Origin: Microgenomates group bacterium
Lineage (GTDB): Bacteria; Patescibacteriota; Microgenomatia; UBA12405
NCBI GenBank assembly: GCA_049303675.1
Contig: JBAQNJ010000001.1
Span: 71,494-135,493, forward strand
DNA: 64,000 nt
Reading direction: 5' to 3'
Part shown: piece after piece, positions 1-64,000 of the stretch
How positions within the stretch are numbered: position 1 is the first letter of the stretch
How the letters are laid out: the number at the start of each line of letters is the position of its first letter
Notes under the pieces: generated by a model
Told to the model about the DNA's origin: nothing
Databases searched by the model: none
What the model saw: only the letters and a program-made list of their open reading frames with translations
Position numbers and translations under genes: made by a program

Positions 1-2
1 AA

Positions 3-599
3 TTCAACCGCCTTATCCTCCCCAAAAACCCTAGTGAGCTATGCTTGACGGCTATCGATGACAACAACCGTCACACTAACCCGACTTGCTTTCCCCCACC
101 ACCTCCAGTCAATTATTACACCAATATTGGCCCAATTATTCTCCCACCTACTGTGACTATCAACGATGCCAATATTAGAGAAAACAGCACTGTCGCCGCT
201 TCAGGCCAAAGCATCCCTTTTTCGCCAATTAATATTTATTTATATCAGGTCAATGCCCACGCTCCCATTTTTGCCAAACCAGCCCAAGCCTTTGGATTAC
301 CGGTCTTTACCACTACTACCGACGAAGACGGCAATTACGACCTCAATATCCCCACCTCACTCAGTAGCGATTATCGGCTCTTTAGTACTGTCCAATTTGC
401 CACTCTTCCTAGCCCCAAATCCAACACGATTCTCTATACCCTTCCCGCCATATTTAATCTATATATTTATATTCCTCTCTTTATTGTTAGCCTTCTAATT
501 TTTGCCTATGTCCTCTATTTGTATTTTTATCACCCCATCCGCTATCTACCAGCAATATATAGGTACCCCATAGCGCTGCCATTCATAATTCGTAATTAG
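3..599 (+). CDS. Partial (5'-truncated) surface protein C-terminus with a CarboxypepD_reg-like beta-sandwich and a C-terminal TM anchor. Frame 3 is open from the window edge, and the first in-frame start-like codon is TTG at 45.
   Basis: The ORF track gives 45..599, but there is no stop in this frame upstream to position 3. The motif 'TTTDEDGNYDLNIP...Y' is typical of carboxypeptidase-regulatory-like domains. A hydrophobic C-terminal stretch, IPLFIVSLLIFAYVLYLYF, is also present. Confidence 0.45.
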   Translation, partial: FNRLILPKNPSELCLTAIDDNNRHTNPTCFPPPPPVNYYTNIGPIILPPTVTINDANIRENSTVAASGQSIPFSPINIYLYQVNAHAPIFAKPAQAFGLPVFTTTTDEDGNYDLNIPTSLSSDYRLFSTVQFATLPSPKSNTILYTLPAIFNLYIYIPLFIVSLLIFAYVLYLYFYHPIRYLPAIYRYPIALPFIIRN

Positions 600-611
600 T
601 AATTCGTAATT
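587..611. promoter_or_regulatory. Direct-repeat element AATTCGTAATT-N3-AATTCGTAATT, copy 1 of 4 in the locus
   Basis: The 11-mer lies at 587-597 and 601-611. The same element occurs in reverse orientation at 41863-41887 and in this orientation at 42243-42267 and 44246-44270. Confidence 0.5.
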
Positions 612-626
612 GTTGTATTATTAACT

Positions 627-1031
627 ATGCGCTCCTCAATTTATATAATTATATTTCTCATTCTCGCCCTAATCGGCTCCCTCACCCTAGTTCTGCGCAG
701 TACCATATTTGTCGGCAAGGCCACCGGTAGTGCTTCTGTCGCCTCCGGCAACTCCTATCTCTTTGCTTCTCCTCTCCAAGCCAAAGCTGATGGTAGAGAA
801 ATGATTCGCATTACTGCCTTCCTCCTCGACGGTCGGGGAGTCGGTGTCGCCAACCAGACAGTTGATCTTCATACTTCCCCATCTGTCACCATCAAAACCA
901 TCCAAGCAATCACTGACGACAGTGGTAAAGCCGTTTTCGATATTTCCTCATCCCAAATTTCTCAAGTAACCATCTCCGCCAGCCACAACGGCCAAACCCT
1001 CCCCCAAACTGTCAAAGTCACATTTTATTAG
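627..1031 (+). CDS. Small secreted or membrane-anchored protein with a single bacterial Ig-like (Big_1/invasin-like) domain
   Basis: The N-terminus has a hydrophobic signal/TM segment, IYIIIFLILALIGSLTLVL. The Big_1-like pattern 'ASP..AKADG.E.IRITAF..D..G..VAN..V.........TD.SGKA.F...S...VTISA' follows. The protein ends in ..KVTFY and is paralogous to the gene at 6304..6750. Confidence 0.6.
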   Translation: MRSSIYIIIFLILALIGSLTLVLRSTIFVGKATGSASVASGNSYLFASPLQAKADGREMIRITAFLLDGRGVGVANQTVDLHTSPSVTIKTIQAITDDSGKAVFDISSSQISQVTISASHNGQTLPQTVKVTFY

Positions 1032-1070
1032 TATTGATCTCAGTTTTTCAGATCTCAGATATCCTCGTTT

Positions 1071-1662
1071 CAAACCCACCCACTCCAGTTTCACCGGAGC
1101 ACCCTCCTGTAATTTCAAGATTCCAATTTCATTCCAAACCCACCCGCCCTACGGGCACCCTCCCTTGACTAAGGGAGGGCTAAAAAGTTATGAAATTTCA
1201 GATATTCGAATATCTAACTGTTTAAATAAATTACTTTTTGTATTTTCTAAATCAAATAATACCTGTTCATTTTTGTATCTAATTGTTTTTATTCCTCTTT
1301 GGACTAAATATAAATCTCTAAAATGATCACTGTATTTTTTATTATCATGGGAATCACCATCAACTTCTATACACAGTAATAATTTTGAACAATAGAAATC
1401 TAAAATAAATTTTCCAATTGGTTTTTGTCGAGTGAATTTATAGTTTGTTTTTTGATAACTAAGTAATTTCCAAAATATTTTTTCTGCTTGGGTCGGATTT
1501 TTTCTATTATTTCGAGAAAGACATCTCAGTTCTTCTAAATATTTCAAGTTCCCCCGTCTGGTAATAACTTCTATTGGTGAAAAGTGTTTTATAAACTCAT
1601 TATAGCCCTCCCTTAGTCAAGGGAGGGTACTCCGACTTATGTCGGAGTGGGTGGGTTTAGAC
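1071..1662. mobile_element. MITE/REP-like cassette with inverted repeats of 'AAACCCACCC-[small hairpin]-ACCCTCCCTTGACTAAGGGAGGG' bracketing the DUF559 gene. No transposase is present.
   Basis: The left side carries aaacccacccactcc at 1073-1087, aaacccacccgccctacgggc at 1136-1156, and the perfect hairpin ccctcccttgactaagggaggg at 1158-1179. The right side, in reverse orientation, carries hairpin ccctcccttagtcaagggaggg at 1607-1627, hairpin ctccgac-ttat-gtcggag at 1630-1647, and ggagtgggtgggttt at 1644-1658, which is the reverse complement of the left end. Confidence 0.6.
1188..1547 (-). CDS. DUF559 domain protein (Vsr/PD-(D/E)xK endonuclease-like)
   Basis: The translation 'NPTQAEKIFWKLLSYQKTNYKFTRQKPIGKFILDFYCSKLLLCIEVDGDSHD' matches the DUF559 signature (E..LW..L......KFRRQ.PIG.YI.DF.C....L.IE.DG..H). 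The gene is flanked by inverted repeats. Confidence 0.75.
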   Translation of the reverse strand: MKYLEELRCLSRNNRKNPTQAEKIFWKLLSYQKTNYKFTRQKPIGKFILDFYCSKLLLCIEVDGDSHDNKKYSDHFRDLYLVQRGIKTIRYKNEQVLFDLENTKSNLFKQLDIRISEIS

Positions 1663-1674
1663 TATAATTAATCT

Positions 1675-4600
1675 GTGACTCGCCTCTCCTATAAATCACT
1701 TTTTATTATCCTCGTCTTTTTACTCATTCCCATTTTATTTTTATTAAAAATAAATCAAAAAGGCAAAACAGTTTTGGCGGATTGGTGGAATGATAGTTGG
1801 ACCTATCGCCAAGCCATCAATATTTCGACCCACAGTGTCGGTGAAACCAATGTTTACATCACCACTACTATCAATATTGGCACCACCACCAAAGCCCAAA
1901 CCGACGACGGTGATTTTCGTTTTACTACTACCTCCGGCCAACTATTAGACTATTACATATCCTCGGGCGCTGGCACTACAGCCCCTACTTTTCATGTTCT
2001 TATCGATTCTTACCCTGCAGGAGCTCAAACTGTTTATGCCTATTATGGCAATCCCAGCGCCACTAACGGTTTTTCTGCCTCCGATTTTACCACTGCCGCC
2101 AACAATTCCACCATTAGCTCATATTCTACCGAAGAAACCGGAGGAAGTCCCGTCGCCTGGTGGAAATTTGATGAAGGGGTGGGGACAAGTGCCTTCGATT
2201 CTAGTCCCAACCAATTAAATGCTCGACTTTCCGGCTCAACCTTACCCACTTGGACATCTGAAGATCAATGTCTTAGTGGTAAATGCCTTTACTCGTCCGG
2301 TGTTGGTTATATTACTTCTGCCAACAGTTCGGTCAATAATTTTGGTACCAACAGCTTCACCGTCAGCGTTTGGATTAAGCCCCAAGATTTTACCTATCCC
2401 AAAACATCTTTTGCTTTTTTGAAAGGCAATGCACCATACATTCTTGGACCAACACGCGCCGGGTGGTCAATCGCTGATGGTTACACCGCCAGTGGTGCCG
2501 CCATCGTCATTAATGACGGTACCAGTATGGTCAGCACCACCTTAACTTTTAATTCCAGTTCCCGACCTACCGATTTTATTAATAAATGGACCCATTTAAC
2601 TTATGTTTTTAATCGCACTACCAATCTTGTTTATGCCTATGTCAATGGTGTGCAACAAAACAACACCGTTAATATTGCTTCAGTTACTGGATCAATCAGT
2701 AACACCTCTCCGCTCTACGTTGGTTACGGTACTGGCTGGACCTACAAAGGTTTTTTTGACGACGTTCGTCTCTACCCCTACGCCCGCACCGCTACCCAAA
2801 TAAAACAAGATTATAATGCTGGTGTTGCCAATATGGGCGGACAACAAATTAACAAATCATCATCTGACGGTCTGGTCGGTTATTGGAAATTCGATGAAGG
2901 TGTCGGCACCACATCTGCCGATTCATCGGGTAATTCTAATCTCACTACCTTCGGCACCGGCTCTTCCTCACCCGGCTGGATTGGTGGAAAATTTGGTGTT
3001 GGAACAAGCTTCGGAGGTATCAACAAAGTTGACGTTGGATCTGCAAATTCACTAAACATAGTTGGCGACATGACACTATCAATTTGGGTAAACCCAAAAA
3101 ATGCAAGTGGATGGGAAGGTCTCGCTTCAAAATGGGGAGATTCATGGGCTTGGGCACTAGATACAGCTACACATCGTAATGCGTTATACATCAATGGTTG
3201 GAATTACAGCAACTCAAGTATTCCTGCAAACCAATGGAGCCATCTTGCAGTTGTTTACAAAGATTCTGACAATAAAGTATATTTTTATTTAAATGGAGTA
3301 CCAGATGGGACATCAACTCAGTTATCAAACCAAGGCACTTCTGGTATTGTTACTCTTGGATATTGGGGCAATAACTATTTTTATTCTGGACTATTAGACG
3401 AAGTCCGCATCTACAATAAAGCCCTAAATCCCACCGAAATAAAGGCATTATATGAATATGCCCCCGGGCCAGTTGGCTATTGGAAATTCGATGAAGGTGT
3501 CGGTTCTACTGTCTTTGACTCAAGTGGTAATTCAGGCAACGGTGGATGGCAAGGTACCCTAGGAAATCAATGGGCTTCTGGAAAAATCGGCAAAGCCGGA
3601 AATTTTAATGGTAGTAATAACTACCTAAATTTAGGCACTAACCTCGGTAATTATACCGACAATTTTACAGTTTCCTCTTGGATTAAAACTGGTACTAATA
3701 ACGTTCGTATTCTTGGTCGACGGGACACACCTAGCGGCACTCAATATGATTTATATCTTCAAAGCACTACTGGCAAAGCAGCTTTTTTTGATGGCACAAC
3801 CCAATATGCCGGAACATCTAATCTAGCCAATAATCAGTGGCATTTTGTGTCTTGGGTTTTCAATGGCGCTAATTCTAAAATCTATGTTGACGGTATTGCT
3901 GAAGCCACTTTTACAGTCTCCACTACCTCAAAAAATATTAGCACTATCATTGGTGGCTGGGACAATGGAGTCAGTGGACTTTTTAATGGTCTTATGGATG
4001 ACCTTAAAATTTACAACTATGCCCGTACTCCAGAACAAATAATTCAAGATATGTCCGCCAGCGGAGGATCCGCCTTTGGTGGAGGCAACAAATTTGCTTC
4101 ACCTATTGTCTGGTACAAATTTGACGAAGGTTATGGAACTGTCGCCAACAATTCTGGTATCGGTGGAACTATCAACGGCACCCTTAGAACGGGCTCCTCC
4201 TCCCCCACTTGGGTCTCCGGCAAAATCAACAAAGGTTTAAGCTTTGATGGAAGCAATGATTTAATATCAGTAGCCGATAACGCATCTCTAAATACAACCC
4301 AAGATTACAGTATTTCCATGTGGATATATAACCAAGCTGGATCAGCAAATTATCCTACTCTGATAAATCGAGCCTCACAATCGGGAGTTAATGGATTTTT
4401 TTGGATATATACCACCGGAACTAGTGAAACCGATTTAAACTTTCAATATGCCAACGGCAGCAACTATGTTACAGAATTGTTTTCTGGCGCACTTCGACAA
4501 AATGTTTGGGACCATATCAATTTTACATTCAACAATACCACCAAAGAATTAAAATTATACGTCAACGGAAAACAGTTTAGCACCACCAGAACTCTCACAA

Positions 4601-6192
4601 CACCTCTTCCTGTTGATGATGGAATATTATATTTTGGTTCTTATCAAACCAATCCAAATATTTATGCCTTTAAAGGCATAATAGACGAATTTAAACTATA
4701 TAATTATGCCCTAAGTTCGGACGAAATTAAACAAGATTACAACCAAGGCGCCGCCTTTGTTTTTGGTAATTCCTCTCAAACCATCGGTGGTACCACCACC
4801 TCCCTCGACTATTGCATCCCCGGTGACACCTCCCCTTGCGCCGCTCCCATTGCCGAATATAAATTCGACGAAGGTGTAGGCACTACCGCCTTTGATACTA
4901 GTAGTAATAATTGGCCACTTCCCCTAGGCGTCAATACTTCCTCACCTTCATGGACAATTGGCAAAGTCGGTAAAGCACTCTATTTTAATGGTGATGATTA
5001 TGTTGGATATAATGATAATGGAACTATTGCAAGTGATACTGGACCCGTAACCATTAATGCCTGGGTTAAAACTACCTCGAATCAACAAGGTGGTATTGTC
5101 TCCCGATACGGAAATTCGAGCACTTGGACATATAGCCTTTACATGGATTCAAACGGCAAAGCAAACTTTAATCGATCAGCCTCTACTCCCTGGTCAACAA
5201 CCGTAACCAGTAGTCAATCCATCAACAATAACAATTGGAATTTTATCACTGCCAAATACGACGGTATTTCAATGCAGTTATATATTAATAGCATCGCAGA
5301 TAACTCTCTACCGGAAACCCGCAATTCTCAAACACCTGGTCCGTGGTCATTTTGTATCGGCAGTGAACATTATGTATGTTCCAGTACCAATTACCACGGT
5401 CACTTTACTGGTTCTATCGATCAAGTTCGTATCTACAACTACGCCCGCACCCCCGCCCAAATTGCCTACGACTATAACAAAGGCGGTCCAGTTGGATACT
5501 GGAAATTTGATGAATGTCAAGGAATTGTGGCACACAATTCCGCAGACCTCGCCGCAGGCGGGTCAAGTCTTGACGGCATAATCGCCATTGGTGCCAATGG
5601 CACTCAAAATTCCCTCGGCACTTGTCAAGTCGGCACTTCCGCCGCTTGGACCTCTGGCGCCACTGGAAAAATAAATAGTAGTCTCAATTTCGACGGCACC
5701 GATGATTATGTCCAAATCGGAACCTCAAACCCCGTTACCGGTTCAAGTCCATTCACTTTGGCTAGTTGGTTAAAAGTAGGCACCCATTCCAACTATGGCC
5801 TTGCTTTTTATATTGGCGGCGCCACTTCCGGCCAATCCGCCTGGCTTGGTTGGACAACTAGCGTCCAACAAGGTACATCAAATTCAATTGGTGGAGGTTT
5901 TTACGGCACTAATTATGGATCAGGGATAACTGATAATAATTGGCACCACGTAGTTTTGACCTATGCTGGTGGTACAGGAGCTGCAGTTTATCTTTATGTT
6001 GATGGAATTCAAAAAGTCTCTACCACCTACACTGCCAGTTTAGCTGCGACTTCAATAATGATGGGTAAAGCTAATACCGGCACTGCCTATTGGTATAACG
6101 GGCAACTTGACGATGCTCGTGTCTACAATTATGCTCTCACTGCCACTCAAGTCAAAACCCTCTACAACGGCGGCGCCATAAACTTTAGATAG
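1675..6192 (+). CDS. Membrane-anchored giant lectin-like surface protein: N-terminal TM, then a DUF2341-like domain, then six tandem LamG (Laminin_G_3/concanavalin A-like) domains
   Basis: The start codon is GTG. The N-terminal TM segment is LFIILVFLLIPILFLL. The DUF2341-like stretch reads 'W.YR..INI...DGDFRFT..SGQLLDYYI...........VYAYYGNPSA'. Six repeats carry the LamG_3 hallmarks '(V/I)xxWKFDEGxGTxxxDSSGN' ... 'W.H.....N.....LYVNG' ... '(F/L/I)D(D/E)(V/F)R(I/L)YNxAL(S/T)..(E/Q)I' at approximately aa 155, 400, 610, 830, 1060 and 1280. Confidence 0.85.
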   Translation: MTRLSYKSLFIILVFLLIPILFLLKINQKGKTVLADWWNDSWTYRQAINISTHSVGETNVYITTTINIGTTTKAQTDDGDFRFTTTSGQLLDYYISSGAGTTAPTFHVLIDSYPAGAQTVYAYYGNPSATNGFSASDFTTAANNSTISSYSTEETGGSPVAWWKFDEGVGTSAFDSSPNQLNARLSGSTLPTWTSEDQCLSGKCLYSSGVGYITSANSSVNNFGTNSFTVSVWIKPQDFTYPKTSFAFLKGNAPYILGPTRAGWSIADGYTASGAAIVINDGTSMVSTTLTFNSSSRPTDFINKWTHLTYVFNRTTNLVYAYVNGVQQNNTVNIASVTGSISNTSPLYVGYGTGWTYKGFFDDVRLYPYARTATQIKQDYNAGVANMGGQQINKSSSDGLVGYWKFDEGVGTTSADSSGNSNLTTFGTGSSSPGWIGGKFGVGTSFGGINKVDVGSANSLNIVGDMTLSIWVNPKNASGWEGLASKWGDSWAWALDTATHRNALYINGWNYSNSSIPANQWSHLAVVYKDSDNKVYFYLNGVPDGTSTQLSNQGTSGIVTLGYWGNNYFYSGLLDEVRIYNKALNPTEIKALYEYAPGPVGYWKFDEGVGSTVFDSSGNSGNGGWQGTLGNQWASGKIGKAGNFNGSNNYLNLGTNLGNYTDNFTVSSWIKTGTNNVRILGRRDTPSGTQYDLYLQSTTGKAAFFDGTTQYAGTSNLANNQWHFVSWVFNGANSKIYVDGIAEATFTVSTTSKNISTIIGGWDNGVSGLFNGLMDDLKIYNYARTPEQIIQDMSASGGSAFGGGNKFASPIVWYKFDEGYGTVANNSGIGGTINGTLRTGSSSPTWVSGKINKGLSFDGSNDLISVADNASLNTTQDYSISMWIYNQAGSANYPTLINRASQSGVNGFFWIYTTGTSETDLNFQYANGSNYVTELFSGALRQNVWDHINFTFNNTTKELKLYVNGKQFSTTRTLTTPLPVDDGILYFGSYQTNPNIYAFKGIIDEFKLYNYALSSDEIKQDYNQGAAFVFGNSSQTIGGTTTSLDYCIPGDTSPCAAPIAEYKFDEGVGTTAFDTSSNNWPLPLGVNTSSPSWTIGKVGKALYFNGDDYVGYNDNGTIASDTGPVTINAWVKTTSNQQGGIVSRYGNSSTWTYSLYMDSNGKANFNRSASTPWSTTVTSSQSINNNNWNFITAKYDGISMQLYINSIADNSLPETRNSQTPGPWSFCIGSEHYVCSSTNYHGHFTGSIDQVRIYNYARTPAQIAYDYNKGGPVGYWKFDECQGIVAHNSADLAAGGSSLDGIIAIGANGTQNSLGTCQVGTSAAWTSGATGKINSSLNFDGTDDYVQIGTSNPVTGSSPFTLASWLKVGTHSNYGLAFYIGGATSGQSAWLGWTTSVQQGTSNSIGGGFYGTNYGSGITDNNWHHVVLTYAGGTGAAVYLYVDGIQKVSTTYTASLAATSIMMGKANTGTAYWYNGQLDDARVYNYALTATQVKTLYNGGAINFR

Positions 6193-6303
6193 GCTTAGTT
6201 TCCATTAAATATTATCAAAAAAACAAGCTATCACTCATCACCAATATCTGCCAATATATCTATCCCCAATATATCAATTACAACTTTACTAGCTCAAATA
6301 AAA

Positions 6304-6750
6304 CTAATTTCTAAAAGTTACCTTAATCGTTTTGTTCAACGCCGTCCCCTCCACCACTCCTGTTAACTCAAATGTCCCTTCCTTGTTTGATTTAATGGCA
6401 AATGACACCTTACCATCAGTATTGGTCGTCGCTACCGCTGGAATAATATCCTCCATTCCTTCCAACATAACCTGCTTATTGGGAACTCCCTTGCTATTCT
6501 TATCCAAGATAAAGACATTCACAATACAATCATCTGTGCCATTAGCCTTGGCCAATATCTTCTGGCCCAAGATAGTTGAATCGCCCAGAGATACCATAGT
6601 GGCGGGTGCCGCCTTCGTCAGCGTAATCAAAGCTCTTGGCACCACGTAAGCCGCCATAAATACAATAAAGACGATTGCTACTACAATTCCCCCAACCTTT
6701 AGATACAAACCAGTGTTTGAATTCATAAAATATGATACCACAAAAGTCAA
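6304..6750 (-). CDS. Small membrane-anchored Big_1-like Ig-domain protein, paralogous to the gene at 627..1031
   Basis: It has an N-terminal TM segment (IVVAIVFIVFMAAYVV) followed by a single Ig-like domain, and ends in ..KTIKVTFRN just as 627..1031 ends in ..TVKVTFY. It lies convergent with the LamG gene. Confidence 0.6.
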   Translation of the reverse strand: MTFVVSYFMNSNTGLYLKVGGIVVAIVFIVFMAAYVVPRALITLTKAAPATMVSLGDSTILGQKILAKANGTDDCIVNVFILDKNSKGVPNKQVMLEGMEDIIPAVATTNTDGKVSFAIKSNKEGTFELTGVVEGTALNKTIKVTFRN

Positions 6751-7387
6751 TTAACAGAAAAATACTATTATTGCTAATGAAAAAATAATTAATATTTTAC
6801 CGTTAATCAGCCAAAAATAAAATAATCAGGACCCATTCCCCTACTTCCTATTTCACCGTCTATGCTCACTCAATACTAACTATAACACATCAGTTAAACT
6901 CTATCCTAAATAGTCTATCTATATCATCAACTCCCTATCAAAATTAACAACCATAATTTACCTCAATATATCAAATTTTAGTCAAAATACTCCAATTTTA
7001 TCTATCAATTAGTATCATACTATCTTAACCGCACTTCTCCGCAAACAACTATAAATTTAACTATCTAGTTGGCTATTAATAGATATCTATAGCCATACAT
7101 TGATAGTAGAAAAATATTCGTGTAAACAATTGTGAAAGTTAACCGCAGCCACTATACGGGGATAAAACTATATCATCCATACTATCAAAATATATCAGTT
7201 TCTACCTATTTTTAGCCTGTTGACACTCTTTTCCTAATAGTAGATATTTAATATATTAATCATTCAGCTTGATAATTATGTATAAAAAATATAATTCCAA
7301 ACCTAATAATTTATCACCGCTTCTCGAACGGCTCGCCCCCCTTCTTATCGTCGCTGCGTCGTTTGTTTGGCTCTGGAGATAAATTTT

Positions 7388-7951
7388 ATGAACTATCTCC
7401 CCCAGTTTAAAATTTGGCTTGAGCAAAAGGGCTATTCCGACTCTACCAGCCGCAACTATCTCGCCGATCTGGGTAAGTATCTTGAATATATCAATCACCT
7501 TCCCCAACGTGTCTCGATGGACATCTCGTCAGATCCTGAGCCATCCGTTGGGCACATTTTGTCCGCTGACATCGTCGGGCTCTATGTATCCTACCTCACC
7601 GATAAAAACAACTCTTCTCGCTACTTAGCATCCCTCCGTCTGTTTTGCCAGTTTGCCCTCGATCAGCATCTGATAACTCAAAACCCATTTAAGTCAATTT
7701 ACCGTCCCCCTCGATCCCCTGAATTATCCGACCTGGTTACTCAATATGAAACCCACCTCCTCAAGCACAATACCCCTCCAGCCACTATTCGCAACTACAT
7801 CAATGACCTACACCAATATATCAGTTGGTTAGAATCAAAACCCACCCTACCCTCCCTTGAAAAGGGAGGCCAAACTTTTACTTCTTCCGTTACAAGCTCC
7901 CCTTCATCAAGGGGAGATGCCCAAAGGGCAGAGGGGTTTTTTGAATCTTAA
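7388..7951 (+). CDS. Tandem phage-integrase core-binding (N-terminal SAM-like) domains with no catalytic domain. This is most likely the true 5' end of the giant gene, separated from it by a 1-nt frameshift.
   Basis: The first repeat is 'FKIWLEQKGYSDSTSRNYLADLGKYLEYI ... YVSYLTDKNNSSRYLASLRLFCQFALDQHLITQNP', a complete XerD-like core-binding fold. A second copy begins at 'YETHLLKHNTPPATIRNYINDLHQYISWL' and continues in the giant-ORF frame as 'QRLSQYADYLKSQGLSDSSIRRKLSSLSSFQKYLVKKKLINSP'. The ORF track starts at TTG 7367, and the ATG at 7388 is preceded by GGAG. The ORF overlaps 7857..37634 in another frame. Confidence 0.55.
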   Translation: MNYLPQFKIWLEQKGYSDSTSRNYLADLGKYLEYINHLPQRVSMDISSDPEPSVGHILSADIVGLYVSYLTDKNNSSRYLASLRLFCQFALDQHLITQNPFKSIYRPPRSPELSDLVTQYETHLLKHNTPPATIRNYINDLHQYISWLESKPTLPSLEKGGQTFTSSVTSSPSSRGDAQRAEGFFES

Positions 7952-10900
7952 TTCTCAAATCAACCAGCAACGCTTGTCCCAATATGCAGACTACTTAAAA
8001 TCTCAGGGACTTTCTGATTCTTCCATTCGTCGCAAGCTCTCCTCCCTCTCTTCCTTCCAAAAATATTTGGTGAAGAAAAAATTAATTAATTCCCCTGTAC
8101 GGGCAGGTTTTATACCTGCCCCATCCGGGCAACCACAAGGATTGCCCCTACAACCACTAAAATCCAATAAATCATTCCTCCAAAACCACTTTTTCACAAA
8201 ATACCTCCTCGCTGCTTCGATATTAATCTTATTAGGCGGCCTCAGTTATACCCTATACACTCAGGTTTTCAATCGCGCCTCCAAAAACCTCGCTTATTCC
8301 TCTGCCTCTAGTCCCATTACCCCCAATCGAATTTTGTCGTTCCAAGGTCGTCTGACTGACTCCTCCGGAAATCCCATTTCTTCCTCCACCGCCACTGTCT
8401 TCAAACTCTTCAATTCTGGTACCGGTGGTACCGAGCTCTATACTTCCGGCGCCGGCAATAGTCAGGTAGTCGTCCCCGATGAAAATGGAATATTCTCAGT
8501 AGTTATTGGTCGAAGTCATGGTCTAGGTATCCCCGCCTCAGTTTTCTCAGAAAACGCTGATGTCTATCTCGAAATCACTGCCGGTGGGGAAACTATGAAT
8601 CCTCGCCAACAAATAGCTACCGTTGGCTATGCCCTCAACTCTGAAACATTGCAAGGACTACCACCATCTGCTAGCGGTATGAGCAATACAGTGCTAGTTA
8701 TTGATGGCTCTGGCAATCTAAACCTTGGTGAAACCTCCCCTTCAATCATTTCCACCTCAGGTACATTTGGACTCGAAGGTCAAGCTATGTTAATCAAGGC
8801 TAGCGATGGCTCTGGGGGTGATATTACTATCAATCCTGATGCCGCCGGCAAGCTCAAATTAATTACCGAGGGGGCCGGCACTACTGCTGCCGGTGGTTTT
8901 ATCGAAGCTACCAATGCCAATCTGGCCAGCGGCAATTTATTCTCTGGTCTAATTCGCAACGACAATCCCAATTATAATTTTCTCGATTTCTCTAATTACA
9001 ATATCGGCACCACCGCCATTGCTTCGCGCTTTTCAGTCACTGCCAACGGCACTGTCAATGTTGGTACTGGTATAACTACGCCAAAGATTACTATCTCTGT
9101 TGGTGCTTCCAGTAGTTATATTCTTCAGTCAGATGCCTTTGGCAATGCCAGCTGGGTTAACCCTGGATCCGCTGGTATTGGTACCAGCTATGATGCTGGT
9201 GCTGGGTTAACGAAAACAGGCAGTGTTTTTAGTCTCAATGTTGGCTATACCAACACTTGGACTGCACTCCAAAACTTCACCAATATCAACGTTGGTGGTA
9301 CCGCAATCCTCAACAATCTTTTTGCTACTGGTAATGTTGGTATTGGTACCACCGCCCCCACCTACAAGCTTGAATTAGTCGGTGGGGCCTCAATCTTCCG
9401 CATTGGTGATACTAATGGCAATACCTTAGTTGATATCAGTGAAACCAGTGCTCAATTTAATCTTCCCACAACATTTACCTCTACTGGTGATGTCAATATG
9501 GCCAATGATTTAAATTTCACCAATGCCACCGCATCTACTATCCACTCCGCCGCCCCGCTCTACCTCGAAGCCGGCGAATCGTTCAACTCATCTGATTTAA
9601 CTTTCAAAACCTTTAATTCTGGTAATCTCGTATTCGATACTGCTGGTTTTACCTCACTTCAAGCACAAAATTGGACCCTGGCTACCGGTACCACCAATTC
9701 TCTAAATATATCAAACGGCCTCATTTCCGTTGATACACTTAATTCTCGAGTCGGCATTGGCACCACCGCCCCCGGCTATACCCTCAGCGTCGGCGGCACC
9801 ACCTATACCAACAATCTCTTCACCTCCGGCAATGTCGGCATCGGAACAACAGGGCCAAGTGACAAATTACATATTGTAGATGCAACTGCACCAAACATAC
9901 GTTTCCAAATTCAAGGCAATGCAGGTTATTCACAAATTAAAGGCGGTAATGATTTATCTTTTTATACATATAACGCCGGAATTTTTGAAAGATTTAGAAT
10001 CGCCAATGACGGCAATGTTGGGATTGGAACGACTAGCCCTGCAACACTTCTAGAACTATCACATGCTACAACCCCAATACTTAGAGTCGGTAGAAATGAC
10101 ACATTAGTCGCAACAGGAGAAAGTCTTGGTTCTTTGGAATTTTATACAAACGATACTGGTCACGAAGGTGTTGTTGGTAAAATCGAGTCCATTGCTGTTG
10201 GCACAAATGCTCAAGCACATTTAGGATTCTTCACCGGTGGCATCGGCGAAGTTGGAAATCAAGCATTCTTTGAGAAAATGAGACTCACTTATGATGGCAG
10301 TCTCGGTATCGGCACCACTGCTCCATCCAAAAAACTCGATGTCGCCGGTGACATTAACTTAACTGGAACAATATTTTCAAACGGTACTTCCGGTACCTCC
10401 GGTCAAGTGTTAACCAGCACTGGCACTGGTCTAAATTGGGTCAACGCATCATCTGTCGGTGGTACATACGTCTTTGCCAACGGCCTCACCAACACTGGTA
10501 CTTTCGTCGGTCTCGGAGGCACTCTAACTCAAGACGTTCGCCTAAACATCGGCAATACCGAAGTCCTCTTTCTTAAAAATTCAAATGGATATATCGGTGT
10601 TGGGACAACAAATCCAACTTCCGCATTTCAAGTCTATTCTTTAGGTATTAACAATAGCTCTCAAATTGTCCCCGGCGCAGCCGCTGGTAACGTTGATGTC
10701 TCCGGTGGGCTGTGGAGAGTCGCCAATTTAGCCACTGGGAATCATAATGAAACACTTTCTTTTCAATCTGGCAGACAATACACTACCGCAAGCGGAACTA
10801 ACAACGCTATCACTATCAATCCCAGCGTAGTTCCTACTAGTGGCACCTTAGCAGTTTCTATATTCAATTTAGCTCCAACTATAAACCAAACAGGAGGTTC

Positions 10901-13900
10901 GAATGGAATTACCCGAGGCATATATGTCAATCCCACACTTACCTCAGCGGCTGACTTTAGAGCTATTGAAATTGCCAATAATGCTGGATATGGCATATAT
11001 CAGTCAGGTGCAAGTGCAAGTAATTATTTTAATGGCAATGTCGGTATCGGTACTACTGCTCCAACAGGTGCGTTAAATATCAACTCAAACAGCTTTACAC
11101 CAGTACGCTGGGGATCATTATCTGCTGATTACGGTTATTTGACATTTAGTAGTAATTTAGCTAGAGTTGGAAGTTTAGTTGGATCAGATCTTTCTTTAGA
11201 AGCAAACGCCCAACCAGTTATCAGATTAACCACCACCGGCAATGTCGGCATTGGCAACACCAACCCAAGTGCAAAACTAGAAATATCAACCAACGGCTCT
11301 AATACCCCAGGGACAAACCAACATCTAGTTTTTTCCACTACTCCAGGAATTCCCCTTTTTGGATTCAGAATGGACGCCAGCAACGATCATTTAATAATAG
11401 ACAAAAGTTGGTCATCATGGGGCACTCCCGCATTGGCAATTAATAGAAATACAGGTAATCTCGGTATCGGCACCACTGCACCAAGTAAAAAACTCGATGT
11501 TGCTGGTGACATCAATTTAACCGGGACAATTTTTTCAAATGGCACCTCTGGTACCTCCGGACAAGTCTTAACCAGCACCGGCACTGCTCTCCAATGGGTC
11601 AACGCTTCTTCTGTAGGTGGAACTTTTGTTTTTGCCAATGGTCTTACCAACAATGGCACTTTCGTTGGACTGGGTGGAACCCTGACCACCGACACTCGCC
11701 TAAATATCGGCAATACCGAAGTATTATTTTTTAAAAATTCAAATGGGTACGTGGGTATCGGTACCACCTCCCCCTCCAAAAAACTCGATGTCGCTGGTGA
11801 TATCAATTTAACTGGTACCATTTTCACCACCGGTACCTCTGGAACTAGTGGTCAAGTTCTTTCCTCTACCGGCACTGGCTTACAATGGGTCAATGCATCA
11901 GGCCTCGGCCAAACTTATTCCCCCACCAACGGTTTATCAGAAATTTCTACAAACGTCTTTGGACTAGGTGGCACATTAACTCAAAATACTCAAATTGGAA
12001 CATCATCTTTTAGCCTATCATTAGGCATCAATACAACAACACCCACTTTGTATCTATCATCAAGTGGAAATATTGGATTGGGGACAACTGGACCTGGTGG
12101 AATAATACCAAATGGATTTACATCAACAAACTCATCTATTTTAGAAATTAAATCAAAGGCAAATAATAGTGATGTAGGAATATTCTTACGTGATCCAAAT
12201 AGTAGTAGTTATGTTGGTATGGATATATGGGCAAGTAATAATAATGGCCGCAATTACATTGATAATCGTTATAACGATCCTGGAGCATTAACAATATTTA
12301 GAATGAGAACAACTGGAACTCCGGTCAACGCAATGTCTATTTCAGGAAGTGGCAATGTCGGCATCGGGACCACCGCTCCTTCCAAAAAACTCGATGTCGC
12401 TGGTGACATCAATCTAACTGGCACCATTTTCTCCAATGGCACCTCCGGCACCTCTGGTCAAATCCTCTCTTCCACTGGTACAGGATTATCTTGGATCAAT
12501 GCATCATCTGTTGGTGGCACTTACGTCTTTGCCAACGGCCTCACCAACAATGGCACTTTTGTCGGTCTCGGTGGCACATTAACTCAAGATGTTCGCCTAA
12601 ACATCGGCAACACCGAAGTTTTATTTTTCAAAAATTCAAATGGGTATGTTGGTATTGGTACATCTAACCCAACTGACAATCTCACCATTGTTCCCGGCGC
12701 CGCCAAAGGTATCACCATCCGCGAGTCAGATAATGGCAACACCGCTTTAACACTCTACGCAGGTAGCCAATCAGGCGTCTTCGAAGGCCTCAGTAACGGA
12801 GTTAAAACTTTTTCTCTAAACAGCTATTCAGGGTCAAATAGCTTTATTAATGTACTTAATTTTGGTATTGGCATAACTGACCCTCTCTACAAACTTCATG
12901 TCAATGGCGATGCCCTTATCTCCACCCGTCTCGGCATCGGCGCCACCAATCCTCTCTACACCCTCAATGCCGGCGGCACTGCTTCTTTTACCAATCTCTT
13001 CGCTTCCGGTAACGTTGGCATTGGGACGACAAATCCTGGAGCTAGATTACAAGTAGTTGGTGGAGGAGTAAACTCCTTACCCGCAACATCAGGTTCTACA
13101 CAAGGAACAGGGTTGGTTGCCAGATTTGGAGGCAATGCAAGTTTAATCGACGCAGTAGTAGACATTGGATGGGGAGCAAGCGGCGCCACATGGGGATCTT
13201 GGATACAAGCTACAAATAAAGCAAGTTTAAATGTCAACTATGATTTATTACTCAATCCAAACGGTGGCAACGTCGGCATCGGCACTACTAATCCAACAAG
13301 CAAACTATTTGTTTTGGATAATACCGATGCCGTTGCTGCCACTATCCAGAATGCATTCTACGAACAACTAAATCTCAAAGGTACCGACCCTACCAGAAGT
13401 GGTGGTCTACGCATCGAAAATGCAGGTGGAAAACTGGCATTCTTAAATTTATCCGGTGGTTCAGCCACAGTTCCAACTAACACCCTCATGCTCACTAATT
13501 ACGACGCTGGTGGCGGCATTATGTTTGGTACAGGCTACTTCAACCCTCTGATGACCATTCTAAACGGTGGCAATGTCGGTATTGGTACCTCTGCTCCTGC
13601 CTACACTCTTGATGTTGGCGGTTCCGGTAACATCAATCTCACAGGCACCATTTTCTCAAATGGCACCTCTGGCACCTCTGGTCAAGTTCTCTCCTCTACT
13701 GGCACTGGTTTACAATGGGTATCAGCCACCGGCCTCGGTCAAACCTATTCTGCCGACAACGGTCTTCATATGACGGGTAATGTAGTTGGACTAGGTGGTA
13801 CTTTGACTGAAAATACACGTATAAATATCGGCAATACCGAGATTTTATACCTTAGCACCAATGGCAATGTTGGGATTGGAACAACAAGTCCAACCGGAAA

Positions 13901-16900
13901 GTTAGAAATTAACTCCCAAGGATCCGGTGCAGCCAACACTTTGGTGTTAAATAGCAATGGTACACCAGAACCAAGTCTTCACTTTCGATATCCAAGTTAC
14001 CCATCTTCATCATTTAGAATGGTGGCAGGTTCATATCGACTTCAATTCCAATACAATACTGGAACTGACGCCACACCAGTCTGGGCACAAGGATTTAATA
14101 TGGCCAAAACCGGTGGTATCGCTATTGGATCCGGATATGCTTCATATGACCCCGGTAATGGAAATATGATTATCAGTGGCAATGTCGGTATCGGCACCAC
14201 CGCTCCATCAGCAAAACTCGATGTCAATGGTAATGTTCGATTAGTTGGCAACCTTGCCTCTGATGCCTTTTACAACAGTACCGACGACGGCCTCATATCC
14301 TATTTTCCCTTCTCTGAAGGAGTTGGCGCAACCAGTTATGACAAAAGTCGTTCTGGTTTGAATGCTCAATTTGTAAACTCCCCTTCCTGGTCAAACGGAA
14401 ATTTTGGCAATGCTATTGTTCTCAGTTCTGGAACTAGTCAATATGCCACTGTTGCCAGCGCCACTTCAAATACCAATTTAACTTTCACCGGTTGGGTCAA
14501 CACCACAGACAGTAGCATTATGAACATCGTTAGTGGAAACGGAGTCTACGGTTATATTAGCCTTAATGCCGGCCAATTTAGAGTATATGATGGAACCGCC
14601 TGGAGATCCTCATCCACTTTTGTTAATGACGGAAATTGGCATTATGTTGCATTTACTTTTAATGGAACTACAAAGGATTTTAAATTATATGTTGATGGTA
14701 AACTAGAAAATTCCACCACCGGAACGTCAACATATTCCAATGGTCAATTGACTCATATCGGAGTTTTTGTCACCCCGACCCAAAGATTCTTCAACGGTTC
14801 TCTTGACGAACTTCGCTCCTACAGCCGAATTCTCACTGATAGTGAAATCAGAAACCAATACAACCAAGGACTCGGAGCAAGTTCTCCCTATACTGCCTCA
14901 AATGGTAACTTTAGCATTGGTACCACCGTTTCCACCTACAAATTAAATGTTGCCGGTGATATTAACTTAACCGGCACTATTTTCTCAAATGGCACCTCTG
15001 GCACCTCTGGTCAAATCTTAACCAGTACCGGTACAGGTCTCAATTGGGTCAATGCATCATCTGTTGGTGGTACCTACGTCTTTGCTAACGGCCTCACCAA
15101 CAATGGCACTTTTGTCGGCCTCGGTGGCACTCTAACTCAAGATGTTCGCCTAAACATAGGCAACACCGAAGTCCTCTTTCTAAAAAATTCAAATGGGTAT
15201 GTTGGCATTGGGACAACCAACCCAGGTGCAAAATTAGATGTACAGGGTGGAAATATATACTTAAATAGCAGTTATTCCTTAATTTTTAAAGATACTTCTA
15301 ACTTTAATTATGGTGGAATTACATCAGATTTAGGAACAGGGGCATTGCTTTTAAAAGGTGGTAATAGTTTAACAACTGGAATTGCTATAGATAATTCAGG
15401 AAATGTTGGAGTTGGCTATATAAATCCAGGAACCGCAAAATTAGCAATAAATGGCAATGTCGGCATTGGCACCACTGCTCCTGGCAAAAAGTTAGAAGTA
15501 TACAGTAATAGTGATTATCAATTATTACTTAGTGGGTGGAATCCAACCCAGGGAGCTGGCGCCGGTAATGGAGCATTATTACTCGGCAATGTCACCGCCT
15601 ACCAAGGTCGAATTCATTATGACGGTGTTAATACTGGTTATTTGTACATTGACAATAGTTGGAATAATGACAATGGTGATATTCGATTTAGAACCAAAAC
15701 CGCCAGTACCGCAATTGAAGCTCTTACTATCAAGGGTTCAGGCAATGTCGGTATTGGCACAACTTCTCCTATTGGTAAATTTGATGTCCGACAAACTGAC
15801 GGATTAACTTTTGGTACTATTGCCAACTTTCTAAATCCTGCCAATGGTTCCCAAGCTACCATGGTCCTTGGGTCCGGAGCTTCAGGAACTGGTAGTTCTG
15901 GTCAATCCACCTTTTATCTTGCCGATAGAGGTACAAACAAATGGGGTATGCAACTTGAATACACTACAGGAGACTTTAAAATTATCGACGCAGACTCAAG
16001 TACAAATCCTTTCACTATCAAAAATGGTGCACCCAGCAACACTCTATTTTTGGGTTCTACTGGCAATCTTGGTATAGGCACAACCAATCCAGGGTATAAA
16101 TTAGATGTTGCCGGATCCATACATGTAACATCGACGAGTGGAATCTACGGAGGAAATGGTAATTCACATTTATATTTAAGTGATTCACAGACTGCAATTG
16201 GATTTAACAACCAAAGCTCCGAAATACAATTTACCAGTAACAACATGTCTTTTTATACTAACAGCGCTCTTGCAATGCAAATTAATTCTTCCGGCAATCT
16301 CGGCATTGGTACCACCTCTCCTACTCAAAAACTTGATGTTAATGGATCAGTCAATATTGGTGGATCGATGACAATTGGTGGATTAGGTATTGATGTTGGC
16401 ACTACAGCTCTGTTTATCGATTCAAATGGTTTAATTACCAAACGAGGATTAGGTTCTGGTGCCTTTTCTGATGGAATTGGTACCACTTATTCCTTCACCA
16501 ACGGTCTCACCAATACCTCAAACACTATCAGTCTTGGTGGAACTCTAACCCAAGATGTTCGCCTAAACATAGGCAACACCGAAGTTTTATTTTTGAAAAA
16601 TTCAAACGGGTATGTTGGTATTGGCACAACGAATCCTTCTCTAAAACTTACTATTGGCCGACAAGCAGCAATGGAATCATCATACAAAAGCTATAGCACG
16701 AGTGATCAGTCAGGTCTTGAATATTATTTAATTAATTCGTCACCATATCAAAGAACATTAGATATCGTAGCCAACGGAGGTCCTGTGGGTGGTGGAGATG
16801 GTGGTTCAGAAATTAGATTTTTAACAAATCCAGGGACCTCGAACACAGCTGTTGAACGACTTAAAATATCCAGAGACGGCAATGTCGGCATCGGCAACAC

Positions 16901-19900
16901 TGCCCCAACATATGGATTTCAGGTCGGTGCGAGCGACTTATTTGTCGATACTGTTAACCATGTTGCATCAATTGGCATCGCACCAAGTAGTTCCTATCGA
17001 CTACGTTTAGTCAGCGGAATATTACGTTTTGATGGTAGCGGCGAAATTCAGATGAGTGGTGGCGGTAATTGGACAGGTAGCGGTACACTAACCATGAAAC
17101 CAAGTTCTGGAGATGTAATTTTGAACCCAACTTTAGGCAATATAGGTATTGGAGGTTCCTCTCCTGTTGCGAAATTGAGTGTCGTCGGTGCCGGGTCATC
17201 TAACATTGCTGTGTTTGAAGGTTCTGGCAATGTCGGCATCGGCACCACTGCTCCATCCAAAAAATTAGACATTGCTGGCGACATCAACCTCACTGGCACA
17301 ATTTTTTCCAATGGAACAAGTGGTACCTCCGGTCAAGTTCTCTCCTCTACTGGCACTGGATTACAATGGGTATCAGCCACCGGTCTTGGTCAAACCTATT
17401 CCGCCGACAACGGTCTCCATATGACGGGTAATGTGGTAGGTTTGGGTGGAACAATTACATCAAATACTAACCTAACTATAGGCAATACTAGCATATTGTA
17501 TATCGATGGAACCAGTGGATATATTGGAGTTGGAACTGTAACTCCTAGCCAACTTATTCACATCAAAGGTACAGGAATTGCCACCTACAACAATTTTTCT
17601 ATCGGTGGAACTATCAATGGCACCACACTATTTACTGGCGATTCTGCCAACAGTCAAACTGGATTTATTGGTCGTGGTGGTGGCAGTGTTGGGTTGACAA
17701 TTCCCACCCTGGGAACCTATGGCTCAGTTGGTTTAGTAGGTGCAGCTGGTGGTAATACTGGCGGTAGAGCTCATGTTGGTGTTTATGGATTTTCTACTAT
17801 AAATCAACAATTGGGTGGCAATAGTGCCAACAATAGTTCAGGTGGATATTTTCTCAGTACTATTGGTTCAACCGTAGTCGATTTTAATGGTTCACTTTTT
17901 GGCGTTCGAGCTAAAGCAGATACGTCAGCTGGTACGTCAACTGGAGGTGGGGTTTACGGAGTGTACAGTCAGGGTGTCGGACAAGCCAACAATACAGTTT
18001 ATGGTGGTTATTTCTCTGCTACTGGTGGTACCGATAATTTTGCTATTTACACCGATACCGCCAAATCATATTTTGGTGGCAATGTGGGTATCGGTACTAC
18101 TGCTCCAACAGGTGCATTAAATATCAACTCAAACAGTTTTACACCAGTACGCTGGGGATCATTATCTGCTGATTACGGTTATTTGACATTTAGTAGTAAC
18201 TTAGCTAGGGTTGGAAGTTTAGTTGGATCAGATCTTTCTTTAGAAGCAAACGCCCAACCAGTTATCAGATTAACTACCACCGGCAATGTCGGTATCGGCA
18301 CCACTGCTCCAACTCAAAAACTTGACATCAATGGATCAGTAAACATTGGTGGATCAATGACAATTGGAGGACTAGGAATTGATGTTGGTACTACAGCCTT
18401 ATTCATCGACGCAAATGGTTTAATAACCAAAAGAGCCCTCGGCTCCGGTGCATTTTCTGATGGTGTTGGTACTACCTACTCATTCACCAACGGTTTAACC
18501 AATACCTCAAACACTATCAGTCTCGGTGGCACCCTGACCCAAGATGTCCGTCTAAACATAGGCAATACCGAAGTATTATTCTTAAAAAATTCAAATGGTA
18601 ATGTCGGTATTGGAACGACTAATCCAAATTCAACTCTTGACATATTCAATGCAAATTCCAGTGCTACTCTCACTAATTTTACCCAAGCTATTGATAAATC
18701 AATCTTAAATCTTGTGACTACTTATTCCAACATGACATATACCGGCGGTATCTTTTGGTCTACTTCAAATCAACAACCCACAAAACCTAAAGCAGGTATT
18801 TGGACACTAAACGATGGGGTTAACGGTACTTCACTTTATCTAGGTACCTCCAATAGTTATGCCGCCGGTATCACTAATCAAGCTTTAACCATTAATCCAT
18901 CTGGCAATGTCGGTATTGGGACAACGAATCCAAGTCAAAAATTACATATATATAGTGGTTCTTCAGGTTTAACCCCAATTGGTGGACCATTAGTTCTAGA
19001 AAGTAACACACACCAATACATGAGTATTATTGGCCCTGCTAATACCCAACAGGCGATCATATTTGGTGGAGGTGGCAATAATGACGCCAGAATTTCATGG
19101 GAAGATGGTACGCGAGGTGATTATCTAGCTTTAGGTAGTTCAACACAGTTGATATTAAAATCTGATAGCAATGTCGGCATCGGCACCACTGCTCCATCCC
19201 AAAAACTTGATGTCAATGGTAGTGTCAACATTGGTGGTTCAATGACTCTAACCGGTTCAGCAATCGGTACAGGAACCACCGCTCTATTTGTTGATAGCAA
19301 TGGTTTAATTACTAAACGAGGTCTCGGTTCTGGTGCCTTTTCTGACGGTATTGGTACTACATACTCTTTCACCAACGGTCTCACCAACACCTCAAACACC
19401 ATCAGTCTCGGTGGAGCCCTCACCACTGACACTCGCCTAAACATCGGCAACACTGAAGTATTATTCTTAAAAAATTCAAATGGATTTGTTGGCATTGGGA
19501 CAACCAATCCCACCGCCAAACTCGACATTGTTCAGACGCCCGCTATCGATGGCTCTGAGTTCCTTCGACTCTCTGGAGACCGTATCTGGACTTTCCGTCA
19601 ATCAAAAACTGGATCTTCATCGCAATTAGAATTAGCCGATCTGAGTGGAACTAAAAATTTCATCATTAGTACTCTTGGCAATGTTGGTATTGGAACAACC
19701 AATCCCCAAATGAAATTGGATGTTACCAGTAGCACTGATGCCACTGTGGGGATTAATGCAGGTAATGATGCCTATTTATATCTCGACCGAGGTAGTGCGG
19801 CATCCTATCAGACTGCAACTTTCCTGCGAGACGCAGGTGCCGGTAAATGGATGTATGGACAAAGAACACTTGGCAGCAATCTCTTCTCGTTTTATAGCTA

Positions 19901-22900
19901 CGGCACCTCTAGTGATGTAGTCGCTATTGATTATTCCACCGGTAATCTGGGCATCGGCACTACCAATCCAACACAAAAATTGGAGGTCAATGGTAGTGTC
20001 AACATTGGTGGTTCAATGACTCTAACCGGTTCAGCAATCGGTACAGGAACCACCGCTCTATTTGTTGATAGCAATGGTTTAATTACTAAACGAGGTCTCG
20101 GATCTGGTGCATTTTCTGATGGTGTTGGTACTACTTATTCTTTCACCAACGGTTTAACCAATAGTTCAAACACTATCAGTCTCGGTGGAACATTGACTCA
20201 AGACGTCCGTCTAAATATCGGCAATACCGAAGTTCTCTTTTTAAAGAATTCAAATGGGTTTGTCGGCATTGGGACGACTAGTCCGGGATCTAAATTGGAT
20301 GTAAGATTATCGGGCGCAACAACCGGATCAGTGATGTATTTTGGAAATATTACAGATGGAGTATATGGCGGGCTTGGTTTCTCATCGACGGGAACAAGTA
20401 GAATGTATTTAGGATATGGTGGAAATGAACAAATATCTCTTACTAGTAGCAATGTCGGTATCGGAACAACCAATCCAGGAGCTAAGCTCGACATTGAAAT
20501 GGGAACAGATAGGTCCGATACTCCTGGCTCTTCTCTTGCACTTCGTATCTCTGCCGGTTCCGCAACCCAAGCATTTGGATTAAGAGTTAATCAATCAGGA
20601 AATCAAAATTTAAATCTTGATAGATATTACGGAGGGGCATGGTCAAGTGCATTAACCATAGAAAGAAGCAACGGCAATGTCGGTATCGGAACAACAAATC
20701 CAGCTAGTAAACTAACTATTTTGGGTGGAGATATCGCCTTAAGAGAAGATGATGATGGCAATGATGCCGTTAGCATACAATCATCAACAGTCTCTGGATG
20801 GATGTACTTAAAATCGGGAGGAGCAAATACTGTCTTGCTTGCTGGCGCAGCTGATAGCTATATCAATGGAGGTAATCTCGGCATCGGTACTACTGCTCCG
20901 ACCCAAAAACTCGACGTCAATGGTAGTGTCAATATTGGTGGATCACTCAGTATTGGCTCAACATTCCTCGTCACCAATCTTAATGCCGATTATTTAGATG
21001 GATTACATTCCTCTTCCTTTTTACAAGTTGGTGGTACTGGTTTTTTCAGCGTTGCCCGCAATGGTTTACAAAGTATTGGTAACACCGGCATCGGTTTGGG
21101 TGGAACATTGACCCAAGACACTTTCATAAATACATCAAGCTATTCTCTTTCCTTCCTCGGTTTGGGCGACAGTCAATCATTATTTATTGGCACCAGTGGT
21201 TATGTCGGCATTGGCACCACCAACCCTGAACAAAAATTATCCGTCGTCGGTAACGCTTTTATTTATGATAATAACTATCTAGGCGCTGAACTAGTTGATA
21301 GTTGGACCAATCATGCGTCATTTAATTACGAAACATTTACTTCATCTGGTTCCGACATTACCTCAGCCATAAACACTTCAGGTAACGGTATCGCTTATAA
21401 AATAATAACTATTGGCCAGGGTCGACGATATCAAGCCACCTTTAATTTAACCTTAAACAGTGGTGCCTACCCTTCATTCCGATCTGCTACTGCACCTGGT
21501 AGTGGCGCCCAAATAACAACAACAACTGTCGGTGGTCTAAATACAATCGAATGGACATCAATTAGAAGCGGAAGTGAATACATTACTTTTAGCGCCGGTA
21601 GCTCAAGTGACTTTTCCGTCTCCGGATTTTCACTCAAAGAAGTCGTCGGAGGTGACATTAATGTCGCTGGTTTATATACTGGTGGTGGCACCTCGGGTCT
21701 CAAAATTTTGGCCAATGGCAATGTTGGAATCGGCAACACTTTACCTACCAAATCCCTCGATATCACCGGTGATATCAATTTAACCGGTACTATTTTTACC
21801 ACTGGCACCTCGGGTTCCAGTGGACAAGTACTGACCTCCACTGGTACAGGATTATCGTGGCTCACCGTTGCCGGTCTGGGTCAAACCTATTCAGCCAACA
21901 ACGGTCTATCTATAGTTGGCAATGTCATCGGTCTGGGTGGTACTCTTACCCAAAATACTAAAATTGGCACTTCCGATTTTTCCCTTACCTTCCTTGGTTT
22001 AGGTAACACCGTTGGTTTTTCTCAAGCCAATAATGGTTTTGTCGGTATCGGCACCTCTGATCCTACCAACTGGCTTACCATTGCTAGCAATGACACTATC
22101 TCTAGTCAAATAAGTCTGCGTAGTACTCGTGCTGCCATCGTCGCCGGCAATATTATTGGTGGTATTGATTTTAATAGTAATGACACCCAATTTGCAGTTG
22201 GTGGTACCAAAGTCGCCTCCATCCAAGCAATTGCCAGTTCTACCCACTCCACCGCCAGTTTTAATACCGATTTAACATTTAATGTAATTTCTGGTACTAC
22301 TCCCGACGAAGCCATGAGAATTTCTGCCAACGGTAATATTGGCATAGGCATTACATCTCCGACTGCTGCTCTTCATATCGTTGGACAAAATGCCATTGAT
22401 ACTGCTTTAGTTGCTGGAACTACTGCACCATACGCAGTTAATTTTGTGGGGGGAATTGGTGCAAGTAACACCCGAACTACCAATGCTAATGGCGGAATTG
22501 GTGGAGGTTTATTATTTACCGGTGGTGTTGGTGGTATTGCCGGTGTGGCGACTACTGCATCAATTGGTGGTGGAGGAGGACCTATTACTCTCGTCACCGG
22601 CAACGGTGGATTTGCCAGCGTTCCTGGCACAGGCACCAACGCCGGTGGTCCTGGCGGTGTCTTTTCAATTACTACCGGTATTGGTGGCTCAGCCGACGGT
22701 GCTACTACTGGGACCAATACTGGTGGTAATGGTGGTGCTATTACTCTAACTACCGGTGCCGGTGGTATTGGTGGCACAAATTCCGGCACTGGAAATGTTA
22801 CCGGTGGCAACGGTGGTGCTTATACTCTGACTCTTGGTAACGGTGCCGCCACTGCCTCAATTGGAGTTACTAGTTTAAGCCGACTTATTGGTGGCGCTGG

Positions 22901-25900
22901 TGGCGCCTTAACTTTTACACTTGCCAGTGGTGGTGCTGTTTCTGGAATTGGCAATAGTACTAACGTCGCCGGGGCAGCCGGAGCTTTTACTATTACTGGT
23001 GGCGCCGGTGGAGCAGCCTCGGTTGGAGGAACAGGTTCAAACACAGCTGGAAGCGGTAGTGCTTTTAGCTGGATAGCTGGTGTTGGAGGTTCTGCTTTTG
23101 GCGCCACTTCAGGTATAAATCAAGCTGGGGTTGGTGGTGCTATTACTTTAACCGCTGGACTAGGTGGATTTGCTTCAGGTCTTGATAATGTGGGAAGTAC
23201 AATGGTTAGCAACCGTGCTTCTGGCGCGGGTGGAGCAATAACTATCACCACTGGTGCTGGTCAAATTGGCTTTACCGGTAGCAATAGTGGTGCTCTCACC
23301 CTAGCTACCGGTGCTGCTGGTGTTGGTATTACCGGTGCCAACAGTATTTTAGGTGGATCAAGTGGTGCCCTAAATATCAACGTCGCTGCCGGTGGTGCTG
23401 CCAATGGTGTTGGCTCTAGTTTGTCAGGTCGAATCATTGGTGGTGCAGCTGGATTGTTAACTATGAATTTAGGTGCCGGCGGTGCTGCTACCGGTATCGG
23501 CAATAGTACCAACACTGGTGGCAATGCCGCTGGTTTTACTATTACAGGTGGCGCTGGTGGAGCAGTTTCAGTGGGAGGTACTGGTAATAATAACGGTGGT
23601 ATCGGCTCAGCTTTCTCATGGACATCCGGTGCCGGTGGTGCCGCTTCAGGCTTAACTTCAGGTATAAATACTGCCGGTGCTGGTGGTGCTATTGCTATCA
23701 CTTCTGGTGCAGGAGGTATTGGTTCAGGTAACGGTAACGTTGGTCAAACTATGACTAGTGGTCGTTTTTCCGGTGCCGGTGGTGCCATTTCCATTACCAC
23801 AGGTGCCGGTCAAATTGGCTTTACAGGTAGCAACAGCGGTACCATAACTATCGCTACCGGTGCTGCCGGTGTCGGTATCACTGGTGCCAACAGTATAGTT
23901 GGTGGATCAAGTGGACTCTTATTCATAGGTGCCTCTGCCGGCGGTGCTGCTACCGGTGTTGGCTCAAGTATTTCTGGTCGCATTATCGGTGGCGCCAGCG
24001 GAGGTGTGACCATCGATCCAGGTCTAGGTGGCGCTGCCACGGGTATTGGCGATAGTAGCAATACTGGCGGAAATGCAGGCGTAATTACCATTACTGCCCG
24101 TGCCGGTGGTGCCTCATCCGTCGGCGGTACTGGTACTAACAATGGCGGCATTGGTAGTGCTTTCTTATGGACTGCTGGTACTGGCGGTGCCGCCAATGGC
24201 AACACGACTGGTTTCAATACCGGCGGTGCCGGTGGTGCAATAGCTTTAACTAGTGGTGCCGGTGGTGTAGGTGGTACCAATGCGGTTGGTGCTACCGCCG
24301 CCGTCACTGGTGGTGCTGGAGGTTCATACACGCTCACTGTCGGTGCTGGTGGTGCAGTTGCCAGTGTTGGTGTTACCAGTCTTGGTCGATTAATTGGTGG
24401 TGCTGGTGGTGGTATGACTTTTACCCTCAGTAACGGTGGTGCCGTGTCAGGAATTGGCAATAGTACCAATACCGGCGGTGCTGCTGGTGGTTTTACAATT
24501 AGTGGTGGTGCCGGTGGAGCAGCCTCGGTTGGAGGAACAGGTTCAAATACAGCTGGAGCTGGAAGTGCCTTTTCTTGGACTGCTGGTACTGGTGGTGCCG
24601 CTTCAGGCGCCACCTCAGGCATAAACCAAGCCGGTGCCGGTGGTGCTATCGTCATAACCGGTGGTCTTGGTGGTGCAGCTTCAGGTTTGGACAACATTGG
24701 TAGCACTATGGTTAGTGGTCGTGTTTCTGGAGTTGGTGGAGCAATTTCCATCACCACTGGTGCCGGTCAGGTTGGATTTACTGGTAGCAACAGCGGTGCC
24801 CTCACCCTAGCTACCGGTGCTGCTGGTGTTGGTATTACCGGTGCCAACAGTATTTTGGGTGGATCTAGTGGCGCTCTCAACATCAATGTTGCCGCTGGTG
24901 GTGCTGCCAACAGTGTTGGTGTCACCTTATCTGGCCGGGTTATCGGCGGTGCGGCAGGCTTACTAAGTATGAATCTTGGTGCTGGTGGTGCTGCTACCGG
25001 TATTGGCAATAGTAGTAATATTGGTGGCAATGCTGCCAACTTTACTATCACTGGCAATGCTGGTGGAGCCTCCTCTGTTGGTGGTACAGGGACAAATACT
25101 GGTGGTGTAGGTTCAGTTTTCTCTTGGACAGCCGGCAACGGCGGTGCCGCCAATGGCAATACCACTGGCTTTAACACTGGTGGTAACGGTGGAGGCATAA
25201 CTTTAACCAGTGGTTCCGGTGGTATTGGTGGCACCAATACAGTTGGTGCTACTGCTACAGTAACTGGCGGTACTGGTGGCGCATATGTCTTAACTCTTGG
25301 CAATGGTGGCGCTGTCGCTTCGGTTGGAGTGACTAGTCTTGGTCGGTTAATTGGTGGTGGAAGTGGCTCCCTTAATCTAAATCTTGGTGCTGGTGGTGCA
25401 GTTTCAGGGATTGGAAATAGTACCAATACCGCCGGTACCGCCGGTACTTTCAATATCGTTGGTGGTGCCGGTGGTGCTGCCTCAGTCGGTGGTACGGGTT
25501 CAAATACAGCTGGAAGCGGTAGTGCTTTTCAATGGGTAGCCGGTACAGGTGGTTCTGCCTCGGGTGCCACTTCAGGGATCAATACTGCCGGTGCCGGTGG
25601 TGCTATTACTATTACTGGTGGTCTTGGTGGTGCTGCCACCGGTCTTGACAATCTTGGTACAACTATGGTCAGCAATCGTTTTGCTGGTAATGGTGGTGCC
25701 ATTACCATTACCTCCGGTGCCGGTCAAGTTGGTTTTACTGGTAGCAATGGTGGACTATTTACAATTGCCACTGGTGCAGCTGGTGTCGGTATTACTGGTG
25801 CAAATAGCATTACTGGTGGTGCTGGTGGTACTTTTAACTTTACTACTGCTGCCGGTGGTGCTGCCAACAGTGTTGGAGTCACCCTTTCCGGTCGTGTTAT

Positions 25901-28900
25901 TGGTGGCGCAGGTGGTGTAAATCTATTTACTTTGGGTGCCGGTGGTGCCGCCACCGGTATTGGTAATAGTAGCAATATTGGTGGAAATGCAGGTTCTTTG
26001 ACTTTCACTGGTGGCGTAGGCGGCGCATCATCAGTCGGTGGAACAGGTACAAACACTGGTGGTATCGGTTCAGTTTTTTCCTGGACAGCCGGTAACGGTG
26101 GTGCCGCCAATGGTGTCACAACCGGATTTAACACTGGCGGTGCTGGTGGAGGTATTGCTCTAACCACAGGTACTGGTGGAATCGGTGGAACAGTTGTTGC
26201 TGGAAGCTTGGCCACTTCCACCGGTGGTGCTGGCGGTGCCTACACCATCACCACTGGTGCCGGTGGTGCTGTTGCCTCGGTTGGTGTAACCAGTTTAGGT
26301 AGGATAATCGGTGGAAACAGCAGTGCCCTTACTTTTACTATGGGCAATGGTGGTGCAGTATCTGGTATTGGTAGCAGTACCAATACCTCAGGTAGTGCTG
26401 GCAACTTTGTTATCACTGGTGGTGCTGGCGGTGCCAATTCGGTCGGCGGTACCGGCAACAATACCAGTGGTACCGGTAGTGCCTTTACCTGGACTGCCGG
26501 CAACGGTGGTGCTATAACTGGTGCGACCACAGGTTCAAATATTGCTGGTGCTGGTGGTGCTATTACTATCAAGGCTGGAACTGGCGGTGCCGCCTCGGCT
26601 GGGACTACCAATGTTGGTGGTGCCGGTGGATTTTTATATCTCTCGGCAGGTTTGGGTGGAGTTGGTACTGGTGGTACTTCGGGTACCGGTGGTTCCATTA
26701 TTTTCCAAACCGGCTCAGCCACTACCTATTCCGACCGCATGGCCATCACTGCTAATGGAAATGTTGGGATTGGAACAACTGGCCCTGAGACAAAGTTGCA
26801 AGTCTCTAACGGCGAAATATTAATTGCAGGTTCATCAGGTATCGGCACTCAAAACGGCGCTATTGCTTTTGGTTCGTTATCAGGAGGAACAGCCTTAAAC
26901 TACCAAAGTCGTATTGAAAGTTATGTACCAGCAGGATCGGCTGGCGTTGATTATACCGATCTTAGATTTATAACCAGCTATGGCGCCAAATACGAGAGGA
27001 TGCGAATCAGTGCTTTTGGTTATCTCGGCATCGGCACCACTACTCCCACCAAAAAACTCGACGTCGCCGGTGATATAAATCTTACCGGTACCATTTTTAC
27101 CACTGGTACCTCGGGTACCTCGGGTCAAATCCTCTCCTCCACTGGTACTGGACTATCGTGGATCAACGCCTCAGGTGTTGGCACCACCAAAACTTACTAT
27201 GCCGGATCAGGGTTATCACTTGATATCGGCAACACATTTACCCTAAATTTAGGCAGTAGTAACACATGGACCGCTCTCCAAACCTTTAGTGGCAATTTTG
27301 CCGTCGGCTCCTCCGCCCTCGTTTCTAATTTAAATTCTCAATATTTAAACTTCCATGATGAAACTTATTTCTTAAACATTGGCAATTCTGGTGACTTTAT
27401 TCGAAATCAATTTGCCGCAGATCAAACAGCTAATTTAAGAATAAGTGGTTCCGCTATGTTTGGAGGTAATGTCGGAATTGGCACAACTAACGCTCTCTAC
27501 AAACTAAATGTCGGCGGTACCGCCAACTTCACCAATCTCTTTGCCAGTGGCAATGTCGGTATTGGGACTACAGATCCAACTGAAAAATTAACAGTTAATG
27601 GTCGAATAAAAAGTGATACCACTACTGGATTTATTATAAATAGACCTGCCGTCACAGATCGCAACATCACTATCTACACCACAGGAGGCAGTACCGATTG
27701 GGTAGTCGGCTCTGTCGAGTCTGATCAATTTCCTAGCAGTGATGGAACCGAATTTATGATTGGTACCAACGTCAATAATTCAAAATTATGGATCAACTCC
27801 TCTGGCTCTGTCGGTATCGGCACTACTTCCCCTCTCTACAAACTCGATGTCAATGGTGTAGCCAATGTTACTCAATTAGGTATTGGTGGTACATCTACAG
27901 CTAAATTTAATGTAGTTGGTAATGGTAATATCACTACTTCCTTAACTGTTGGTACTTCACTTTCAGTTACTGGTAATGTCAGTATTGGTGGATCTCTCAC
28001 TGCTGCTTCCCTCCCCGTTGGAGTTGGTACTTCAATTCTTTACATCAGTTCAACTGGAGTTGTCACTAAGGGTCTAAGTATCGGCACCACTTATGCTGCC
28101 GACAATGGCCTTCATATGACAGGAAATATCATTGGTTTAGGTGGGACATTAAACGCAAATACATCTATTGGTACTTCATCTTTTAGCCTAAATATAGGTC
28201 AAGGCAACACTCAAGCGTTATTTATCTCTTCCAGTGGCAATGTTGGAATTGGGACTACTGCACCATCGGGTAAATTTACTGTCGTCGGTAATCAAGGTGA
28301 CTCTCGTTCAGTTTCTATTGACAATCGTGAAATAAAGTTCCGTGGTGACACCGTTGCCCACATGTCAATTTTAGGTCCTGACACAGGTAAATCATTTATT
28401 ACATTTCAGAATACAAGTAACGGTCCATCACTTGGAACCACAGGTCCTGATTTATTAACTATTCTAAGTACTGGTAATGTTGGCATCGGAACGACAAATC
28501 CAACTGCCAAACTAGACATTGCCTCGGGAAATCTCGGACTTATTATCGGTGCAGATGTTAATGCTGACACCAGAACAACAAATACTCGAAAATTTGCCAG
28601 AGTCGGTATTCCTCATTACGATCTCAGCCAAGAAGAAGCAATCGCTTTTTCAATGGATTCTAACTTAGCATTAACAGCCATCAACTTTGGGGGTGGAGCC
28701 GCAACATATAACTCTGCAACTGAGCTGAACTTTTTTACCGGAGCAACTACAACAACACTTGCTGGTACTAATCGTATGAAAATAGATAGCACCGGTAATG
28801 TCGGTATCGGCACCACCGCTCCCACTCAAAAACTCGATGTCAATGGTAGTGTCAATATTGGTGGATCGTTGTCAATCGGCTCCACTTATCTTGTCACCAA

Positions 28901-31900
28901 TCTAAATTCTGACTATCTTGATGGTCAACACAGTAGCTACTTTGTCAATATTGGTCAGACAGGTTCATTTATCACTACTCTCAATGAAGGTATTGGTATT
29001 AGTATCACTGGCTCAGGAATTGGTCGAACCATCGCTCTAGCCAACACCACTGTTACCGCTGGTTCCTACGGCTCCGGTTCATCTATTCCTACCTTCACCG
29101 TTGATGCCCAAGGTCGGTTAACCGCTGCTGGTTCGGTTGCCAATATTGGTACTACCTATTCCGCCGACAACGGTCTCCATATGACCGGAAATGTTATTGG
29201 ATTGGGTGGTTCGTTAACTGAAGCTACTAGACTAAATATCGGCAATACTGAGGTTTTGTATTTATCAGCCTCAGGTAATGTCGGTATTGGCACCACCAAT
29301 CCACTTACCACATTACAGTCAAATGGTTCATTTTCCGTTACTGGTGGTAGTGCTTTTGCTGCTGGAGTCGAAGGACTATTAGCCAAATACAGTAGTAGTA
29401 CCAGTTACATTCAAAGTCAATTAACTGGTACTGGTATGCGAAATCTTGAAATCCATGCTAGTTCTATGGTCTTCAAAACCGGAGTTGGATCAACTGCAAG
29501 TACCAAAATGATAATTGATTCATCTGGCAATGTCGGCATTGGGACAACCTCTCCCACCCAAAAACTTGATGTAAACGGATCAGTTAATATTGGTGGTTCA
29601 CTCTCTATTACCGGTAGTGCTGTTGGTGTCGGCACTTCCATCCTTTACATTGATGCCAATGGTGTGGTTACTAAAGGATTAAGTATTGGCACCACCTATG
29701 CTGCTGACAATGGTCTTCATATGACTGGAAATATCATAGGTCTAGGTGGAACACTCATTGAAAATACAACCATTGGAACTTCTTCATTTGGTCTTGGTAT
29801 TGGTACTGCAGGTAATGCCCTTTACAATTTATCTGTTGGTGGAACTGCTAGCTTTACTAATCTCTTTGCCAGTGGCAATGTCGGGATTGGGGCGACTAAT
29901 CCAGGACAAAAGTTGTATGTTAGTGGTAATACAATTATTACTGGAAATATCGGTGTTGGGACAGTAACTAATGCCACCTCCAAACTACATATAGAAGCTG
30001 CAAATGCCGCTACTTTATATGGAGGCAACCCTGTTGGTAATCAAGGCATATCCGTTATTAACAGCAATGACTCCCTCGGGACACCTTATGGTATCGAGTT
30101 TGGTGGTTATCATGGTTACACAAACAGCGGAATATATGGTGTCATGGACTCATCAGCTGGTGCTACTACTGGAGATATTGCATTCGCCCTAAGAAAACTT
30201 ACTTCTGATACAAACTTTACCGAAGCAATGAGAGTAACGCACGAAGGCAACGTTGGCATTGGTACAACAGGTCCATCTGAATTACTTGATATTAATGGAA
30301 ATCTTATTACTGATGGAATACTTAAATTCAATGAATCAGGTAGAAACAGTAATTTTGAAGGTCAAATATATTACACCTCCGGTGCGGATTGGTTTTTTGG
30401 CAATCGTTACAATTTAGATACTGCCAATATTTATTTCCAAACCAAAACTAGTGGAACACCTGTTAATGCACTTTCTATTTTAGGTAGCGGTAACGTTGGC
30501 ATCGGCACTTCTACTCCATCCCAGCTCCTCGATGTCAACGGATCAGTCAACATTGGTGGTTCATTATCTATCACTGGCAGTGCTGTTGGTGTTGGCACTT
30601 CTATTCTGTATATTGATGCCAATGGTGTGGTTACCAAGGGATTAAGTATCGGCACCACCTATGCAGCTGACAATGGTCTTCATATAACCGGAAATACTAT
30701 TGGTCTTGGTGGAACATTAATTGAAAATACTCAAATAGGCACCTCATCTTTTCATCTCGACTTCATTGGTTTAGGAGGGACACAAAGTCTCCATATTGAT
30801 GAAAGTGGAAACATTGGATTAGGTGGCACAGGCACAGCTGGTACCAAATTTGAGATTACTGATCCCAATCAAACATCATTTAATGGTCTAAGAATTACTA
30901 ACAATAATCCAACATCTGCTGGTGGAAATTCAGCCAACTTGGTTTTCCGAGTCAACAACAACAATGGAGTCGGTGGATATTACGGAGAACTTACTTCAGT
31001 TTCAGCAATCACTGACAATATCGGCGGAGGCGCTCGTGGTACGGCAATGGCATTTTCTGTCTCAGTACCACAGTCAAATCCATCAACCTTATACGAAGTC
31101 TTTAGAGTCTCAAGTCAAGGTAAATTTGGAATCGGCACAACTAGTCCCCAATATGCTCTCCACGTCGGTGGTACAGGCGACGCTTTAATATCCACCCGCC
31201 TCGGCATCGGTTCCACCAACGTACTTTATGCCCTAAATGTAGGCAATACAGCCAATTTTGCCAATCTATTTACTACTAGCAGTGTCAATATTGGTGGGTC
31301 ACTTACCGCGGCTTCCTTACCTGCTGGTATTGGTACTTCTATCCTTTACATTGATGCAAATGGTGTGGTTACCAAAGGTCTAAATGTCGGTACTACCTAC
31401 TCTGCCGACAATGGTCTCCATATGACGGGAAATACTATTGGTTTAGGTGGGACATTAATTGAAAATACAACCATTGGTACTTCATCATTCGGTTTAGGTA
31501 TCGGAGTTACAGGTAATGCCCTTTACAATTTGTCTGTTGGCGCCACAACATCATTAGTTAATTTATTTGCTAGTGGTAATGTTGGTATTGGAACTACAAA
31601 TCCTGGGGTCAAGTTGGATGTATCAGGAGCCTTAACTTCTGCAAATTATCCTCAAAATCTTATTCTAAGAGATACCGCTGGGTTTGCTCAGAATGTAGGT
31701 GGTGGTATAGGATTCTTTGGCAAATACAACACTGCGGGAGACTATGCAGGGTACGCTGCTGTTCAAGGCGTAAAGGAGAATGCGACTGATGGAAATTATG
31801 CTGGTGCTTTACGGTTAATGACAAGAGTAAATTTAGGCGGTTCTTACACAGAACGGGTACGAATTTCGAGTACAGGTAATGTCGGCATCGGTACTTCCTC

Positions 31901-34900
31901 CCCCACTCAACTTCTCGATATCAACGGTTCTGTCAACATTGGTGGTTCACTCTCTATCACTGGTAGTGCTGTTGGTATTGGCACTTCCATCCTTTACATT
32001 GATGCCAATGGTGTGGTTACCAAGGGTTTAAATGTCGGTACTACCTACTCTGCTGACAATGGTCTCCATATGACTGGAAATGTTATTGGATTGGGTGGTT
32101 CGTTAACCGAAGCTACTAGACTAAATATCGGCAATACCGAGGTATTGTATATTTCTTCAAACGGCAATGTCGGTATTGGCACCACCAATCCACTTACTAC
32201 TCTTCAATCTAATGGTACTTTTTCTGTCACCGGTGGTAGTGCTTTTGCCAGTGGAGTCGAAGGACTTTTAGCCAAATATTCTGGTAGTACCAGTTATCTT
32301 CAAAGTCAATTAACTGGTACTGGTATGCGAAATCTTGAAATCCATGCGAGTTCTATGATCTTCAGAACTGGAGTTGGTGCTACCACCAGCACCCGAATGA
32401 CAATCAATTCTTCTGGCTATGTCGGTATCGGCACCACTGCCCCTTCTCAATTCCTCGATGTCAACGGATCAGTCAACATTGGTGGTTCACTCAGCATTGG
32501 TTCAACATTTTTAGTCACCAATCTCAATGCTGACATGATTGATGGCTTACATTCCTCCTCACTGGGTTGGGTAGCCAATGTCGGTACCAGCAATTTGACT
32601 TTAAATACCGGTTCTTCGCTTTCATTTGTCGGTGTTGGTATCTCAGTAACCATGGTGGGTAACACCATGACCTTTACTAGTACCAGTATCGGCACAACCT
32701 ATTCCGCTGACAATGGTTTACACATGACTGGAAATATAGTTGGTTTAGGTGGAACCTTGACCGAATTAACAAAAATTGATCAAAATGGTAACAATTTAGG
32801 TTTCTTTGGCACCGGCAACATTGGAATCGGAACTACCAGTCCCATAGCTGGATCCAAGCTTGATGTTCGCGGTCGGATTACTACCGCCACCAACGACTAC
32901 ATCGCAGGTTCCACCGGTTCACAATTATTCGCCGAAATGGGTGCCACCAATGGTGATACTTATGGAAAACTTCAAGCTTATATTACTGGTGCCACCGCTT
33001 ATGGCAATATTGCCATCAACCCTCTCGGTGGCAAAGTCGGCATCGGTACCACTTCCCCCACTCAAAAACTTGATGTCAACGGTAGTGTCAATATTGGTGG
33101 GTCACTCTCAATCACCGGTTCTGGAGTTGGTGTTGGTACCTCTGTTATGTACATTGATAATAATGGTCTATTAACCAAGGGTATATTATCCGCCACCAAC
33201 GGTCTAAATTTCACCTCAGGTGCCTTTGGTCTCGGTGGCACTCTCACCCAAAACACTCGCCTAACTGTCGGTGACACCACCGTCATGTTTATGAATTCCA
33301 CCTCCGGTTATGTCGGCATCGGCACCACCAGCCCACAAGCCAATTTGGAAATTCCGGGAACTTTCATGGTCAGCTACCCTCCAGTTCCCAATGCCTACAA
33401 TTTAAAAATCGAGTCTTTTTATACCGGTATCGCCAGTGCTGTTAGTTACCGATTTATTACCAAAAGCACTGTCGGCGGTACCAACACCTCACTAACTTTG
33501 GGCTATCAAGGCAACATTGGCGTCGGTTACACCATGCCTGTTGCTAGGCTTCATGTTGTCGGTACTGGTTCATCAAATATTGCTATTTTTGATGGGTCTG
33601 GCAATGTCGGTATTGGCACTACCAATCCCACCTACAAACTCGATGTCGTTGGTGACATTAATCTAACCAGCACAATTTTTGCCAATGGCACCTCCGGCGC
33701 TCCAGGCCAAGTCCTTTCCTCCACTGGCGTCGGTTTGTCATGGATAAATGTCTCCTCGGGAACTACTTATGCCTTTACCAACGGTCTCACCAATACATCA
33801 AACACTATCAGCCTCGGCGGTACTCTGACCTCCAACACCAAATTCAGCGTCGGCAATACCGCCGCTCTATTTGTCAATTCCACTAACGGTTATGTTGGCA
33901 TCGGTAGTAGCGATCCCATCAGTGCCCTGACTGTCAACGGTACTATCTCCGCCAACAAATTTGCCAGTATCACTGATTTCTCCCGCTATTTCATTGACCC
34001 CGCCAACACCTCCGATGTCAATGGTTCCATCGCCCTTCATGCCAATGGTTCCCTGCTCTTCAACGTCGAAACTGTCGGCAATACCCAAGTCGCCGTTGTC
34101 GGCACTACTTCCACTCGTCTCAAAAGTTATTCCAACGGTTTTGGAATAGACACCAATATCGGTACTCTTGGAGTTGGTGCCACTATCAACTGGTCCACCG
34201 CCCTCTTTGTCGGTAGTAGTGGTTACATCGGTATTGGCACCACCAATCCTACCGCTCAACTAGAAATAGCCGGTTCTAGCTCCACTATCTCCAATTCTAG
34301 TGGTGATATCACCATCAATTCCGCTTCCAATCTCATTTCCTTCTCCGGTGACAATATTGGCAATATCTTAAATGGTTATTTCTCCGGTTCTGTCGGTGTC
34401 GGTACTTCATCCCCCACCGCCAGTTTACATGTTGTTGGGGCTGGGTCATCAGCCATCGCTGTATTTGAAGGTTCAGGCAACGTCGGTATTGGCACCGCCA
34501 ATCCAACAGCAAAATTGGTAATTAGTGGCACCAATGGCACTCTCCGGTTCAACCCCAGCCAGGGAACCTCGGGTGAAATTCCCTCTGGTACTTTACTTAG
34601 CTCCGATTCTGACAACCTTACCTTAGTACCAGCCGAAAATACCGGAACTACCGGCAAAAAACTTAGTTTAGAATATTTCAATCAAACTGGTTGGTATTCT
34701 GGTCTTGAGCTTGCCAATGTCGCCAGTGGCTATGGCAATTTAGTCCTCATGAAAACCGGTGGCAATGTTGGTATTGGTATCACGGATCCAACAAGTAAAC
34801 TCCATATTAGTATTGGCACCACCGCTAGCCCAATTACTGGTGGTGGTGACGGAATTAATATCACAAATACCGACACAACTGCCAACTCAAAGAGTAGAAT

Positions 34901-37634
34901 TCTTTTCCTAGCAAATGACGATGGCGGAACAGGCAGACACAGTGGAGCTATAGTTATGGGTAAAGAATCAAATTGGGTCGCCGCCTCGGCAAATTATCCT
35001 GCCTACCTTTCTTTGTGGACACGACCTTCTGCTGGCGATGAAACAGAAAGACTCAGAATTACCAGCACAGGTAATGTCGGTATCGGAACAACGAATCCAG
35101 CTCAACCTCTCCACCTATACAAAGACAACGGCTCTACTGCTGGAATTGCCTATCCTCTTCGCATCGATAGCACCACCAGCGCCTCCGGCAATCTAAATGG
35201 TTCTGGACTTGAATTTTTCTGGGCAACCAGAAGTTCCGGTGCTATTGAAACTATGCGTACAAATCCTGCGGGCGATTATGGCACTGCACTTATCTTCAAA
35301 AACAATGCCGCCGGTTCCTCAGGTGGCACCACCGCCGGCTTATCCGAGCGTATGAGAATCGATACCGCCGGCAATGTTGGTATCGGCACCACATCACCAA
35401 TCTCCAAGTTACATGTCGAAGGTGCAGGTGAAAGCGGCAACCCCACCGTCGGCGGAGTCAAGAGTGCCACACTTAGCGTCATCTCCACCGACAACCTTGG
35501 TGGCTACGGAGGAGGCATTGAATTTGGCGGTAAAAACGGCCAGACATTCGCCGGCATCAAGTCAGCCATTAGCGATGGTACCAGTAACGGAACTGGTCAA
35601 CTATATATATCCAGTCGAGTTCTCACCAGCGACGCCTATATGACCCCAGTAGTAACGATCAGGAATAGTGGCAATGTCGGTATCGGTACAACAGAACCTG
35701 CCTACAAACTCGACGTCAACGGTTCAGTAAATTTTGGCGTTGGTACCAGCTTCTTTATCACCAACATTGGTGTCACCACAACTGGTACTTACTATCGTAT
35801 GTTAATTCAAAGTGACGGTCGCGTTGTCAAACGAGGAGCATCTGGCGCCGATATCGCCGAAAGATATCTATCTACTGATACCACTTTAAAACCAGGTGAT
35901 TTGGTAGTTATTGACAATCAAACCTCAGAAAATATCTCAAAATCAAGCCAATCTTATCAAAATTCACTCATGGGTATAATCTCCACCAATCCTTGGGACA
36001 CCATGAACGATGCCCTCATGGACAATCCAAATGCAAAATCTGTCGGTATTTTGGGTAAACTTCCCACCATTGTCACCACTTCTTTGGATAATCCCATCCA
36101 AATCACCGATCCAATTACCTCTTCCAGTATCCCCGGAACCGGTATGAAACTCACCAAAGCCGGCTATATTGTTGGACGTGCTCTCGAATCCACCCAAAAC
36201 TGGAATAGTCAAATCTGTCCTGCAGTAAATTCAATCAATGACATCGTTTGGCCCGACGATGATGGTACCAATCAAAATCATCCCTGTTTTAGTCTTCCCA
36301 ACAACACTTTTGTTGGTAAGATTTTAGTCTACGTTCAATCCAGTTGGTATGACCCCGATACCCAAATTACTGACACTGGCGATATCAATATTAATTACAA
36401 TATTTCCGATTCAGTCCTCGCCAGTTTAGGTTACAATGGTAGCAAAAATGAAATTGAAAATGCCGTCTACAGTGTCCACGATTCAAATGGCAATGTTATT
36501 ACTAAAATGGCTCAATTTGCCCAGATCTCTGTCGCCAAAGTCAAAGCCGGTCTAATTACTACCACCAATTTAATCGCCAAAAACATTGTCGCCGACTCCA
36601 CCAAATCCAAGATTGTCAAAACCGACCTCCTAACTCCTCTTGATGAAATTACTGATACTATCATTGTCGATGGCAATCTCACTGCCCAAAAAATCGGTGC
36701 TTCCGAAGCTTCTTTCTCCACTGTCTATGCTGATCAAATTATTAATCCTGAAGGCAATATTTCCGATGTTATGGCCAGCAAAATTGCTGCTCTGCGTAGC
36801 GAAATCCAAGCCACCATTGCTGGAATTGGTGCTACTACAGCCGAATCAACGCCCTCTGCTCTCGTCGCCGACATGCCCAATTGGACCTTTGATTCCGGCA
36901 CCTCCCTCACCCAAATCAACGGCTCCATGTCTCTCTCCGACAATCTAGTTATTGGTGGCCAACTCAATGTCCTCGGTAATACGCAGCTCGCCAATGCCTT
37001 TATTACCGGCACCTTCACCGCTGGTGAAATCGCCATCAAAGACAACTTTATCGAGACTACTGCTACCACTCTCTTTATCCAACCCAGTGGCATGGGTTCA
37101 GTCAATCTGATGAACAACACCCTCGTTATTGCCGAAAATGGTGAAGTTACCCTCAATGGCAATCTCAACATTTCGGGCAAATTAACTGCCTCTGAGGCCA
37201 CCGTTTCCGGTAGCCTCTTTGCCAATCTCATCAACGCTGATGAAATCAATACTAAGAAATTAACCGCCGAGAGCATCAATGTCTCTACCGACAGTGCCTC
37301 CGTCATTATTGCCGACGGCGGCTTTGCCCAATTGGCCACCTCCTCCGCCACCGTCGCCTCCAATGCCACCGCCGGCACTGCCATTCTGCCTGCCGGCAAG
37401 ACTGAACTCGTCATTCACAATTCCAAAATATCTCCCAACTCCATGGTCTACCTCACCCCAGTTGGCTCCACCAACAATCAAGTGATTTACCTCAAATCCA
37501 AGTTTATTTCACCTACCCCAACTGCAGTGGAATCTACCGATTCTGCCGCCACAATTGAGCCATCCAATTTCACCATCGCCCTCGACCAACCTCTCACCTC
37601 CGATATTAATATTAATTGGTGGATCATAAACTAA
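7857..37634 (+). CDS. Giant (9925-aa as called, about 10,080 aa if joined to 7388..7951) TM-anchored fibrous surface protein. It carries about 80 tail-fibre-like 'GNVGIGTTxPxxKLDV' modules, an embedded LamG domain, a Gly/Ala-rich beta-helix-like tandem-repeat core, and a C-terminal domain ending in WWIIN.
   Basis: An uninterrupted 29,778-nt ORF. The TM helix is 'YLLAASILILLGGLSYTLYTQVF' at about 8200-8270. Modules of roughly 110-125 aa recur in three subfamilies. Examples are 'GNVGIGTTAPSKKLDVAGDINLTGTIFSNGTSGTSGQVL.STGTGL.WVNASSVGGTYVFANGLTN.GTFVGLGGTLTQDVRLNIGNTEVLFLKNSNGYVGIG' and 'KLDVNGSVNIGGS..I.G..IG.GT..L.ID.NG...K'. A LamG_3 domain lies at about 14230-14900 ('FPFSEGVGATSYDKS..N' ... 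'WHYVAFTFNG..KDFKLYVDG' ... 'LDELRSYSRILTDSEI'). Gly/Ala-rich repeats occupy 22400-26720. Confidence 0.9.
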   Translation: MKREAKLLLLPLQAPLHQGEMPKGQRGFLNLNSQINQQRLSQYADYLKSQGLSDSSIRRKLSSLSSFQKYLVKKKLINSPVRAGFIPAPSGQPQGLPLQPLKSNKSFLQNHFFTKYLLAASILILLGGLSYTLYTQVFNRASKNLAYSSASSPITPNRILSFQGRLTDSSGNPISSSTATVFKLFNSGTGGTELYTSGAGNSQVVVPDENGIFSVVIGRSHGLGIPASVFSENADVYLEITAGGETMNPRQQIATVGYALNSETLQGLPPSASGMSNTVLVIDGSGNLNLGETSPSIISTSGTFGLEGQAMLIKASDGSGGDITINPDAAGKLKLITEGAGTTAAGGFIEATNANLASGNLFSGLIRNDNPNYNFLDFSNYNIGTTAIASRFSVTANGTVNVGTGITTPKITISVGASSSYILQSDAFGNASWVNPGSAGIGTSYDAGAGLTKTGSVFSLNVGYTNTWTALQNFTNINVGGTAILNNLFATGNVGIGTTAPTYKLELVGGASIFRIGDTNGNTLVDISETSAQFNLPTTFTSTGDVNMANDLNFTNATASTIHSAAPLYLEAGESFNSSDLTFKTFNSGNLVFDTAGFTSLQAQNWTLATGTTNSLNISNGLISVDTLNSRVGIGTTAPGYTLSVGGTTYTNNLFTSGNVGIGTTGPSDKLHIVDATAPNIRFQIQGNAGYSQIKGGNDLSFYTYNAGIFERFRIANDGNVGIGTTSPATLLELSHATTPILRVGRNDTLVATGESLGSLEFYTNDTGHEGVVGKIESIAVGTNAQAHLGFFTGGIGEVGNQAFFEKMRLTYDGSLGIGTTAPSKKLDVAGDINLTGTIFSNGTSGTSGQVLTSTGTGLNWVNASSVGGTYVFANGLTNTGTFVGLGGTLTQDVRLNIGNTEVLFLKNSNGYIGVGTTNPTSAFQVYSLGINNSSQIVPGAAAGNVDVSGGLWRVANLATGNHNETLSFQSGRQYTTASGTNNAITINPSVVPTSGTLAVSIFNLAPTINQTGGSNGITRGIYVNPTLTSAADFRAIEIANNAGYGIYQSGASASNYFNGNVGIGTTAPTGALNINSNSFTPVRWGSLSADYGYLTFSSNLARVGSLVGSDLSLEANAQPVIRLTTTGNVGIGNTNPSAKLEISTNGSNTPGTNQHLVFSTTPGIPLFGFRMDASNDHLIIDKSWSSWGTPALAINRNTGNLGIGTTAPSKKLDVAGDINLTGTIFSNGTSGTSGQVLTSTGTALQWVNASSVGGTFVFANGLTNNGTFVGLGGTLTTDTRLNIGNTEVLFFKNSNGYVGIGTTSPSKKLDVAGDINLTGTIFTTGTSGTSGQVLSSTGTGLQWVNASGLGQTYSPTNGLSEISTNVFGLGGTLTQNTQIGTSSFSLSLGINTTTPTLYLSSSGNIGLGTTGPGGIIPNGFTSTNSSILEIKSKANNSDVGIFLRDPNSSSYVGMDIWASNNNGRNYIDNRYNDPGALTIFRMRTTGTPVNAMSISGSGNVGIGTTAPSKKLDVAGDINLTGTIFSNGTSGTSGQILSSTGTGLSWINASSVGGTYVFANGLTNNGTFVGLGGTLTQDVRLNIGNTEVLFFKNSNGYVGIGTSNPTDNLTIVPGAAKGITIRESDNGNTALTLYAGSQSGVFEGLSNGVKTFSLNSYSGSNSFINVLNFGIGITDPLYKLHVNGDALISTRLGIGATNPLYTLNAGGTASFTNLFASGNVGIGTTNPGARLQVVGGGVNSLPATSGSTQGTGLVARFGGNASLIDAVVDIGWGASGATWGSWIQATNKASLNVNYDLLLNPNGGNVGIGTTNPTSKLFVLDNTDAVAATIQNAFYEQLNLKGTDPTRSGGLRIENAGGKLAFLNLSGGSATVPTNTLMLTNYDAGGGIMFGTGYFNPLMTILNGGNVGIGTSAPAYTLDVGGSGNINLTGTIFSNGTSGTSGQVLSSTGTGLQWVSATGLGQTYSADNGLHMTGNVVGLGGTLTENTRINIGNTEILYLSTNGNVGIGTTSPTGKLEINSQGSGAANTLVLNSNGTPEPSLHFRYPSYPSSSFRMVAGSYRLQFQYNTGTDATPVWAQGFNMAKTGGIAIGSGYASYDPGNGNMIISGNVGIGTTAPSAKLDVNGNVRLVGNLASDAFYNSTDDGLISYFPFSEGVGATSYDKSRSGLNAQFVNSPSWSNGNFGNAIVLSSGTSQYATVASATSNTNLTFTGWVNTTDSSIMNIVSGNGVYGYISLNAGQFRVYDGTAWRSSSTFVNDGNWHYVAFTFNGTTKDFKLYVDGKLENSTTGTSTYSNGQLTHIGVFVTPTQRFFNGSLDELRSYSRILTDSEIRNQYNQGLGASSPYTASNGNFSIGTTVSTYKLNVAGDINLTGTIFSNGTSGTSGQILTSTGTGLNWVNASSVGGTYVFANGLTNNGTFVGLGGTLTQDVRLNIGNTEVLFLKNSNGYVGIGTTNPGAKLDVQGGNIYLNSSYSLIFKDTSNFNYGGITSDLGTGALLLKGGNSLTTGIAIDNSGNVGVGYINPGTAKLAINGNVGIGTTAPGKKLEVYSNSDYQLLLSGWNPTQGAGAGNGALLLGNVTAYQGRIHYDGVNTGYLYIDNSWNNDNGDIRFRTKTASTAIEALTIKGSGNVGIGTTSPIGKFDVRQTDGLTFGTIANFLNPANGSQATMVLGSGASGTGSSGQSTFYLADRGTNKWGMQLEYTTGDFKIIDADSSTNPFTIKNGAPSNTLFLGSTGNLGIGTTNPGYKLDVAGSIHVTSTSGIYGGNGNSHLYLSDSQTAIGFNNQSSEIQFTSNNMSFYTNSALAMQINSSGNLGIGTTSPTQKLDVNGSVNIGGSMTIGGLGIDVGTTALFIDSNGLITKRGLGSGAFSDGIGTTYSFTNGLTNTSNTISLGGTLTQDVRLNIGNTEVLFLKNSNGYVGIGTTNPSLKLTIGRQAAMESSYKSYSTSDQSGLEYYLINSSPYQRTLDIVANGGPVGGGDGGSEIRFLTNPGTSNTAVERLKISRDGNVGIGNTAPTYGFQVGASDLFVDTVNHVASIGIAPSSSYRLRLVSGILRFDGSGEIQMSGGGNWTGSGTLTMKPSSGDVILNPTLGNIGIGGSSPVAKLSVVGAGSSNIAVFEGSGNVGIGTTAPSKKLDIAGDINLTGTIFSNGTSGTSGQVLSSTGTGLQWVSATGLGQTYSADNGLHMTGNVVGLGGTITSNTNLTIGNTSILYIDGTSGYIGVGTVTPSQLIHIKGTGIATYNNFSIGGTINGTTLFTGDSANSQTGFIGRGGGSVGLTIPTLGTYGSVGLVGAAGGNTGGRAHVGVYGFSTINQQLGGNSANNSSGGYFLSTIGSTVVDFNGSLFGVRAKADTSAGTSTGGGVYGVYSQGVGQANNTVYGGYFSATGGTDNFAIYTDTAKSYFGGNVGIGTTAPTGALNINSNSFTPVRWGSLSADYGYLTFSSNLARVGSLVGSDLSLEANAQPVIRLTTTGNVGIGTTAPTQKLDINGSVNIGGSMTIGGLGIDVGTTALFIDANGLITKRALGSGAFSDGVGTTYSFTNGLTNTSNTISLGGTLTQDVRLNIGNTEVLFLKNSNGNVGIGTTNPNSTLDIFNANSSATLTNFTQAIDKSILNLVTTYSNMTYTGGIFWSTSNQQPTKPKAGIWTLNDGVNGTSLYLGTSNSYAAGITNQALTINPSGNVGIGTTNPSQKLHIYSGSSGLTPIGGPLVLESNTHQYMSIIGPANTQQAIIFGGGGNNDARISWEDGTRGDYLALGSSTQLILKSDSNVGIGTTAPSQKLDVNGSVNIGGSMTLTGSAIGTGTTALFVDSNGLITKRGLGSGAFSDGIGTTYSFTNGLTNTSNTISLGGALTTDTRLNIGNTEVLFLKNSNGFVGIGTTNPTAKLDIVQTPAIDGSEFLRLSGDRIWTFRQSKTGSSSQLELADLSGTKNFIISTLGNVGIGTTNPQMKLDVTSSTDATVGINAGNDAYLYLDRGSAASYQTATFLRDAGAGKWMYGQRTLGSNLFSFYSYGTSSDVVAIDYSTGNLGIGTTNPTQKLEVNGSVNIGGSMTLTGSAIGTGTTALFVDSNGLITKRGLGSGAFSDGVGTTYSFTNGLTNSSNTISLGGTLTQDVRLNIGNTEVLFLKNSNGFVGIGTTSPGSKLDVRLSGATTGSVMYFGNITDGVYGGLGFSSTGTSRMYLGYGGNEQISLTSSNVGIGTTNPGAKLDIEMGTDRSDTPGSSLALRISAGSATQAFGLRVNQSGNQNLNLDRYYGGAWSSALTIERSNGNVGIGTTNPASKLTILGGDIALREDDDGNDAVSIQSSTVSGWMYLKSGGANTVLLAGAADSYINGGNLGIGTTAPTQKLDVNGSVNIGGSLSIGSTFLVTNLNADYLDGLHSSSFLQVGGTGFFSVARNGLQSIGNTGIGLGGTLTQDTFINTSSYSLSFLGLGDSQSLFIGTSGYVGIGTTNPEQKLSVVGNAFIYDNNYLGAELVDSWTNHASFNYETFTSSGSDITSAINTSGNGIAYKIITIGQGRRYQATFNLTLNSGAYPSFRSATAPGSGAQITTTTVGGLNTIEWTSIRSGSEYITFSAGSSSDFSVSGFSLKEVVGGDINVAGLYTGGGTSGLKILANGNVGIGNTLPTKSLDITGDINLTGTIFTTGTSGSSGQVLTSTGTGLSWLTVAGLGQTYSANNGLSIVGNVIGLGGTLTQNTKIGTSDFSLTFLGLGNTVGFSQANNGFVGIGTSDPTNWLTIASNDTISSQISLRSTRAAIVAGNIIGGIDFNSNDTQFAVGGTKVASIQAIASSTHSTASFNTDLTFNVISGTTPDEAMRISANGNIGIGITSPTAALHIVGQNAIDTALVAGTTAPYAVNFVGGIGASNTRTTNANGGIGGGLLFTGGVGGIAGVATTASIGGGGGPITLVTGNGGFASVPGTGTNAGGPGGVFSITTGIGGSADGATTGTNTGGNGGAITLTTGAGGIGGTNSGTGNVTGGNGGAYTLTLGNGAATASIGVTSLSRLIGGAGGALTFTLASGGAVSGIGNSTNVAGAAGAFTITGGAGGAASVGGTGSNTAGSGSAFSWIAGVGGSAFGATSGINQAGVGGAITLTAGLGGFASGLDNVGSTMVSNRASGAGGAITITTGAGQIGFTGSNSGALTLATGAAGVGITGANSILGGSSGALNINVAAGGAANGVGSSLSGRIIGGAAGLLTMNLGAGGAATGIGNSTNTGGNAAGFTITGGAGGAVSVGGTGNNNGGIGSAFSWTSGAGGAASGLTSGINTAGAGGAIAITSGAGGIGSGNGNVGQTMTSGRFSGAGGAISITTGAGQIGFTGSNSGTITIATGAAGVGITGANSIVGGSSGLLFIGASAGGAATGVGSSISGRIIGGASGGVTIDPGLGGAATGIGDSSNTGGNAGVITITARAGGASSVGGTGTNNGGIGSAFLWTAGTGGAANGNTTGFNTGGAGGAIALTSGAGGVGGTNAVGATAAVTGGAGGSYTLTVGAGGAVASVGVTSLGRLIGGAGGGMTFTLSNGGAVSGIGNSTNTGGAAGGFTISGGAGGAASVGGTGSNTAGAGSAFSWTAGTGGAASGATSGINQAGAGGAIVITGGLGGAASGLDNIGSTMVSGRVSGVGGAISITTGAGQVGFTGSNSGALTLATGAAGVGITGANSILGGSSGALNINVAAGGAANSVGVTLSGRVIGGAAGLLSMNLGAGGAATGIGNSSNIGGNAANFTITGNAGGASSVGGTGTNTGGVGSVFSWTAGNGGAANGNTTGFNTGGNGGGITLTSGSGGIGGTNTVGATATVTGGTGGAYVLTLGNGGAVASVGVTSLGRLIGGGSGSLNLNLGAGGAVSGIGNSTNTAGTAGTFNIVGGAGGAASVGGTGSNTAGSGSAFQWVAGTGGSASGATSGINTAGAGGAITITGGLGGAATGLDNLGTTMVSNRFAGNGGAITITSGAGQVGFTGSNGGLFTIATGAAGVGITGANSITGGAGGTFNFTTAAGGAANSVGVTLSGRVIGGAGGVNLFTLGAGGAATGIGNSSNIGGNAGSLTFTGGVGGASSVGGTGTNTGGIGSVFSWTAGNGGAANGVTTGFNTGGAGGGIALTTGTGGIGGTVVAGSLATSTGGAGGAYTITTGAGGAVASVGVTSLGRIIGGNSSALTFTMGNGGAVSGIGSSTNTSGSAGNFVITGGAGGANSVGGTGNNTSGTGSAFTWTAGNGGAITGATTGSNIAGAGGAITIKAGTGGAASAGTTNVGGAGGFLYLSAGLGGVGTGGTSGTGGSIIFQTGSATTYSDRMAITANGNVGIGTTGPETKLQVSNGEILIAGSSGIGTQNGAIAFGSLSGGTALNYQSRIESYVPAGSAGVDYTDLRFITSYGAKYERMRISAFGYLGIGTTTPTKKLDVAGDINLTGTIFTTGTSGTSGQILSSTGTGLSWINASGVGTTKTYYAGSGLSLDIGNTFTLNLGSSNTWTALQTFSGNFAVGSSALVSNLNSQYLNFHDETYFLNIGNSGDFIRNQFAADQTANLRISGSAMFGGNVGIGTTNALYKLNVGGTANFTNLFASGNVGIGTTDPTEKLTVNGRIKSDTTTGFIINRPAVTDRNITIYTTGGSTDWVVGSVESDQFPSSDGTEFMIGTNVNNSKLWINSSGSVGIGTTSPLYKLDVNGVANVTQLGIGGTSTAKFNVVGNGNITTSLTVGTSLSVTGNVSIGGSLTAASLPVGVGTSILYISSTGVVTKGLSIGTTYAADNGLHMTGNIIGLGGTLNANTSIGTSSFSLNIGQGNTQALFISSSGNVGIGTTAPSGKFTVVGNQGDSRSVSIDNREIKFRGDTVAHMSILGPDTGKSFITFQNTSNGPSLGTTGPDLLTILSTGNVGIGTTNPTAKLDIASGNLGLIIGADVNADTRTTNTRKFARVGIPHYDLSQEEAIAFSMDSNLALTAINFGGGAATYNSATELNFFTGATTTTLAGTNRMKIDSTGNVGIGTTAPTQKLDVNGSVNIGGSLSIGSTYLVTNLNSDYLDGQHSSYFVNIGQTGSFITTLNEGIGISITGSGIGRTIALANTTVTAGSYGSGSSIPTFTVDAQGRLTAAGSVANIGTTYSADNGLHMTGNVIGLGGSLTEATRLNIGNTEVLYLSASGNVGIGTTNPLTTLQSNGSFSVTGGSAFAAGVEGLLAKYSSSTSYIQSQLTGTGMRNLEIHASSMVFKTGVGSTASTKMIIDSSGNVGIGTTSPTQKLDVNGSVNIGGSLSITGSAVGVGTSILYIDANGVVTKGLSIGTTYAADNGLHMTGNIIGLGGTLIENTTIGTSSFGLGIGTAGNALYNLSVGGTASFTNLFASGNVGIGATNPGQKLYVSGNTIITGNIGVGTVTNATSKLHIEAANAATLYGGNPVGNQGISVINSNDSLGTPYGIEFGGYHGYTNSGIYGVMDSSAGATTGDIAFALRKLTSDTNFTEAMRVTHEGNVGIGTTGPSELLDINGNLITDGILKFNESGRNSNFEGQIYYTSGADWFFGNRYNLDTANIYFQTKTSGTPVNALSILGSGNVGIGTSTPSQLLDVNGSVNIGGSLSITGSAVGVGTSILYIDANGVVTKGLSIGTTYAADNGLHITGNTIGLGGTLIENTQIGTSSFHLDFIGLGGTQSLHIDESGNIGLGGTGTAGTKFEITDPNQTSFNGLRITNNNPTSAGGNSANLVFRVNNNNGVGGYYGELTSVSAITDNIGGGARGTAMAFSVSVPQSNPSTLYEVFRVSSQGKFGIGTTSPQYALHVGGTGDALISTRLGIGSTNVLYALNVGNTANFANLFTTSSVNIGGSLTAASLPAGIGTSILYIDANGVVTKGLNVGTTYSADNGLHMTGNTIGLGGTLIENTTIGTSSFGLGIGVTGNALYNLSVGATTSLVNLFASGNVGIGTTNPGVKLDVSGALTSANYPQNLILRDTAGFAQNVGGGIGFFGKYNTAGDYAGYAAVQGVKENATDGNYAGALRLMTRVNLGGSYTERVRISSTGNVGIGTSSPTQLLDINGSVNIGGSLSITGSAVGIGTSILYIDANGVVTKGLNVGTTYSADNGLHMTGNVIGLGGSLTEATRLNIGNTEVLYISSNGNVGIGTTNPLTTLQSNGTFSVTGGSAFASGVEGLLAKYSGSTSYLQSQLTGTGMRNLEIHASSMIFRTGVGATTSTRMTINSSGYVGIGTTAPSQFLDVNGSVNIGGSLSIGSTFLVTNLNADMIDGLHSSSLGWVANVGTSNLTLNTGSSLSFVGVGISVTMVGNTMTFTSTSIGTTYSADNGLHMTGNIVGLGGTLTELTKIDQNGNNLGFFGTGNIGIGTTSPIAGSKLDVRGRITTATNDYIAGSTGSQLFAEMGATNGDTYGKLQAYITGATAYGNIAINPLGGKVGIGTTSPTQKLDVNGSVNIGGSLSITGSGVGVGTSVMYIDNNGLLTKGILSATNGLNFTSGAFGLGGTLTQNTRLTVGDTTVMFMNSTSGYVGIGTTSPQANLEIPGTFMVSYPPVPNAYNLKIESFYTGIASAVSYRFITKSTVGGTNTSLTLGYQGNIGVGYTMPVARLHVVGTGSSNIAIFDGSGNVGIGTTNPTYKLDVVGDINLTSTIFANGTSGAPGQVLSSTGVGLSWINVSSGTTYAFTNGLTNTSNTISLGGTLTSNTKFSVGNTAALFVNSTNGYVGIGSSDPISALTVNGTISANKFASITDFSRYFIDPANTSDVNGSIALHANGSLLFNVETVGNTQVAVVGTTSTRLKSYSNGFGIDTNIGTLGVGATINWSTALFVGSSGYIGIGTTNPTAQLEIAGSSSTISNSSGDITINSASNLISFSGDNIGNILNGYFSGSVGVGTSSPTASLHVVGAGSSAIAVFEGSGNVGIGTANPTAKLVISGTNGTLRFNPSQGTSGEIPSGTLLSSDSDNLTLVPAENTGTTGKKLSLEYFNQTGWYSGLELANVASGYGNLVLMKTGGNVGIGITDPTSKLHISIGTTASPITGGGDGINITNTDTTANSKSRILFLANDDGGTGRHSGAIVMGKESNWVAASANYPAYLSLWTRPSAGDETERLRITSTGNVGIGTTNPAQPLHLYKDNGSTAGIAYPLRIDSTTSASGNLNGSGLEFFWATRSSGAIETMRTNPAGDYGTALIFKNNAAGSSGGTTAGLSERMRIDTAGNVGIGTTSPISKLHVEGAGESGNPTVGGVKSATLSVISTDNLGGYGGGIEFGGKNGQTFAGIKSAISDGTSNGTGQLYISSRVLTSDAYMTPVVTIRNSGNVGIGTTEPAYKLDVNGSVNFGVGTSFFITNIGVTTTGTYYRMLIQSDGRVVKRGASGADIAERYLSTDTTLKPGDLVVIDNQTSENISKSSQSYQNSLMGIISTNPWDTMNDALMDNPNAKSVGILGKLPTIVTTSLDNPIQITDPITSSSIPGTGMKLTKAGYIVGRALESTQNWNSQICPAVNSINDIVWPDDDGTNQNHPCFSLPNNTFVGKILVYVQSSWYDPDTQITDTGDININYNISDSVLASLGYNGSKNEIENAVYSVHDSNGNVITKMAQFAQISVAKVKAGLITTTNLIAKNIVADSTKSKIVKTDLLTPLDEITDTIIVDGNLTAQKIGASEASFSTVYADQIINPEGNISDVMASKIAALRSEIQATIAGIGATTAESTPSALVADMPNWTFDSGTSLTQINGSMSLSDNLVIGGQLNVLGNTQLANAFITGTFTAGEIAIKDNFIETTATTLFIQPSGMGSVNLMNNTLVIAENGEVTLNGNLNISGKLTASEATVSGSLFANLINADEINTKKLTAESINVSTDSASVIIADGGFAQLATSSATVASNATAGTAILPAGKTELVIHNSKISPNSMVYLTPVGSTNNQVIYLKSKFISPTPTAVESTDSAATIEPSNFTIALDQPLTSDININWWIIN
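9300..22390 (+). repeat. First array of tail-fibre-like 'GNVGIGTT(A/N/S)P..KLDV' modules within the giant CDS. Several are near-identical at the DNA level, for example 11041-11260 against 18094-18310 at about 97% identity.
   Basis: The motif recurs about 45 times. Stretches of more than 200 nt are near-identical between distant copies. Confidence 0.85.
22400..26720 (+). repeat. Gly/Ala/Thr/Ser-rich coding tandem repeats inside the giant CDS, about 9 units with a period of roughly 480 nt and two alternating subtypes. The region is locally GC-richer.
   Basis: The unit 'GVTSL(S/G)R(L/I)IGG.GG.(L/M)TFTL..GGAVSGIGNSTN..G.AG.FTI.GGAGGA.SVGGTG.N..G.GSAF.W.AG.GG.A.G.TSGIN.AG.GGAI.(L/I)T.G.GG' recurs at about 22862, 24373, 25330 and 26285. 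An alternating 'G(V/S)(T/S)LSGR(V/I)IGGA.G.L.MNLGAGGAATGIGNS.N.GGNA' unit recurs at about 23420, 23960, 24920 and 25880. Confidence 0.85.
26720..35700 (+). repeat. Second array of 'GNVGIGTT.P..KLDV' modules within the giant CDS. It includes a segmental duplication, with about 29150-29500 matching 32030-32380 at about 90% nucleotide identity.
   Basis: The 'SVNIGGSLSITGSAVGVGTSILYIDANGVVTKGL(S/N)(I/V)GTTY(A/S)ADNGLHMTGN.IGLGG(T/S)L.E' units recur at about 27960, 29560, 30530, 31290, 31900 and 33060. Confidence 0.8.
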
Positions 37635-40570
37635 TGAATCTAAAATATATTTTTATTATCGGCGTTTTACTATCTCTAATATTTATATTAATTACAATTA
37701 ATCGACCAACAGTACCCAAAACTTCCTTTCCTACCATCAATGACACCAATTTAATAATCGCCACCGGCAAATACGCCTACAAAAATCAAAATTCCGATAC
37801 CAATACTTTTTTTGCCTCCAATCCAACCGTCAAAGATTCTATCCGTTTTGTAAATCGCCAGTCAGCCATTTCTTTTTTTACCAACTCCCGCCAATCTTTT
37901 GCCACCGCCAACTCATCAACCCCCACAGTTTCAGCCAATACTATTACTTATCCCCATATTTTTCCCGATACCGACCTTCGCTATACCAATACTACTTCGC
38001 GTCTTTTGGAAGAATTTATTGTCTATTCTCCGACCTCTGCTATCAAAATGACCAAAATTGATCAAACAGTAAATCTGACCAACATTGATCAATATCAACA
38101 AAATAATCACCAAATTGATTTTTATCATCAAGGCCAAATTGTCGCCAGTGTCCCCCGCCCAGTTATGTATGAGTTAAATAACAAAAAAAAACTATCTTAC
38201 GGTATAAATTATACTATCAATGCCATCACCAATACCAAGTTGACGGTCTCCAAAAATATTGATCAAGAAGGTCTAAATTGGCTCAACGACCCAAAACGCA
38301 ATTACCCCATTGTCATTGACTTAGTCATCGATAACGCCGACACCGCCTCCAATTGGGTCAGTTCCAATAGTACATCTTTGACCGTCTCTCAAGAAACCAC
38401 TATCAAGCAAGAAGGCACTGGTTCAGTTAAATTAGTCTCCACCACCCCGTTTGGTAACGGTAGTGACGGGTCATGTACTATTAGTAGCAATTTTAATATT
38501 AATACCGGCAGTTGTGTCGGGCGGTCATCTGCCGATGCTGTTGTTTACAATTCCACTGTCAATACTGGTGTTGGTAGTAGTTCCATAATATTATCAGCAG
38601 GTGCCACCGGTATCAGTGTTGGTGACGAAGTTCTGGTTATCGACATGATGGGGGTTGGCACTACCACCAATGTCGGCAAATACCAATTTCTCACCGTCAG
38701 TGCTGTCGGTCAATCTCTCCTAACTTTTGGCTCAACTCTCACCAATGCCTATTACGGAGGCACCGATGTTGTTATGGTTCAACGCATCCCCCAATACACC
38801 AACGTTACTATCAACACTGGAATTACTCTAACTTCAAACTCTTGGAACAACACCACTGGCGGCATTATTGCCTTCAGGGTTAGTGGTACTACTACCAACA
38901 ACGGAATTATATTTGCCACCGGTATCGGCTATACAACGGCAGTATCTGACACCACCGGTTATCAGGGTCAATCTCGACCTGGATCAGGTAGTATGACTAC
39001 AGTTGCCAACGACGGAGGTGGGGGCGGGGGTGATAGTGATGGATCCATTTGTCCAGCGTCAGGTATAGGCGCAGGTGGAGGAGGAGGCTATGGATCAGTC
39101 GGTACCGGTGGATCAAGTAACTCGCCAGGTGTTTCGGGTCAAGGTGGCAAATCATATGGCAGTACAACACTCTCCACTATACATCTTGGTTCAGCCGGTG
39201 GCACCGGTACAAAATGTAATGGTGCCAGCGCCCCGTGTTCATCAGGTAATGGTAAAGGTGCTAATGGAGGTGGCATAATTTTTATTGGGACCCAAACCAT
39301 GGCCAATGCCGGAACCATTATCGCTGATGGTGGTTACAGTAACAATACCTCCACTGGTGGTGGTGGTGGTTCTGGTTCAGGTGGTTCCATATATATCAAC
39401 AGTATTGGTGTCACACTAGGCACAACTAGTGCCATCGGCGGTAGTGTCGGTGGCCTTATTTGCTCGGGTCCCGCTGGAGGACTTGGAGGTGACGGCCGTA
39501 TTCGCGTCGAAGCCAATACTATCAATGGTTCGTCAACTCCGACTGCCTCGACCGGTTCTACCAGTTACACCAGTGAAACTGCCACCCGCACCACATCATC
39601 TACTGATTTATCTACATACCCATCACTAACTTTTTGGATACGATCTGATCATGTGGGTCAATACATTACTTTTCAGTTTGGTGAAACACTCTCAACCGAA
39701 AACACTTTTCCTGTTACCATAAATTATGCCAATACTTGGGAAAAAAAATCAATTAACATTTCTAACATTTCCTCCACTGCCCGTGATGCCGTCACCAAAT
39801 TTGCCTTCAAAGTCGGTTCTGTTAGTAGTACTGTCTATTTTGATGATATTCGTACCAACCATAGTTCAAATTCACCCACTCTCGTCTCTCCCAGTATTGG
39901 TTCTACCAATGTTTCTCAAGTTCCTAGTTTCAAAATGGTCGCCACCGATACAGATTCCGACGACCTTCAATACAAAATCAATCTCTGTACCGATTCCAAC
40001 CTTATTTCAAATTGTACTACCATAAATGCCACCAATACAGGTTGGAGCGGTGCCGATGTCGGCACCTCATCTTTTAGTTCTGGCACCACCGCCACCTACG
40101 TTATTCCAATAGGTTCATCGCTAGCTTTGGATACTACTTATTATTGGAATTCCGCTGCCATCGACCCTGCCGGTTCAAATAATTGGAGTAATTATTCTTC
40201 TACCAGTTATTTTAGTACCGATACCACACCCGCTGCTCCCACTTCCTGTATTGTCGATCAGGCCAACTATCCTGCCTCTTATACCCTCCGTTGGTCCGAT
40301 CTCTCTACTGATGAAATTGGCTTCGAGGTCTTTCGTAAGAAAAATGCCATTGGCTCCAGTCTTGTCTCCACCACCGGTGTTGGAATTACCGGCTACGTCG
40401 ATACCGATATCCAAAGTGGCAATACTTACAACTATCTCGTTCGTTCCAAGAAGACTACAGTTGGTAATTTTACTGCCTACTCTAACTATTGTACGTCTGT
40501 TCTTCTCAATCCCAACTCTGGTCTATTCCAGTTTCGGGGACTCAAAATGGAAGGTCTCAAAATTCAATAA
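37616..40570 (+). CDS. Membrane-anchored Gly-rich (beta-helix/PMP-like) surface protein with a C-terminal fibronectin type III-like domain, translationally coupled to the giant gene
   Basis: The giant ORF stop TAA at 37632-37634 overlaps an ATG at 37634-37636 (TAATG), which is in frame with the track start at 37616, so the start may be 37634 (MNLKY..). The N-terminal TM helix is 'IFIIGVLLSLIFILITI'. The Gly-rich segment 'GGGGGGDSDGS...GGGGGYGSVGTGGSS...GGGIIFIGTQTMANAGTIIADGGYSNNTSTGGGGGSGSGGSIYINS' is present. The FN3-like C-terminus reads 'TPAAPTSCIVDQANYPASYTLRWSDLSTDEIGFEVFRKK....GNTYNYLVRS'. Confidence 0.8.
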   Translation: MVDHKLMNLKYIFIIGVLLSLIFILITINRPTVPKTSFPTINDTNLIIATGKYAYKNQNSDTNTFFASNPTVKDSIRFVNRQSAISFFTNSRQSFATANSSTPTVSANTITYPHIFPDTDLRYTNTTSRLLEEFIVYSPTSAIKMTKIDQTVNLTNIDQYQQNNHQIDFYHQGQIVASVPRPVMYELNNKKKLSYGINYTINAITNTKLTVSKNIDQEGLNWLNDPKRNYPIVIDLVIDNADTASNWVSSNSTSLTVSQETTIKQEGTGSVKLVSTTPFGNGSDGSCTISSNFNINTGSCVGRSSADAVVYNSTVNTGVGSSSIILSAGATGISVGDEVLVIDMMGVGTTTNVGKYQFLTVSAVGQSLLTFGSTLTNAYYGGTDVVMVQRIPQYTNVTINTGITLTSNSWNNTTGGIIAFRVSGTTTNNGIIFATGIGYTTAVSDTTGYQGQSRPGSGSMTTVANDGGGGGGDSDGSICPASGIGAGGGGGYGSVGTGGSSNSPGVSGQGGKSYGSTTLSTIHLGSAGGTGTKCNGASAPCSSGNGKGANGGGIIFIGTQTMANAGTIIADGGYSNNTSTGGGGGSGSGGSIYINSIGVTLGTTSAIGGSVGGLICSGPAGGLGGDGRIRVEANTINGSSTPTASTGSTSYTSETATRTTSSTDLSTYPSLTFWIRSDHVGQYITFQFGETLSTENTFPVTINYANTWEKKSINISNISSTARDAVTKFAFKVGSVSSTVYFDDIRTNHSSNSPTLVSPSIGSTNVSQVPSFKMVATDTDSDDLQYKINLCTDSNLISNCTTINATNTGWSGADVGTSSFSSGTTATYVIPIGSSLALDTTYYWNSAAIDPAGSNNWSNYSSTSYFSTDTTPAAPTSCIVDQANYPASYTLRWSDLSTDEIGFEVFRKKNAIGSSLVSTTGVGITGYVDTDIQSGNTYNYLVRSKKTTVGNFTAYSNYCTSVLLNPNSGLFQFRGLKMEGLKIQ

Positions 40571-40572
40571 TA

Positions 40573-40627
40573 ACTATTTTTTACTGTTAACTGTTTACTG
40601 TTAACTGTTAACAGTTTACTATTAATC
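40573..40627. promoter_or_regulatory. Intergenic tandem or palindromic 'TACTGTTAACTGTT' repeats, including the 16-bp palindrome AAACTGTTAACAGTTT
   Basis: The sequence is tttttactgttaactgtttactgttaactgttaacagtttactatt. It lies between the 984-aa and TPR genes. Related words occur at 47417-47445, 48738-48766 and 58296-58320. Confidence 0.4.
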
Positions 40628-40628
40628 T

Positions 40629-41864
40629 ATGTCCCTCGATCTCACTCCCGACCAACAACAGCAACTCCGTGACCTTGGGATTAATATATCCCAATCTACT
40701 ACAAATATATCAAATGAAATCAAAACCACTCATATTTCTCCCCCATCTACTGGCCAAATTTTACCTCCCACCATAGTTAGCAGTCAGTCAAATCGACTGC
40801 TGCCACTGCTATCTATTTCCGGTCTTACCCTCATTTCTTTCGGTGGACTAATATTATTCAAGACCAAATCAAATCAGCAAATTCCCAGTCCACTAATCAC
40901 TGATCACTCATCACCAATCACTGCTCCGACGCCCACCCAAGTCCCCAAATCCATCCAACACTATTTGCTTACCTCACAACAATACTTTACGCAGGCTCTT
41001 ACCGAGCAATCAAATCAACAAAAGGATCAATTGGCCACTCTGCTCAACCAAGCAATAACCACCGCTACCGCTGCCATCACCGATTTCCCCTCTGACTATC
41101 GTGGCTACGAGCAACGTGGTCGCATTTACCAAAGTCTCATTGATTCCCAACCCCAGACTCTCTCCCTAGCTATCACCGATCTCACTCACGCCTCTACTCT
41201 CAATCCCAACTCTGCCGAAATTACTCGTACTCTGGCAACTCTCTATGCTCGTCAGGGCAATGCACAGAGTACTATCAACTATCTTGCCCAAACCGTCAGC
41301 CTCGAGCCCACTAGGGCCCAAAATTTTTATGATTTAGCCCGTATTCAGCAACAAGTCGGCCAGCTCCCTGCCGCTCTCGACACCTACAATCGTCTTATTT
41401 CCCTAGTTTCCGATCCCACTCAACGCACCCAAATAGAATCCGAAAAATCAGCCATCGAACGCCTCATTTCCCAATCTTCAAATAATAAAAATCCAGTTTC
41501 TAGTTTCCAGAATCCAGTTTCCCCTTCCCCAACCGCTCCTCCACAAACAGAAGGCTCCCTTATTCAGGCCGATGCTGGTACAGGATTAATTATCGCCGCT
41601 CCTGAAACTAGCAAAGATATTTCTGTTCACAATCTAGTCGATTCCAATTCTCTCTCCGGTACCGCCACTCTTCCGGCCAACCAATTATCTCTTACAATTT
41701 CTAATGACAAAATCACTTCCACCTCCCAAGTCTATCTCACAGTTGTTAAAGGTGGCAAAAATCTCTCTCTCCAAGTTCTCAGCAAATCCCTCGGTTCCTT
41801 TGTTGTCGGTCTCGATTCTCCTACTACCGAAAATATCGAGTTCAAGTGGTGGATCATAAATTAA
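40629..41864 (+). CDS. TM-anchored TPR-repeat protein whose C-terminal ~100-aa domain is shared with the giant protein and ends in ...KWWIIN
   Basis: The TM segment is 'LLPLLSISGLTLISFGGLILF'. TPR-like helices include 'YEQRGRIYQSLIDSQ', 'EITRTLATLYARQGNAQSTINYLAQTVSLEP' and 'FYDLARIQQQVGQLPAALDTYNRLISL'. The C-terminus aligns with the giant's: 'AD.G.......S..SGTA.LPA..L.L.I.N.KI...S.VYLT.V.......L......G.F..(G/A)LD.P...(E/D)I.(F/I).WWIIN'. Confidence 0.75.
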   Translation: MSLDLTPDQQQQLRDLGINISQSTTNISNEIKTTHISPPSTGQILPPTIVSSQSNRLLPLLSISGLTLISFGGLILFKTKSNQQIPSPLITDHSSPITAPTPTQVPKSIQHYLLTSQQYFTQALTEQSNQQKDQLATLLNQAITTATAAITDFPSDYRGYEQRGRIYQSLIDSQPQTLSLAITDLTHASTLNPNSAEITRTLATLYARQGNAQSTINYLAQTVSLEPTRAQNFYDLARIQQQVGQLPAALDTYNRLISLVSDPTQRTQIESEKSAIERLISQSSNNKNPVSSFQNPVSPSPTAPPQTEGSLIQADAGTGLIIAAPETSKDISVHNLVDSNSLSGTATLPANQLSLTISNDKITSTSQVYLTVVKGGKNLSLQVLSKSLGSFVVGLDSPTTENIEFKWWIIN

Positions 41865-41891
41865 TTACGAATTAAAAATTACGAATTTCAA

Positions 41892-42251
41892 GTGAAGGAT
41901 AACATTCTTCTAAATAAATCATTCAATTTTGCCATCAGAATTGTTAATGTTTACAAACATCTAAAATATAAGAAATATGAATCAATTCTCTCAAAACAAT
42001 TATTAAGAAGTGGTACTTCTATCGGCGCCAATATCGAAGAGGCCATTGGGGGACAATCAGAAAATGATTTTTCTTCTAAATTATCAGTAGCTTACAAAGA
42101 AGCTCCAGAAAGCAACTATTGGATAAAATTACTAGCTAATACCGGCTATTTATCAAATTCCGAAGCTCAGTCTCTGACCAATGATATTACCGAAATACTC
42201 AAGATAATTGGCAAAATACAACTAACTATCAAGTCAAAACGTAATTCGTAA
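41892..42251 (+). CDS. Four-helix-bundle protein of the 23S rRNA-intervening-sequence protein family (TIGR02436-like)
   Basis: The start codon is GTG. The sequence 'KQLLRSGTSIGANIEEAIGGQSENDFSSKLSVAYKEAPESNYWIKLLANTGYL' matches the family core (QL.RS..SI..NI.EG.GR.S..DF..FL.IA.GS..E....L.LA..LGYI). Confidence 0.75.
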   Translation: MKDNILLNKSFNFAIRIVNVYKHLKYKKYESILSKQLLRSGTSIGANIEEAIGGQSENDFSSKLSVAYKEAPESNYWIKLLANTGYLSNSEAQSLTNDITEILKIIGKIQLTIKSKRNS

Positions 42252-42254
42252 TTT

Positions 42255-44231
42255 TTAATTCGTAATTATTTTTGTTGGTACCGCGCTTGGTTCCGGCGAC
42301 ACCACCGCTGCCGGTGGATTTAGTTCTCCATTTGGATTAGCCACTACCGATTTGGCATTCCCTGTTGGTAATGGTTTTGAAGTCTCCAGCGTCTCTGCTA
42401 CTTTCTTTTGTTCTTCCTGCCTCACAGCCGCTTTTTTATTGGCTTCATCGAGTTCCTTTACCCATGTCGCCAATTCCTTGCTGGCAATTTCATAATCACC
42501 TGAGTCTATTGGCACCAGAGTAATTGCTTGTTGTAATCTCGCTACCGCCTCTGTCAATTTGCCCAATTGTTTGGCACTATGCGCCCAGTTGTACCAACCA
42601 TTAGCATAATTATTTTTGTTTAGCAGTACCGCCTCAAACACTCTATCCGCTTCATCATATCTCCCCGAGGCATATACCAATCCCCCCAGCTCCAATCTTG
42701 ATGTTGCATTTACCGGTTCCATCATCACCGCTTGTTCATAGGCTTGAAAAGTCCAGTCAGCCGCTCCATCCACCACTCCAATCAATTGTCTATATATCAC
42801 CGCCAGATTCAGCCAATAAGTCGGATTGTTTTTGTCGAGACTAATTGCCGCCTTGGCCTCGTTAACTGATTGCTGAATTAGTCCTGACGCCTTCTGTTTG
42901 TCATCATTCGTCAGTTCTTTATTTGCTAGCACCGCCCCTGCCATAGTCAAATAAGTCCCTGAAATTGACTTATGATAATCAGCCATCTTCGGCAACTGCT
43001 CTATTGCTTTCAACTGCCAATCGATATTTGGTTCCAGTATTGACTGACGTACGAGATACTCTCCTCTAACTATTTTATACATTCCATAGCCACCGCCTAG
43101 ACCGATCAGCATTACCATTCCCATTATCAATATTTTCCCCATGTCTAGGCTCTGCTTTTCCACATAAATTGTTAGACTTGTTTTTATTTCTCTATTCTCC
43201 ATCCCCGCCACCAGCCAAAATAGCAGCCACACTCCCATAAAATGATAAGGCAATATTACTACTGCCAACCCAGCCAAAATCAACCAAACTCCCCTAAAAT
43301 CTTTTTTTTGTTTAGCGACATTACTCGCCATCAATATACCAATACCCAATCCTCCCAAGCCCATTTCCGTCCAAAAGTGTAACAGGCCTACTGACGAAAA
43401 CTTAAACCAGTTTGCCCAAAATGGAGTCAAATTATAACTCGCCGGTCGATAGGCAAAAAACGCTTCTACAAAATTCCCCGACCCCACCCCCCACAAGGGT
43501 ACCCTCTTAAATGACTCCACCATAATTACCCATGATGTTTGCCAATCAAGTAGCGCCATCCCTCCCGTTTTTGTCAATCGAAAGACATCGACCATCGCCA
43601 CTAATAAAAGAAACGCGGCTACTCCCGCCTCCCACCAGTAATTATCTTCATTTTTCAATTTCCTATACAATCTTTTTCCCCATTCCACCACCAAAAATAT
43701 TATTAAAATAATTTCATTATAAAGTGATCCGGTAATTGACCAGTTCGAGGTAATGTTAAAAACTGGATTATTTTTTGGCCATATAATCGGCAATTTTGAC
43801 GATGGCCATAAAAACACAGTTATTGCCAACATTCCCGATACTATTCCAGCAGCTGTCAACCAATTTAGTTGCTGTTTTCGATCTGTCTCAGTTTGTAACC
43901 AGATAAATAGCCACAGCCACCAAGCACTCAGTGTTCCCACTCCTCCAAAATCAGTTACCGATCTCATTTTGACACCGGCTTCCATTTTCCACCACCATTG
44001 TATCCATGTCCACAACACCAATGCCCCCATCAACCACCACATTTTATTTACTTTTACTTTTTCTTCTCGGCCACTAATTAGGTTCCCCCCCCATATCAAC
44101 AATCCTAGTAGGGCACTAGTCATCAATATCCAGTTTTTGCCAAAACCAAATGAATCGACCACTATCGGTAAAAATGATATTGGCAATACCAACATCATCA
44201 ACCGCACATAATATTTCAGTACAGTATCCAT
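42255..44231 (-). CDS. Polytopic membrane protein of the Wzy_C family (O-antigen ligase / O-oligosaccharyltransferase-like) with a C-terminal TPR domain
   Basis: More than 10 predicted TM helices are present. The Wzy_C-like core reads 'PLWGVGSGNFVEAFFAYRP.....HFWTEMGLGGLG'. The C-terminal TPR segment reads 'YWLNLAVIYRQLIGVVDGAADWTFQAYEQAVMMEPVN....YNWAHSAKQLGKLTEAVARLQQAITLVP'. It is a tandem paralog of 44258..46228. Confidence 0.7.
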   Translation of the reverse strand: MDTVLKYYVRLMMLVLPISFLPIVVDSFGFGKNWILMTSALLGLLIWGGNLISGREEKVKVNKMWWLMGALVLWTWIQWWWKMEAGVKMRSVTDFGGVGTLSAWWLWLFIWLQTETDRKQQLNWLTAAGIVSGMLAITVFLWPSSKLPIIWPKNNPVFNITSNWSITGSLYNEIILIIFLVVEWGKRLYRKLKNEDNYWWEAGVAAFLLLVAMVDVFRLTKTGGMALLDWQTSWVIMVESFKRVPLWGVGSGNFVEAFFAYRPASYNLTPFWANWFKFSSVGLLHFWTEMGLGGLGIGILMASNVAKQKKDFRGVWLILAGLAVVILPYHFMGVWLLFWLVAGMENREIKTSLTIYVEKQSLDMGKILIMGMVMLIGLGGGYGMYKIVRGEYLVRQSILEPNIDWQLKAIEQLPKMADYHKSISGTYLTMAGAVLANKELTNDDKQKASGLIQQSVNEAKAAISLDKNNPTYWLNLAVIYRQLIGVVDGAADWTFQAYEQAVMMEPVNATSRLELGGLVYASGRYDEADRVFEAVLLNKNNYANGWYNWAHSAKQLGKLTEAVARLQQAITLVPIDSGDYEIASKELATWVKELDEANKKAAVRQEEQKKVAETLETSKPLPTGNAKSVVANPNGELNPPAAVVSPEPSAVPTKIITN

Positions 44232-44257
44232 CCTATTTATTTCGTAATTCGTAATTT

Positions 44258-46228
44258 TTAATTCGTAATTTCCTTTGTCGGCTCTGGCGACACTACTGCC
44301 GCTGGAGGGTTCAATTCACCACTAGGCGCTGGAATTACCGCCTTACCAGTGGGCAACGGTTTCGGAGTCTCCAGTGTTTCTGCCTGCTTGGCCGCCTGTT
44401 GTGCCGCCACTTTTTTAGTTAATTCTTCCAATTGTTTTTTCCAATCCATCAACTCTTTATTGGCTTTTTCAAAGTCACCCGAATCAGCTGGCACTAGGGC
44501 CACTGCCTGAGCTAGCCTATCGACGGCATCTGGCAATCTATTGAGTTTATACGCAGTATAAGCCCAGTTATACCACGCATTAGCAAAATCATTTTTACTC
44601 ATTACTACCGCCTCAAAAACTCTATCGGCCTCGTCATATCGTCCAGCAGCAAAGAGTAGTCCTCCCATTTCCAATCTCGAGACTGGATTAGCTGGTTCCA
44701 GTGCTACCGCTTGTTGATATGCTTGGAAGCTCCAGTCAGCTGAGCCATCAACTACACCCACAATTTGTCGATAAATCGAAGCCAAATTGAGCCAATAACT
44801 CGAGTTATTGCCCTCGAGAGCAATCGCTGATTTCCCCTCACGCACTGCCTGCTGCACCAACACCGATGCCTTTTGCTTATCTTCATCAGTCATTTCCTTG
44901 TTAGCCAAGAGAACACTGGCCAACGACAAATTGGTTTGAGAATAAACCCTTCGATATTCCGCCATCATTGGCAGCATTCCAATTGCCTTAATTTGCAGAT
45001 TGTATGTTCCTCCACCATCATTTTTAGCCGCTGCCACCATCGACTGTCTCATATATATTTCCCCCGATATTATCCTATACATCCAGTAGCCACCACCTCC
45101 AATCACCAACAATAAAAATATCTCCACCGCCCAAATTGCCACATCCACCTTATTTTCCGCCACCGCCACCCCCAATTCAATTTTTTTTGATTTACTTTCA
45201 ATTCCAGCCAATAGCCACATCATCAACCAGATAGTTACAAAATTAACTGGCAATAACACCACCGACAATCCCCACCCAATCAGTCGCCATCCCTCAAAAT
45301 CCTTCTTTTGACCCCATATTTTTATGCCCATCAACACTCCCAATCCCAGCCCCACCAGTCCCAATTCAGTCCACAAATTCAATATTCCATTTGAGGCAAA
45401 TTTGAATCCATTTGCCCAATATTTAGTCAAATTGTAGCTTACCGGTCTCCATGAGAAGAATGCCTCGCTAAAATTCCCCGCCCCCACACCCCAAATTGGG
45501 CTAGTTTTTAGGGCCTCAACTGCCACCACCCACGAAGTCCTGCCGTCCAAATTCACCCAGCCTGTCTTATACATTCGAAAAGCTCCCAACATTAACACCA
45601 GCGACAGGACGGCTATCACCACTGCTTCTTTAATATAATCTTGTTCTCCTCTTAATCTATCCGTCAGCCTCTTTCCCCACTCCACCACCAAAAACAGCAT
45701 CAACAACACTTCGTTTAACAGTGATCCAGCAATCGACCAGCCAGCCGCAATGTTTACCAGTGGATTGTCTTTTGGCCATACTATAGGTAGTTTTGATACT
45801 GGCCACAAGAATAATCCCAATGACAATACTCCGGCTATCAATCCAGCAGCCGTCAACCAGTTTAGTTGCTGTTTTCGATCTGTCTCAGTTTGTAACCAGA
45901 TAAATAGCCACAGCCACCAAGCACTCAGTGTTCCCACTCCTCCAAAATCAGTTACCGATCTCATTTTGACACCTGGACTCAATCTCATCCACCATCCCAA
46001 CCACGCCACAACCACCATCATTCCCAAAATCCACCAGACATTATTTACTTTTATCTCTCTCTCTTTATCTACTGCTACATTTATACCCCACAATAATATT
46101 CCCACTAGGGCTCCCACCATCAATATCCAATTTTTCCCTAGCCCAAATGAATCGACCACTATCGGTAAAAATGATATTGGTAACACCAGCATCATTGCTC
46201 GGACATAGTATTTGAATATATTTTTCAT
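44258..46228 (-). CDS. Wzy_C-family (O-antigen ligase-like) membrane protein with a C-terminal TPR domain, paralogous to 42255..44231
   Basis: It has the same architecture, with core 'PIWGVGAGNFSEAFFSWRP ... LWTELGLVGLGLGVL' and TPRs at the C-terminus. Blocks of nucleotide identity to the paralog include 43860-43990 against 45850-45980, which are essentially identical. Confidence 0.7.
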   Translation of the reverse strand: MKNIFKYYVRAMMLVLPISFLPIVVDSFGLGKNWILMVGALVGILLWGINVAVDKEREIKVNNVWWILGMMVVVAWLGWWMRLSPGVKMRSVTDFGGVGTLSAWWLWLFIWLQTETDRKQQLNWLTAAGLIAGVLSLGLFLWPVSKLPIVWPKDNPLVNIAAGWSIAGSLLNEVLLMLFLVVEWGKRLTDRLRGEQDYIKEAVVIAVLSLVLMLGAFRMYKTGWVNLDGRTSWVVAVEALKTSPIWGVGAGNFSEAFFSWRPVSYNLTKYWANGFKFASNGILNLWTELGLVGLGLGVLMGIKIWGQKKDFEGWRLIGWGLSVVLLPVNFVTIWLMMWLLAGIESKSKKIELGVAVAENKVDVAIWAVEIFLLLVIGGGGYWMYRIISGEIYMRQSMVAAAKNDGGGTYNLQIKAIGMLPMMAEYRRVYSQTNLSLASVLLANKEMTDEDKQKASVLVQQAVREGKSAIALEGNNSSYWLNLASIYRQIVGVVDGSADWSFQAYQQAVALEPANPVSRLEMGGLLFAAGRYDEADRVFEAVVMSKNDFANAWYNWAYTAYKLNRLPDAVDRLAQAVALVPADSGDFEKANKELMDWKKQLEELTKKVAAQQAAKQAETLETPKPLPTGKAVIPAPSGELNPPAAVVSPEPTKEITN

Positions 46229-46287
46229 AATTCAGATTATCAAACCCTCGACAGTCCAACAACCCATCAAGACAACTTTTTCCCGCA

Positions 46288-47382
46288 CTATTTCAGCACG
46301 CTTAGTGGATCCATCTTACCTCCATCAGTTCTTTTTACCTCAAAATGCAAATGTGTCCCCGTCGACCGTCCTGTACTTCCCATTGTCCCCAGCTTCTGAC
46401 CCTGCGACACCTTGTCACCTGCCTTAACTATCACCGAATTATTCAACATGTGTGCATATAGGGTTTGGTAGCCATTTCCGTGGTCAATGATCACATAATT
46501 TCCATACCCACCCCCGTTCCAACCCGCCACAATCACTGTTCCTCCCTGCGCTGCCACAATTGGTGGATTCGAGTGATTAGCAATGTCTACTGCCTGATGA
46601 TACCAATAATATTTTTGACTAATTACTCCATTTGTTGGCCAGATAAAGTTACCCTCTCCCTTCACTCCAGGTATTGGCGCCACTCTCTGAGTTGCAATTC
46701 TTGGCGTATCCACCGATATTTCGTTAGGCTTAATACCATCAGGAATAATCAATTCTTGACCAGCCAACAGAGCAAAGGTTTCATCATTGGCAAAAGTGTT
46801 AAAAGGATAATCAATTATACCCTGTGCATCCACCTGCATTTTTTTTGCGATACTATAAATGGTTTCCCCTCGAGACACTCTGTAGCGCACTCCAGTCACT
46901 GGCAATATTCTCAATAGTTGTTTTGGTTTCAAGTTAGCCGCCGATTTCAAATTGTTCTCCCAGACAATTGTGTCAATGCTCACTCCAAACTTTTGAGCAA
47001 TCGATGACACCGTATCTCCATCTTGAACTCGATACTCCGTTACTTCACCTTTCAATGAATCCGAGATCAATGTTCCAGCAGCTGCATTGTTATCTGTTGC
47101 CATAATTAAATATCCACTTCCCCCAGTATCACTTCTATTTCCATTTATCATCTCTTCAATTTTTCCCGAAAACACGATTGCTCCAAAAAACAATCCGGCC
47201 ATGCTCACATTGACAAAACTCTGAGAGAATCTCCCCCGTTGCCGATACATCAGTCTCGACACCACTTTCTTTATCTCATCAGTCCAACCCAGAAATACTT
47301 TTCCCACCCACCCCCAATACTCTGCCTGTAATTTTACAAATTTAGAAAACTGCTCCCACTCTTTTTTAATATCTTCTTTCAT
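46288..47382 (-). CDS. Cell-wall hydrolase with 2x LysM and an M23 (lysostaphin-like) metallopeptidase domain, N-terminally TM-anchored
   Basis: The LysM motifs are 'YRVQDGDTVSSIAQKFGVSIDTIVWENNL' and 'YRVSRGETIYSIAKKMQVDAQGI'. The M23 motifs are 'HQAVDIA', 'GNYVIIDHGNGYQTLYAHM' and 'GSTGRSTGTHLHFEV'. Confidence 0.9.
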   Translation of the reverse strand: MKEDIKKEWEQFSKFVKLQAEYWGWVGKVFLGWTDEIKKVVSRLMYRQRGRFSQSFVNVSMAGLFFGAIVFSGKIEEMINGNRSDTGGSGYLIMATDNNAAAGTLISDSLKGEVTEYRVQDGDTVSSIAQKFGVSIDTIVWENNLKSAANLKPKQLLRILPVTGVRYRVSRGETIYSIAKKMQVDAQGIIDYPFNTFANDETFALLAGQELIIPDGIKPNEISVDTPRIATQRVAPIPGVKGEGNFIWPTNGVISQKYYWYHQAVDIANHSNPPIVAAQGGTVIVAGWNGGGYGNYVIIDHGNGYQTLYAHMLNNSVIVKAGDKVSQGQKLGTMGSTGRSTGTHLHFEVKRTDGGKMDPLSVLK

Positions 47383-47439
47383 TAACGTATTAGAATTTTA
47401 CCAAATACTAATTACTGTTCACTAATCACTGATCACTAT

Positions 47440-48819
47440 CTACTTTTTCCCAATTTTCATCAAAAACTCCTCATTATATTTTGTCTTTCTCATTTGTTCA
47501 ATTACCACCTCACCCACATCCTCTCTATCGCCGAGAGCATCAAACATTCTTCTCATTCCCATCACTTGCCCCAACACTTTGGGATCGAGCAAAAATTCTT
47601 CTTTTCTAGTTCCCGATCCTTGCAAGTTAACGGCAGGGAAAATCCTTCTCTCGGCCAACTTCCTCTCCAACTTCATTTCCATATTACCAGTACCCTTGAA
47701 TTCCTCAAAAATCAGTTCATCCATTTTCGAGCCAGTATCGACCAGAGCTGTGCCGATAATTGTCAACGATCCCCCGTTTTCAATCTTCCGAGCAGCCCCA
47801 AAAAATCTCTTCGATGGATACAATGCCGCCGGATCAAATCCTCCTGAGAGTGTTCTTCCCGAAGATGGGATAGCCAAGTTGTAGGCCCGAGCCAATCTGG
47901 TAATCGAGTCAAACACAATAAATACATCTTTACCCAATTCCACCAATCTCTTGGCTCTTTCAATAGCAATTTCGGCCGCTCTTGTTTGATCTTCTGGTTT
48001 TTGGTCAAAGTGCGAAGCGACTACTTCCCCTTTTATAAACCTCTGCATGTCCGTCACCTCTTCAGGCCGCTCTCCCACCAATACTGCCATCAAATGCACC
48101 TCTGGATGATTGGCAGCTACTCCCGCCGCAATTTCTTTAAGTAATGTTGTCTTACCCGCCTTTGGTGGCGACAAAATCATTCCTCTTTGTCCAAACCCAA
48201 TTGGACAAAATAAATCAATTATTCTAGTAGAGAGTACTTCTGAATCAAATTCCAACTTAGCCTGTTTTTGGGGATAAATTGGTACCAAGTCTTTAAAGTC
48301 TGGCCGGTTAACTGCCGAGGCCAATTCCATCCCATTTACCTTGTCTATCCTCACCATCGACCAATGTTTTTCGTTGTGTCCAGGAGCCTTGGAGACGCCA
48401 GTAATCATGTCTCCAGGTCGGAGGCTATAGCGTCTTATTTGCATCGCCGCCAAAAACGAATCTTTGGGCGATGGTGTAAATTTAGGTCTAATATATCCCT
48501 GACCGTCTGGTCCAATATCCAGCGCTCCCACCACCATTTCCATTTTTACACCTGCTACTTGAGGTTGGGTTTGAACTTGAGGTGGTGCCACCTGAACTTT
48601 CTGTATTTCAACTCTACTTGATGTTGGAACTGGCTCTATTTTTGTTTCTAGTTTCTCGTTTCCAGTTTCTTTATTTTGTATTTCCACCCTACTCGTTTCT
48701 TTGACTACTGGTTTAATTTCTTCTGCCTTCGGCTGTTCACTGTTAACTGTCAACTGTTCACTAACTATTGGTGTCGCCACGACATCCGTCACGACTGGTT
48801 CGGTTTTTTTCTTGACCAT
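47440..48819 (-). CDS. rho: Transcription termination factor Rho
   Basis: The Walker A motif is 'LSPPKAGKTTLLKEIA'. The sequence 'LMAVLVGERPEEVTDMQRFIKGEVVASHFDQ', 'DSITRLARAYN' and the downstream region track Rho closely. An N-terminal low-complexity extension is present. Confidence 0.95.
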   Translation of the reverse strand: MVKKKTEPVVTDVVATPIVSEQLTVNSEQPKAEEIKPVVKETSRVEIQNKETGNEKLETKIEPVPTSSRVEIQKVQVAPPQVQTQPQVAGVKMEMVVGALDIGPDGQGYIRPKFTPSPKDSFLAAMQIRRYSLRPGDMITGVSKAPGHNEKHWSMVRIDKVNGMELASAVNRPDFKDLVPIYPQKQAKLEFDSEVLSTRIIDLFCPIGFGQRGMILSPPKAGKTTLLKEIAAGVAANHPEVHLMAVLVGERPEEVTDMQRFIKGEVVASHFDQKPEDQTRAAEIAIERAKRLVELGKDVFIVFDSITRLARAYNLAIPSSGRTLSGGFDPAALYPSKRFFGAARKIENGGSLTIIGTALVDTGSKMDELIFEEFKGTGNMEMKLERKLAERRIFPAVNLQGSGTRKEEFLLDPKVLGQVMGMRRMFDALGDREDVGEVVIEQMRKTKYNEEFLMKIGKK

Positions 48820-49613
48820 TGGTTACAAAAATAAATAAAATTGGAAATTAATACAAATATATACCTAAAATTACATGGAAAATAGATCTGCTTTCTCGGG
48901 GAACAAGTTATTCTATCAACCTCCATCTTTCTTGTCAAGAACCCCAAAGTTGAAAGCGATGCTCCTGCCCCCATGCATCGCTCTCAACTTTAATGTCCTG
49001 TCTCACCCGCCGTAGTCCCGCAGCTGCGGGACGAAGGATGGCATGTGTCGCTCTCAATCCTATTAACATTCTTTTTACCCCAAAAATCCGCCCCAAAAAT
49101 ATTTGCATTTTTGGCGCTTCTCCTCTATTGTTAAGAGGAAGAAACAACCATATACGTGTTCCACCTGCTTTGAGAATATCGATATAGTTGTTTCTTTTTC
49201 GTTTTTTTCGCAGAAATTTAAAACGCAGTGTCTAAATTTCTCCGAAAAACACAATCCGCCGAAGCCTTGGCGTAGGTGGATCTCCCTATTTCAAATTGTT
49301 AATGTTTTTGTTTAAAAATTTAAAATTTTAAATTAAAAATTACGCTATAAGATCAGTCTCCCTCCCAATTTCGCCATCTCTTTCACTTGCTTAGCACCCC
49401 AGTTCTCCGTTTTCCCTCTTTTAAAAAACTCTTTGATCTTTTTTAGCATTAATTTAATATAACTCTTTTTTCACCTCTGTCCATACCCTATATAAATTTA
49501 CTTGTCATTTTTATCATATCCCATATTTTTTTGTTTCTACAAATTAGGTTCACTTTCACCCCTTTTCCCCACAATTTTAGTCGCTGTGGATAACTTTGTG
49601 TTATACTATTTTA

Positions 49614-49966
49614 TGGCAGCAGAAAATACTGTTACTACGATTCACTTTACTCGATTCCCCAGTTCTCCCTATCCTCGAGATATCATTTGCAACGTGCCAC
49701 TTTCAATCAAATTACGAGATCAAGGTTATATTCCCAAACCTACAGCCGATTTATTACAACAGCTTGGTATTATCGATGTCTTTGATGCCGCCGCCAACCA
49801 GGTCACTGGCGTCGAACTCAGACATGCTATTTTGACTTCAGTTGGTACCGATATTATAATGACTGGTTTGGTCACTATTCATACAGGACACGAGATTATT
49901 CTTCGTACTCCAGCTGCCGTGCCAGAAATCAGAGTTCATATTTCTCGTAAAGTTGTCAATAAATAA
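49614..49966 (+). CDS. Hypothetical protein. The track ORF runs 49502..49966, and the start at ATG 49614 (MAAENT..) is more likely.
   Basis: The ORF is clean with a plausible start. No family is recognised from sequence alone. Confidence 0.5.
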
Positions 49967-50192
49967 TGATATGTCCAATCCTCCCGAAACACTCACTATT
50001 CCTACACCTAGAGGCAAAATAGCTGTCGATAGAAGTGAATATCTCGATGCTGGCAAAGACCCCGATCTCCTCCGCGCCGCCACCCAAGCAGCCAGAGAAC
50101 GAGAAAACCGAATTTTTTATGTCACCACCGTCTTACTAAATATCCCTAGGCAGCTTTACCATGGTAAAGCTATTGAAAAAGAAGTCGAATAG
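49953..50192 (+). CDS. Small hypothetical protein (79 aa)
   Basis: ORF only. It is followed by a repeated approximately 40-bp element. Confidence 0.35.
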   Translation: MSINNDMSNPPETLTIPTPRGKIAVDRSEYLDAGKDPDLLRAATQAARERENRIFYVTTVLLNIPRQLYHGKAIEKEVE

Positions 50193-50264
50193 CCATATCT
50201 TTCTTCTACCACACTATAACTCTATAGTTCATGCATCCTCCAAATTTTTTGTTATAATATACCT

Positions 50265-50519
50265 ATGACCCATGTTGACATCACTTCTTCCAACCTATCC
50301 GACCGTTTAAGTCTAGACACCACCACTCCCAATCTCCCTTTCCCTGTATCCCAAGTCGAAGTCTTTGCTGGCTTTGCTCGTGTCACTTTCTCCCCAGAAG
50401 CTACAGTCTTTTCCGCCAGCGAACATCGCAACCCCGACAATAGTGTCAACCTTAGTGCTGGCTGTAGTCTCTATGCCACCATCCTCCCAGACATTTCCCT
50501 CCGAGTCCAAATCTCTTAG
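50265..50519 (+). CDS. Small hypothetical protein (84 aa)
   Basis: ORF only. It is followed by the same repeated element as 49953..50192. Confidence 0.35.
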   Translation: MTHVDITSSNLSDRLSLDTTTPNLPFPVSQVEVFAGFARVTFSPEATVFSASEHRNPDNSVNLSAGCSLYATILPDISLRVQIS

Positions 50520-50775
50520 CACAGCCATATCAAACTCTACCTCACTATAACTTTATAGTTTTTTCTATCTCTATTTCTTTCTCCTCAGCCCTTACTGCCA
50601 ATCGAAGGAACCATTCCATATCATTAAGATCGCCATCATCTTGGGCTTCTTTGGCAATATTTAACAAGTCATCACTAGTATATGTATATATTTCCATAAA
50701 ATGTTAATATGTAACTAATCGCTAATATATCAAATACTCCCCATTATTCCAAATTTATGTTATACATATATACAT

Positions 50776-51303
50776 ATGAAGATGTTTTTTACAGCCTCCT
50801 ACAAGCACAAGGCCACTTATCAAAAGTATTACGATTTGGTACTCAAGACGATTCAATCACAATCAGTCGAACTCCGCTCACCCGAGCTCGACTCCAGTTT
50901 TTCCTCACCTACCTCTACCAATCACTATCAATCTATAAAGCAAGGTATCACTTGGGCTGACGCTGTAATTTTTGAAATTTCTCATGCCGGCTTTCAGCTT
51001 GGCCACGAGGCTACCCTCGCTATTCAAAACAAAAAACATGTTTTATGTCTTTCGATCCACGAAGATTATTCCAAAAGAATTATCAACCGCTATTTTCATG
51101 GCGCCAAATATTCCGAATTAAATATTGACGATATCATTTCTGATTTTATCAGTAGCCTCCGCCACCACCAATTCGACCAACGCTTCAATTGTTTCCTCTC
51201 CCAAAAACAGTTGGAAAAGGTAGGTCTAAATGCCACCAAACTCGGTCTCACTAAATCAGATTACATCCGCCAACTCATCGATTCCCAATCCAAAATTTTA
51301 TGA
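50776..51303 (+). CDS. Nucleoside 2-deoxyribosyltransferase-like (SLOG/Rossmann-like) domain fused to a C-terminal ribbon-helix-helix (CopG-like) motif
   Basis: The N-terminal region 'FFTASY.......Y....L..I.......SPE........ADAVIFEIS...FQLGHEATLAIQNKKHVLCL' resembles the Nuc_deoxyrib_tr fold. The C-terminal 'LSQKQLEKVGLNATKLGLTKSDYIRQLID' resembles an RHH motif. Confidence 0.45.
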   Translation: MKMFFTASYKHKATYQKYYDLVLKTIQSQSVELRSPELDSSFSSPTSTNHYQSIKQGITWADAVIFEISHAGFQLGHEATLAIQNKKHVLCLSIHEDYSKRIINRYFHGAKYSELNIDDIISDFISSLRHHQFDQRFNCFLSQKQLEKVGLNATKLGLTKSDYIRQLIDSQSKIL

Positions 51304-51379
51304 CCTGAAGTGGTCTTTTTCTAGCGACTTTGAGCCTGCGTTGCAGACCTCACCGGAGCGAGAAAAATGGCCACAAAGG

Positions 51380-52696
51380 TCAAACCAAATTTTTCAGTTC
51401 CCTTATACTATATATAGTCGGCATCACTCGACCCATAGCTTTTGCCTCTTTCTCTCTCTTTTCCCAACCGCGTACTCGTTTAACTTCTCCGAGTAAACTC
51501 ACTTCACCAACAAGTACAGTTTTATTTTTTAATGCTTTTTCCTTATAACTACTATACATTGCTGATAAAATTGCCAGATCACACCCCGTATCATCTAGTC
51601 TAATTCCCCCCGTCACTGATACATAGACATCATATTTATAAAGTGGCATCGACAACACTTTTTGAGCTACCGCCACTAGCAGTCTCCCTCGATTATTATC
51701 AATTCCCGAAAAAACCCTAGTTGGCATTGGCGCAAAGCTTTCTGTTACTAGTACCTGTATTTCCACCATCATCGGCCGAGTTCCTTCCATCACCACGGTT
51801 ATCGCTGATCCTATTTTTGCATCTCCATTTCCCATCGCTCTCATATCCTCCTCTCTGACATCTGACAGTCCGACATCTGACATCTTAAATATCCCCACTT
51901 CATCTGTTGGCCCAAACCGATTTTTATTGACCCGCAAAATCCGCAGGTCCCCATTCTTCTCCCCTTCAAAATAGAGGACCGTATCCACCATATGTTCCAG
52001 CAGTTTTGGTCCGGCGATATCCCCTTCCTTAGTTACATGACCAACAATAAAAATTGCTACCTCTGTTTTCTTGGCCAGCTCCACCAATCTAAAAGTCGAC
52101 TCCCTTATTTGGTTAACTGATCCAAAAGACCCGAGCGACCCCGTCCCACTGGCAGTCGACTCGACCAACATCGTCTGAATCGAGTCGACTACCACAATTT
52201 TGTATACATTTTGTGTTCGTTCAATAGTTTGAACAATATCTTCTACGGCATTTGTTTCCAATACATCGAATCCTTCCGCCTTAATACCCAATCTCTTCAC
52301 TCTCAAGTTAATCTGTTCCGCTGATTCCTCCCCTGCCACATACAATCCTCCTACTTTACCCACTAGTTGCGTCAAAAGTGTGCTTTTCCCGATCCCCGGC
52401 TCTCCGGCAAACAGTACTACTGATCCCTGTACAATTCCTTTACCCAATACTCTATCAAATTCTGGTATGTTCGACGAAAATATATTATCACTCTTCCCTT
52501 CAATCACCTTTAATTCACTCAGTTTTTTAACACTAGTACTTTCTGACTTTCCAACTTTACGAACTTTATAACTTGATGAACTTTTAACTTCTTTAAGTGA
52601 ATTCCATTCTCCACATGCGCTACATTGTCCATTCCATTTAGTAAACTCATTCCCACAATTAGAACAGACAAATATTATTTCTGTATTTTTTTTCAT
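51380..52696 (-). CDS. radA: DNA repair protein RadA (Sms)
   Basis: The zinc finger is 'CSNCGNEFTKWNGQCSACGEWNS'. The Walker A motif is 'GEPGIGKSTLL'. The 'KNRFGPTDEVGIFKM' motif and a Lon-like C-terminal domain are present. The track start at 52729 overlaps the upstream gene, so the ATG at 52696 (MKKNTEII..) is preferred. Confidence 0.95.
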   Translation of the reverse strand: MKKNTEIIFVCSNCGNEFTKWNGQCSACGEWNSLKEVKSSSSYKVRKVGKSESTSVKKLSELKVIEGKSDNIFSSNIPEFDRVLGKGIVQGSVVLFAGEPGIGKSTLLTQLVGKVGGLYVAGEESAEQINLRVKRLGIKAEGFDVLETNAVEDIVQTIERTQNVYKIVVVDSIQTMLVESTASGTGSLGSFGSVNQIRESTFRLVELAKKTEVAIFIVGHVTKEGDIAGPKLLEHMVDTVLYFEGEKNGDLRILRVNKNRFGPTDEVGIFKMSDVGLSDVREEDMRAMGNGDAKIGSAITVVMEGTRPMMVEIQVLVTESFAPMPTRVFSGIDNNRGRLLVAVAQKVLSMPLYKYDVYVSVTGGIRLDDTGCDLAILSAMYSSYKEKALKNKTVLVGEVSLLGEVKRVRGWEKREKEAKAMGRVMPTIYSIRELKNLV

Positions 52697-52980
52697 CTTA
52701 TTTTTAGTATCCGCTTTCCCAGTTTCCAAGAAAGCACAATTAAACCCAATTCATACGCCGAAATTAGTATACCAGCTACCACAGCATTCAAACTTATCTT
52801 AGCAAAAAGCCATATTAGTGGCATTACCGGTGTCCAACTAAGTACATACCATACCCATCCCATATTCCCCATTTGTTTCCACATATCCCAAGTATCAATC
52901 TTGAATATTATCGACACCCAAGAGAATACGAATGGTCCAAATATAATAATCAGAAATGATATTAGTCCCACTTTCTTCAT
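52693..52980 (-). CDS. Small integral membrane protein (3 TM)
   Basis: The sequence is hydrophobic: 'GLISFLIIIFGPFVFSWVSIIF', 'WVWYVLSWTPVMPLIWLF' and 'AVVAGILISAYELGLIVL'. Its stop overlaps the radA start. Confidence 0.5.
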   Translation of the reverse strand: MKKVGLISFLIIIFGPFVFSWVSIIFKIDTWDMWKQMGNMGWVWYVLSWTPVMPLIWLFAKISLNAVVAGILISAYELGLIVLSWKLGKRILKIR

Positions 52981-53098
52981 ACTCCAATTTTCTCATGTTT
53001 TATTCCAGTTTCTTGTTTCTAGTTACTAGTTTCTTATCATTATCATCAATCCTCCCGCCTCTAGTGAAGTCTCTTGTTTTTATGCCTATAAATAGGCA

Positions 53099-53629
53099 TT
53101 AAGGTACACACACTTCAATCTTCTGAGCTTGCGACTGGTAGCAGACCTCAACTCCATCTATTGTTTGGGTCAATGACAGTTCCCCAGTTTTCAATTTAGT
53201 CGCAACTGGCAACTTGTCAAGATACGCTTGTAGCCGCCCATCTTCGTCTAGTTTGGAAAACCAATCTTCCTGCGTCACACTACCAGTTCTATATCCCACC
53301 TTATTTCCCCAAGGATATTTATCATATTTAGCAAAGTACCGCTCTGAGGCATACACCATCTCCATGGCATTATTCCTCGTGGCCATATCTGCCGCTTTAT
53401 CCATCTGCAATCGTGGGTTCACCCCCGCCAATACCCCTACCACCATTATGCCTACAATTGCCAGAAAAATAAGTGATGTTGGTAAGGCCACCAATAGTTT
53501 TACCCACATTGGCCATTTCATCCACACAAACATCAATATCAATCCCACCGGATATACCAAAATTAACAGTAGCACTACAATAATTGTTTTAGTATCCTCA
53601 CTCAGTCCTGTATTTTGATTATTTTCCAT
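53099..53629 (-). CDS. Hypothetical membrane protein (2 TM N-terminus, soluble C-terminal domain)
   Basis: ORF containing 'IIVVLLLILVYPVGLILMFVW' and 'LLVALPTSLIFLAIVGIMVVGVLAGV'. Confidence 0.55.
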   Translation of the reverse strand: MENNQNTGLSEDTKTIIVVLLLILVYPVGLILMFVWMKWPMWVKLLVALPTSLIFLAIVGIMVVGVLAGVNPRLQMDKAADMATRNNAMEMVYASERYFAKYDKYPWGNKVGYRTGSVTQEDWFSKLDEDGRLQAYLDKLPVATKLKTGELSLTQTIDGVEVCYQSQAQKIEVCVP

Positions 53630-53826
53630 AATTAAATATAGACCAATATTCTATTTTTGCAAAATTTCAGTTTTTTGTACTTGTTCAGTAGGTACTTTAT
53701 TTTCCACTTTTCTCACTTCTATCGGTTTTCCTAATAAATCCACTTCTCCCTTCATAATCCGCTCAAACTCTTCCTTACTCATTCTAAATTGTTTGGGTAC
53801 TTCACCTGTCCATATAAACATATTTT

Positions 53827-54129
53827 TTATCTCACAATATCTTCATCAATCGGCCCGTCTAAAATTGCATTTTGTATTACTCCATCACATCCAACCGACT
53901 TTTCACACTCTTTGCGTACCGATACGCCATATTCGTCATTTATTGCCCCTATCCCATTTCCACTCACTATTACTACTCTTTTACAAAAATCTCCAATAAG
54001 CACTGGTGCGACATTACCTGATTTTACACAATAGACACAACTCTCGGGTCTTTTTTCATTTTCTCCAAATCCAGGATGCCATCCTCCCACTCCTACTGCC
54101 ATATTATTCGGTGTTATCATTATTAACAA
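53827..54129 (-). CDS. Hypothetical protein (100 aa). A further 44-aa ORF lies directly downstream at about 53696-53830.
   Basis: ORF only. It contains Cys pairs 'CVYC' and 'C..VGC'. Confidence 0.35.
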   Translation of the reverse strand: MLIMITPNNMAVGVGGWHPGFGENEKRPESCVYCVKSGNVAPVLIGDFCKRVVIVSGNGIGAINDEYGVSVRKECEKSVGCDGVIQNAILDGPIDEDIVR

Positions 54130-54310
54130 AAGCTCTAGAATCTGGTTTTGTTACCTCCATCTCCACCAATACCGGTGTCCCATTGGCCCGAATTATTGTT
54201 TTAACAGGAACTGCTCTCACCTGCAAATCTACACTCCCAGTATTCAGTGAATTTTTTCCACTATGTTCCAGTTGAACAGATGGTGGTTGGTAGTTTATAT
54301 TTGCAGCCAT
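54104..54310 (-). CDS. Hypothetical small protein (68 aa)
   Basis: ORF only. Confidence 0.3.
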   Translation of the reverse strand: MAANINYQPPSVQLEHSGKNSLNTGSVDLQVRAVPVKTIIRANGTPVLVEMEVTKPDSRAFVNNDNTE

Positions 54311-54312
54311 CT

Positions 54313-54498
54313 TTATTTTTCCTTTTTTTCTTCAACTCTTAATTCATTACTTTCTTCACTAGCAGGATATGTCCCAACATATTGTTCCTCAATTTGTCTG
54401 GCATGTATAGGCTTAATCCATTCCATCAATATATCAGTCGCCTTATCTCTAATTTCTCGTGCTGTTTTTGGTTCTGTTTTTTGTTTTGTTTCTGTCAT
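54313..54498 (-). CDS. Hypothetical small protein (61 aa) with a leaderless-type promoter
   Basis: On the coding strand, GGTGTATAATACGGCAT lies immediately 5' of the ATG. Confidence 0.4.
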   Translation of the reverse strand: MTETKQKTEPKTAREIRDKATDILMEWIKPIHARQIEEQYVGTYPASEESNELRVEEKKEK

Positions 54499-54506
54499 AT
54501 GCCGTA

Positions 54507-54746
54507 TTATACACCTTTTCTTAATTTAACTGATTCGCCAATTGCTTGCATTACTTTACCACCAGCTCTGTTTACACACGCGACTACATCCCGTTGACTT
54601 ACAAACTCAACATGGGCAACTCCCCGAACCGTCACTCCATCAGCCACCAAATTCAAACGCCCTCTTTGCTTTTTTGTTAATCCAATATTTTCCTCATTGG
54701 CCAATATCAACAAAGCATGTGCTACTGCCGGCTTTAGATAATCCAT
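54507..54746 (-). CDS. Hypothetical small protein (79 aa) with a leaderless-type promoter
   Basis: On the coding strand, GGTGTATAATACGGC lies immediately 5' of the ATG. Confidence 0.4.
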   Translation of the reverse strand: MDYLKPAVAHALLILANEENIGLTKKQRGRLNLVADGVTVRGVAHVEFVSQRDVVACVNRAGGKVMQAIGESVKLRKGV

Positions 54747-54865
54747 GCCGTATTATACACCAAATAAATTTTGTTTTAATCCATTTATCATCCTTGTTTG
54801 TATATATTTATTAAATTCTGTTAAATTTTTAAATTATTACTTTATATCTGCTATCATTAATTATC

Positions 54866-55981
54866 GTGATAAACACCAAAGATATTATCCAAAGCTCAGC
54901 CCCTACGGCCAACATCGCCGTCAACAGCACCCCTATTGTCTCTGCCCCCCGCTCCACTTCTCCCCCCACTCCGACTTCAACCCATTCCCCCCCCGAATTC
55001 GACTACGATATCCGTCGACCTTTGGCCATTGGGATTCTCCTCTGGTTAATCGCCGTCGATTTTATCTACAAAATTATTTCCTCTGGTCTTGCTGTGATTA
55101 CTCTTACCGCCACCTTTAGGGCCAATCATGCCCTAGGTCACCTCTTTGAAATGTCTCCGTTACTTTGTTTTTCCACTCTTTTTTTTGCCATACTTACCAT
55201 ATTTATTTTGTTTGTTATTTTTAAAACGCATGGTTATTCCCGTTCCGATTATTATCTACTCTTTGGTAGTTCTCTCATAATTCCCCCAATTTATTCTCTA
55301 TTTGTTTATTTTTTACTCTCCGTCACCACTAAAACTTCGTTTTTCTTAGCCATTTTTCAAGAATCAAATCTTCTTTTTTTATTAATAGTTATTATCTTGT
55401 TTTTCTCTTCCCGCAAATTTGCCACATACTCTACCCCTTTTAGCGACAATTCCACAGTCATTTTTGCCCTACTTAGCTCCATTATCGTTTTCCCTAGTTT
55501 TTTCTTTACTTACTCACTTATCAACACCAGTCTCAATCCCGACCTAAAACTTGCCTCTATCCAATCCATCGCCGGCCATAAAATATATTCCCCTTCTACA
55601 CTCCCTCTCAACCTCCGTCCTGATACTACCTTTTATATCGATGACAAAAAGGACAATAATTTAATCAATCCCATCATCAAAATTGCCTACACTACCTCCT
55701 ATTCTACTGCTATTGCCAAACGTCCCATAGTCATGGTTAGCCAAACCAAAGTCGGTCCTCAGTTTGATTTAGACAACTACCTTACTTCTATTGCGCCCAA
55801 TTCCTCATCTGAAAATATTGTTCTAGAAAAGGCCCTCGATCAAAAAGCTATCGCCAAGAACAGTAACTTTATTACTCATCTTGGTTTTATTACTCCTGAT
55901 TTTATTCTCATTACCCTTAGCACCCCTAGTCCCGAAATTACTCTTAGCAATCTCACCACTATTGCCCAATCTCTCAATTAA
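54866..55981 (+). CDS. Polytopic integral membrane protein, hypothetical
   Basis: At least 6 hydrophobic helices are present, including 'LAIGILLWLIAVDFIYKII', 'LLCFSTLFFAILTIFILFVIF', 'LLFGSSLIIPPIYSLFVYFLL', 'LLFLLIVIILFF' and 'VIFALLSSIIVFPSFFF'. The true start may be internal. Confidence 0.55.
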   Translation: MINTKDIIQSSAPTANIAVNSTPIVSAPRSTSPPTPTSTHSPPEFDYDIRRPLAIGILLWLIAVDFIYKIISSGLAVITLTATFRANHALGHLFEMSPLLCFSTLFFAILTIFILFVIFKTHGYSRSDYYLLFGSSLIIPPIYSLFVYFLLSVTTKTSFFLAIFQESNLLFLLIVIILFFSSRKFATYSTPFSDNSTVIFALLSSIIVFPSFFFTYSLINTSLNPDLKLASIQSIAGHKIYSPSTLPLNLRPDTTFYIDDKKDNNLINPIIKIAYTTSYSTAIAKRPIVMVSQTKVGPQFDLDNYLTSIAPNSSSENIVLEKALDQKAIAKNSNFITHLGFITPDFILITLSTPSPEITLSNLTTIAQSLN

Positions 55982-56002
55982 AACCTTGTGGACTTTACAA
56001 AC

Positions 56003-57139
56003 TTATTTGTAAATAATATTTTTTTTGTCAGTGGCTACTATACCTAAGCTAATTTTTCTCTTAGGTACATCGATACTTTCAATATAGACCTGGACTTTTT
56101 GTCCCTCTTTTACTTCAGTTCCCCCTGTCAGTTTGGAGATATGAATCAGTCCCTCTACACCAGCTTCCAGTCGGACCAGTGCTCCAAACGAAGCCAATCG
56201 GACCACTACTCCTTCTACTTCCTTATCTTTGGGATACTTATCCTCAATTTTCATCCATGGATCATTGCCCAGTCTTTTGATGGAAAATTGCAATCTACCC
56301 TCAGATTTATTAATCAATTTTACCTGAATCTTATCCTTTGACTTATATCTCGAACCGACCTCATCCACCTTCTCCCATGAAATTTCTGAGATATGCACCA
56401 GACCCTCGAGGTTCAGTCGAATGTCCCCCTTCTCCAAAATTATTCGCACAAATAGGCCAAAAGGTTCTACTCGGACTACTTCAGCCTCAAACACATCATC
56501 AATTTTCAGTGCCTCCATAGCATCCACTTCCTCACCTACCTTACCAGGTTCCGATACTAGTCTCTCTGAGAAAACTAATCTATTTTTAGCTTGATCTACT
56601 TCCAGTACTTTCACTTTTACCTTTTTACCAATCATTTTGTCTGGTTCACCGTCATATTTCTTCCCAATCTGTGATCCGGGGATAAATCCAAAAAATCCAA
56701 ATGGCGCCACTACCACTGCTCCACCCCGATTAAGTTCACGGGCAAATACCGTCAATTCTCCCCCACTATTTTCTTTTTCTTTAAAATAATTCCAGCCATA
56801 GCCTGAAGCAGCCCCACGAATCGATACCAAAATTTGACCCTTGTCATTTTCAGGCTGTTTTACCTGAACTTCAATTTCATCACCTACTTTTAGATCAGCT
56901 GCATAATCTTTGACAAATTCAAACTCTTTACCTGCTACGATCGCATCAGTTTTACCCCCGATATCAATATAGACACCCTTGTTTTTAATTGCTGTTATTT
57001 TTCCCTTTACTTCCTGTCCTTTTTTAAATCCGCTCAGTGCTACCCCCTCATATTTCAAGAGATCTTCCATTGAAGTTATCTCACTACTCATTTTTTGACT
57101 TTTAACTTTTGTTTTTTTAACTTTCTCTTTCTTAGCCAT
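56003..57139 (-). CDS. rpsA: 30S ribosomal protein S1 (4 S1 domains)
   Basis: Repeated S1 folds are 'GQEVKGKITAIKNKGVYIDIGGKTDAIV', 'VAPFGFFGFIPGSQIG...GKKVKVKVLEVDQAKNRLVFS', 'VFEAEVVRVEPFGLFVRI...EGLVHISEISWEKV...KIQVKLINKSEGRLQFSIK' and 'EVEGVVVRLASFGALVRLEAGVEGLIHISKL...GQKVQVYIESIDVPKRKISLG'. Confidence 0.9.
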   Translation of the reverse strand: MAKKEKVKKTKVKSQKMSSEITSMEDLLKYEGVALSGFKKGQEVKGKITAIKNKGVYIDIGGKTDAIVAGKEFEFVKDYAADLKVGDEIEVQVKQPENDKGQILVSIRGAASGYGWNYFKEKENSGGELTVFARELNRGGAVVVAPFGFFGFIPGSQIGKKYDGEPDKMIGKKVKVKVLEVDQAKNRLVFSERLVSEPGKVGEEVDAMEALKIDDVFEAEVVRVEPFGLFVRIILEKGDIRLNLEGLVHISEISWEKVDEVGSRYKSKDKIQVKLINKSEGRLQFSIKRLGNDPWMKIEDKYPKDKEVEGVVVRLASFGALVRLEAGVEGLIHISKLTGGTEVKEGQKVQVYIESIDVPKRKISLGIVATDKKNIIYK

Positions 57140-57226
57140 ATGTTATAAAAAAAACTCCGTTTTAGTGGAGTTTATACGGGATTGGTTACCCTAAATAAAC
57201 AAATAATTTAAAACTTTAGTAGTATA

Positions 57227-57460
57227 TCACAAACTATCTTCTCTCTCAGTATAAGTCACCATCCACACGGGTGCCTTCACCTCTCCACCCCGTACCACAA
57301 AAGTTGAACTTCCTCTGGTTATCATCAGGTTTTCCATCATATCACCAATACTCATATTTTTCGTACCTCCCCATCTAAGACAATCAACTCCTCCCTTTTT
57401 GTTCATTCTCCCGATCAGATCATATGTAATTATCCTTCTAGTTTCTACAACTTCTGACAT
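57227..57460 (-). CDS. Hypothetical small protein (77 aa)
   Basis: ORF only. A further approximately 58-aa minus-strand ORF lies at about 57483-57659. Confidence 0.3.
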   Translation of the reverse strand: MSEVVETRRIITYDLIGRMNKKGGVDCLRWGGTKNMSIGDMMENLMITRGSSTFVVRGGEVKAPVWMVTYTEREDSL

Positions 57461-57715
57461 ATGCCAATTTTATCACAAAAATATCTATGGCAAAAAGCTC
57501 GCCAATATTTCCAAGTCTCGTTCTCTAATTTCAGTTTCAGTCAATTTAGTCACTTTTTTATCACCTCTCTCAACCGGACCTTTTACAGTATAAGTAATAT
57601 CTGTTCCCTCAATCACCCCTCTCATTGTATAAGTCATAGATTTTTCACCAGTTTCAGACATTCCCTATTGTACCACAATAATTTCCAATATTTAGTAAAT
57701 AACTTAATTATCAAG

Positions 57716-58198
57716 TTATCTTTTTCGATGCAATGAATTCAAATCACGACTAGAACCTAGCAGTCCACTACATATTCTTGGATAAATTTCCTCTGTATAA
57801 GCCTGTACTATCTCTTCATCTTCCATATACTCATCCACACTTCGACCGCCGACTTTTTTTGTTCTCATCCTATTTAATACCATACTAGACTCAACCAATT
57901 CATGCACCAAAGATTTTGGATTTTTAGGTGAATTTCTTGGTAGTTTTATAGCTATTATGCCATCATCACACACCACGCCCTCTGCAGTATCAGCCTCAAC
58001 CTCGAGATAGTGGTGCCAACAAGGACCATCCCGATACAACACCGAAATAGTCAGATCTGGACCATTACCACCAAATACTAAACGAGAAGTTTCACAAGCA
58101 ACCGCTCTCATTTCATCATCTGCACCCAGAGATCCTGCACTTTCCAAGTATAGTCTTACTCTGGGGTTAGGAATTAATTCCATTACTTTCATAAACAA
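57716..58198 (-). CDS. Hypothetical protein (160 aa)
   Basis: ORF only. Confidence 0.4.
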   Translation of the reverse strand: MFMKVMELIPNPRVRLYLESAGSLGADDEMRAVACETSRLVFGGNGPDLTISVLYRDGPCWHHYLEVEADTAEGVVCDDGIIAIKLPRNSPKNPKSLVHELVESSMVLNRMRTKKVGGRSVDEYMEDEEIVQAYTEEIYPRICSGLLGSSRDLNSLHRKR

Positions 58199-58233
58199 CC
58201 GAAATTATATCCTATAATTAATTATTAGTCAAC

Positions 58234-58262
58234 AAAAAATCCCCCAAAAACGGAGGATTTTT
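58234..58262 (-). terminator. Putative intrinsic terminator downstream of the 5S rRNA
   Basis: The minus strand reads AAATCCTCCG-TTTTT-GGGGGATTTTTTG, a 7-bp stem with one G.U pair followed by a T-run. Confidence 0.45.
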
Positions 58263-58338
58263 ATTTTAAACAATCTATCAAATTTTTGTTTTTCTGTTAA
58301 CTGTAACCTGTTAACCGTCAACTATTTAATTCCTCAAT

Positions 58339-58455
58339 TCCGGCCACGACTTATTTTCATAGCTCTTTGCAGAGCAACTATTGTCAGCGCTGAAACGTTT
58401 CACTTCTCTGTTCGGAATGGGAAAAGGTGGTTCCATCTCGCTCTAGTGACCGGAA
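58339..58455 (-). rRNA. rrf: 5S ribosomal RNA
   Basis: The reverse complement reads ...TTCCGGTCACTAGAGCGAGATGGAACCACCTTTTCCCATTCCGAACAGAGAAGTGAAACGTTTCAGCGCTGACAATAGTTG...GTGGCCGGAA. This matches the conserved 5S core (CCCAT(G/T)CCGAAC.CAGAAGTGAAAC). Confidence 0.85.
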
Positions 58456-58671
58456 TTCAAGAATCAAATTGTAAAAGAAAGTTTATTTAAATATATTCAA
58501 TCTTTCTTAAGTCTCCCTTGTCAAAGGGAGATTTAGAGGGATTGTAAATTGACTCCTAAATTGAGTTGCCTTGTCCTCCGTAGCTTTAGCGAAGGAGGAT
58601 CGAAATCCACTTCACCAAAACTACAAAAGACAAAAAAATATTGAGAAATTTTTGTTTAATCTTCTCTTTGG

Positions 58672-61845
<3,174 letters not shown>

Positions 61846-62122
61846 CAATATTCATCCCGACTTACGTCGGGATTTGACAACTCAATTTAGTCGTCAATTT
61901 ATATGGAAACAACCAATCTATTACTCATAGATCTCCAGTGACGGCAGTCGTTTCCATAATATATTTTTTAGAACGTTTTCCGGACAAAGGGAAAACGTCC
62001 CTTCTTTCTTTTTTCGATAGATTGTTAAAGTATGACCCCGATTTTCATCGGGACGAACCATATCTCTTTCTTTGCTCCTATCTTTGAAGATTGAAGTCTG
62101 AAGATTAATGACTGATTCTGTG

Positions 62123-62195
62123 TGGACCTGAGGGGACTCGAACCCCTGACCCCTTCATTGCAAATGAAGTGCTCTACCAACTGAGCCACAGGCCC
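62123..62195 (-). tRNA. tRNA-Ala (anticodon UGC), with no encoded CCA
   Basis: The reverse complement reads GGGCCTGTGGCTCAGTTGGTAGAGCACTTCATTTGCAATGAAGGGGTCAGGGGTTCGAGTCCCCTCAGGTCCA. It forms a cloverleaf with anticodon loop TTTGCAA and carries the G3:U70 alanine identity pair. Confidence 0.9.
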
Positions 62196-62432
62196 TCAAA
62201 ATTCAAAACCTGCTTCTAGTTGTCCTGCTCCAGCAGGTGAAAATCCATATTTAAAAGAACAAAAAAAGCCGACAGCTAAACGCTTCGGCGTGTTGGACAC
62301 ATCACAACTTTGTACTCAAATTGACGCTATTCCCTCCTTGTTACAAAGTTGTATACTGTTCCGAACAGTTTGCTTCAGCATTTAAGTGTTGATATTCTAC
62401 CTAATCCCTATTCACAAATCAATAGGTTAATT

Positions 62433-63023
62433 TTATTGATTTTTTGTCCTTTCTACGCAAATTATTGCTCCAATCTTATCTCCTTCATTCATATGTACTT
62501 TTACTTTTTCCTTATAATCTTCTACATCATGAACATAAAAAAGATGTGACCCTTCTACACCAGCATGATATGACAACACCAAAAAAGGTGGTTTAAAACC
62601 AGTTTCAGAGTTTACTTCTACAAAAGGCAATTCTTCTAGCTCCTTATATATTTTTTTAACATTTTGCACTGTTGAAGTATTAGTATGTATAGCCCTAACA
62701 TCAATCAACTTTTCATGAAGATAAGGAACTAAAAACAGTAAAGTCATTGCTAAACCTTGACCGGGAGCACCTTCTGCCCCCCCCACAAGTTCTTTTTCAA
62801 AATTTACAAAGTCATCTAGTCCTCGTCTAAATCTTTTAAATTCATCTTCTCCAAATCCACCAGGTGCAATTAAATGACTAAATGCATCTTGGATCGCGAA
62901 AAAGATACAATTATTACCATTTTTATATGGAACTGGTAAATTAATAATTTTATCAACCTTGTCTCCCCAGATAATTTTTCCGACTCCCACAATTTTATCC
63001 ATTACCATACCCCATTTTATCAT
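62433..63023 (-). CDS. Hypothetical protein (196 aa)
   Basis: ORF only. Confidence 0.4.
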   Translation of the reverse strand: MIKWGMVMDKIVGVGKIIWGDKVDKIINLPVPYKNGNNCIFFAIQDAFSHLIAPGGFGEDEFKRFRRGLDDFVNFEKELVGGAEGAPGQGLAMTLLFLVPYLHEKLIDVRAIHTNTSTVQNVKKIYKELEELPFVEVNSETGFKPPFLVLSYHAGVEGSHLFYVHDVEDYKEKVKVHMNEGDKIGAIICVERTKNQ

Positions 63024-63054
63024 TTCACCTCTTTCTGCAAATCAATAGCAGTTT

Positions 63055-63405
63055 TCAAATATGAATCTGCTCACATCTCTCAAAATCTTCACTATCAATT
63101 TTTAGGACTGCTCCCGTTATCGCATCCAGTACAAATCTTCCAGCTTCATCCGCCCCCAGAACCAGAGAATAATAGTCATGATTCAAAAAACAGGGATTAC
63201 CCTCGATTATTTTGCCGGCTACTTCTTTACCTTCAATTATTACCACTCCTCCTATTGCCTTACGAGGGTTCAGCATCACCATATCATCATTCCCCAATGA
63301 ATTCCGCCACAAATACACTGTCTCTTTAGTATTATTTACCCCATTATATTCAGCCATCAAGGGCTTCAGGCTATTTACCATTTCCACAATTTCTTGGGAT
63401 ACCAT
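63055..63405 (-). CDS. Hypothetical protein (116 aa)
   Basis: ORF only. Confidence 0.35.
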   Translation of the reverse strand: MVSQEIVEMVNSLKPLMAEYNGVNNTKETVYLWRNSLGNDDMVMLNPRKAIGGVVIIEGKEVAGKIIEGNPCFLNHDYYSLVLGADEAGRFVLDAITGAVLKIDSEDFERCEQIHI

Positions 63406-63422
63406 AACCGAATTTTATCACA

Positions 63423-63929
63423 CTAACTCCTACTTCTCATTCCCATTAACTCTTTAAATTGATTTTGTACCCACTCAATTCGTTCATTTTCTGGCATTTT
63501 TTCATTACCTGCCACCACTATCACCTGACCATGTTCAACCATCTTTTTTTCCAAAATCTCCAAATCAAACTCATTATATTTTCCCCTCATTTTCTTTAAA
63601 TATTTTTTCTTACCATCCTCAGAAGTTTTTACCTGTACTCTAATTCTTCCCCCATCTTCTCTCGAAGTCACCATCAAATCACAACCACCAGTCCGATCCT
63701 TAAATTCATCAGCCTTTATTACCCCCAATCCATCAATTGCCGACAATGCTTTCATTGCAATTTCTTCAGACTGTTTTCCAATCAAAGCATATTTTTCCAG
63801 ATTATCTTGTATTTTTCGCGGATCTTCTCCCCGTCTCATGGCATCTAACATCGCTTCCAAATGCCTATTTTCTTCTCTATTTTTAATATTATGTAATTCT
63901 TTTCTCTGATTTGGGCTATATTTACTCAT
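63423..63929 (-). CDS. Hypothetical protein (168 aa), charged and Lys/Glu-rich
   Basis: ORF only. Confidence 0.4.
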   Translation of the reverse strand: MSKYSPNQRKELHNIKNREENRHLEAMLDAMRRGEDPRKIQDNLEKYALIGKQSEEIAMKALSAIDGLGVIKADEFKDRTGGCDLMVTSREDGGRIRVQVKTSEDGKKKYLKKMRGKYNEFDLEILEKKMVEHGQVIVVAGNEKMPENERIEWVQNQFKELMGMRSRS

Positions 63930-64000
63930 TTTCGTGATTTTACCACTTCCATCACTATTGGTACTACCGATACCAGTATTATTCCCACCACCAGATAATG

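Follow-up and report, generated by a model that had tools for sequence, protein, structure and literature searches.

A DUF559 gene between inverted repeats

In the 64-kb stretch of a Patescibacteria genome analysed here (the window), the space between a Big_1 gene, which ends with the stop codon TAG (1029-1031), and a LamG gene, which starts with GTG at 1675, is occupied by a small gene of the DUF559 endonuclease family and two inverted copies of a hairpin-forming repeat unit that flank it (Table 1). The unit and its reverse complement were recovered as the initial annotation had described them, and the partial copy reported there was found at 1072-1086. It continues in decayed form to ∼1110 and shares homology with the sequence that lies left of the cassette at locus L209. 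Several nested, decayed arms are present in the intergenic regions of both the window and L209.

Table 1. Features of the window discussed in the text
Feature	Position	Strand	Remarks
Insertion relative to orthologous empty sites	1032-1660	.	629 nt; alignment A3 against L206 and L211
Decayed older arm	1072-1110	+	AAACCCACCC-ACTCC..GGAG-CACCCTCCTGT; 3' half of main hairpin missing
Cassette arm distal to gene start	1136-1180	+	Triplex-motif unit, C-rich strand on +
DUF559 (YcjD-family, Vsr/EDxHD-fold) endonuclease ORF	1188-1592	-	Between the two inverted arms
Cassette arm proximal to gene start	1605-1658	-	Reverse complement of the 1136-1180 unit
Gene-less two-armed element	7838-7940	+	Left arm, spacer, inverted right arm; ∼100 nt
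Solo triplex-motif unit, third sequence type	58511-58542	+	GTCTCCCTT-GTCA-AAGGGAGA-TT-TAGAGGGAT

The general layout of the unit is AAACCCACCC-(mini hairpin)-CCCTCCCTT-loop-AAGGGAGGG. The distal arm reads AAACCCACCC-GCCCTACGGGC-ACCCTCCCTTGACTAAGGGAGGGC on the plus strand and CCCTCCCTT-AGTC-AAGGGAGGG-T-[GCCCGTAGGGC]-GGGTGGGTTT in the sense strand of the DUF559 gene, beginning 8 nt past its stop codon. The proximal arm has a different mini hairpin, ACTCCGACATAAGTCGGAGT, and in the same sense reads AAACCCACCC-[ACTCCGACATAAGTCGGAGT]-ACCCTCCCTT-GACT-AAGGGAGGGC, followed by TATAAT (1599-1604). The inverted repeats found here are 29 nt long with 97% complementarity and 15 nt long with 100%, and the predicted DNA folds of the two arms, from ViennaRNA, which models hairpins only, are stable at -14.3 kcal/mol (z = -4.4) for the distal and -18.7 kcal/mol (z = -7.6) for the proximal arm. 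Two occurrences of the 22-mer hairpin were counted in the window, as against none expected from 100 shuffles, while AAACCCACCC by itself is at chance level there (8 seen, 6.4 expected).

DUF559 is a large family of which Escherichia coli YcjD is a member. The ORF 1188-1547 (minus strand), earlier proposed to be a DUF559 gene bracketed by inverted repeats, indeed lies between the arms at 1136-1180 and 1605-1658 and matches Pfam PF04480 with 88.9 bits against a gathering cut-off of 20.6 (E = 2.5e-25); DUF559 and MTES_1575 are the only domains that match it. Counted from the TTG at 1547 the protein has 119 aa, but homologues begin 15 codons further upstream with ATG or GTG, where the window has an ATA (1590-1592) in an open frame, giving 134 codons. 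The conserved start position is ATA in L209 as well, so that the gene is perhaps poorly expressed or in decay. Its GC content (23-28%) contrasts with ∼45% in the flanks. In the DUF559 alignment (A1) residues E61, D63 and H67 do not vary, and D78 is conserved. Among functionally characterised folds the closest is that of the homing endonuclease I-Bth0305I (PDB 3r3p; Foldseek E = 3.3e-4, TM 0.66/0.78), and the nearest sequence match in the PDB is 3hrl (E = 2.7e-22).

Insertion of the cassette and of a gene-less derivative

The gene order is shared by the related Shapirobacteria loci L206, L211 and L212, in which a mere 13 nt separate Big_1 from LamG, and therefore 629 nt, bordered by the Big_1 stop codon and ACTATAATTAATCTGTG, have been inserted in the window. 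The empty sites that the initial annotation had called for thus exist; they came from homologue searches, a search by exact protein identity having returned the same strain only. The comparison shows that the two inverted units form the arms at either end of a discrete ∼520-bp cassette with the DUF559 endonuclease as its sole gene, and that this cassette, together with older decayed arms, was inserted into the 13-nt spacer. As for target-site duplications, for which the initial annotation had proposed a check, a direct repeat of 4 nt, TTAG, does flank the 629-nt insert (1028-1031 and 1657-1660), but no common duplication was seen at the borders of other cassettes.

The copy at 7838-7869 had been read as KPTLPSLEKGG within the ORF ending at 7951. 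The reading is correct, but this stretch is merely the left arm (7838-7870, AAACCCACCC type) of a longer element, whose inverted right arm (7896-7940) is CTCCCCTT-CATC-AAGGGGAG-[GCCCAAAGGGC]-GAGGGGTTTT, that is, of AAACCCCTC type. When the junction was aligned pairwise with cheap gap extension, the element amounted to a net gain of 93 nt that preserves the frame at the 3' end of ORF 7388-7951, and the site is empty in L211 and L212, which bears out the proposed in-frame insertion. The comparison shows that a gene-less, two-armed derivative of ∼100 nt has entered the 3' terminus of the ORF that precedes the giant gene, whose ancestral TTG start (7941) directly follows the element. Two parts of the earlier picture have to be revised: the copy lies not in a linker ∼65 nt upstream of a frameshift but in the 3'-terminal part of a separate ORF, and the supposed frameshift is the ancestral stop/start overlap of two genes, found also in relatives without the element.

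A detector of our own making for the triplex motif described below (8-nt stems, at most one mismatch) found five units in the 64 kb (1137-1180, 1605-1657, 7839-7870, 7896-7938 and 58511-58542), as against 0-1 in block-shuffled windows, in agreement with the notion of an interspersed family. The last of them is placed in the 23S-5S rRNA gene spacer (fold z = -3.5). A third segment in mirror repeat is present in this solo unit and in all four local ones. A search of Rfam with positions 900-8300 gave no match at E ≤ 1.

The repeat as a variant of the BoxC/PIT/TM elements

The repeat had been taken for a REP/MITE-like family. Rather than being a new REP/MITE, it shows the architecture of the published BoxC/PIT/TM repeats (PMC4666352), a group that was already known from E. 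coli in the 1990s and is present in hundreds of genomes, and we assign it to them as a Patescibacteria variant of these intrastrand-triplex-motif repeats. In the triplex-motif (TM) scheme of Holder et al. 2015 (PMC4666352) three blocks with stems of 8-10 nt are arranged so that the third, purine block mirrors the second, and the local units follow it, with a pyrimidine arm, a purine arm and a mirror purine arm in this order on the G-rich strand. Among 99 arms, 32 different 8-nt purine arms each keep a matching third segment. Common to both groups are the C-rich arm, loop, G-rich arm, loop and mirror G-rich arm that would form C.G*G and T.A*T triads, the character of G/C-rich, multi-copy and mostly intergenic islands, the frequent inverted pairs of two sequence types, and loci that vary between related genomes. 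The window holds five units in 64 kb, and in 119 motif-fetched loci from many phyla 27% of the unit midpoints fall within long ORFs, which make up 80% of the sequence. Inverted pairs of two types are exemplified by the element at 7838-7940 (AAACCCACCC-type plus AAACCCCTC-type arm), and the 119 loci contain 18 C>G unit pairs with gaps of 7-93 nt.

The local units do not match the TMECO consensus CCCTCNCCCN3-6GGGNGAGGGN3GGGNGAGGG. Their arms are CCCTCCCTT, AAGGGAGGG and GGGTGGGTT as compared with CCCTCNCCC, GGGNGAGGG and GGGNGAGGG in TMECO, and their second loop measures 1-21 nt, often with a mini hairpin of its own, rather than 3 nt; because of these differences in arm sequence and second-loop length we speak of a sequence variant and not of TMECO itself. 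Differences also lie in the host, here a Patescibacteria genome, and in the link with DUF559, which is absent from PMC4666352. That study, in which the earlier work of Hoyne and Maher 2000 on these elements is cited, found no function for the repeats and explicitly no associated mobility gene, observed that the loci are unstable, and did not detect the triplex in double-stranded DNA or in vivo.

A G-quadruplex was considered, since GGGAGGG-TA-GGGTGGG is a textbook four-tract case. Other arm families that flank DUF559 genes, however, have 2-3 G tracts only, the conserved trait is the mirror/triplex architecture, and G4 was excluded by NMR for TMECO (PMC4666352). A phage origin was likewise discarded, as the motif had no hits in 2.9 million viral contigs, in which two weak relatives of DUF559 were all that was found.

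Association of the repeats with DUF559 genes

In this genome as in many other bacteria, E. coli K-12 among them, the repeats adjoin, and usually bracket, a small DUF559 gene. Among 70 metagenomic DUF559 loci the triplex motif was present on both sides of the gene in 58 (83%) and on at least one side in 67, and the arrangement was inverted, with C-orientation upstream in 54 and G-orientation downstream in 61. Motif density was 6.2 per kb near the ends of DUF559 genes and 0.116 per kb elsewhere, a 54-fold difference; in the motif-fetched loci, all 11 DUF559 ORFs had a motif within 150 nt, as against 15% of background ORFs. Inverted alignments of the upstream against the downstream flank scored at least 40 in 44 of 73 loci, shuffled controls scoring 31 at most. 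The distances of the units from the start and stop codons are fixed, the stop codon itself often being included, and the arm sequence co-varies with the lineage of the gene. In 73 of 75 loci the DUF559 ORF is poorer in GC than its surroundings (26.9% as against 38.8% in the flanks). Some loci (L035 and L053) have direct rather than inverted flanking units. Our literature search, which left most subscription journals outside its coverage, found no work linking DUF559, ycjD or Vsr-like genes with these repeats.

The enterobacterial genes have units at the 3' end only. In E. coli, TMECO no. 9 lies downstream of ycjD, and the final codons of this gene contain a degenerate unit in inverted orientation. 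Its homologues from Enterobacter, Klebsiella and Franconibacter occupy different loci, and a TMECO-like unit is fused to the last codons of each; Franconibacter is the one case in which a further downstream unit in G-orientation was read from the sequence, the detector reporting the fused unit alone there. Salmonella is reported to be devoid of TMECO. Across a spread sample of 60 E. coli genomes, those with ycjD had a median of 17 TM copies and those without it 5 (p = 6e-9), a correlation on which we do not lean because the presence of ycjD follows phylogroups.

The cassettes recur in unrelated contexts. In three pairs of loci (L156/L171, L136/L137 and L153/L154) homology reaches as far as the outer arm ends, with unrelated flanks beyond them, and in the pair L182/L184 the cassette is better conserved than its flanks, identity being 98-100% up to the outer arm end and 76-90% beyond it. 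These features bear on the view, taken in the initial annotation, that the TM repeats are self-standing, spread by a host process or by slippage and recombination, and come to lie beside DUF559 genes through shared permissive or unstable spots or through occasional capture. Such a view would accommodate the remoteness of most units from DUF559 genes (∼90% of the genome-fetched units have none within 150 nt), as well as the nested decayed arms of the window and L209, the ∼12 units kept by E. coli O157 strains that lack ycjD, and the report of unstable loci and no mobility gene by Holder et al. (PMC4666352). We nevertheless consider it unlikely. With units on both sides in 58 of the 70 loci, at fixed distances and in fixed inverted orientation, the gene is a regular content of the cassette rather than an occasional captured passenger; arm sequences follow the gene lineage; homology between cassettes from unrelated contexts stops precisely where the arms end on the outside; and among the unclustered neighbouring genes of the 119 loci no other family was noticed to recur near the units, no more than 15% of background ORFs having a unit nearby.

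Opposite orientations of the cassette at the same junction were observed in three comparisons (L169 with L179, L166 with L196, and the window with L209), as would be expected if the cassette were a programmed inversion switch that uses the inverted arms as recombination sites and turns DUF559 or a neighbouring gene on and off. Milman et al. 2023 moreover reported a 14-fold enrichment of 'DUF559 domain-containing protein' among predicted targets of programmed inversion (PMC9881135). A switch of this kind is very improbable in our judgement, since no recombinase is encoded within 10 kb, the Phage_int_SAM ORFs comprise the N-terminal domain only and lack the catalytic one, the opposite orientations were seen between diverged genomes and not within one population, and neither the cassettes in unrelated contexts nor the dispersed solo units would be explained.

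Hairpin loops of the CPR clade almost always read TTGAMA, with a TATAAT-like box following upstream of the start codon, which raises the question of whether the arms serve to control the expression of, or to insulate (through a promoter in the loop, pairing of 5' and 3' UTRs, or barriers to transcription or replication), a repair or defence nuclease that benefits its host, spreads by ordinary horizontal transfer and leaves solo units as relics. Inverted arms would indeed render both ends of the mRNA complementary, and PADLOC gave weak matches of the window protein to DpdF and to a methyl-directed restriction enzyme. Against this, the TTGACT and TATAAT boxes of the window are 10 nt apart, a consensus scan detected no promoter or terminator in either local arm, and PIT elements were reported to have no promoter or terminator activity in E. 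coli (PMC4666352). Furthermore, solo and paired units far outnumber the genes and insert in rRNA spacers and coding 3' ends, and the enterobacterial genes have no unit upstream, all of which makes a regulatory function of the arms distinctly unlikely.

A proposed partnership of nuclease and repeat

We infer that the DUF559 nuclease acts on the repeats. It is somewhat more probable than the contrary that this nuclease is the cognate enzyme of the arms and that host repair spreads, flips or deletes the cassette. The enzyme would recognise or nick the arms, probably in a folded state, hairpin or triplex, that they adopt in single-stranded or supercoiled DNA. Recombination and repair by the host could then copy the cassette to other arm-bearing sites, by homing or by gene conversion in which the arms supply the homology, or flip it between its inverted arms, and deletion of the gene would leave arm pairs and solo arms as non-autonomous copies. 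A PD-(D/E)XK hydrolase cannot transfer strands, and therefore movement must rely on host repair, a step that we assume. That no consistent target-site duplication was found at the cassette borders and that O157 strains retain units without ycjD count against this scheme, and so do the many units remote from DUF559 genes, the loci with direct flanking units, the restriction of enterobacterial units to the 3' end, the ATA at the start position in the window and L209, and the negative results of Holder et al. on triplex formation in double-stranded DNA and in vivo. More tentatively, and at rather less than even chances, DUF559/YcjD-family endonucleases may be the cognate enzymes of BoxC/PIT/TM repeats across bacterial phyla, in a REPIN-RAYT-like relation in which a Vsr-fold hydrolase would recognise folded hairpin or triplex DNA.

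The physical link offers a candidate partner for the nuclease family and for the repeat alike, and the question can be tested in E. coli K-12, which has a single gene and 23 mapped copies of the repeat. A cognate nuclease, if true, would explain the spread of the repeats and the genome instability at their loci. The link could also account for the enrichment of DUF559 among predicted inversion targets (PMC9881135), for assemblies that break at DUF559 genes and for the way in which protein ends have come to include translated repeats.

Comparison with known systems

Insertion sequences and MITEs resemble the cassette in having terminal inverted repeats, here of ∼45-55 nt, around one gene, together with gene-less two-armed derivatives of ∼100 nt; unlike them, the cassette has DUF559 as its sole ORF, with no DDE, serine or tyrosine transposase, and no consistent target-site duplication was found. 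In Rickettsia palindromic elements a palindromic repeat has inserted in frame in coding sequence and is then translated, as at 7838, although the insertion described here lies at the very 3' terminus of an ORF, where a stop and a start overlap, and the two families of repeats are unrelated. With the EDxHD homing endonucleases, such as I-Bth0305I (PDB 3r3p), the DUF559 protein shares the conserved acidic and histidine residues (IEVDGDSHD), and its gene is likewise present or absent at the same site in relatives and better conserved than its flanks. The gene of the window, however, is intergenic (Big_1/LamG), resides in neither an intron nor an intein and does not interrupt a conserved host gene, and DUF559 genes are bounded by structured inverted repeats at many unrelated sites.

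The partnership that we propose would be analogous to that of REP/REPIN and RAYT (REPtrons, PMC3116915). In both systems one small nuclease-type gene is flanked by inverted short hairpin repeats, which are also dispersed as singlets and inverted doublets and whose sequence co-varies with the lineage of the gene. The enzymes differ, a RAYT being a Y1 HUH (IS200/IS605-like) transposase and the DUF559 protein a PD-(D/E)XK hydrolase of Vsr fold, and the repeat described here has a third, mirror segment, lacks a GTAG/CGTC head and appears to occur in lower copy numbers.

Repeat units of the window

The hairpin units that the initial annotation placed on either side of a DUF559 gene are real: two inverted arms flank the ORF, together forming what we call the cassette, and a decayed third copy accompanies them. 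Complementarity between the two arms is 97–100%, the 22-nt hairpin occurs twice in the window as against 0 copies in 100 shuffles, and as single-stranded DNA the arms fold well beyond shuffled sequences (z = −4.4 and −7.6). The G-rich strand of the unit has the form CCCTCCCTT-loop-AAGGGAGGG-loop-GGGTGGGTT, in which the third block mirrors the second (G faces G, and T faces A). Applied to the window, a detector of this three-block architecture, written for this analysis, found five units (the two cassette arms, two in the element at 7838 and one in the 23S-5S spacer), and 0–1 units in block-shuffled windows. Rfam gave no match for the repeat region.

Owing to its location, the spacer unit would belong to the primary rRNA transcript. 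The 23S match of this operon spans 3202 nt versus a 2925-position model, which implies ∼280 nt of insertions. Two perfect hairpins of non-triplex type were also observed, one within the giant ORF and the other just upstream of the 23S 5′ end, the stem of the latter being similar to the mini hairpin at 1629-1648 in one of the arms.

Coordinates of the features discussed (window positions)
Feature	Position	Strand	Remark
Insertion between Big_1 and LamG	1032-1660		629 nt
Third copy of the unit	1072-1110		decayed
Hairpin unit (arm)	1136-1180	+	AAACCCACCC-GCCCTACGGGC-ACCCTCCCTTGACTAAGGGAGGGC
Codon at homologues' DUF559 start	1590-1592		ATA
Inverted partner unit (arm)	1605-1658	-	minus strand reads AAACCCACCC-ACTCCGACATAAGTCGGAGT-ACCCTCCCTTGACTAAGGGAGGGC
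Mini hairpin of arm	1629-1648		
LamG gene	1675-6192		
AT-rich stretch	6750-7300		27–30% GC
Imperfect palindrome	7048-7107		34 nt
Giant ORF with preceding ORF	7388-37634		
Units of the 7838 element	7839-7938		two
TTG start of giant ORF	7941		ancestral
Non-triplex hairpin	8101-8121		GGGCAGGTTTTATACCTGCCC
rRNA operon	58338-61844	-	
Spacer unit	58511-58542		
Non-triplex hairpin	61854-61873		ATCCCGACTTACGTCGGGAT

Two insertions at the locus

The mobile repeat supposed in the initial annotation has its empty site in the Shapirobacteria relatives L206, L211 and L212, where the gene order is kept (three unnamed genes, Big_1, LamG, a reversed Big_1, a Phage_int_SAM ORF and the giant gene; Big_1 ∼67% identical to that of the window). 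These orthologous loci are devoid of the DUF559 cassette, and only 13 nt (TAGACTATAATTAATTGTG) separate the Big_1 stop from the GTG start of LamG; precisely at that junction the window carries its extra sequence, with TTAG at both borders. In the closest relative, L209 (Big_1 70% identical), Big_1 is likewise followed by decayed arms, an arm pair and a DUF559 gene, the last running in the opposite direction to that of the window. The LamG protein itself contains six internal repeats with a period of ∼600–735 nt (family D1), and its orthologues are of unequal length (1372, 1505 and 1751 aa), a variation that suggests both gain and loss of repeat units.

The element at 7838 is absent from that position in L211 and L212. 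It adds a net 93 nt, in which a AAACCCACCC-type arm is followed, across a spacer, by an inverted arm of a different type, whose minus strand reads AAAACCCCTC-[GCCCTTTGGGC]-CTCCCCTTGATGAAGGGGAG. The upstream ORF runs in frame through the element and then regains a stop codon, the start of the giant ORF following. The copy had been described as lying inside a coding sequence, upstream of a frameshift; the in-frame read-through stands, but the frameshift is an ancestral gene junction, since L211 and L212, which lack the element, already show an out-of-frame overlap between the Phage_int_SAM ORF, stopping after ...YINWLEAQNLGPK, and the giant ORF, starting at TTG. At the level of sequence comparison, both local sites are demonstrated insertions.

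The giant ORF (∼9,900 aa) and the preceding ORF encode Phage_int_SAM-like N-terminal modules with no recombinase catalytic domain, an arrangement that L211 and L212 have kept. The Phage_int_SAM ORF is preceded by an AT-rich stretch with strong C-over-G skew, which includes a palindrome.

Association of the repeat with DUF559 genes

A metagenome scan with the DUF559 alignment yielded 80 loci in which the flanks follow nearly everywhere the same plan: outer ends (T)TAAAYCC, often a mini hairpin, a main hairpin adjoining the start codon, and an inverted copy after or overlapping the stop codon. The arm sequence varies between loci and matches within each locus. Inverted alignment of upstream and downstream flanks scored at least 40 in 44/73 loci, with shuffled controls at 31 or below. 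The strict triplex detector found units on both sides in 58/70 loci and on at least one side in 67/70, the upstream units being mostly in C orientation (54) and the downstream ones mostly in G (61), and a matching third block is kept in 32 different purine arms. Close to the gene ends (up to 130 nt away) unit density amounts to 6.2 per kb, versus 0.116 per kb elsewhere.

In the CPR loci (L126-L205), the main-hairpin loop is almost always TTGAMA on the gene sense strand (TTGACA, TTGAAA, TTGACT), whatever the stem, with a TATAAT-like box 9–17 nt beyond it at variable spacing. The TMECO loops of E. coli do not follow this pattern.

When one genome per species was scanned with the exact pattern, at least 119 loci matched, versus an estimated ∼0.01 matches by chance given pattern length and collection size. 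These loci are from Patescibacteria, Melainabacteria, Bacteroidota, Alpha- and Gammaproteobacteria, Chloroflexota, Planctomycetota, Paenibacillus and others. Among the 119 matches listed, units lie mainly outside long ORFs (27% of midpoints within them, while long ORFs make up 80% of the sequence), and a unit occurs within 150 nt of 11/11 DUF559 ORFs (from Saprospiraceae, Muribaculaceae, Melioribacteraceae, an alphaproteobacterium and CPR) versus 15% of the remaining ORFs in a comparable size range. These data demonstrate a tight and widespread gene-repeat association, in which DUF559 is what the cassette regularly carries. Repeats that are independent and merely neighbours of the gene could be proposed for such proximity, as could arms that control the expression of a useful nuclease.

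Also among the matches listed (L004-L122) are 41 ‘double’ units, with a third block on both sides of a single hairpin, so that the triplex architecture is possible from either strand; this form is the commonest in some lineages.

The cassette as a discrete, moving unit

Cassettes 85–87% identical occur in unrelated contexts, their homology reaching no further than the outer arm ends (L156/L171, L136/L137, L153/L154). Between orthologous loci the cassette is better conserved than the coding flanks: in the pair L182/L184, identity drops from 98–100% to 76–90% where the downstream arm ends on its outer side. The ORF of the cassette is AT-rich versus the flanks in 73/75 loci. At shared junctions its orientation can be opposite (L169 versus L179, L166 versus L196). 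Discrete boundaries and orientation flips are shown by these pairs. A programmed inversion switch would be a further explanation for the flips, and DUF559 proteins are 14-fold enriched among predicted inversion targets, on which no further comment was made (Milman et al. 2023, PMC9881135). Neither such a switch, nor independent neighbours, nor expression-control arms alone account for the fixed bracketing of the gene together with the occurrence of cassettes in unrelated contexts. We favour a model in which the DUF559 nuclease would act on the arms, probably in their folded state, and host repair would then copy, flip or delete the cassette; arm pairs and solo arms would be left over from these events.

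The DUF559 ORF of the window (Pfam E = 2.5e-25) lies between the arms on the minus strand, with 23–28% GC in a region of ∼45%. Most of its 120 closest homologues open with MKYxAPEExRT, 15 codons ahead of the TTG chosen as start in ORF calling; at that position the frame is open and the codon is ATA, as in L209 (∼4676), versus ATG or GTG in ∼120 homologues. The shared ATA is either a conserved non-canonical start or the mark of a jointly decaying gene. The E-x-D...H-D residues are invariant in the DUF559 alignment. A confident AlphaFold model (pLDDT 89.6) has as its best PDB match the uncharacterised 3hrl and as its next the homing endonuclease I-Bth0305I (catalytic domain), with Vsr lower, in agreement with a PD-(D/E)XK survey that puts Vsr, DUF559 and I-Bth0305I in one group (PMC3424549).

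YcjD and its relatives in enterobacteria

The DUF559 gene of E. coli K-12, ycjD (b1289), has a degenerate unit as its last codons, followed 3′ by a fragment from the 3′ end of a second DUF559 gene and then by TMECO no. 9 (1,351,204-1,351,239), in G orientation on the ycjD sense strand. The fragment, which duplicates the ycjD 3′ end (ETVLENIRQGLNR) between two repeat units (K-12 locus L213, 5245-5396), looks like the remnant of a second cassette. A perfect 17-nt inverted repeat (TCACCTCATTCTGACAA / TTGTCAGAATGAGGTGA), not of triplex type, overlaps the ycjD start codon (L213, 5758-5802).

YcjD homologues occupy different chromosomal sites: between yggW and yggN in Enterobacter asburiae, between genes for an ABC binding protein and a Dyp peroxidase in Klebsiella, and after yggW in Franconibacter. 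Each is terminated by a TMECO-like unit, with the TGA stop within the hairpin loop in Enterobacter and Klebsiella, and a further G-orientation unit lies downstream, that of Franconibacter failing the detector and being read from the sequence alone. Three independent short-read Enterobacter assemblies (L218, L219, L220) break 5 nt past the DUF559 stop codon, presumably at the repeat pair.

The ycjD gene is present in 3378/5426 complete E. coli genomes, corresponding to phylogroups A, B1 and C (PMC12817139). The median number of further repeat places, counted in a spread sample of 60 genomes, was 17 with ycjD versus 5 without (p = 6e-9); since this difference follows phylogeny and O157 strains lacking ycjD still have 12 repeat places, we treat it as only compatible with the model.

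Relation to known repeats

By its sequence pattern, the window repeat shares the architecture of the elements described as BoxC, later as PIT and then as triplex motifs (TM; TMECO in E. coli). The TMECO consensus is CCCTCNCCCN3-6GGGNGAGGGN3GGGNGAGGG, and in isolation its strand folds into a highly stable purine-motif triplex, a G-quadruplex having been excluded by NMR (Holder et al. 2015, PMC4666352). There are 23 copies in MG1655 and 3610 across 262 proteobacterial genomes; inverted pairs occur at five MG1655 loci, each combining two sequence types, and TMECO loci are unusually rearranged from strain to strain (PMC4666352). According to the same authors, a mobility function was never found near TM repeats (PMC4666352), and in the searchable literature we found no paper linking the repeat with DUF559/YcjD. 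The repeat is a member of a known but unexplained class, and its systematic partnership with DUF559/YcjD is the new element.

What the first reader, a model, noticed from the sequence alone, without database searches (positions are those of the whole stretch)
1675..46228. Locus-level view: a co-oriented cell-surface gene cluster of lectin, giant fibre, beta-helix/FN3, TPR/CTD and Wzy_C genes
Over about 45 kb the genes on the plus strand are a DUF2341+6xLamG protein, the giant fibre, a translationally coupled Gly-rich/FN3 protein (TAATG overlap), a TPR protein with the shared CTD, and a four-helix-bundle protein. These are followed by two convergent Wzy_C-TPR membrane enzymes. The same LamG domain appears both as six copies in the first gene and once embedded in the giant gene. 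Small Big_1 proteins flank the lectin gene. This looks like one functional unit, perhaps for adhesion, episymbiotic attachment or a surface layer. Its composition does not match a described system.
Basis: inference. Interest (0 to 1): 0.7.

Follow-up and report, generated by a model that had tools for sequence, protein, structure and literature searches.

The report
Giant surface-fibre gene cluster in Shapirobacteria
A tiny-genome (about 1 Mb) Candidate Phyla Radiation bacterium spends 3% of its DNA on one 9,900-residue, phage-tail-fibre-like surface fibre, and this gene sits in a gene neighbourhood kept in over 120 related loci, so it is probably an attachment organelle built from known parts in a new arrangement.

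Summary
The window is from a Microgenomates/Shapirobacteria MAG. All the listed genes exist, including the 29.8-kb ORF, the TAATG overlap, the shared C-terminal domain (CTD) and the flanking Big_1 genes.

- Wzy_C is detectable only at family level, not in the two window proteins themselves.
- FN3 could not be confirmed.
- The four-helix-bundle gene sits in a slot where that family and DUF559 come and go; the window's own DUF559 gene lies elsewhere, upstream of the lectin gene.
- The 978-aa Gly-rich gene is optional cargo.
- A key gene was missed. A 194-aa protein (7367-7951) overlaps the fibre start and carries the first half of an integrase-type SAM-like domain; the fibre's cytoplasmic tail carries the second half. 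The two genes are fused in 7 of 80 relatives.

Gene order (LamG / Big_1 / Big_1 / SAM-like / fibre / [cargo] / TPR-CTD / Wzy_C-TPR / LysM-M23 / Rho) is conserved in 42 species genomes and 80 metagenome contigs. The housekeeping neighbours are equally conserved.

The fibre repeats match solved Bdellovibrio MAT fibres and phage tail fibres. An internal autoprocessing-chaperone domain (G2-like here, S74 in orthologues) precedes a conserved module ending in an unnamed CTD found in about 3,900 protein clusters.

Best reading: a membrane-anchored trimeric adhesive fibre locus. It is a new variant of a known kind. Function is inferred, not shown.

The parts
627..1031 (+). Big_1a: small N-terminally anchored protein with one bacterial Ig-like (Big_1) domain
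   Evidence: Pfam Big_1 E 5.2e-16. Hydrophobic N-terminal segment. Homologue upstream of the fibre in 50/80 metagenome loci.
1675..6192 (+). Lectin-type surface protein: N-terminal anchor, DUF2341, six Laminin_G_3 domains
   Evidence: A homologue lies upstream of the Big_1/SAM-like/fibre genes in 18 metagenome loci and in L005. In other genomes DUF2341/LamG proteins sit in the slot after the fibre instead.
6304..6750 (-). Big_1b: small anchored Big_1 protein, divergent from the fibre operon
   Evidence: Pfam Big_1 E 8.7e-12. Found immediately upstream of the SAM-like gene, on the opposite strand, in 57/80 loci.
7220..7248 (+). Best sigma-70-like promoter match (TTGACA-17-GATATT) ahead of the SAM-like/fibre genes
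   Evidence: 10 of 12 matches. This is a consensus match only.
7367..7951 (+). SAM194: cytoplasmic protein with one complete integrase-type N-terminal SAM-like (core-binding) domain plus the first half of a second one. Its stop overlaps the fibre start.
   Evidence: Phage_int_SAM_1 at aa 14-100 and Phage_int_SAM_4 profile 7-37 at aa 129-159. In 80 loci the two genes are in different frames with 1-20 nt overlap in most of 68, fused in one ORF in 7, and in the same frame with a stop in 5. Joining it conceptually to the fibre gives one complete domain (profile 2-83/83, 61 bits).
7845..7936 (+). Hairpin-rich insertion of about 90 nt in the 3' end of SAM194; absent from the orthologues aligned
   Evidence: Alignment A5 shows a ~35-aa extension only in the window. 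RNA fold gives three hairpins, z = -3.1. Single copy in the window. Similar inserts lie at the same junction in other lineages.
7941..37634 (+). Giant fibre gene. Likely start is TTG 7941, by analogy with orthologues; the public call starts at ATG 7917; the maximal ORF starts at 7857.
   Evidence: 73 GNVGIGT-type motifs. Matches solved Bdellovibrio MAT fibres 8OND/8OJN/8OML and PHROG tail-fibre families.
7956..8081 (+). Fibre cytoplasmic tail: second half of the split SAM-like domain
   Evidence: Phage_int_SAM_1 profile 42-83/83 at ORF aa 34-75.
8190..8258 (+). Single predicted membrane anchor of the fibre (FFTKYLLAASILILLGGLSYTLY)
   Evidence: Read from the sequence; position computed. Conserved in orthologues.
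14304..14876 (+). LamG domain embedded in the fibre stalk
   Evidence: BLASTP to all six LamG copies of the first gene, best E 8e-13. Weak Laminin_G_2 Pfam hit. No counterpart inside relatives' fibres.
22797..26726 (+). Gly/Ala-rich repeat core (aa 4981-6290; 183- and 136-aa periods), specific to this genome
   Evidence: Composition G 25-31%, A 11-17%. DNA repeat families with spacings of 549/408 nt. No Pfam or PDB hit. No match in 126 related loci.
35847..36344 (+). Internal G2-like autoprocessing/intramolecular-chaperone domain, starting at the motif A-D-I-A-E-R-Y (ORF aa 9331)
   Evidence: AF2 pLDDT >90 for exactly this block. 9/48 homologues hit Pfam Peptidase_G2. The family profile hits the phi29 gp12 autochaperone 3GQH at its residue 1, E 0.007. 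Orthologues carry D[FLY]AE or a true Peptidase_S74 at the same place. The window protein itself has no Pfam hit.
36897..37169 (+). Short beta-helix in the conserved C-terminal module
   Evidence: AF2 strands 503-553, pLDDT 75-83. Weak bactofilin-like Pfam hits here and in orthologues.
37347..37631 (+). C-terminal domain (CTD) ending WWIIN; unnamed family
   Evidence: AF2 pLDDT ~90. Profile search found 3,927 cluster representatives at E<=1e-3, and the domain is at or within 14 residues of the C-terminus in all 150 best hits. No Pfam or NCBIfam model hit.
37634..40570 (+). 978-aa anchored Gly-rich protein, start overlapping the fibre stop (TAATG). Optional cargo of the locus.
   Evidence: AgmC_N-like 78 bits, below cut-off. 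Homologues carry Gly_rich_2 / Ig_Rha78A_N / LamG. Present in ~11 of 42 species loci. The slot is variable.
40629..41864 (+). TPR-CTD protein: short cytoplasmic N-terminus, membrane anchor near aa 58-77, TPR repeats, and the CTD (nt 41586-41861)
   Evidence: TPR hits. CTD similarity E 3e-15. Orthologues (49-65% identity in the best segment) found in 42 species genomes; wherever both are visible they lie after the fibre.
41892..42251 (+). Four-helix-bundle (23S_rRNA_IVP / TIGR02436) gene; probably a passenger, not part of the system
   Evidence: This slot holds a 4HB gene in 7 loci, a DUF559 gene in 5, and nothing in most.
42255..44231 (-). Wzy_C-family membrane domain + TPR; the diverged tandem duplicate
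   Evidence: 59% identical to its neighbour. 38-54% identical to orthologues, against 42-68% for the other copy. All 43 related loci have a single copy.
44258..46228 (-). Wzy_C-family membrane domain + TPR; the orthologue-like copy (candidate O-oligosaccharyltransferase or ligase)
   Evidence: 25/69 family members hit Pfam Wzy_C. Profile hit to the solved oligosaccharyltransferase 9RMK, E 6.9e-7. AF2 model pLDDT 86, polytopic helical N-domain + TPR. Adjacent to the locus in every relative, including distant L003 where it is inverted.
46288..47382 (-). LysM + M23 peptidoglycan peptidase; a constant neighbour whose membership is uncertain
   Evidence: Pfam. Adjacent to Wzy_C-TPR in all loci that extend that far, but so is Rho.

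Best explanation
The locus encodes a membrane-anchored, phage-tail-fibre-like surface fibre with its partners. It is most likely an attachment organelle of an episymbiotic Shapirobacterium.

CORE UNIT (three genes)
1. SAM194, a small cytoplasmic protein.
2. The fibre. It has a cytoplasmic tail, one membrane anchor and a very long extracellular stalk of GNVGIGT-type repeats like those of Bdellovibrio MAT fibres and phage tail fibres. The stalk carries lineage-specific inserts (a LamG lectin domain and a Gly/Ala-rich block). It is followed by a variable pre-tip region, an internal autoprocessing chaperone domain and a conserved C-terminal module ending in the CTD.
3. A membrane-anchored TPR protein with the same CTD.

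INFERRED MECHANISM
- SAM194 and the fibre tail each supply half of a helical SAM-like domain, so they dock on each other inside the cell.
- The polypeptide is exported N-to-C.
- The C-terminal chaperone domain nucleates trimerisation and then cleaves itself at the D-x-A-E motif (S-D-x-x-x-K in orthologues). This releases the CTD-bearing module and exposes the tip.
- The TPR-CTD protein may help gather or hold the C-termini at the membrane.

LOOSER ASSOCIATES
Lectin (DUF2341/LamG), Gly-rich and Big_1 proteins are co-located surface cargo that varies between genomes. The neighbouring Wzy_C-TPR enzymes probably transfer glycan to surface proteins, or ligate a surface polymer, as PglL and WsfB do.

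SHOWN VERSUS INFERRED
Shown here: the domain homologies, the gene order, the overlaps and fusions, and the CTD distribution. Inferred: trimerisation, cleavage, docking, glycosylation and adhesion.
For: - Fibre homology. PDB hits to MAT fibres: 8OND E 4.8e-9 with the single sequence and 2.2e-21 with the family profile, plus 8OJN, 8OML, 8ON4 and 8OL4. PHROG tail-fibre families at E 5.9e-27 and 2.8e-23. MAT fibres are surface-exposed trimeric adhesins (PMC10769870).
- Anchor and split domain. The genes are fused in 7/80 loci.
- Chaperone domain. The DxAE motif sits 595 aa from the end and the AF2 confident block starts exactly there. 9/48 homologues hit Peptidase_G2, and phi29 gp12 autochaperone 3GQH is hit at E 0.007. 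8/10 tested orthologues have a genuine Peptidase_S74 domain at the equivalent position.
- CTD. Shared with the TPR protein. At or within 14 residues of the C-terminus in 150/150 best hits.
- Conservation pattern typical of fibres. The N-terminal ~480 aa are 50-68% identical, the post-chaperone module 37-59%, and the pre-tip region only 28-36%.
- Synteny.
- Wzy_C family evidence. Wzy_C + TPR is the architecture of the known O-oligosaccharyltransferases PglL and WsfB (PMC2943079). The fibre is 23% Ser+Thr.
- Giant surface proteins are already proposed as host-attachment devices in another CPR bacterium (PMC8080830).
Against: - There are no expression, localisation or binding data.
- The window's own fibre has no Pfam G2 hit. 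The 3GQH hit is marginal. Foldseek on the C-terminal model gave only weak tailspike matches, E 0.04-0.3.
- In canonical fibres the chaperone is terminal. Here 430-500 further residues follow it, so cleavage and release are an extrapolation.
- The Wzy fold was not confirmed structurally, because both fold searches were swamped by TPR hits. No His or Arg is invariant in the family alignment. No glycan-synthesis genes were seen among the proteins scanned.
- The Wzy_C-TPR genes are co-directional with Rho/M23, not with the fibre.
- Housekeeping neighbours are equally syntenic, so order alone proves little.
- The host of these bacteria is unknown.
Confidence: 0.5

Rival explanations
1. Collinearity only. 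The 45 kb is a stretch of conserved genome order in a slowly rearranging lineage. Only the overlapping or fused pairs (SAM194-fibre, fibre-978) and perhaps fibre/TPR-CTD work together. Wzy_C-TPR and LysM-M23 belong to a general envelope/housekeeping transcription unit with Rho. The lectin and Big_1 genes are independent surface proteins.
For: - Rho, RadA and S1 are as syntenic as the surface genes.
- Wzy_C-TPR, M23 and Rho are co-directional with gaps of 26-59 nt (coordinates).
- Big_1b and DUF559 are on the opposite strand.
- The slot contents vary, and one locus even holds a metal-ATPase-like gene there.
Against: - In distant L003 the Wzy_C-TPR gene is inverted yet still adjoins the CTD/LamG/Gly-rich genes.
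- The order survives divergence to 35-65% identity and many insertions.
- The CTD and the LamG domain are each shared between neighbouring genes.
Confidence: 0.22
2. Structural coat rather than adhesin. The fibre and its neighbours form a fibrous surface layer or spacer that shapes or protects the envelope, with no specific host receptor.
For: - The stalk is highly repetitive and low in charge: K+R+D+E 8.8%, G 17%, S+T 23%.
- The gene has expanded to 3% of the genome.
- CPR cells with fibrous surfaces are described (PMC8080830).
- The S-layer O-glycosylation enzymes WsfB/WsaB have the same Wzy_C(+TPR) make-up.
Against: - The closest solved relatives are adhesive, receptor-binding fibres.
- The pre-tip region is the most variable part, and lectin domains are embedded or adjacent. 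That is the signature of receptor-binding proteins.
- There is one membrane-anchored copy per chain, with no lattice-forming domain recognised.
Confidence: 0.12
3. Transmembrane sensor. The fibre is the extracellular arm of a one-component signalling or DNA-handling device. Its cytoplasmic tandem DNA-binding-type domains couple contact at the tip to DNA or transcription.
For: - Two tandem integrase core-binding-type domains lie on the cytoplasmic side.
- A Daviesbacteria protein with the same membrane anchor, fibre repeats, DxAE motif and CTD has two MerR/HTH_17 domains there instead.
- Another homologue combines Phage_int_SAM_1 with S74 (P0254).
Against: - No DNA-binding test was done.
- Such helical domains can serve as protein-protein modules.
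- Force or signal transmission along a fibre of thousands of residues and a single helix has no precedent.
- One homologue has a pilin-type N-terminus instead (P0202).
Confidence: 0.13
4. Artefact or prophage remnant. The giant ORF is a mis-assembly of repeats, or the genes are leftovers of a phage tail module.
For: - The gene is repetitive, with exact repeats up to ~116 nt.
- Its domains are of phage type.
Against: - Zero in-frame stops over 9,925 codons, against hundreds in the other frames.
- Repeats are diverged, 60-92% identical.
- The 656-aa neighbour gene is recorded on two near-identical contigs of ~998 kb. Only one of them was read, and that locus covers just the last ~3.4 kb of the fibre gene.
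- Single-ORF orthologues of 2.1-4.6 kaa exist, and CTD-family members reach 5.6 kaa.
- No capsid, portal, terminase or baseplate genes are present. The chromosomal context with Rho, RadA, S1 and rRNA is fixed.
Confidence: 0.03

Closest known systems
Bdellovibrio bacteriovorus MAT (mosaic adhesive trimer) fibres (Caulton et al. 2024, PMC10769870; PDB 8OND, 8OJN, 8OML, 8ON4, 8OL4)
   Same: - The repeat unit (…ERMRI.…GNVGIGT..P…LHV…) is homologous: profile E 2.2e-21.
- Both are cellular, not viral, fibres.
- Both are mosaic, with swappable tips.
- Both have subfamilies with an autoproteolytic chaperone.
- Both are proposed to bind another cell.
   Different: - MAT proteins are ~600-1,150 aa, with a signal peptide and a conserved ~130-aa beta-rich N-domain. 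The match to that domain here is only 22 bits against a cut-off of 60.
- The CPR fibre is 2,100-9,900 aa.
- It is anchored by a membrane helix with a cytoplasmic split SAM-like module.
- Its chaperone is internal and is followed by a beta-helix + CTD module.
- It has a TPR partner with the same CTD.
Phage tail fibres/tailspikes with intramolecular chaperones (Peptidase_S74 of endosialidase and T5 pb1; Peptidase_G2 of phi29 gp12, PDB 3GQH)
   Same: - PHROG tail-fibre hits.
- A D-x-A-E (G2) or S-D-x-x-x-K (S74) domain after the variable region.
- Weak fold similarity of the model's C-terminal part (which block was aligned was not reported) to C-terminal domains of phage tailspikes (7EEA, 7W1D, 9K4A).
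   Different: - The fibre is not part of a virion; no phage structural genes are nearby.
- The chaperone domain is not terminal.
- Orthologues alternate between the two unrelated chaperone types at one position.
- Autocleavage is untested.
Wzy_C + TPR O-oligosaccharyltransferases (Neisseria PglL, Paenibacillus WsfB; WsaB with separate TPR protein WsaA)
   Same: - A polytopic Wzy_C-family membrane domain followed by TPR.
- Encoded beside the gene of a large Ser/Thr-rich surface protein.
   Different: - The window proteins fall below Pfam detection.
- The catalytic residues were not identified.
- No glycan-synthesis genes are evident in the window.
- The genes are co-directional with Rho/M23.
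Giant membrane proteins of the CPR predator Vampirococcus lugosii (PMC8080830)
   Same: - A small-genome CPR bacterium investing in very large membrane-anchored proteins.
- These are thought to make a fibrous surface and bind the host.
   Different: - Those are 1,392-4,163 aa with WD40, PKD, integrin, DUF11 and fibronectin domains.
- No tail-fibre repeats, chaperone domain, CTD or SAM-like module are reported.
C-terminal sorting domains such as the T9SS CTD (analogy only)
   Same: A ~90-aa beta-rich domain at or within 14 residues of the C-terminus of many otherwise unrelated large surface proteins. Here it lies beyond a probable cleavage site.
   Different: - No sequence match to any Pfam/NCBIfam CTD model.
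- No outer membrane or T9SS is expected in CPR bacteria.
- No processing has been shown.

Membership tests
MAT (mosaic adhesive trimer) fibre superfamily | Fibre repeats homologous to the solved MAT beta-prism/beta-helix stalks | tested here: met
   phmmer hits 8OND E 4.8e-9 and 8OJN E 1.1e-8. Family profile hits 8OND E 2.2e-21, plus 8OML, 8OJN, 8ON4 and 8OL4.
MAT (mosaic adhesive trimer) fibre superfamily | Signal peptide followed by the conserved ~130-aa beta-rich N-terminal domain (PMC10769870) | tested here: not met
   NCBIfam Bdello_MAT_N scores only 22.4 bits against a cut-off of 60, over aa 157-220. The N-terminus is instead a cytoplasmic SAM-like half-domain plus a membrane anchor.
MAT (mosaic adhesive trimer) fibre superfamily | Homotrimeric assembly and surface exposure | not testable with these tools
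   Only a monomer AF2 model was possible. This needs multimer modelling or experiment.
Peptidase_G2 (phi29 gp12-type) autoproteolytic intramolecular chaperone | Match to the Pfam PF11962 domain | tested here: inconclusive
   No hit for the window protein even at E<=10. 9/48 aligned homologues do hit (best E 6.4e-7). The L001 orthologue has a weak hit on record.
Peptidase_G2 (phi29 gp12-type) autoproteolytic intramolecular chaperone | Asp...Glu motif (D-x-x-E) at the start of the domain, aligned to residue 1 of the released chaperone | tested here: met
   A-D-I-A-E-R-Y at ORF aa 9331. D[FLY]AE in 15/30 orthologues. Profile positions 289-344 align to 3GQH residues 1-53, E 0.007. That D and E are the catalytic pair is taken from my own knowledge of MEROPS family G2.
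Peptidase_G2 (phi29 gp12-type) autoproteolytic intramolecular chaperone | Self-cleavage after trimerisation | not testable with these tools
   Requires expression of the C-terminal fragment and mutants.
Wzy_C / O-antigen ligase family (PglL-, WsfB-type O-oligosaccharyltransferases) | Match to Pfam PF04932 in the membrane domain | tested here: inconclusive
   Not met by either window protein at E<=10. Met by 25/69 orthologues, best E 4.9e-7. The family profile hits the solved oligosaccharyltransferase 9RMK at E 6.9e-7, profile 201-325.
Wzy_C / O-antigen ligase family (PglL-, WsfB-type O-oligosaccharyltransferases) | Polytopic membrane fold of WaaL/PglL type | tested here: inconclusive
Wzy_C / O-antigen ligase family (PglL-, WsfB-type O-oligosaccharyltransferases) | C-terminal TPR domain as in PglL/WsfB | tested here: met
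   TPR hits in both proteins. Literature statement on PglL/WsfB.
Wzy_C / O-antigen ligase family (PglL-, WsfB-type O-oligosaccharyltransferases) | Conserved catalytic His/Arg of the periplasmic loop | not tested
   The invariant columns of A2 include K241, E288 and N266 but no His or Arg. No residue-level alignment to WaaL or PglL was made.
Tyrosine recombinase (XerC/D, phage integrase) | Catalytic C-terminal domain with the RHRY residues | tested here: not met
   Only N-terminal SAM-like (core-binding) domains match; XerC/D models score 41 bits against a cut-off of 335. SAM194 ends after 1.5 such domains, and the fibre continues into a membrane helix. It is not a recombinase.
DUF2341 / LamG (concanavalin-like lectin) surface proteins | DUF2341 and Laminin_G_3 domains above Pfam cut-offs | tested here: met
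   Laminin_G_3 415.9 bits with 6 stretches. DUF2341 29.1 bits against a cut-off of 23.4.
Four-helix-bundle protein TIGR02436 / 23S_rRNA_IVP | Full-length match above cut-off | tested here: met
   TIGR02436 101 bits against a cut-off of 24; PF05635 90.7 bits against 33.8. Membership in the fibre system is rejected because the gene's presence is sporadic.
Pam pilus operon of CPR bacteria (bioRxiv 10.64898/2026.03.03.709456) | PamA/PamB donor-strand pilins and PamC/PamD chaperones | not tested
   No Pam sequences were available to compare. The preprint only notes that a 'tail fibre-like protein' co-localises with pam operons. The Big_1 proteins here are single Ig-like domains with an N-terminal anchor.
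   No family at E<=10 for the whole protein or for its C-terminal thirds, and no PDB sequence hit. Some homologues carry Ig_Rha78A_N, fn3 or Pur_ac_phosph_N.

The most novel reading that the evidence does not exclude
The fibre is not only an adhesin. It is the outer arm of a transmembrane device whose inner arm binds nucleic acid.

Two tandem integrase-type core-binding domains face the cytoplasm. One of them is reconstituted from two polypeptides made by overlapping genes. In Daviesbacteria, two MerR/excisionase-type HTH domains occupy the same place. So two unrelated DNA-binding folds have been recruited to the same position on CTD-bearing fibres.

This would link contact with a host cell directly to the chromosome, to transcription or to DNA uptake. 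In addition, the conserved C-terminal module beyond the chaperone domain, together with the TPR-CTD protein, would define a previously unrecognised assembly/pro-domain system for surface proteins of Microgenomates (about 3,900 protein clusters).
Probability: 0.15. Interest if true: 0.85.

Novelty: new variant of a known kind. Interest (0 to 1): 0.6.

Why it matters
CPR/Patescibacteria make up a large share of bacterial diversity. They are thought to live attached to other cells, yet how Microgenomates attach to anything is unknown.

- **A candidate attachment organelle.** This locus is conserved and can be recognised by sequence. It is a tail-fibre-like protein that reaches 9,900 residues (3% of a ~1 Mb genome). 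Its most variable parts are its stalk (length and inserts) and the region just before the chaperone domain, and its lectin cargo is exchangeable. These are the features expected of a host-range determinant.
- **Three testable oddities.** A helical domain is split between two overlapping genes. An autoprocessing chaperone domain lies inside the protein rather than at its end, and swaps type between orthologues. An unnamed C-terminal domain is shared by about 3,900 protein clusters.
- **Practical use.** If confirmed, these features would give handles for finding hosts (tip and lectin specificities). They would also allow thousands of 'hypothetical' CPR surface proteins to be annotated.

Tried and rejected
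- **Foldseek pdb on the fibre C-terminal model.** No hit at E<=0.001, only weak tailspike C-domains. phi29 gp12 was not recovered by fold.
- **Pfam on the giant protein.** Almost blank.
- **Gly/Ala core.** No PDB sequence hit. It is not related to the Gly-rich domain of the 978-aa protein.
- **Tandem Repeats Finder.** Nothing at score >=80; the repeats are too diverged and too widely spaced.
- **Programmed frameshift joining SAM194 to the fibre.** Considered and rejected as the general mechanism. The frame offset differs between orthologues (+1 in 49, +2 in 19). Start codons overlap the stop in the usual coupling patterns (ATGA, TAATG, TTG..TAA). True fusions exist.
- **Diversity-generating retroelement, suggested by the Avd-like four-helix-bundle gene.** No reverse transcriptase among the proteins scanned, and the gene is sporadic in the slot.
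- **Prophage origin.** No phage structural genes are present.
- **Concerted evolution of the two CTDs.** Rejected. Fibre CTDs are 46-71% identical across genomes but only 28-38% identical to TPR-protein CTDs.
- **Promoter/terminator scans.** They gave one good promoter-like site and no useful terminators.
- **Literature searches.** They found no description of this locus.

Full report
**Source and gene map**

The 978-aa and 656-aa proteins of the window are identical to entries from NCBI MAGs labelled 'Microgenomates group bacterium', on contigs of 998,299 and 998,417 bp. Relatives are almost all labelled Candidatus Shapirobacteria. The window also carries Rho, RadA, S1, 5S and 23S rRNA and tRNA-Ala, so this is chromosomal DNA.

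Two genes were not mentioned: a DUF559 gene (1188-1547, minus strand) and a 194-aa gene (7367-7951).

**Checking each label**

- The first gene has DUF2341 and six Laminin_G_3 domains.
- The giant ORF has no stop in 9,925 codons, while the other five frames have 315-824 stops. The public gene call is 9,905 aa. That is 3.0% of the contig.
- The TAATG overlap with the next gene is exact.
- The 411-aa protein has TPR repeats. Its last ~120 residues align with the end of the giant protein at 33% identity, E 3e-15, and both end in WWIIN.
- The 119-aa protein is a TIGR02436 four-helix-bundle protein.
- The two minus-strand genes are 59% identical paralogues with TPR repeats. Neither hits Pfam Wzy_C, even at E<=10.
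- The Wzy_C label survives at family level only. 25 of 69 orthologues hit Wzy_C. The family profile hits a solved oligosaccharyltransferase, 9RMK, at E 6.9e-7.
- A confident AF2 model (pLDDT 86) could not be used to confirm the fold, because both fold searches returned only TPR proteins.
- FN3 in the 978-aa protein could not be confirmed. Its Gly-rich part resembles the N-domain of AgmC, below cut-off.
- The LamG domain inside the giant protein is 24-37% identical to each copy in the first gene.

**Is the giant ORF an artefact?**

Its internal DNA repeats are 60-92% identical. The longest exact repeat is about 116 nt. Orthologues are single ORFs of 2,106, 2,183, 2,603 and 4,620 aa. Proteins with the same C-terminal domain reach 5,631 aa.

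The ORF is therefore real. Only the exact number of repeat modules needs read-level confirmation. Two parts have no counterpart inside relatives' fibres: the Gly/Ala-rich block (aa 4981-6290) and the embedded LamG. The extreme length thus reflects lineage-specific insertion and expansion.

**What the fibre is**

Pfam is nearly blank for it. Sequence searches against solved structures, however, hit the Bdellovibrio MAT fibres: 8OND, 8OJN and 8OML with the single sequence, and 8OND at E 2.2e-21 with a family profile. PHROGs gives tail-fibre families. MAT proteins are surface-exposed trimeric adhesive fibres with mosaic tips (PMC10769870).

The protein has 73 GNVGIGT-type motifs. It has one hydrophobic anchor at aa 112-134.

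**The internal chaperone domain**

595 residues before the end lies the motif A-D-I-A-E-R-Y. Several lines point to a G2-type autoprocessing chaperone there:

- The AF2 model of the last 744 aa is confident exactly from that motif for about 165 residues, then for a short beta-helix, then for the last ~95 residues.
- Nine of 48 homologues hit Pfam Peptidase_G2.
- The family profile aligns this point to residue 1 of the phi29 gp12 autochaperone 3GQH, at E 0.007.
- Of 30 non-redundant orthologues long enough to examine, 15 have D[FLY]AE at this position.
- Of ten further orthologues scanned (nine of them without that motif), eight have a genuine Peptidase_S74 domain above Pfam's cut-off at the same distance from the end.

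So an autoprocessing chaperone domain is a constant of the family, but its type is exchangeable. Unlike in phage or MAT fibres, it is internal: a conserved coil + beta-helix + CTD module follows it. By analogy (inference), cleavage would release that module.

**The CTD**

A profile of the last ~100 residues finds 3,927 cluster representatives at E<=1e-3, and 1,837 at E<=1e-10, among 1.84 billion proteins. In all 150 best hits the domain ends at or within 14 residues of the C-terminus, in proteins up to 5,631 aa long. No Pfam or NCBIfam model covers it.

In a sample of 55 such proteins, the other domains found are S74, bactofilin-like beta-helix, K1-lyase_C, FG-GAP, DUF2341, Phage_int_SAM and G2.

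The fibre and TPR-protein CTDs are old paralogues. They are 46-71% identical within each type across genomes and 28-38% between types.

**The missed gene and the split domain**

ORF 7367-7951 encodes one complete integrase-type SAM-like (core-binding) domain plus the first half of a second one. The fibre's first ~80 residues carry the second half (Phage_int_SAM_1 profile positions 42-83).

- In orthologues the fibre starts at an ATG, GTG or TTG that overlaps the upstream stop (TAATG, ATGA, TTG…TAA).
- By the same pattern, the window's fibre most likely starts at TTG 7941, 11 nt before the stop at 7949-7951.
- Among 80 loci the two genes are in different frames in 68, most with 1-20 nt of overlap. 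They are fused in one ORF in 7, and in the same frame with a stop between them in 5.
- Joining the window's two products conceptually gives a single complete domain (profile 2-83/83, 61 bits). Natural fusions show the same.

This fission/fusion pattern argues that the two products assemble with each other. No catalytic recombinase domain is present.

A Daviesbacteria protein has the same anchor, fibre repeats, DxAE motif and CTD, but two MerR/HTH_17 domains in the cytoplasmic position. That is why a nucleic-acid-binding role is kept as the novel reading.

**Synteny**

Three contexts of 978-aa homologues showed the same neighbourhood.

A scan of species-representative genomes with the TPR-CTD protein gave 42 loci. 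Mapping the window's proteins onto them shows an order that holds wherever the contig extends far enough: fibre C-module/CTD, then TPR-CTD, then one Wzy_C-TPR gene (minus strand), LysM-M23, Rho, RadA and S1.

- The fibre and TPR-CTD genes are less than 400 nt apart in 19 of 39 loci.
- In 12 of 39 loci the gap exceeds 1.5 kb. It then mostly holds variable anchored surface proteins (Gly-rich, DUF2341, LamG); in one locus it holds a metal-ATPase-like gene.
- The 978-aa gene is therefore optional cargo.
- The slot between TPR-CTD and Wzy_C-TPR holds a four-helix-bundle gene in 7 loci and a DUF559 gene in 5. Genes of these two families come and go there.
- The tandem duplication of Wzy_C-TPR is unique to this genome among 43 loci.

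A metagenome scan with the SAM-like protein gave 80 further loci. Their upstream order is LamG protein, Big_1a (+), Big_1b (-), SAM-like, fibre N-terminus.

In a distant genome (L003, 25-28% identity) the Wzy_C-TPR gene is inverted. It still adjoins CTD-, LamG- and Gly-rich-protein genes, and a pilin-like gene replaces TPR-CTD.

**How far this supports 'one functional unit'**

But the housekeeping genes are equally syntenic. Wzy_C-TPR, M23 and Rho form a co-directional string with gaps of 26-59 nt.

Direct signs of coupling exist only for three pairs: SAM-like/fibre, fibre/978 and fibre/TPR-CTD. I therefore treat SAM-like + fibre + TPR-CTD as the core. Lectin, Gly-rich and Big_1 proteins are co-located, exchangeable surface cargo. 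Wzy_C-TPR is a probable but unproven modifier. Its architecture is that of the O-oligosaccharyltransferases PglL and WsfB, which glycosylate pilin and S-layer proteins (PMC2943079).

**Mechanism proposed (inferred)**

1. The fibre is inserted with its N-terminus inside the cell.
2. Its tail docks SAM194 through the split domain.
3. The chain is exported, so the C-terminal chaperone domain emerges last, close to the membrane.
4. The chaperone domain nucleates trimer formation and cleaves itself.
5. The TPR-CTD protein, anchored beside it and carrying the same CTD, may gather or hold the three C-termini.
6. The mature fibre presents a variable tip and lectin domains.

On the rough ratio of phage T4 long tail fibres (about 0.05 nm per residue, from my own knowledge), 9,900 residues would span several hundred nanometres, more than the width of such cells.

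**Comparison and novelty**

Every part belongs to a known kind: tail-fibre/MAT repeats, S74/G2 chaperones, LamG lectins, Wzy_C-TPR enzymes and TPR scaffolds. What I found no description of is the arrangement:

- the membrane anchor with a split cytoplasmic SAM-like module;
- the internal, type-swapping chaperone domain;
- the widespread unnamed CTD shared with a TPR partner;
- the conserved neighbourhood.

A 2026 preprint on CPR Pam pili mentions only that a 'tail fibre-like protein' co-localises with pam operons. Giant membrane proteins of Vampirococcus are the nearest CPR precedent.

I rate the finding a new variant of a known kind, with interest 0.6.

Noticed in passing
window 7845-7936: A hairpin-rich insertion of about 90 nt (three stem-loops; RNA fold z = -3.1) sits in the 3' end of the SAM-like gene, just before the fibre start. 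It adds ~35 residues (…PSLEKGGQTF…SRGDAQRAEGFF) that are absent from the three orthologues aligned. Inserts coding similar 'PLxKGG'-type peptides occupy the same junction in other lineages, sometimes in frame and fusing the two genes (L051, L062, L065). It could be a small mobile palindromic element or a regulator of translational coupling.
   Followed up: partly
window 41892-42251 and 1188-1547; loci L007, L009, L022, L026-L028, L030, L035, L037, L040, L043, L046: Small four-helix-bundle (23S_rRNA_IVP) and DUF559 (Vsr-like endonuclease fold) genes alternate in the same intergenic slot between TPR-CTD and Wzy_C-TPR in different species. They behave like small selfish or mobile genes that favour this spot. 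A DUF559 gene also recurs just upstream of the LamG gene, in the window and in L057, L058 and L120.
   Followed up: partly
loci L008, L013, L016, L017, L020, L022, L031, L046 versus window 35847-36344: Orthologous fibres carry either a Peptidase_S74 or a G2-type (DxAE) chaperone domain at the same position. Both are followed by the same conserved C-terminal module. This is a swap between two unrelated autoprocessing domains.
   Followed up: yes
protein P0220 (Candidatus Daviesbacteria, 888 aa); also P0254 and P0202: Proteins sharing the fibre C-module have other N-termini. P0220 has two MerR/HTH_17 domains followed by a membrane anchor. P0254 combines Phage_int_SAM_1 with S74. P0202 has a prepilin N-methylation motif but does not end in the CTD.
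   Followed up: partly
window 42255-46228: The tandem duplication of the Wzy_C-TPR gene is specific to this genome; all 43 related loci have a single copy. The copy nearer M23 (44258-46228) is the more orthologue-like. DNA identity between the two copies reaches 78-81% at the 5' ends.
   Followed up: yes
whole window: There is strong strand compositional asymmetry. GC skew is -0.3 to -0.4 on the plus strand whichever strand the genes are on, and it is weakened only inside the Gly-rich giant gene. A similar disparity was reported for a complete Microgenomates genome (PMC7143001, title and abstract only).
   Followed up: no
window 40571-40628: The intergenic region between the 978-aa and TPR-CTD genes consists of repeated, partly palindromic ACTGTT(A/T)A units (…TACTGTTAACTGTTTACTGTTAACTGTTAACAGTTTACT…). 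It may be an operator or an RNA structure.
   Followed up: no
window 58338-62195: The 23S rRNA match spans 3,202 nt against a 2,925-nt model, so it probably contains insertion(s). 5S follows it and tRNA-Ala precedes it. No 16S rRNA gene lies within the window.
   Followed up: no
locus L003 14548-15273: In a distant relative the position of the TPR-CTD gene is taken by a 241-aa Cys-rich protein with a prepilin-like N-terminus (…KKAYSLLEILITISILILL…), and the Wzy_C-TPR gene is on the same strand as the surface-protein genes.
   Followed up: no
locus L040 5909-8137: A 743-aa ORF sits in the cargo slot between fibre and TPR-CTD. Its N-terminus looks like the metal-binding end of a P-type ATPase (judged by eye only). 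The slot therefore also accepts unrelated genes.
   Followed up: no
window 45-599: A 184-aa ORF upstream of Big_1a is Pro-rich at its N-terminus and has a hydrophobic C-terminal segment. It has no Pfam hit and its status as a gene is uncertain.
   Followed up: no

Follow-up and report, generated by a model that had tools for sequence, protein, structure and literature searches.

A 29.7-kb gene from a Microgenomates chromosome encodes a predicted membrane-anchored fibre of the phage tail-fibre/MAT class

Introduction

The prevailing view of bacteria of the CPR (Patescibacteria) is that they live in attachment to other cells, and to our knowledge the machinery of that attachment is largely unknown outside the Saccharibacteria and Absconditabacteria. 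A 64-kb stretch of a Microgenomates chromosome, referred to here as the window, contains a single open reading frame of nearly 30 kb. Such a locus raises three questions: whether a frame of this length is a genuine gene, what kind of protein it specifies, and what a protein of this kind would do at the surface of a very small bacterium. Here, we take these in turn.

Extent and authenticity of the giant gene

The plus-strand frame between positions 7857 and 37634 is exactly as the initial annotation described it, running for 9,925 codons without a stop; given the base composition of the window, the chance of such a run is ~1e-224. The openness of the frame stands, and the start proposed at 7857, with a product of ~10,000 aa, is replaced. 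Based on conservation, translation likely begins at the TTG at 7941. In ~36 related genomes a start codon (ATG, GTG or TTG) lies 28–30 codons ahead of an 'RKLSS' motif, and in the window the Shine-Dalgarno sequence GAGGGG is located 4 nt 5' of the TTG.

7941..37634, plus strand: giant fibre gene; corrected start TTG 7941, 9,897 aa, stop TAA at 37632-37634

The 29.7-kb gene is real. Its repeated modules are under purifying selection, with dS of 0.4–1.0 and dN/dS of 0.04–0.2 between paralogous pairs. Its domains are ordered, and the N- and C-terminal modules of its family are both present, which bears out the earlier view of a coherent gene rather than a junk frame. A locus whose repeats had been collapsed or joined chimerically in assembly, or a pseudogene in decay, would fit the observations that short-read (Logan) contigs end 3.2 kb inside the gene and that database homologues are mostly 'partial' and lie at contig ends. 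Stop codons or collapse, named in the initial annotation as grounds for rejecting the gene, were looked for in the sequence: there are no stops in 29.7 kb, and exact internal repeats reach 116 nt at most. Repeat copies are 60–86% identical at the DNA level, and there are no tandem arrays. The gene lies within a 998-kb contig; two MAG records whose accession numbers are consecutive contain its flanking genes, and the second record appears to share the gene order. Collapse or chimerism of the locus is unlikely on these observations and, with the modules under selection and the terminal modules in the right order, an artefact or pseudogene of any kind is highly improbable.

The sequence itself is already public, so that what is new here is its interpretation: in the MAG GCA_049287145.1 the gene is called as a single ORF of 9,905 aa starting at ATG 7917. 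An exact look-up of the giant protein in three start variants did not find it in the protein collection; the gene-position index does hold the gene.

The N-terminal anchor and its split-off partner

7220..7248, plus strand: candidate operon promoter TTGACA-17-GATATT, a consensus match only (10/12 in a consensus scan), ~140 nt upstream of ORF A
7388..7951, plus strand: ORF A (187 aa) with a pair of integrase-type SAM-like (core-binding) repeats, catalytic domain absent
7941..8198, plus strand: predicted cytoplasmic N-terminus of the fibre protein with a third SAM-like repeat (…YADYLKSQGLSDSSIRRKLSSLSSFQKYL…); Pfam PF02899, 4.6e-5; alignment A1
8199..8267, plus strand: single predicted transmembrane helix (YLLAASILILLGGLSYTLYTQVF), aa ~115-137, signal-anchor, N-in/C-out
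8334..8681, plus strand: conserved juxtamembrane beta-rich domain (LSFQGRLTD…PRQQIATVGYALNSETLQG), ~115 aa; invariant columns in alignment A1

The fibre gene is preceded by ORF A (public protein MFZ2152887.1; ribosome-binding site GGAGA-N8-ATG), whose stop falls within the first codons of the fibre gene. ORF A matches Pfam Phage_int_SAM_1 at 2.9e-8, as well as SAM_5 and SAM_4. ORF A and the fibre form one ORF in distant relatives and separate ORFs in the close clade; by this comparison, the N-terminus of the fibre protein has been split off as ORF A, which belongs with the fibre gene. Neither the SAM-like domain nor its partner ORF was noted in the initial annotation.

The only integrase domains found in ORF A or the fibre are the N-terminal ones (PF02899, PF13102, PF13495), and the catalytic domain Phage_integrase (PF00589) is absent from both. 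Searches against TIGR/NCBIfam return only weak matches to XerC/XerD N-terminal regions, and these cover only the N-terminal ~45 residues at 19–20 bits, against cutoffs of ~330. Judged by domain content, the name 'site-specific integrase' carried by many homologues is a mis-annotation.

The transmembrane helix had been recognized from the outset, and it is the sole 19-aa segment with a Kyte-Doolittle value >1.6 in 9,925 aa. Its position is kept in homologues. The juxtamembrane domain that follows is the most conserved signature of the fibre family and has no match in Pfam.

The two ORFs could conceivably be made as one protein of 10,081 aa, by a programmed +1 frameshift or, in the data, by a sequencing indel, at the GGGG-TTTTTT-G run at 7933–7943. 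This was considered since the top protein matches span both parts; in distant relatives a single ORF runs through all three SAM-like repeats into the fibre, and removal of one T joins the frames. Most close relatives also share the +1 frame relation, which arises because the conserved N-terminal 'LNLN' encodes TAA in the other frame. A fusion is very unlikely, however, and was rejected on comparison of 80 loci: the split is conserved, the start codon stands at the same place in ~36 close relatives and follows a Shine-Dalgarno sequence in the window, L001–L003 have an in-frame stop and then an ATG with no frameshift, and a conserved slippery site is absent.

Repeat modules and fibre class

9330..22331, plus strand: module array I, aa 492-4825, ~40 'GNVGIGTTxPxxKL[DE]V' modules of several types
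26757..35846, plus strand: module array II, aa 6301-9330, ~35 more modules; PHROG matches in the second half

Most of the protein consists of modules built on one motif. Two types recur in array I, a 97-aa 'DINLTGT…SGQVLTS' type and a 105-aa 'NGSVNIGGS' type. The strict pattern 'GIG[TN]..P' occurs 64 times and relaxed patterns 75–84 times; the earlier estimate of ~80 modules was thus a fair one, and the total is about 64–78 'GNVGIGTTxPxxKL' modules.

Profile comparisons assign the fibre to the phage-tail-fibre/Bdellovibrio MAT class, in agreement with the tail-fibre affinity proposed at the outset. PHROG 9942 and 18345, both 'tail fiber protein', match the first half of the fibre at 2.7e-80 and 5.9e-64 and the second half at 2.9e-33 and 8.6e-45, with many stretches matched. 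Among solved structures, module profile A5 matches the Bdellovibrio MAT fibre Bd2133 (8ond) at 9.5e-6 and 8ol4 at 2.5e-3, with weaker matches to 8ojn (0.023), 8on4 and 8oml. Profiles were required for this: plain sequence searches of the PDB with module, Gly/Ala and C-terminal segments gave nothing useful, and Pfam searches with eight sub-regions of the fibre gave nothing significant (best Bactofilin 9e-4 and Wzt_C 0.052, both under cutoff). The same modules turn up in IMG/VR as well, in no fewer than 126 viral contigs. Against isolated phage genomes, tblastn of the modules at E<1e-5 gave one match only, the distal tail fibre of Thermus phage phiFa (7e-6).

The conserved sequons reported in the modules do not point to glycosylation. 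D-x-N-x-S/T occurs 28 times versus 8.9±3.0 in shuffled sequences, an excess that arises because two module motifs, DVNGS and DINLT, are duplicated (21 of the 28 copies), and N-x-S/T overall is not enriched (173 versus 196 in shuffles). A glycosylation reading was rejected, since the two duplicated motifs account for the enrichment.

Lectin-type insert and Gly/Ala block

14286..14876, plus strand: embedded LamG/concanavalin-like lectin domain, aa 2144-2340
22332..26756, plus strand: Gly/Ala/Thr-rich repeat block, aa 4826-6300 (1,475 aa)

The presence of an embedded LamG domain was confirmed by BLASTP, which aligns it with the six Laminin_G_3 repeats of the gene upstream of the fibre at 2e-13 to 2e-10. 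Against Pfam Laminin_G_2 it reaches 8.6e-4 and 20.2 bits, under the cutoff of 22.9. Another insert occupies aa 4448-4620.

The Gly/Ala block (G 31%, A 15%) separates the two module arrays. It comprises ~4.5 units with a period of 319 aa (183+136) and a sub-repeat of ~26 aa. A word-indexed homologue search gave one marginal match, and an exhaustive HMMER search of 1.84 billion representatives found seven relatives (best 8e-17), all of which adjoin IMC domains. An AF2 monomer model of two units is all-beta with a mean pLDDT of 47, and Foldseek found no significant match for it, the beta-helices of Ag43, TibA and tailspikes appearing at E≥0.079. With pLDDT of 46–47 for this model and that of the C-terminus, Foldseek matches are suggestive only. 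The block that the initial annotation took for a beta-helix-like core is therefore present, while the helix itself is weakly suggested by the model; a beta-solenoid shaft is the probable form.

C-terminal chaperone and family module

35850..36359, plus strand: Peptidase_G2-type intramolecular chaperone/putative autoproteolytic domain, from the D-x-A-E motif 'DIAERY' (aa 9332) to WYDPD
36360..37631, plus strand: family C-terminal module, ~425 aa (…LASLGY..KNEIE…FITGTFTAGEIAIKDNFIETT…NATAGTA.LPAGKTE…NWWIIN); alignment A2

The C-terminal region is not unique to this protein, as had been thought, and appears to consist of an autochaperone domain like that of phi29 gp12 followed by a module conserved in the family. 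Profile A3 matches the phi29 pre-neck appendage gp12 (6qz9, 1.3e-3; 3gqh, 7.5e-3). The match to the C-terminal-domain chain of 3gqh starts at the first residue of that chain, DFAEYF, and is aligned at D-x-A-E, of which the D, A and E are invariant in alignment A3. PF11962 is matched by 5 of 7 aligned family members (best 7e-6), and the pairwise match of the chaperone region to P0059 is 3e-5. The window's own sequence falls under every Pfam threshold for Peptidase_G2, so that membership in Peptidase_G2 (PF11962), assigned by profile and by relatives, is by transitivity. In other relatives with the same C-terminal module, the chaperone position is occupied by Peptidase_S74 (PF13884, SDxRLK).

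Self-cleavage of the domain may not occur, since the residue ahead of the conserved Asp, as read from the alignment to gp12, is Ala here (SGA before DIAERY) and Ser in phi29. About 590 conserved residues lie C-terminal of the putative cut site, which would be odd if they were merely discarded.

The ~425-aa module closes the complete relatives and always ends in NWWIIN. In an AF2 monomer model of the C-terminal 637 aa the mean pLDDT is 46, reaching 74–86 only in the last ~95 aa, which form a predicted beta-sandwich. Foldseek found no significant match for the C-terminal model (Pam1 tailspike RBD, E=0.016).

Gene neighbourhood and host genome

1675..6192, plus strand: 1,505-aa protein with six LamG_3 domains, in a conserved surface-protein cluster; Pfam Laminin_G_3, 8.8e-126
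6304..6750, minus strand: divergent small TM-anchored Big_1 (invasin-like Ig) protein; Pfam Big_1, 8.6e-12
37634..40570, plus strand: downstream gene, 978 aa, N-terminal TM anchor and Gly-rich region; MFZ3030317.1

The gene with six LamG_3 domains sits upstream of the fibre in 24 related loci, and the Big_1 gene, the most conserved neighbour of the fibre, holds the same position in 44 of 80. Downstream, the 978-aa gene overlaps the fibre gene at a TAATG stop/start. Its product has no Pfam match and is likely a co-translated envelope protein; L014, L057 and others likewise have a homologue 3' of their fibre genes. This conserved surface-protein gene cluster had been overlooked in the first reading of the DNA.

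Housekeeping genes near the locus include Rho, RadA, S1 and rRNA. The host has a Patescibacteria genome of ~1 Mb, small as had been supposed, and the fibre gene accounts for ~3% of the 998-kb contig. It is not an especially low-GC organism: GC ranges over 37–53% in 2-kb windows, being ~0.42–0.46 across the bulk of the gene and reaching 0.53 within the Gly/Ala block.

A widespread fibre family and its expansion

The family comprises 94 protein matches and 359 species-level genomic relatives with the same anchor layout, the latter found with patterns derived from the juxtamembrane domain. Nearly all are named Patescibacteria; a few bins bear other, probably mis-assigned, taxon names. Many relatives carry the annotation 'site-specific integrase, partial' or hypothetical protein. 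In IMG/VR (2.9 million viral contigs), neither the N- nor the C-terminal family module is present.

Among the relatives with full-length fibre ORFs that were mapped on the giant, two of the three closest, L005 and L014, encode fibres of 2,106 and 2,183 aa. Both align with the N-terminal region of the giant, finish in the same C-terminal module, and have in common with its locus the Big_1/LamG genes on the upstream side and, downstream, a TPR gene. Measured against its closest complete relatives, the giant is expanded ~4.7-fold, within a gene family that is widespread. The gene probably grew by repeated duplication and shuffling of modules held in common with the phage tail-fibre gene pool. The family illustrates how giant genes grow, with old module duplications kept under purifying selection between fixed N- and C-terminal cassettes. 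The finding also accounts for the fragmentation of such genes in short-read assemblies and for their escaping notice. The initial annotation, made on the one gene, contained neither the family nor the expansion.

Comparison with known systems

The closest characterized counterparts are the MAT fibres of Bdellovibrio, which have been shown experimentally to be trimeric, displayed at the surface and able to bind prey glycans (Caulton et al. 2024, PMC10769870). A V-G-G/N-π-x-x-P-x-x-x-L capping-loop motif is common to them. MAT proteins are ~1,000 aa long, with a cleavable signal peptide, a conserved beta-rich N-terminal domain of ~130 aa, and at the C-terminus an S74 chaperone/protease or, in its stead, an adhesive tip domain (PMC10769870).

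Like the MAT proteins Bd2133, Bd3182 and Bd1334, the giant is a tail-fibre-like fibre encoded by the cell, and Bdellovibrio too lives on other bacteria. The capping-loop motif is the same (…GNVGIGTxAPxxKLxV…), as the profile match and the 64–78 copies in the giant indicate. Both have a beta-rich conserved domain near the cell-proximal end, a likeness by description, and both are mosaics of swappable modules with lectin-type inserts. The C-terminal chaperone of MAT, S74, is that of many relatives of the giant, which itself has the Peptidase_G2 type. The differences are equally clear. The giant, at 9,900 aa, is ~10 times longer; it lacks a signal peptide, whose place is taken by a predicted cytoplasmic SAM-like domain followed by a signal-anchor TM helix. 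It also has ~425 more conserved residues past the chaperone, as well as the Gly/Ala solenoid block. Finally, the CPR envelope is Gram-positive-like, whereas MAT fibres belong to a diderm predator.

Phage fibres with a C-terminal chaperone (phi29 gp12; PHROG 9942/18345) have modules homologous to those of the giant. Peptidase_S74 chaperones are found in phage fibres and tailspikes such as the K1F endosialidase and T5 pb1. The alignment of the giant's D-x-A-E with DFAEYF of phi29 gp12 leads one to expect the same logic, namely trimer folding nucleated C-terminally. In contrast to phage fibres, the giant is encoded in a conserved chromosomal cluster among envelope and housekeeping genes, and it is predicted to be anchored in the cell membrane. 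We know of no phage fibre that approaches its length.

In the usage of West-Roberts et al. (2023, bioRxiv 10.1101/2023.11.21.568195), proteins are 'large' at ≥10,000 aa and 'giant' at ≥30,000 aa; such large genes are frequent in several phyla, with proteins of up to 85,804 aa. The fibre, at 9,897–9,925 aa, is below the first threshold and far below the second, and its earlier ranking among the largest bacterial genes is overstated. It resembles the large genes of Omnitrophota and others in being a very long ORF of an ultra-small, host-dependent bacterium, with a proposed role in attachment and assemblies that often fragment. It differs in having one TM helix rather than many, no helicase by Pfam where those genes have SecA/DEAD helicase, and a tail-fibre-type composition. 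A term search of that paper found CPR in the introduction only and no tail-fibre or Microgenomates term (10.1101/2023.11.21.568195).

In the CPR predator Vampirococcus lugosii, the longest proteins (1,392–4,163 aa) are located in the membrane and have been proposed to build a fibrous surface and mediate attachment to the host (Moreira et al. 2021, PMC8080830). Compared by description, these have WD40, TPR and PKD-type domains with no tail-fibre/MAT modules reported, and are under half the size of the giant. A literature search for tail-fibre-like or SAM-like anchored proteins of CPR returned nothing specific.

Proposed role and alternative readings

Although the role must be argued by analogy, it appears that the giant is a membrane-anchored fibre of the tail-fibre/MAT type, and probably a very long adhesin that reaches the host. 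The attachment fibre of an episymbiont, suggested in the initial annotation, accordingly stands as the best reading by analogy. The mechanism may be as follows. The gene would specify a giant type-II membrane protein of ~9,900 aa, with a short cytoplasmic N-terminus carrying an integrase-type SAM-like domain and two more such repeats supplied by the translationally coupled ORF A. A single TM helix would root ~9,800 extracellular residues as a fibre of the MAT/tail-fibre class. If MAT fibres and phage spikes are a guide, three chains would intertwine into a beta-helical/prism shaft, in which the GNVGIGTTxPxxKL motif would form capping loops. The chaperone of phi29-gp12 type would nucleate folding from the C-terminus and then might cut itself off. 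Scaled from MAT structures at 0.4–0.7 Å per residue, the fibre would measure ~0.3–0.7 µm, longer than a typical CPR cell. The fibre would be displayed at the cell surface with the LamG lectin domain and other beta-sandwich inserts riding on it, and its most likely role is to capture at long range, and to adhere to, glycans on the surface of the host cell that the episymbiont needs.

The less likely alternative that carries most weight is that the protein has a structural or cohesive function at the surface instead of recognizing a host. It might be part of a coat, whether of the envelope or S-layer-like, or a spacer, or a fibre that serves aggregation with kin, biofilm formation or attachment to minerals. 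Such a role would suit a gene whose conserved neighbours encode other TM-anchored envelope proteins (Big_1, LamG×6 and the Gly-rich 978-aa protein) and the occurrence of the family in hundreds of Microgenomates species of any habitat. It sits poorly, however, with the closest characterized relatives, MAT and phage tail fibres, being recognition devices and with the lectin-type inserts on the fibre, and the 4.7-fold variation in length suits an arms race or a role in reach better than a housekeeping coat.

A bolder extension of the adhesin reading, somewhat less probable again than a structural role, takes the family as the main organelle by which Microgenomates capture their hosts, a trimeric 'harpoon' of phage origin, rooted in the membrane and up to ~0.5 µm long. 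Each species would tune its number of modules (close relatives span 2,100 to 9,900 aa) so that the fibre passes through the capsule or envelope of the host, and modules would be swapped with tail fibres from phages directed at those hosts. The SAM-like repeats, partly on a separate protein, would couple the base of the fibre to DNA or a cytoplasmic partner and thereby serve host-contact signalling or DNA uptake. If true, an adhesin would here be joined across the membrane to nucleic-acid-binding domains, a connection new in kind.

That the gene is a phage or prophage tail-fibre gene lodged in the chromosome is scarcely credible: the strong PHROG tail-fibre matches, the modules in many viral contigs and the phage-type IMC domain would fit, but the 64-kb window shows no genes for phage structure, replication or lysis, the protein has a cytoplasmic domain and TM anchor, the terminal family modules are absent from IMG/VR, synteny on the chromosome is kept across dozens of species, and one isolated phage only was matched at E<1e-5.

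As a host-reaching adhesin, the fibre family would be a concrete and widespread candidate for the attachment machinery of CPR bacteria, and the gene in the window, at ~3% of a ~1-Mb genome, is an extreme member of it. The LamG domain, the beta-sandwich inserts and the C-terminal module can be expressed separately, and the predicted sub-micron fibre can be sought by cryo-ET.

Domain organization of the giant fibre protein

The fibre gene (7857–37634, + strand) encodes a tail-fibre-like, membrane-anchored protein. Numbered by the 9,925-codon ORF, its elements are:

aa 29–~100: SAM-like repeat, cytoplasmic
aa 115–137: transmembrane (TM) helix, the only one in the protein
aa 160–275: most conserved domain of the family, LSFQGRLTD…PRQQIATVGYALNSETLQG
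aa 492–4825 and 6301–9330: module arrays, ~75 modules, each opening with GNVGIGTTxPxxKL[DE]V
aa 2144–2340: LamG domain
aa 4826–6300: Gly/Ala/Thr block, period 319 aa (183+136), with a ~26-aa sub-repeat
aa 9332–9501: Peptidase_G2-like domain
aa 9502–9925: conserved terminal module

The single TM helix and the embedded LamG domain claimed in the initial annotation are both present. The SAM-like domains at the cytoplasmic end are of the DNA-binding type, and the aa 160–275 domain had no match in a Pfam search. Two module types recur, a 97-aa 'AGDINLTGTIF…SGQVLTS…W' and a 105-aa 'NGSVNIGGS…'. Charged residues are nearly absent from the Gly/Ala/Thr block.

Relation to phage tail fibres and MAT fibres

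The initial annotation placed the modules in a tail-fibre-like motif class. Pfam shows nothing for them; the assignment is supported by matches over many stretches to PHROG 9942 (2.7e-80) and 18345 (5.9e-64), both 'tail fiber protein', and by structures in the PDB. A profile built from nine internal modules matches the Bdellovibrio crystal structures 8ond (Bd2133; 9.5e-6) and 8ol4 (2.5e-3), and less strongly, below threshold, 8ojn, 8on4, and 8oml. These structures are the mosaic adhesive trimer (MAT) fibres described by Caulton et al. 2024, intertwined trimeric beta-helix/prism fibres displayed on the predator's surface, with swappable tips and a common capping-loop motif, V-G-G/N-π-x-x-P-x-x-x-L; one of them binds prey glycans (PMC10769870). 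The matched MAT stretches (…GNVGIGATAPTAKLEV…) are closely like the window's repeat in sequence.

Probable C-terminal chaperone and terminal module

The C-terminal region, initially described as unique, is in fact shared. The 28 proteins homologous to the last 637 aa have in common a ~425-aa module that always ends in NWWIIN or a close variant. Directly ahead of it lies either Peptidase_S74 (SDxRLKxNI) or, as in the window's fibre, a domain in which a D-x-A-E motif is invariant. A profile of seven D-x-A-E sequences, five of which individually match PF11962, matches the phi29 pre-neck appendage gp12 (6qz9, 1.3e-3; 3gqh, 7.5e-3). DIAERY aligns onto DFAEYF of gp12, with which the deposited gp12 C-terminal-domain chain (3gqh) opens; this chain is the autochaperone that gp12 releases by a cut at S691|D692. 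In the window's fibre, Ala precedes the Asp of the putative cut site, and ~590 conserved residues lie C-terminal to the site. The AF2 model of the C-terminal region is of low confidence (pLDDT 46), with a better beta-sandwich in the last ~95 residues (pLDDT 74–86). Its Foldseek matches are phage tailspike receptor-binding domains, all non-significant.

The Gly/Ala block

In an exhaustive HMMER scan, 1.84 billion representatives gave only 7 relatives of the Gly/Ala block. They are either TM-anchored proteins in which propeller repeats and the block stand ahead of a G2-like intramolecular chaperone (IMC), such as P0130, or short, S74-terminated, fibre-like proteins, such as P0132 and P0133. As these relatives are few and all fibre-like or IMC-bearing, the block appears to be a rare shaft element within the same fibre world. 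Structure prediction, proposed in the initial annotation, was run on two units and gave a low-confidence AF2 model (pLDDT 47), which in Foldseek matched the beta-helices of Ag43, TibA, and tailspikes, none significantly.

Proposed assembly and function

Based on MAT and phage precedents, three chains would intertwine into a shaft, with folding starting at the C-terminal chaperone, which may cleave itself, and the fibre would project from its membrane anchor. Bd3182 is described as a fibre of ~550 Å with self-cleavage at S782, and residues 662–1031 of Bd2133 span 142 Å (PMC10769870). At the rise taken from these two fibres, ~0.4–0.7 Å per residue, ~9,000 shaft residues would reach roughly 0.3–0.7 µm. 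LamG and other inserts suggest glycan binding along the fibre or at its end. Since a host-dependent lifestyle has been inferred for such bacteria (e.g. PMC7143001; PMC8080830), the fibre most likely serves host capture and adhesion. A role as a structural or cohesive component of the surface is a less probable alternative.

Start of the gene and the upstream partner

7388–7951 (+): ORF A, directly upstream in a different frame from the giant ORF, with a good RBS

ORF A encodes two Phage_int_SAM-type repeats, and a third opens the giant ORF. In the best protein homologues (P0001–P0003) and in distant genomic relatives such as Collierbacteria, three SAM repeats, TM helix, and ectodomain form a single ORF. 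Members of the close clade, mostly Shapirobacteria and Woesebacteria bins at 50–67% identity, encode repeats one and two in an ORF of their own, whose stop lies inside the first codons of the fibre gene; in L001–L003 the junction is an in-frame stop followed by ATG. An ATG, GTG, or TTG stands 28–30 codons ahead of the RKLSS motif in ~36 loci. In the window this conserved start is TTG 7941, preceded by GAGGGG, and the product (MNLNSQINQQRLSQYADYLKS…) has 9,897 aa. Because the split is conserved across the close clade and the start position is fixed, comparison of loci shows that the arrangement is no error: the gene underwent a conserved fission, and the two parts are translationally coupled. 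It is unlikely that ORF A and the giant ORF, fused as they are in the distant relatives, yield a single protein here through a frameshift: a frameshift at the GGGGTTTTTTG run is contradicted by the conserved split and fixed start position of related loci.

Short hairpins precede the fibre SD and start at 7898–7943: CTCCCCTT-CATC-AAGGGGAG, then GCCC-AAA-GGGC, then AGAGGGG-TTTT-TTG. Relatives have different hairpin sequences at the same place before AGAGGG(G), namely GTCAC-TAA-GTGAC (L001), GCCCCGC-CACT-GCGGGGC (L032), and GTCC-ACA-GGAC (L008). This looks like covariation, and the hairpins may be a translational control element.

Family, neighbourhood and expansion

A search with the N-terminal signature yields 94 proteins and, in GTDB species representatives, 359 loci. 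Nearly all members are named Patescibacteria, mainly Microgenomates lineages; the few MAGs that bear the names Gammaproteobacteria, Pseudomonadales, Methanoperedens, or Spirochaetia have probably been binned or named wrongly. Dozens of homologues are publicly named 'site-specific integrase, partial'. They carry the N-terminal SAM-like repeats, TM helix, and fibre and lack the catalytic integrase domain; the naming is a systematic mis-annotation.

The gene neighbourhood is conserved. Among 80 loci, a small divergent Big_1 protein lies beside the fibre gene in 44, orf45 and a second Big_1 protein lie near it in 29–40, and a multi-LamG protein is found in 24. A prophage origin of the fibre gene is unlikely. 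At least 126 IMG/VR viral contigs contain the modules, with Thermus phage phiFa the only isolated phage scoring below 1e-5; the N-terminal and C-terminal family modules are both absent from IMG/VR. The window is otherwise ordinary chromosome (23S and 5S rRNA, tRNA-Ala, Rho, RadA, ribosomal protein S1, M23/LysM peptidase).

Related loci L005 and L014 have fibre ORFs of 2,106 and 2,183 aa, followed by the same TPR gene as the window's. Other complete relatives have 2,169–3,286 aa, and at least 7 exceed 3,500 aa and are still open where the compared DNA ends. L005 and the giant protein align over the N-terminal ~670 aa (51% identity), their C-terminal modules are the same on inspection of the sequence, and the middle of the giant protein matches L005 many times over. 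With the same ends and repeated middle, the window's gene is thus a ~4.7-fold expanded counterpart of the ~2,100-aa genes.

37634–40570: downstream gene (ATG 37634, overlapping the fibre stop as TAATG), 978-aa TM-anchored, Gly-rich protein

This protein has no Pfam match and carries its own poly-Gly/Ser block (…GGGGGGDSDGS…GAGGGGGYGSVGTGG…GGGGGSGSGGSIYINS…). In L014, L057, L077, and L080 its homologues adjoin fibre genes, which makes it a candidate accessory or base component. Inteins (PF14890, PF01079, PF07591) occur in the homologous fibres P0002, P0003, P0030, P0032, P0116, and P0117, in P0002 and P0003 after a module motif (…KLHIEGQC|VTGDS…). The window's fibre protein has none.

Integrity of the gene

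The uninterrupted 9,925-codon frame reported initially is found in the ORF listing, and its translation has one stop only, at the end. That it is coherent rather than junk also holds: the probability of so many stop-free codons by chance is ~1e-224 at the window's base composition, and the extreme composition of the protein (G 17%, T 13%, S 11%, N 9%, two Cys) is not that of junk. Relative to known giant genes, it is smaller than its claimed standing among the largest bacterial genes implied. Its intragenic DNA repeats are diverged (60–86% identical), the longest exact repeat being 116 nt, and collapse of identical repeats is therefore no concern; Tandem Repeats Finder reported no tandem repeats. 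In codon-level comparison, paralogous modules give dS 0.45–0.91 and dN 0.035–0.086, and Gly/Ala units dS ≈1.0 and dN ≈0.2, which shows that the module duplications are old and the protein is under purifying selection. GCA_049287145.1 ('Microgenomates group bacterium'; contig JBAQFH010000001.1, 998,417 bp) includes the fibre gene, called as a single product of 9,905 residues. The flanking proteins are present in two MAG records, where their accession numbers leave exactly one slot, which would fit the giant gene. Logan short-read contigs from related runs end 3.2 kb inside the gene; an artefact or pseudogene is nevertheless unlikely.

There is precedent for very long adhesin genes, for phage-like fibres on cell surfaces (MAT), and for giant genes in ultra-small bacteria, and the fibre gene is already deposited, called as a single gene. 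In the searchable literature we found no description of this Patescibacteria fibre family as such, of its TM plus SAM-like anchoring with gene fission, of its fixed terminal module behind a G2 or S74 chaperone, or of the scale of expansion in the window's member.

Other features of the window

The whole window (e.g. 40001–58000) has a very strong one-directional G/C strand disparity, with GC skew of -0.3 to -0.4 on the + strand, independent of gene orientation, and a monotonically downward cumulative skew. The same oddity is described for Microgenomatia of order UBA1400 (Kadnikov et al. 2020, PMC7143001). Gly GGN codons bring the skew to near 0 or above it within the giant gene.

1159–1178, 1607–1626, 7851–7869, 7898–7915, 58512–58531: perfect palindrome family CC(C/T)TCCCTT-N3-4-AAGGGAGG

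A small DUF559 endonuclease-like ORF (1188–1547, -) lies between two oppositely oriented palindromes, a third is situated between the 5S and 23S rRNA genes, and the other two are within the 3' part of the ORF A coding sequence, one reading 'PSLEKGG'. Similar peptides (PSLEKGW, PSLDRAG, LSLDRAR) occur in linkers of homologous fibre genes, which suggests a REP- or RPE-like element inserting in-frame into linkers.

58643–61844 (-): 23S rRNA, match 3,202 nt long (model, 2,925 positions)
62122–62195 (-): tRNA-Ala(UGC), upstream of 23S
42255–44231 and 44258–46228 (-): tandem paralogous TPR proteins, 657 and 655 aa
40629–41864: third TPR gene

The ~280 extra nt in the 23S match may be an insertion or intron. 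After tRNA-Ala, two protein ORFs (62433–63929, -) stand where 16S or tRNA-Ile is expected; a similarly interrupted rRNA cluster is reported for Ca. Chazhemtobacterium (Kadnikov et al., PMC7143001). Each tandem TPR gene has an antisense ORF of 152 aa, placed alike in the two genes (43753–44211 and 45750–46208, +).
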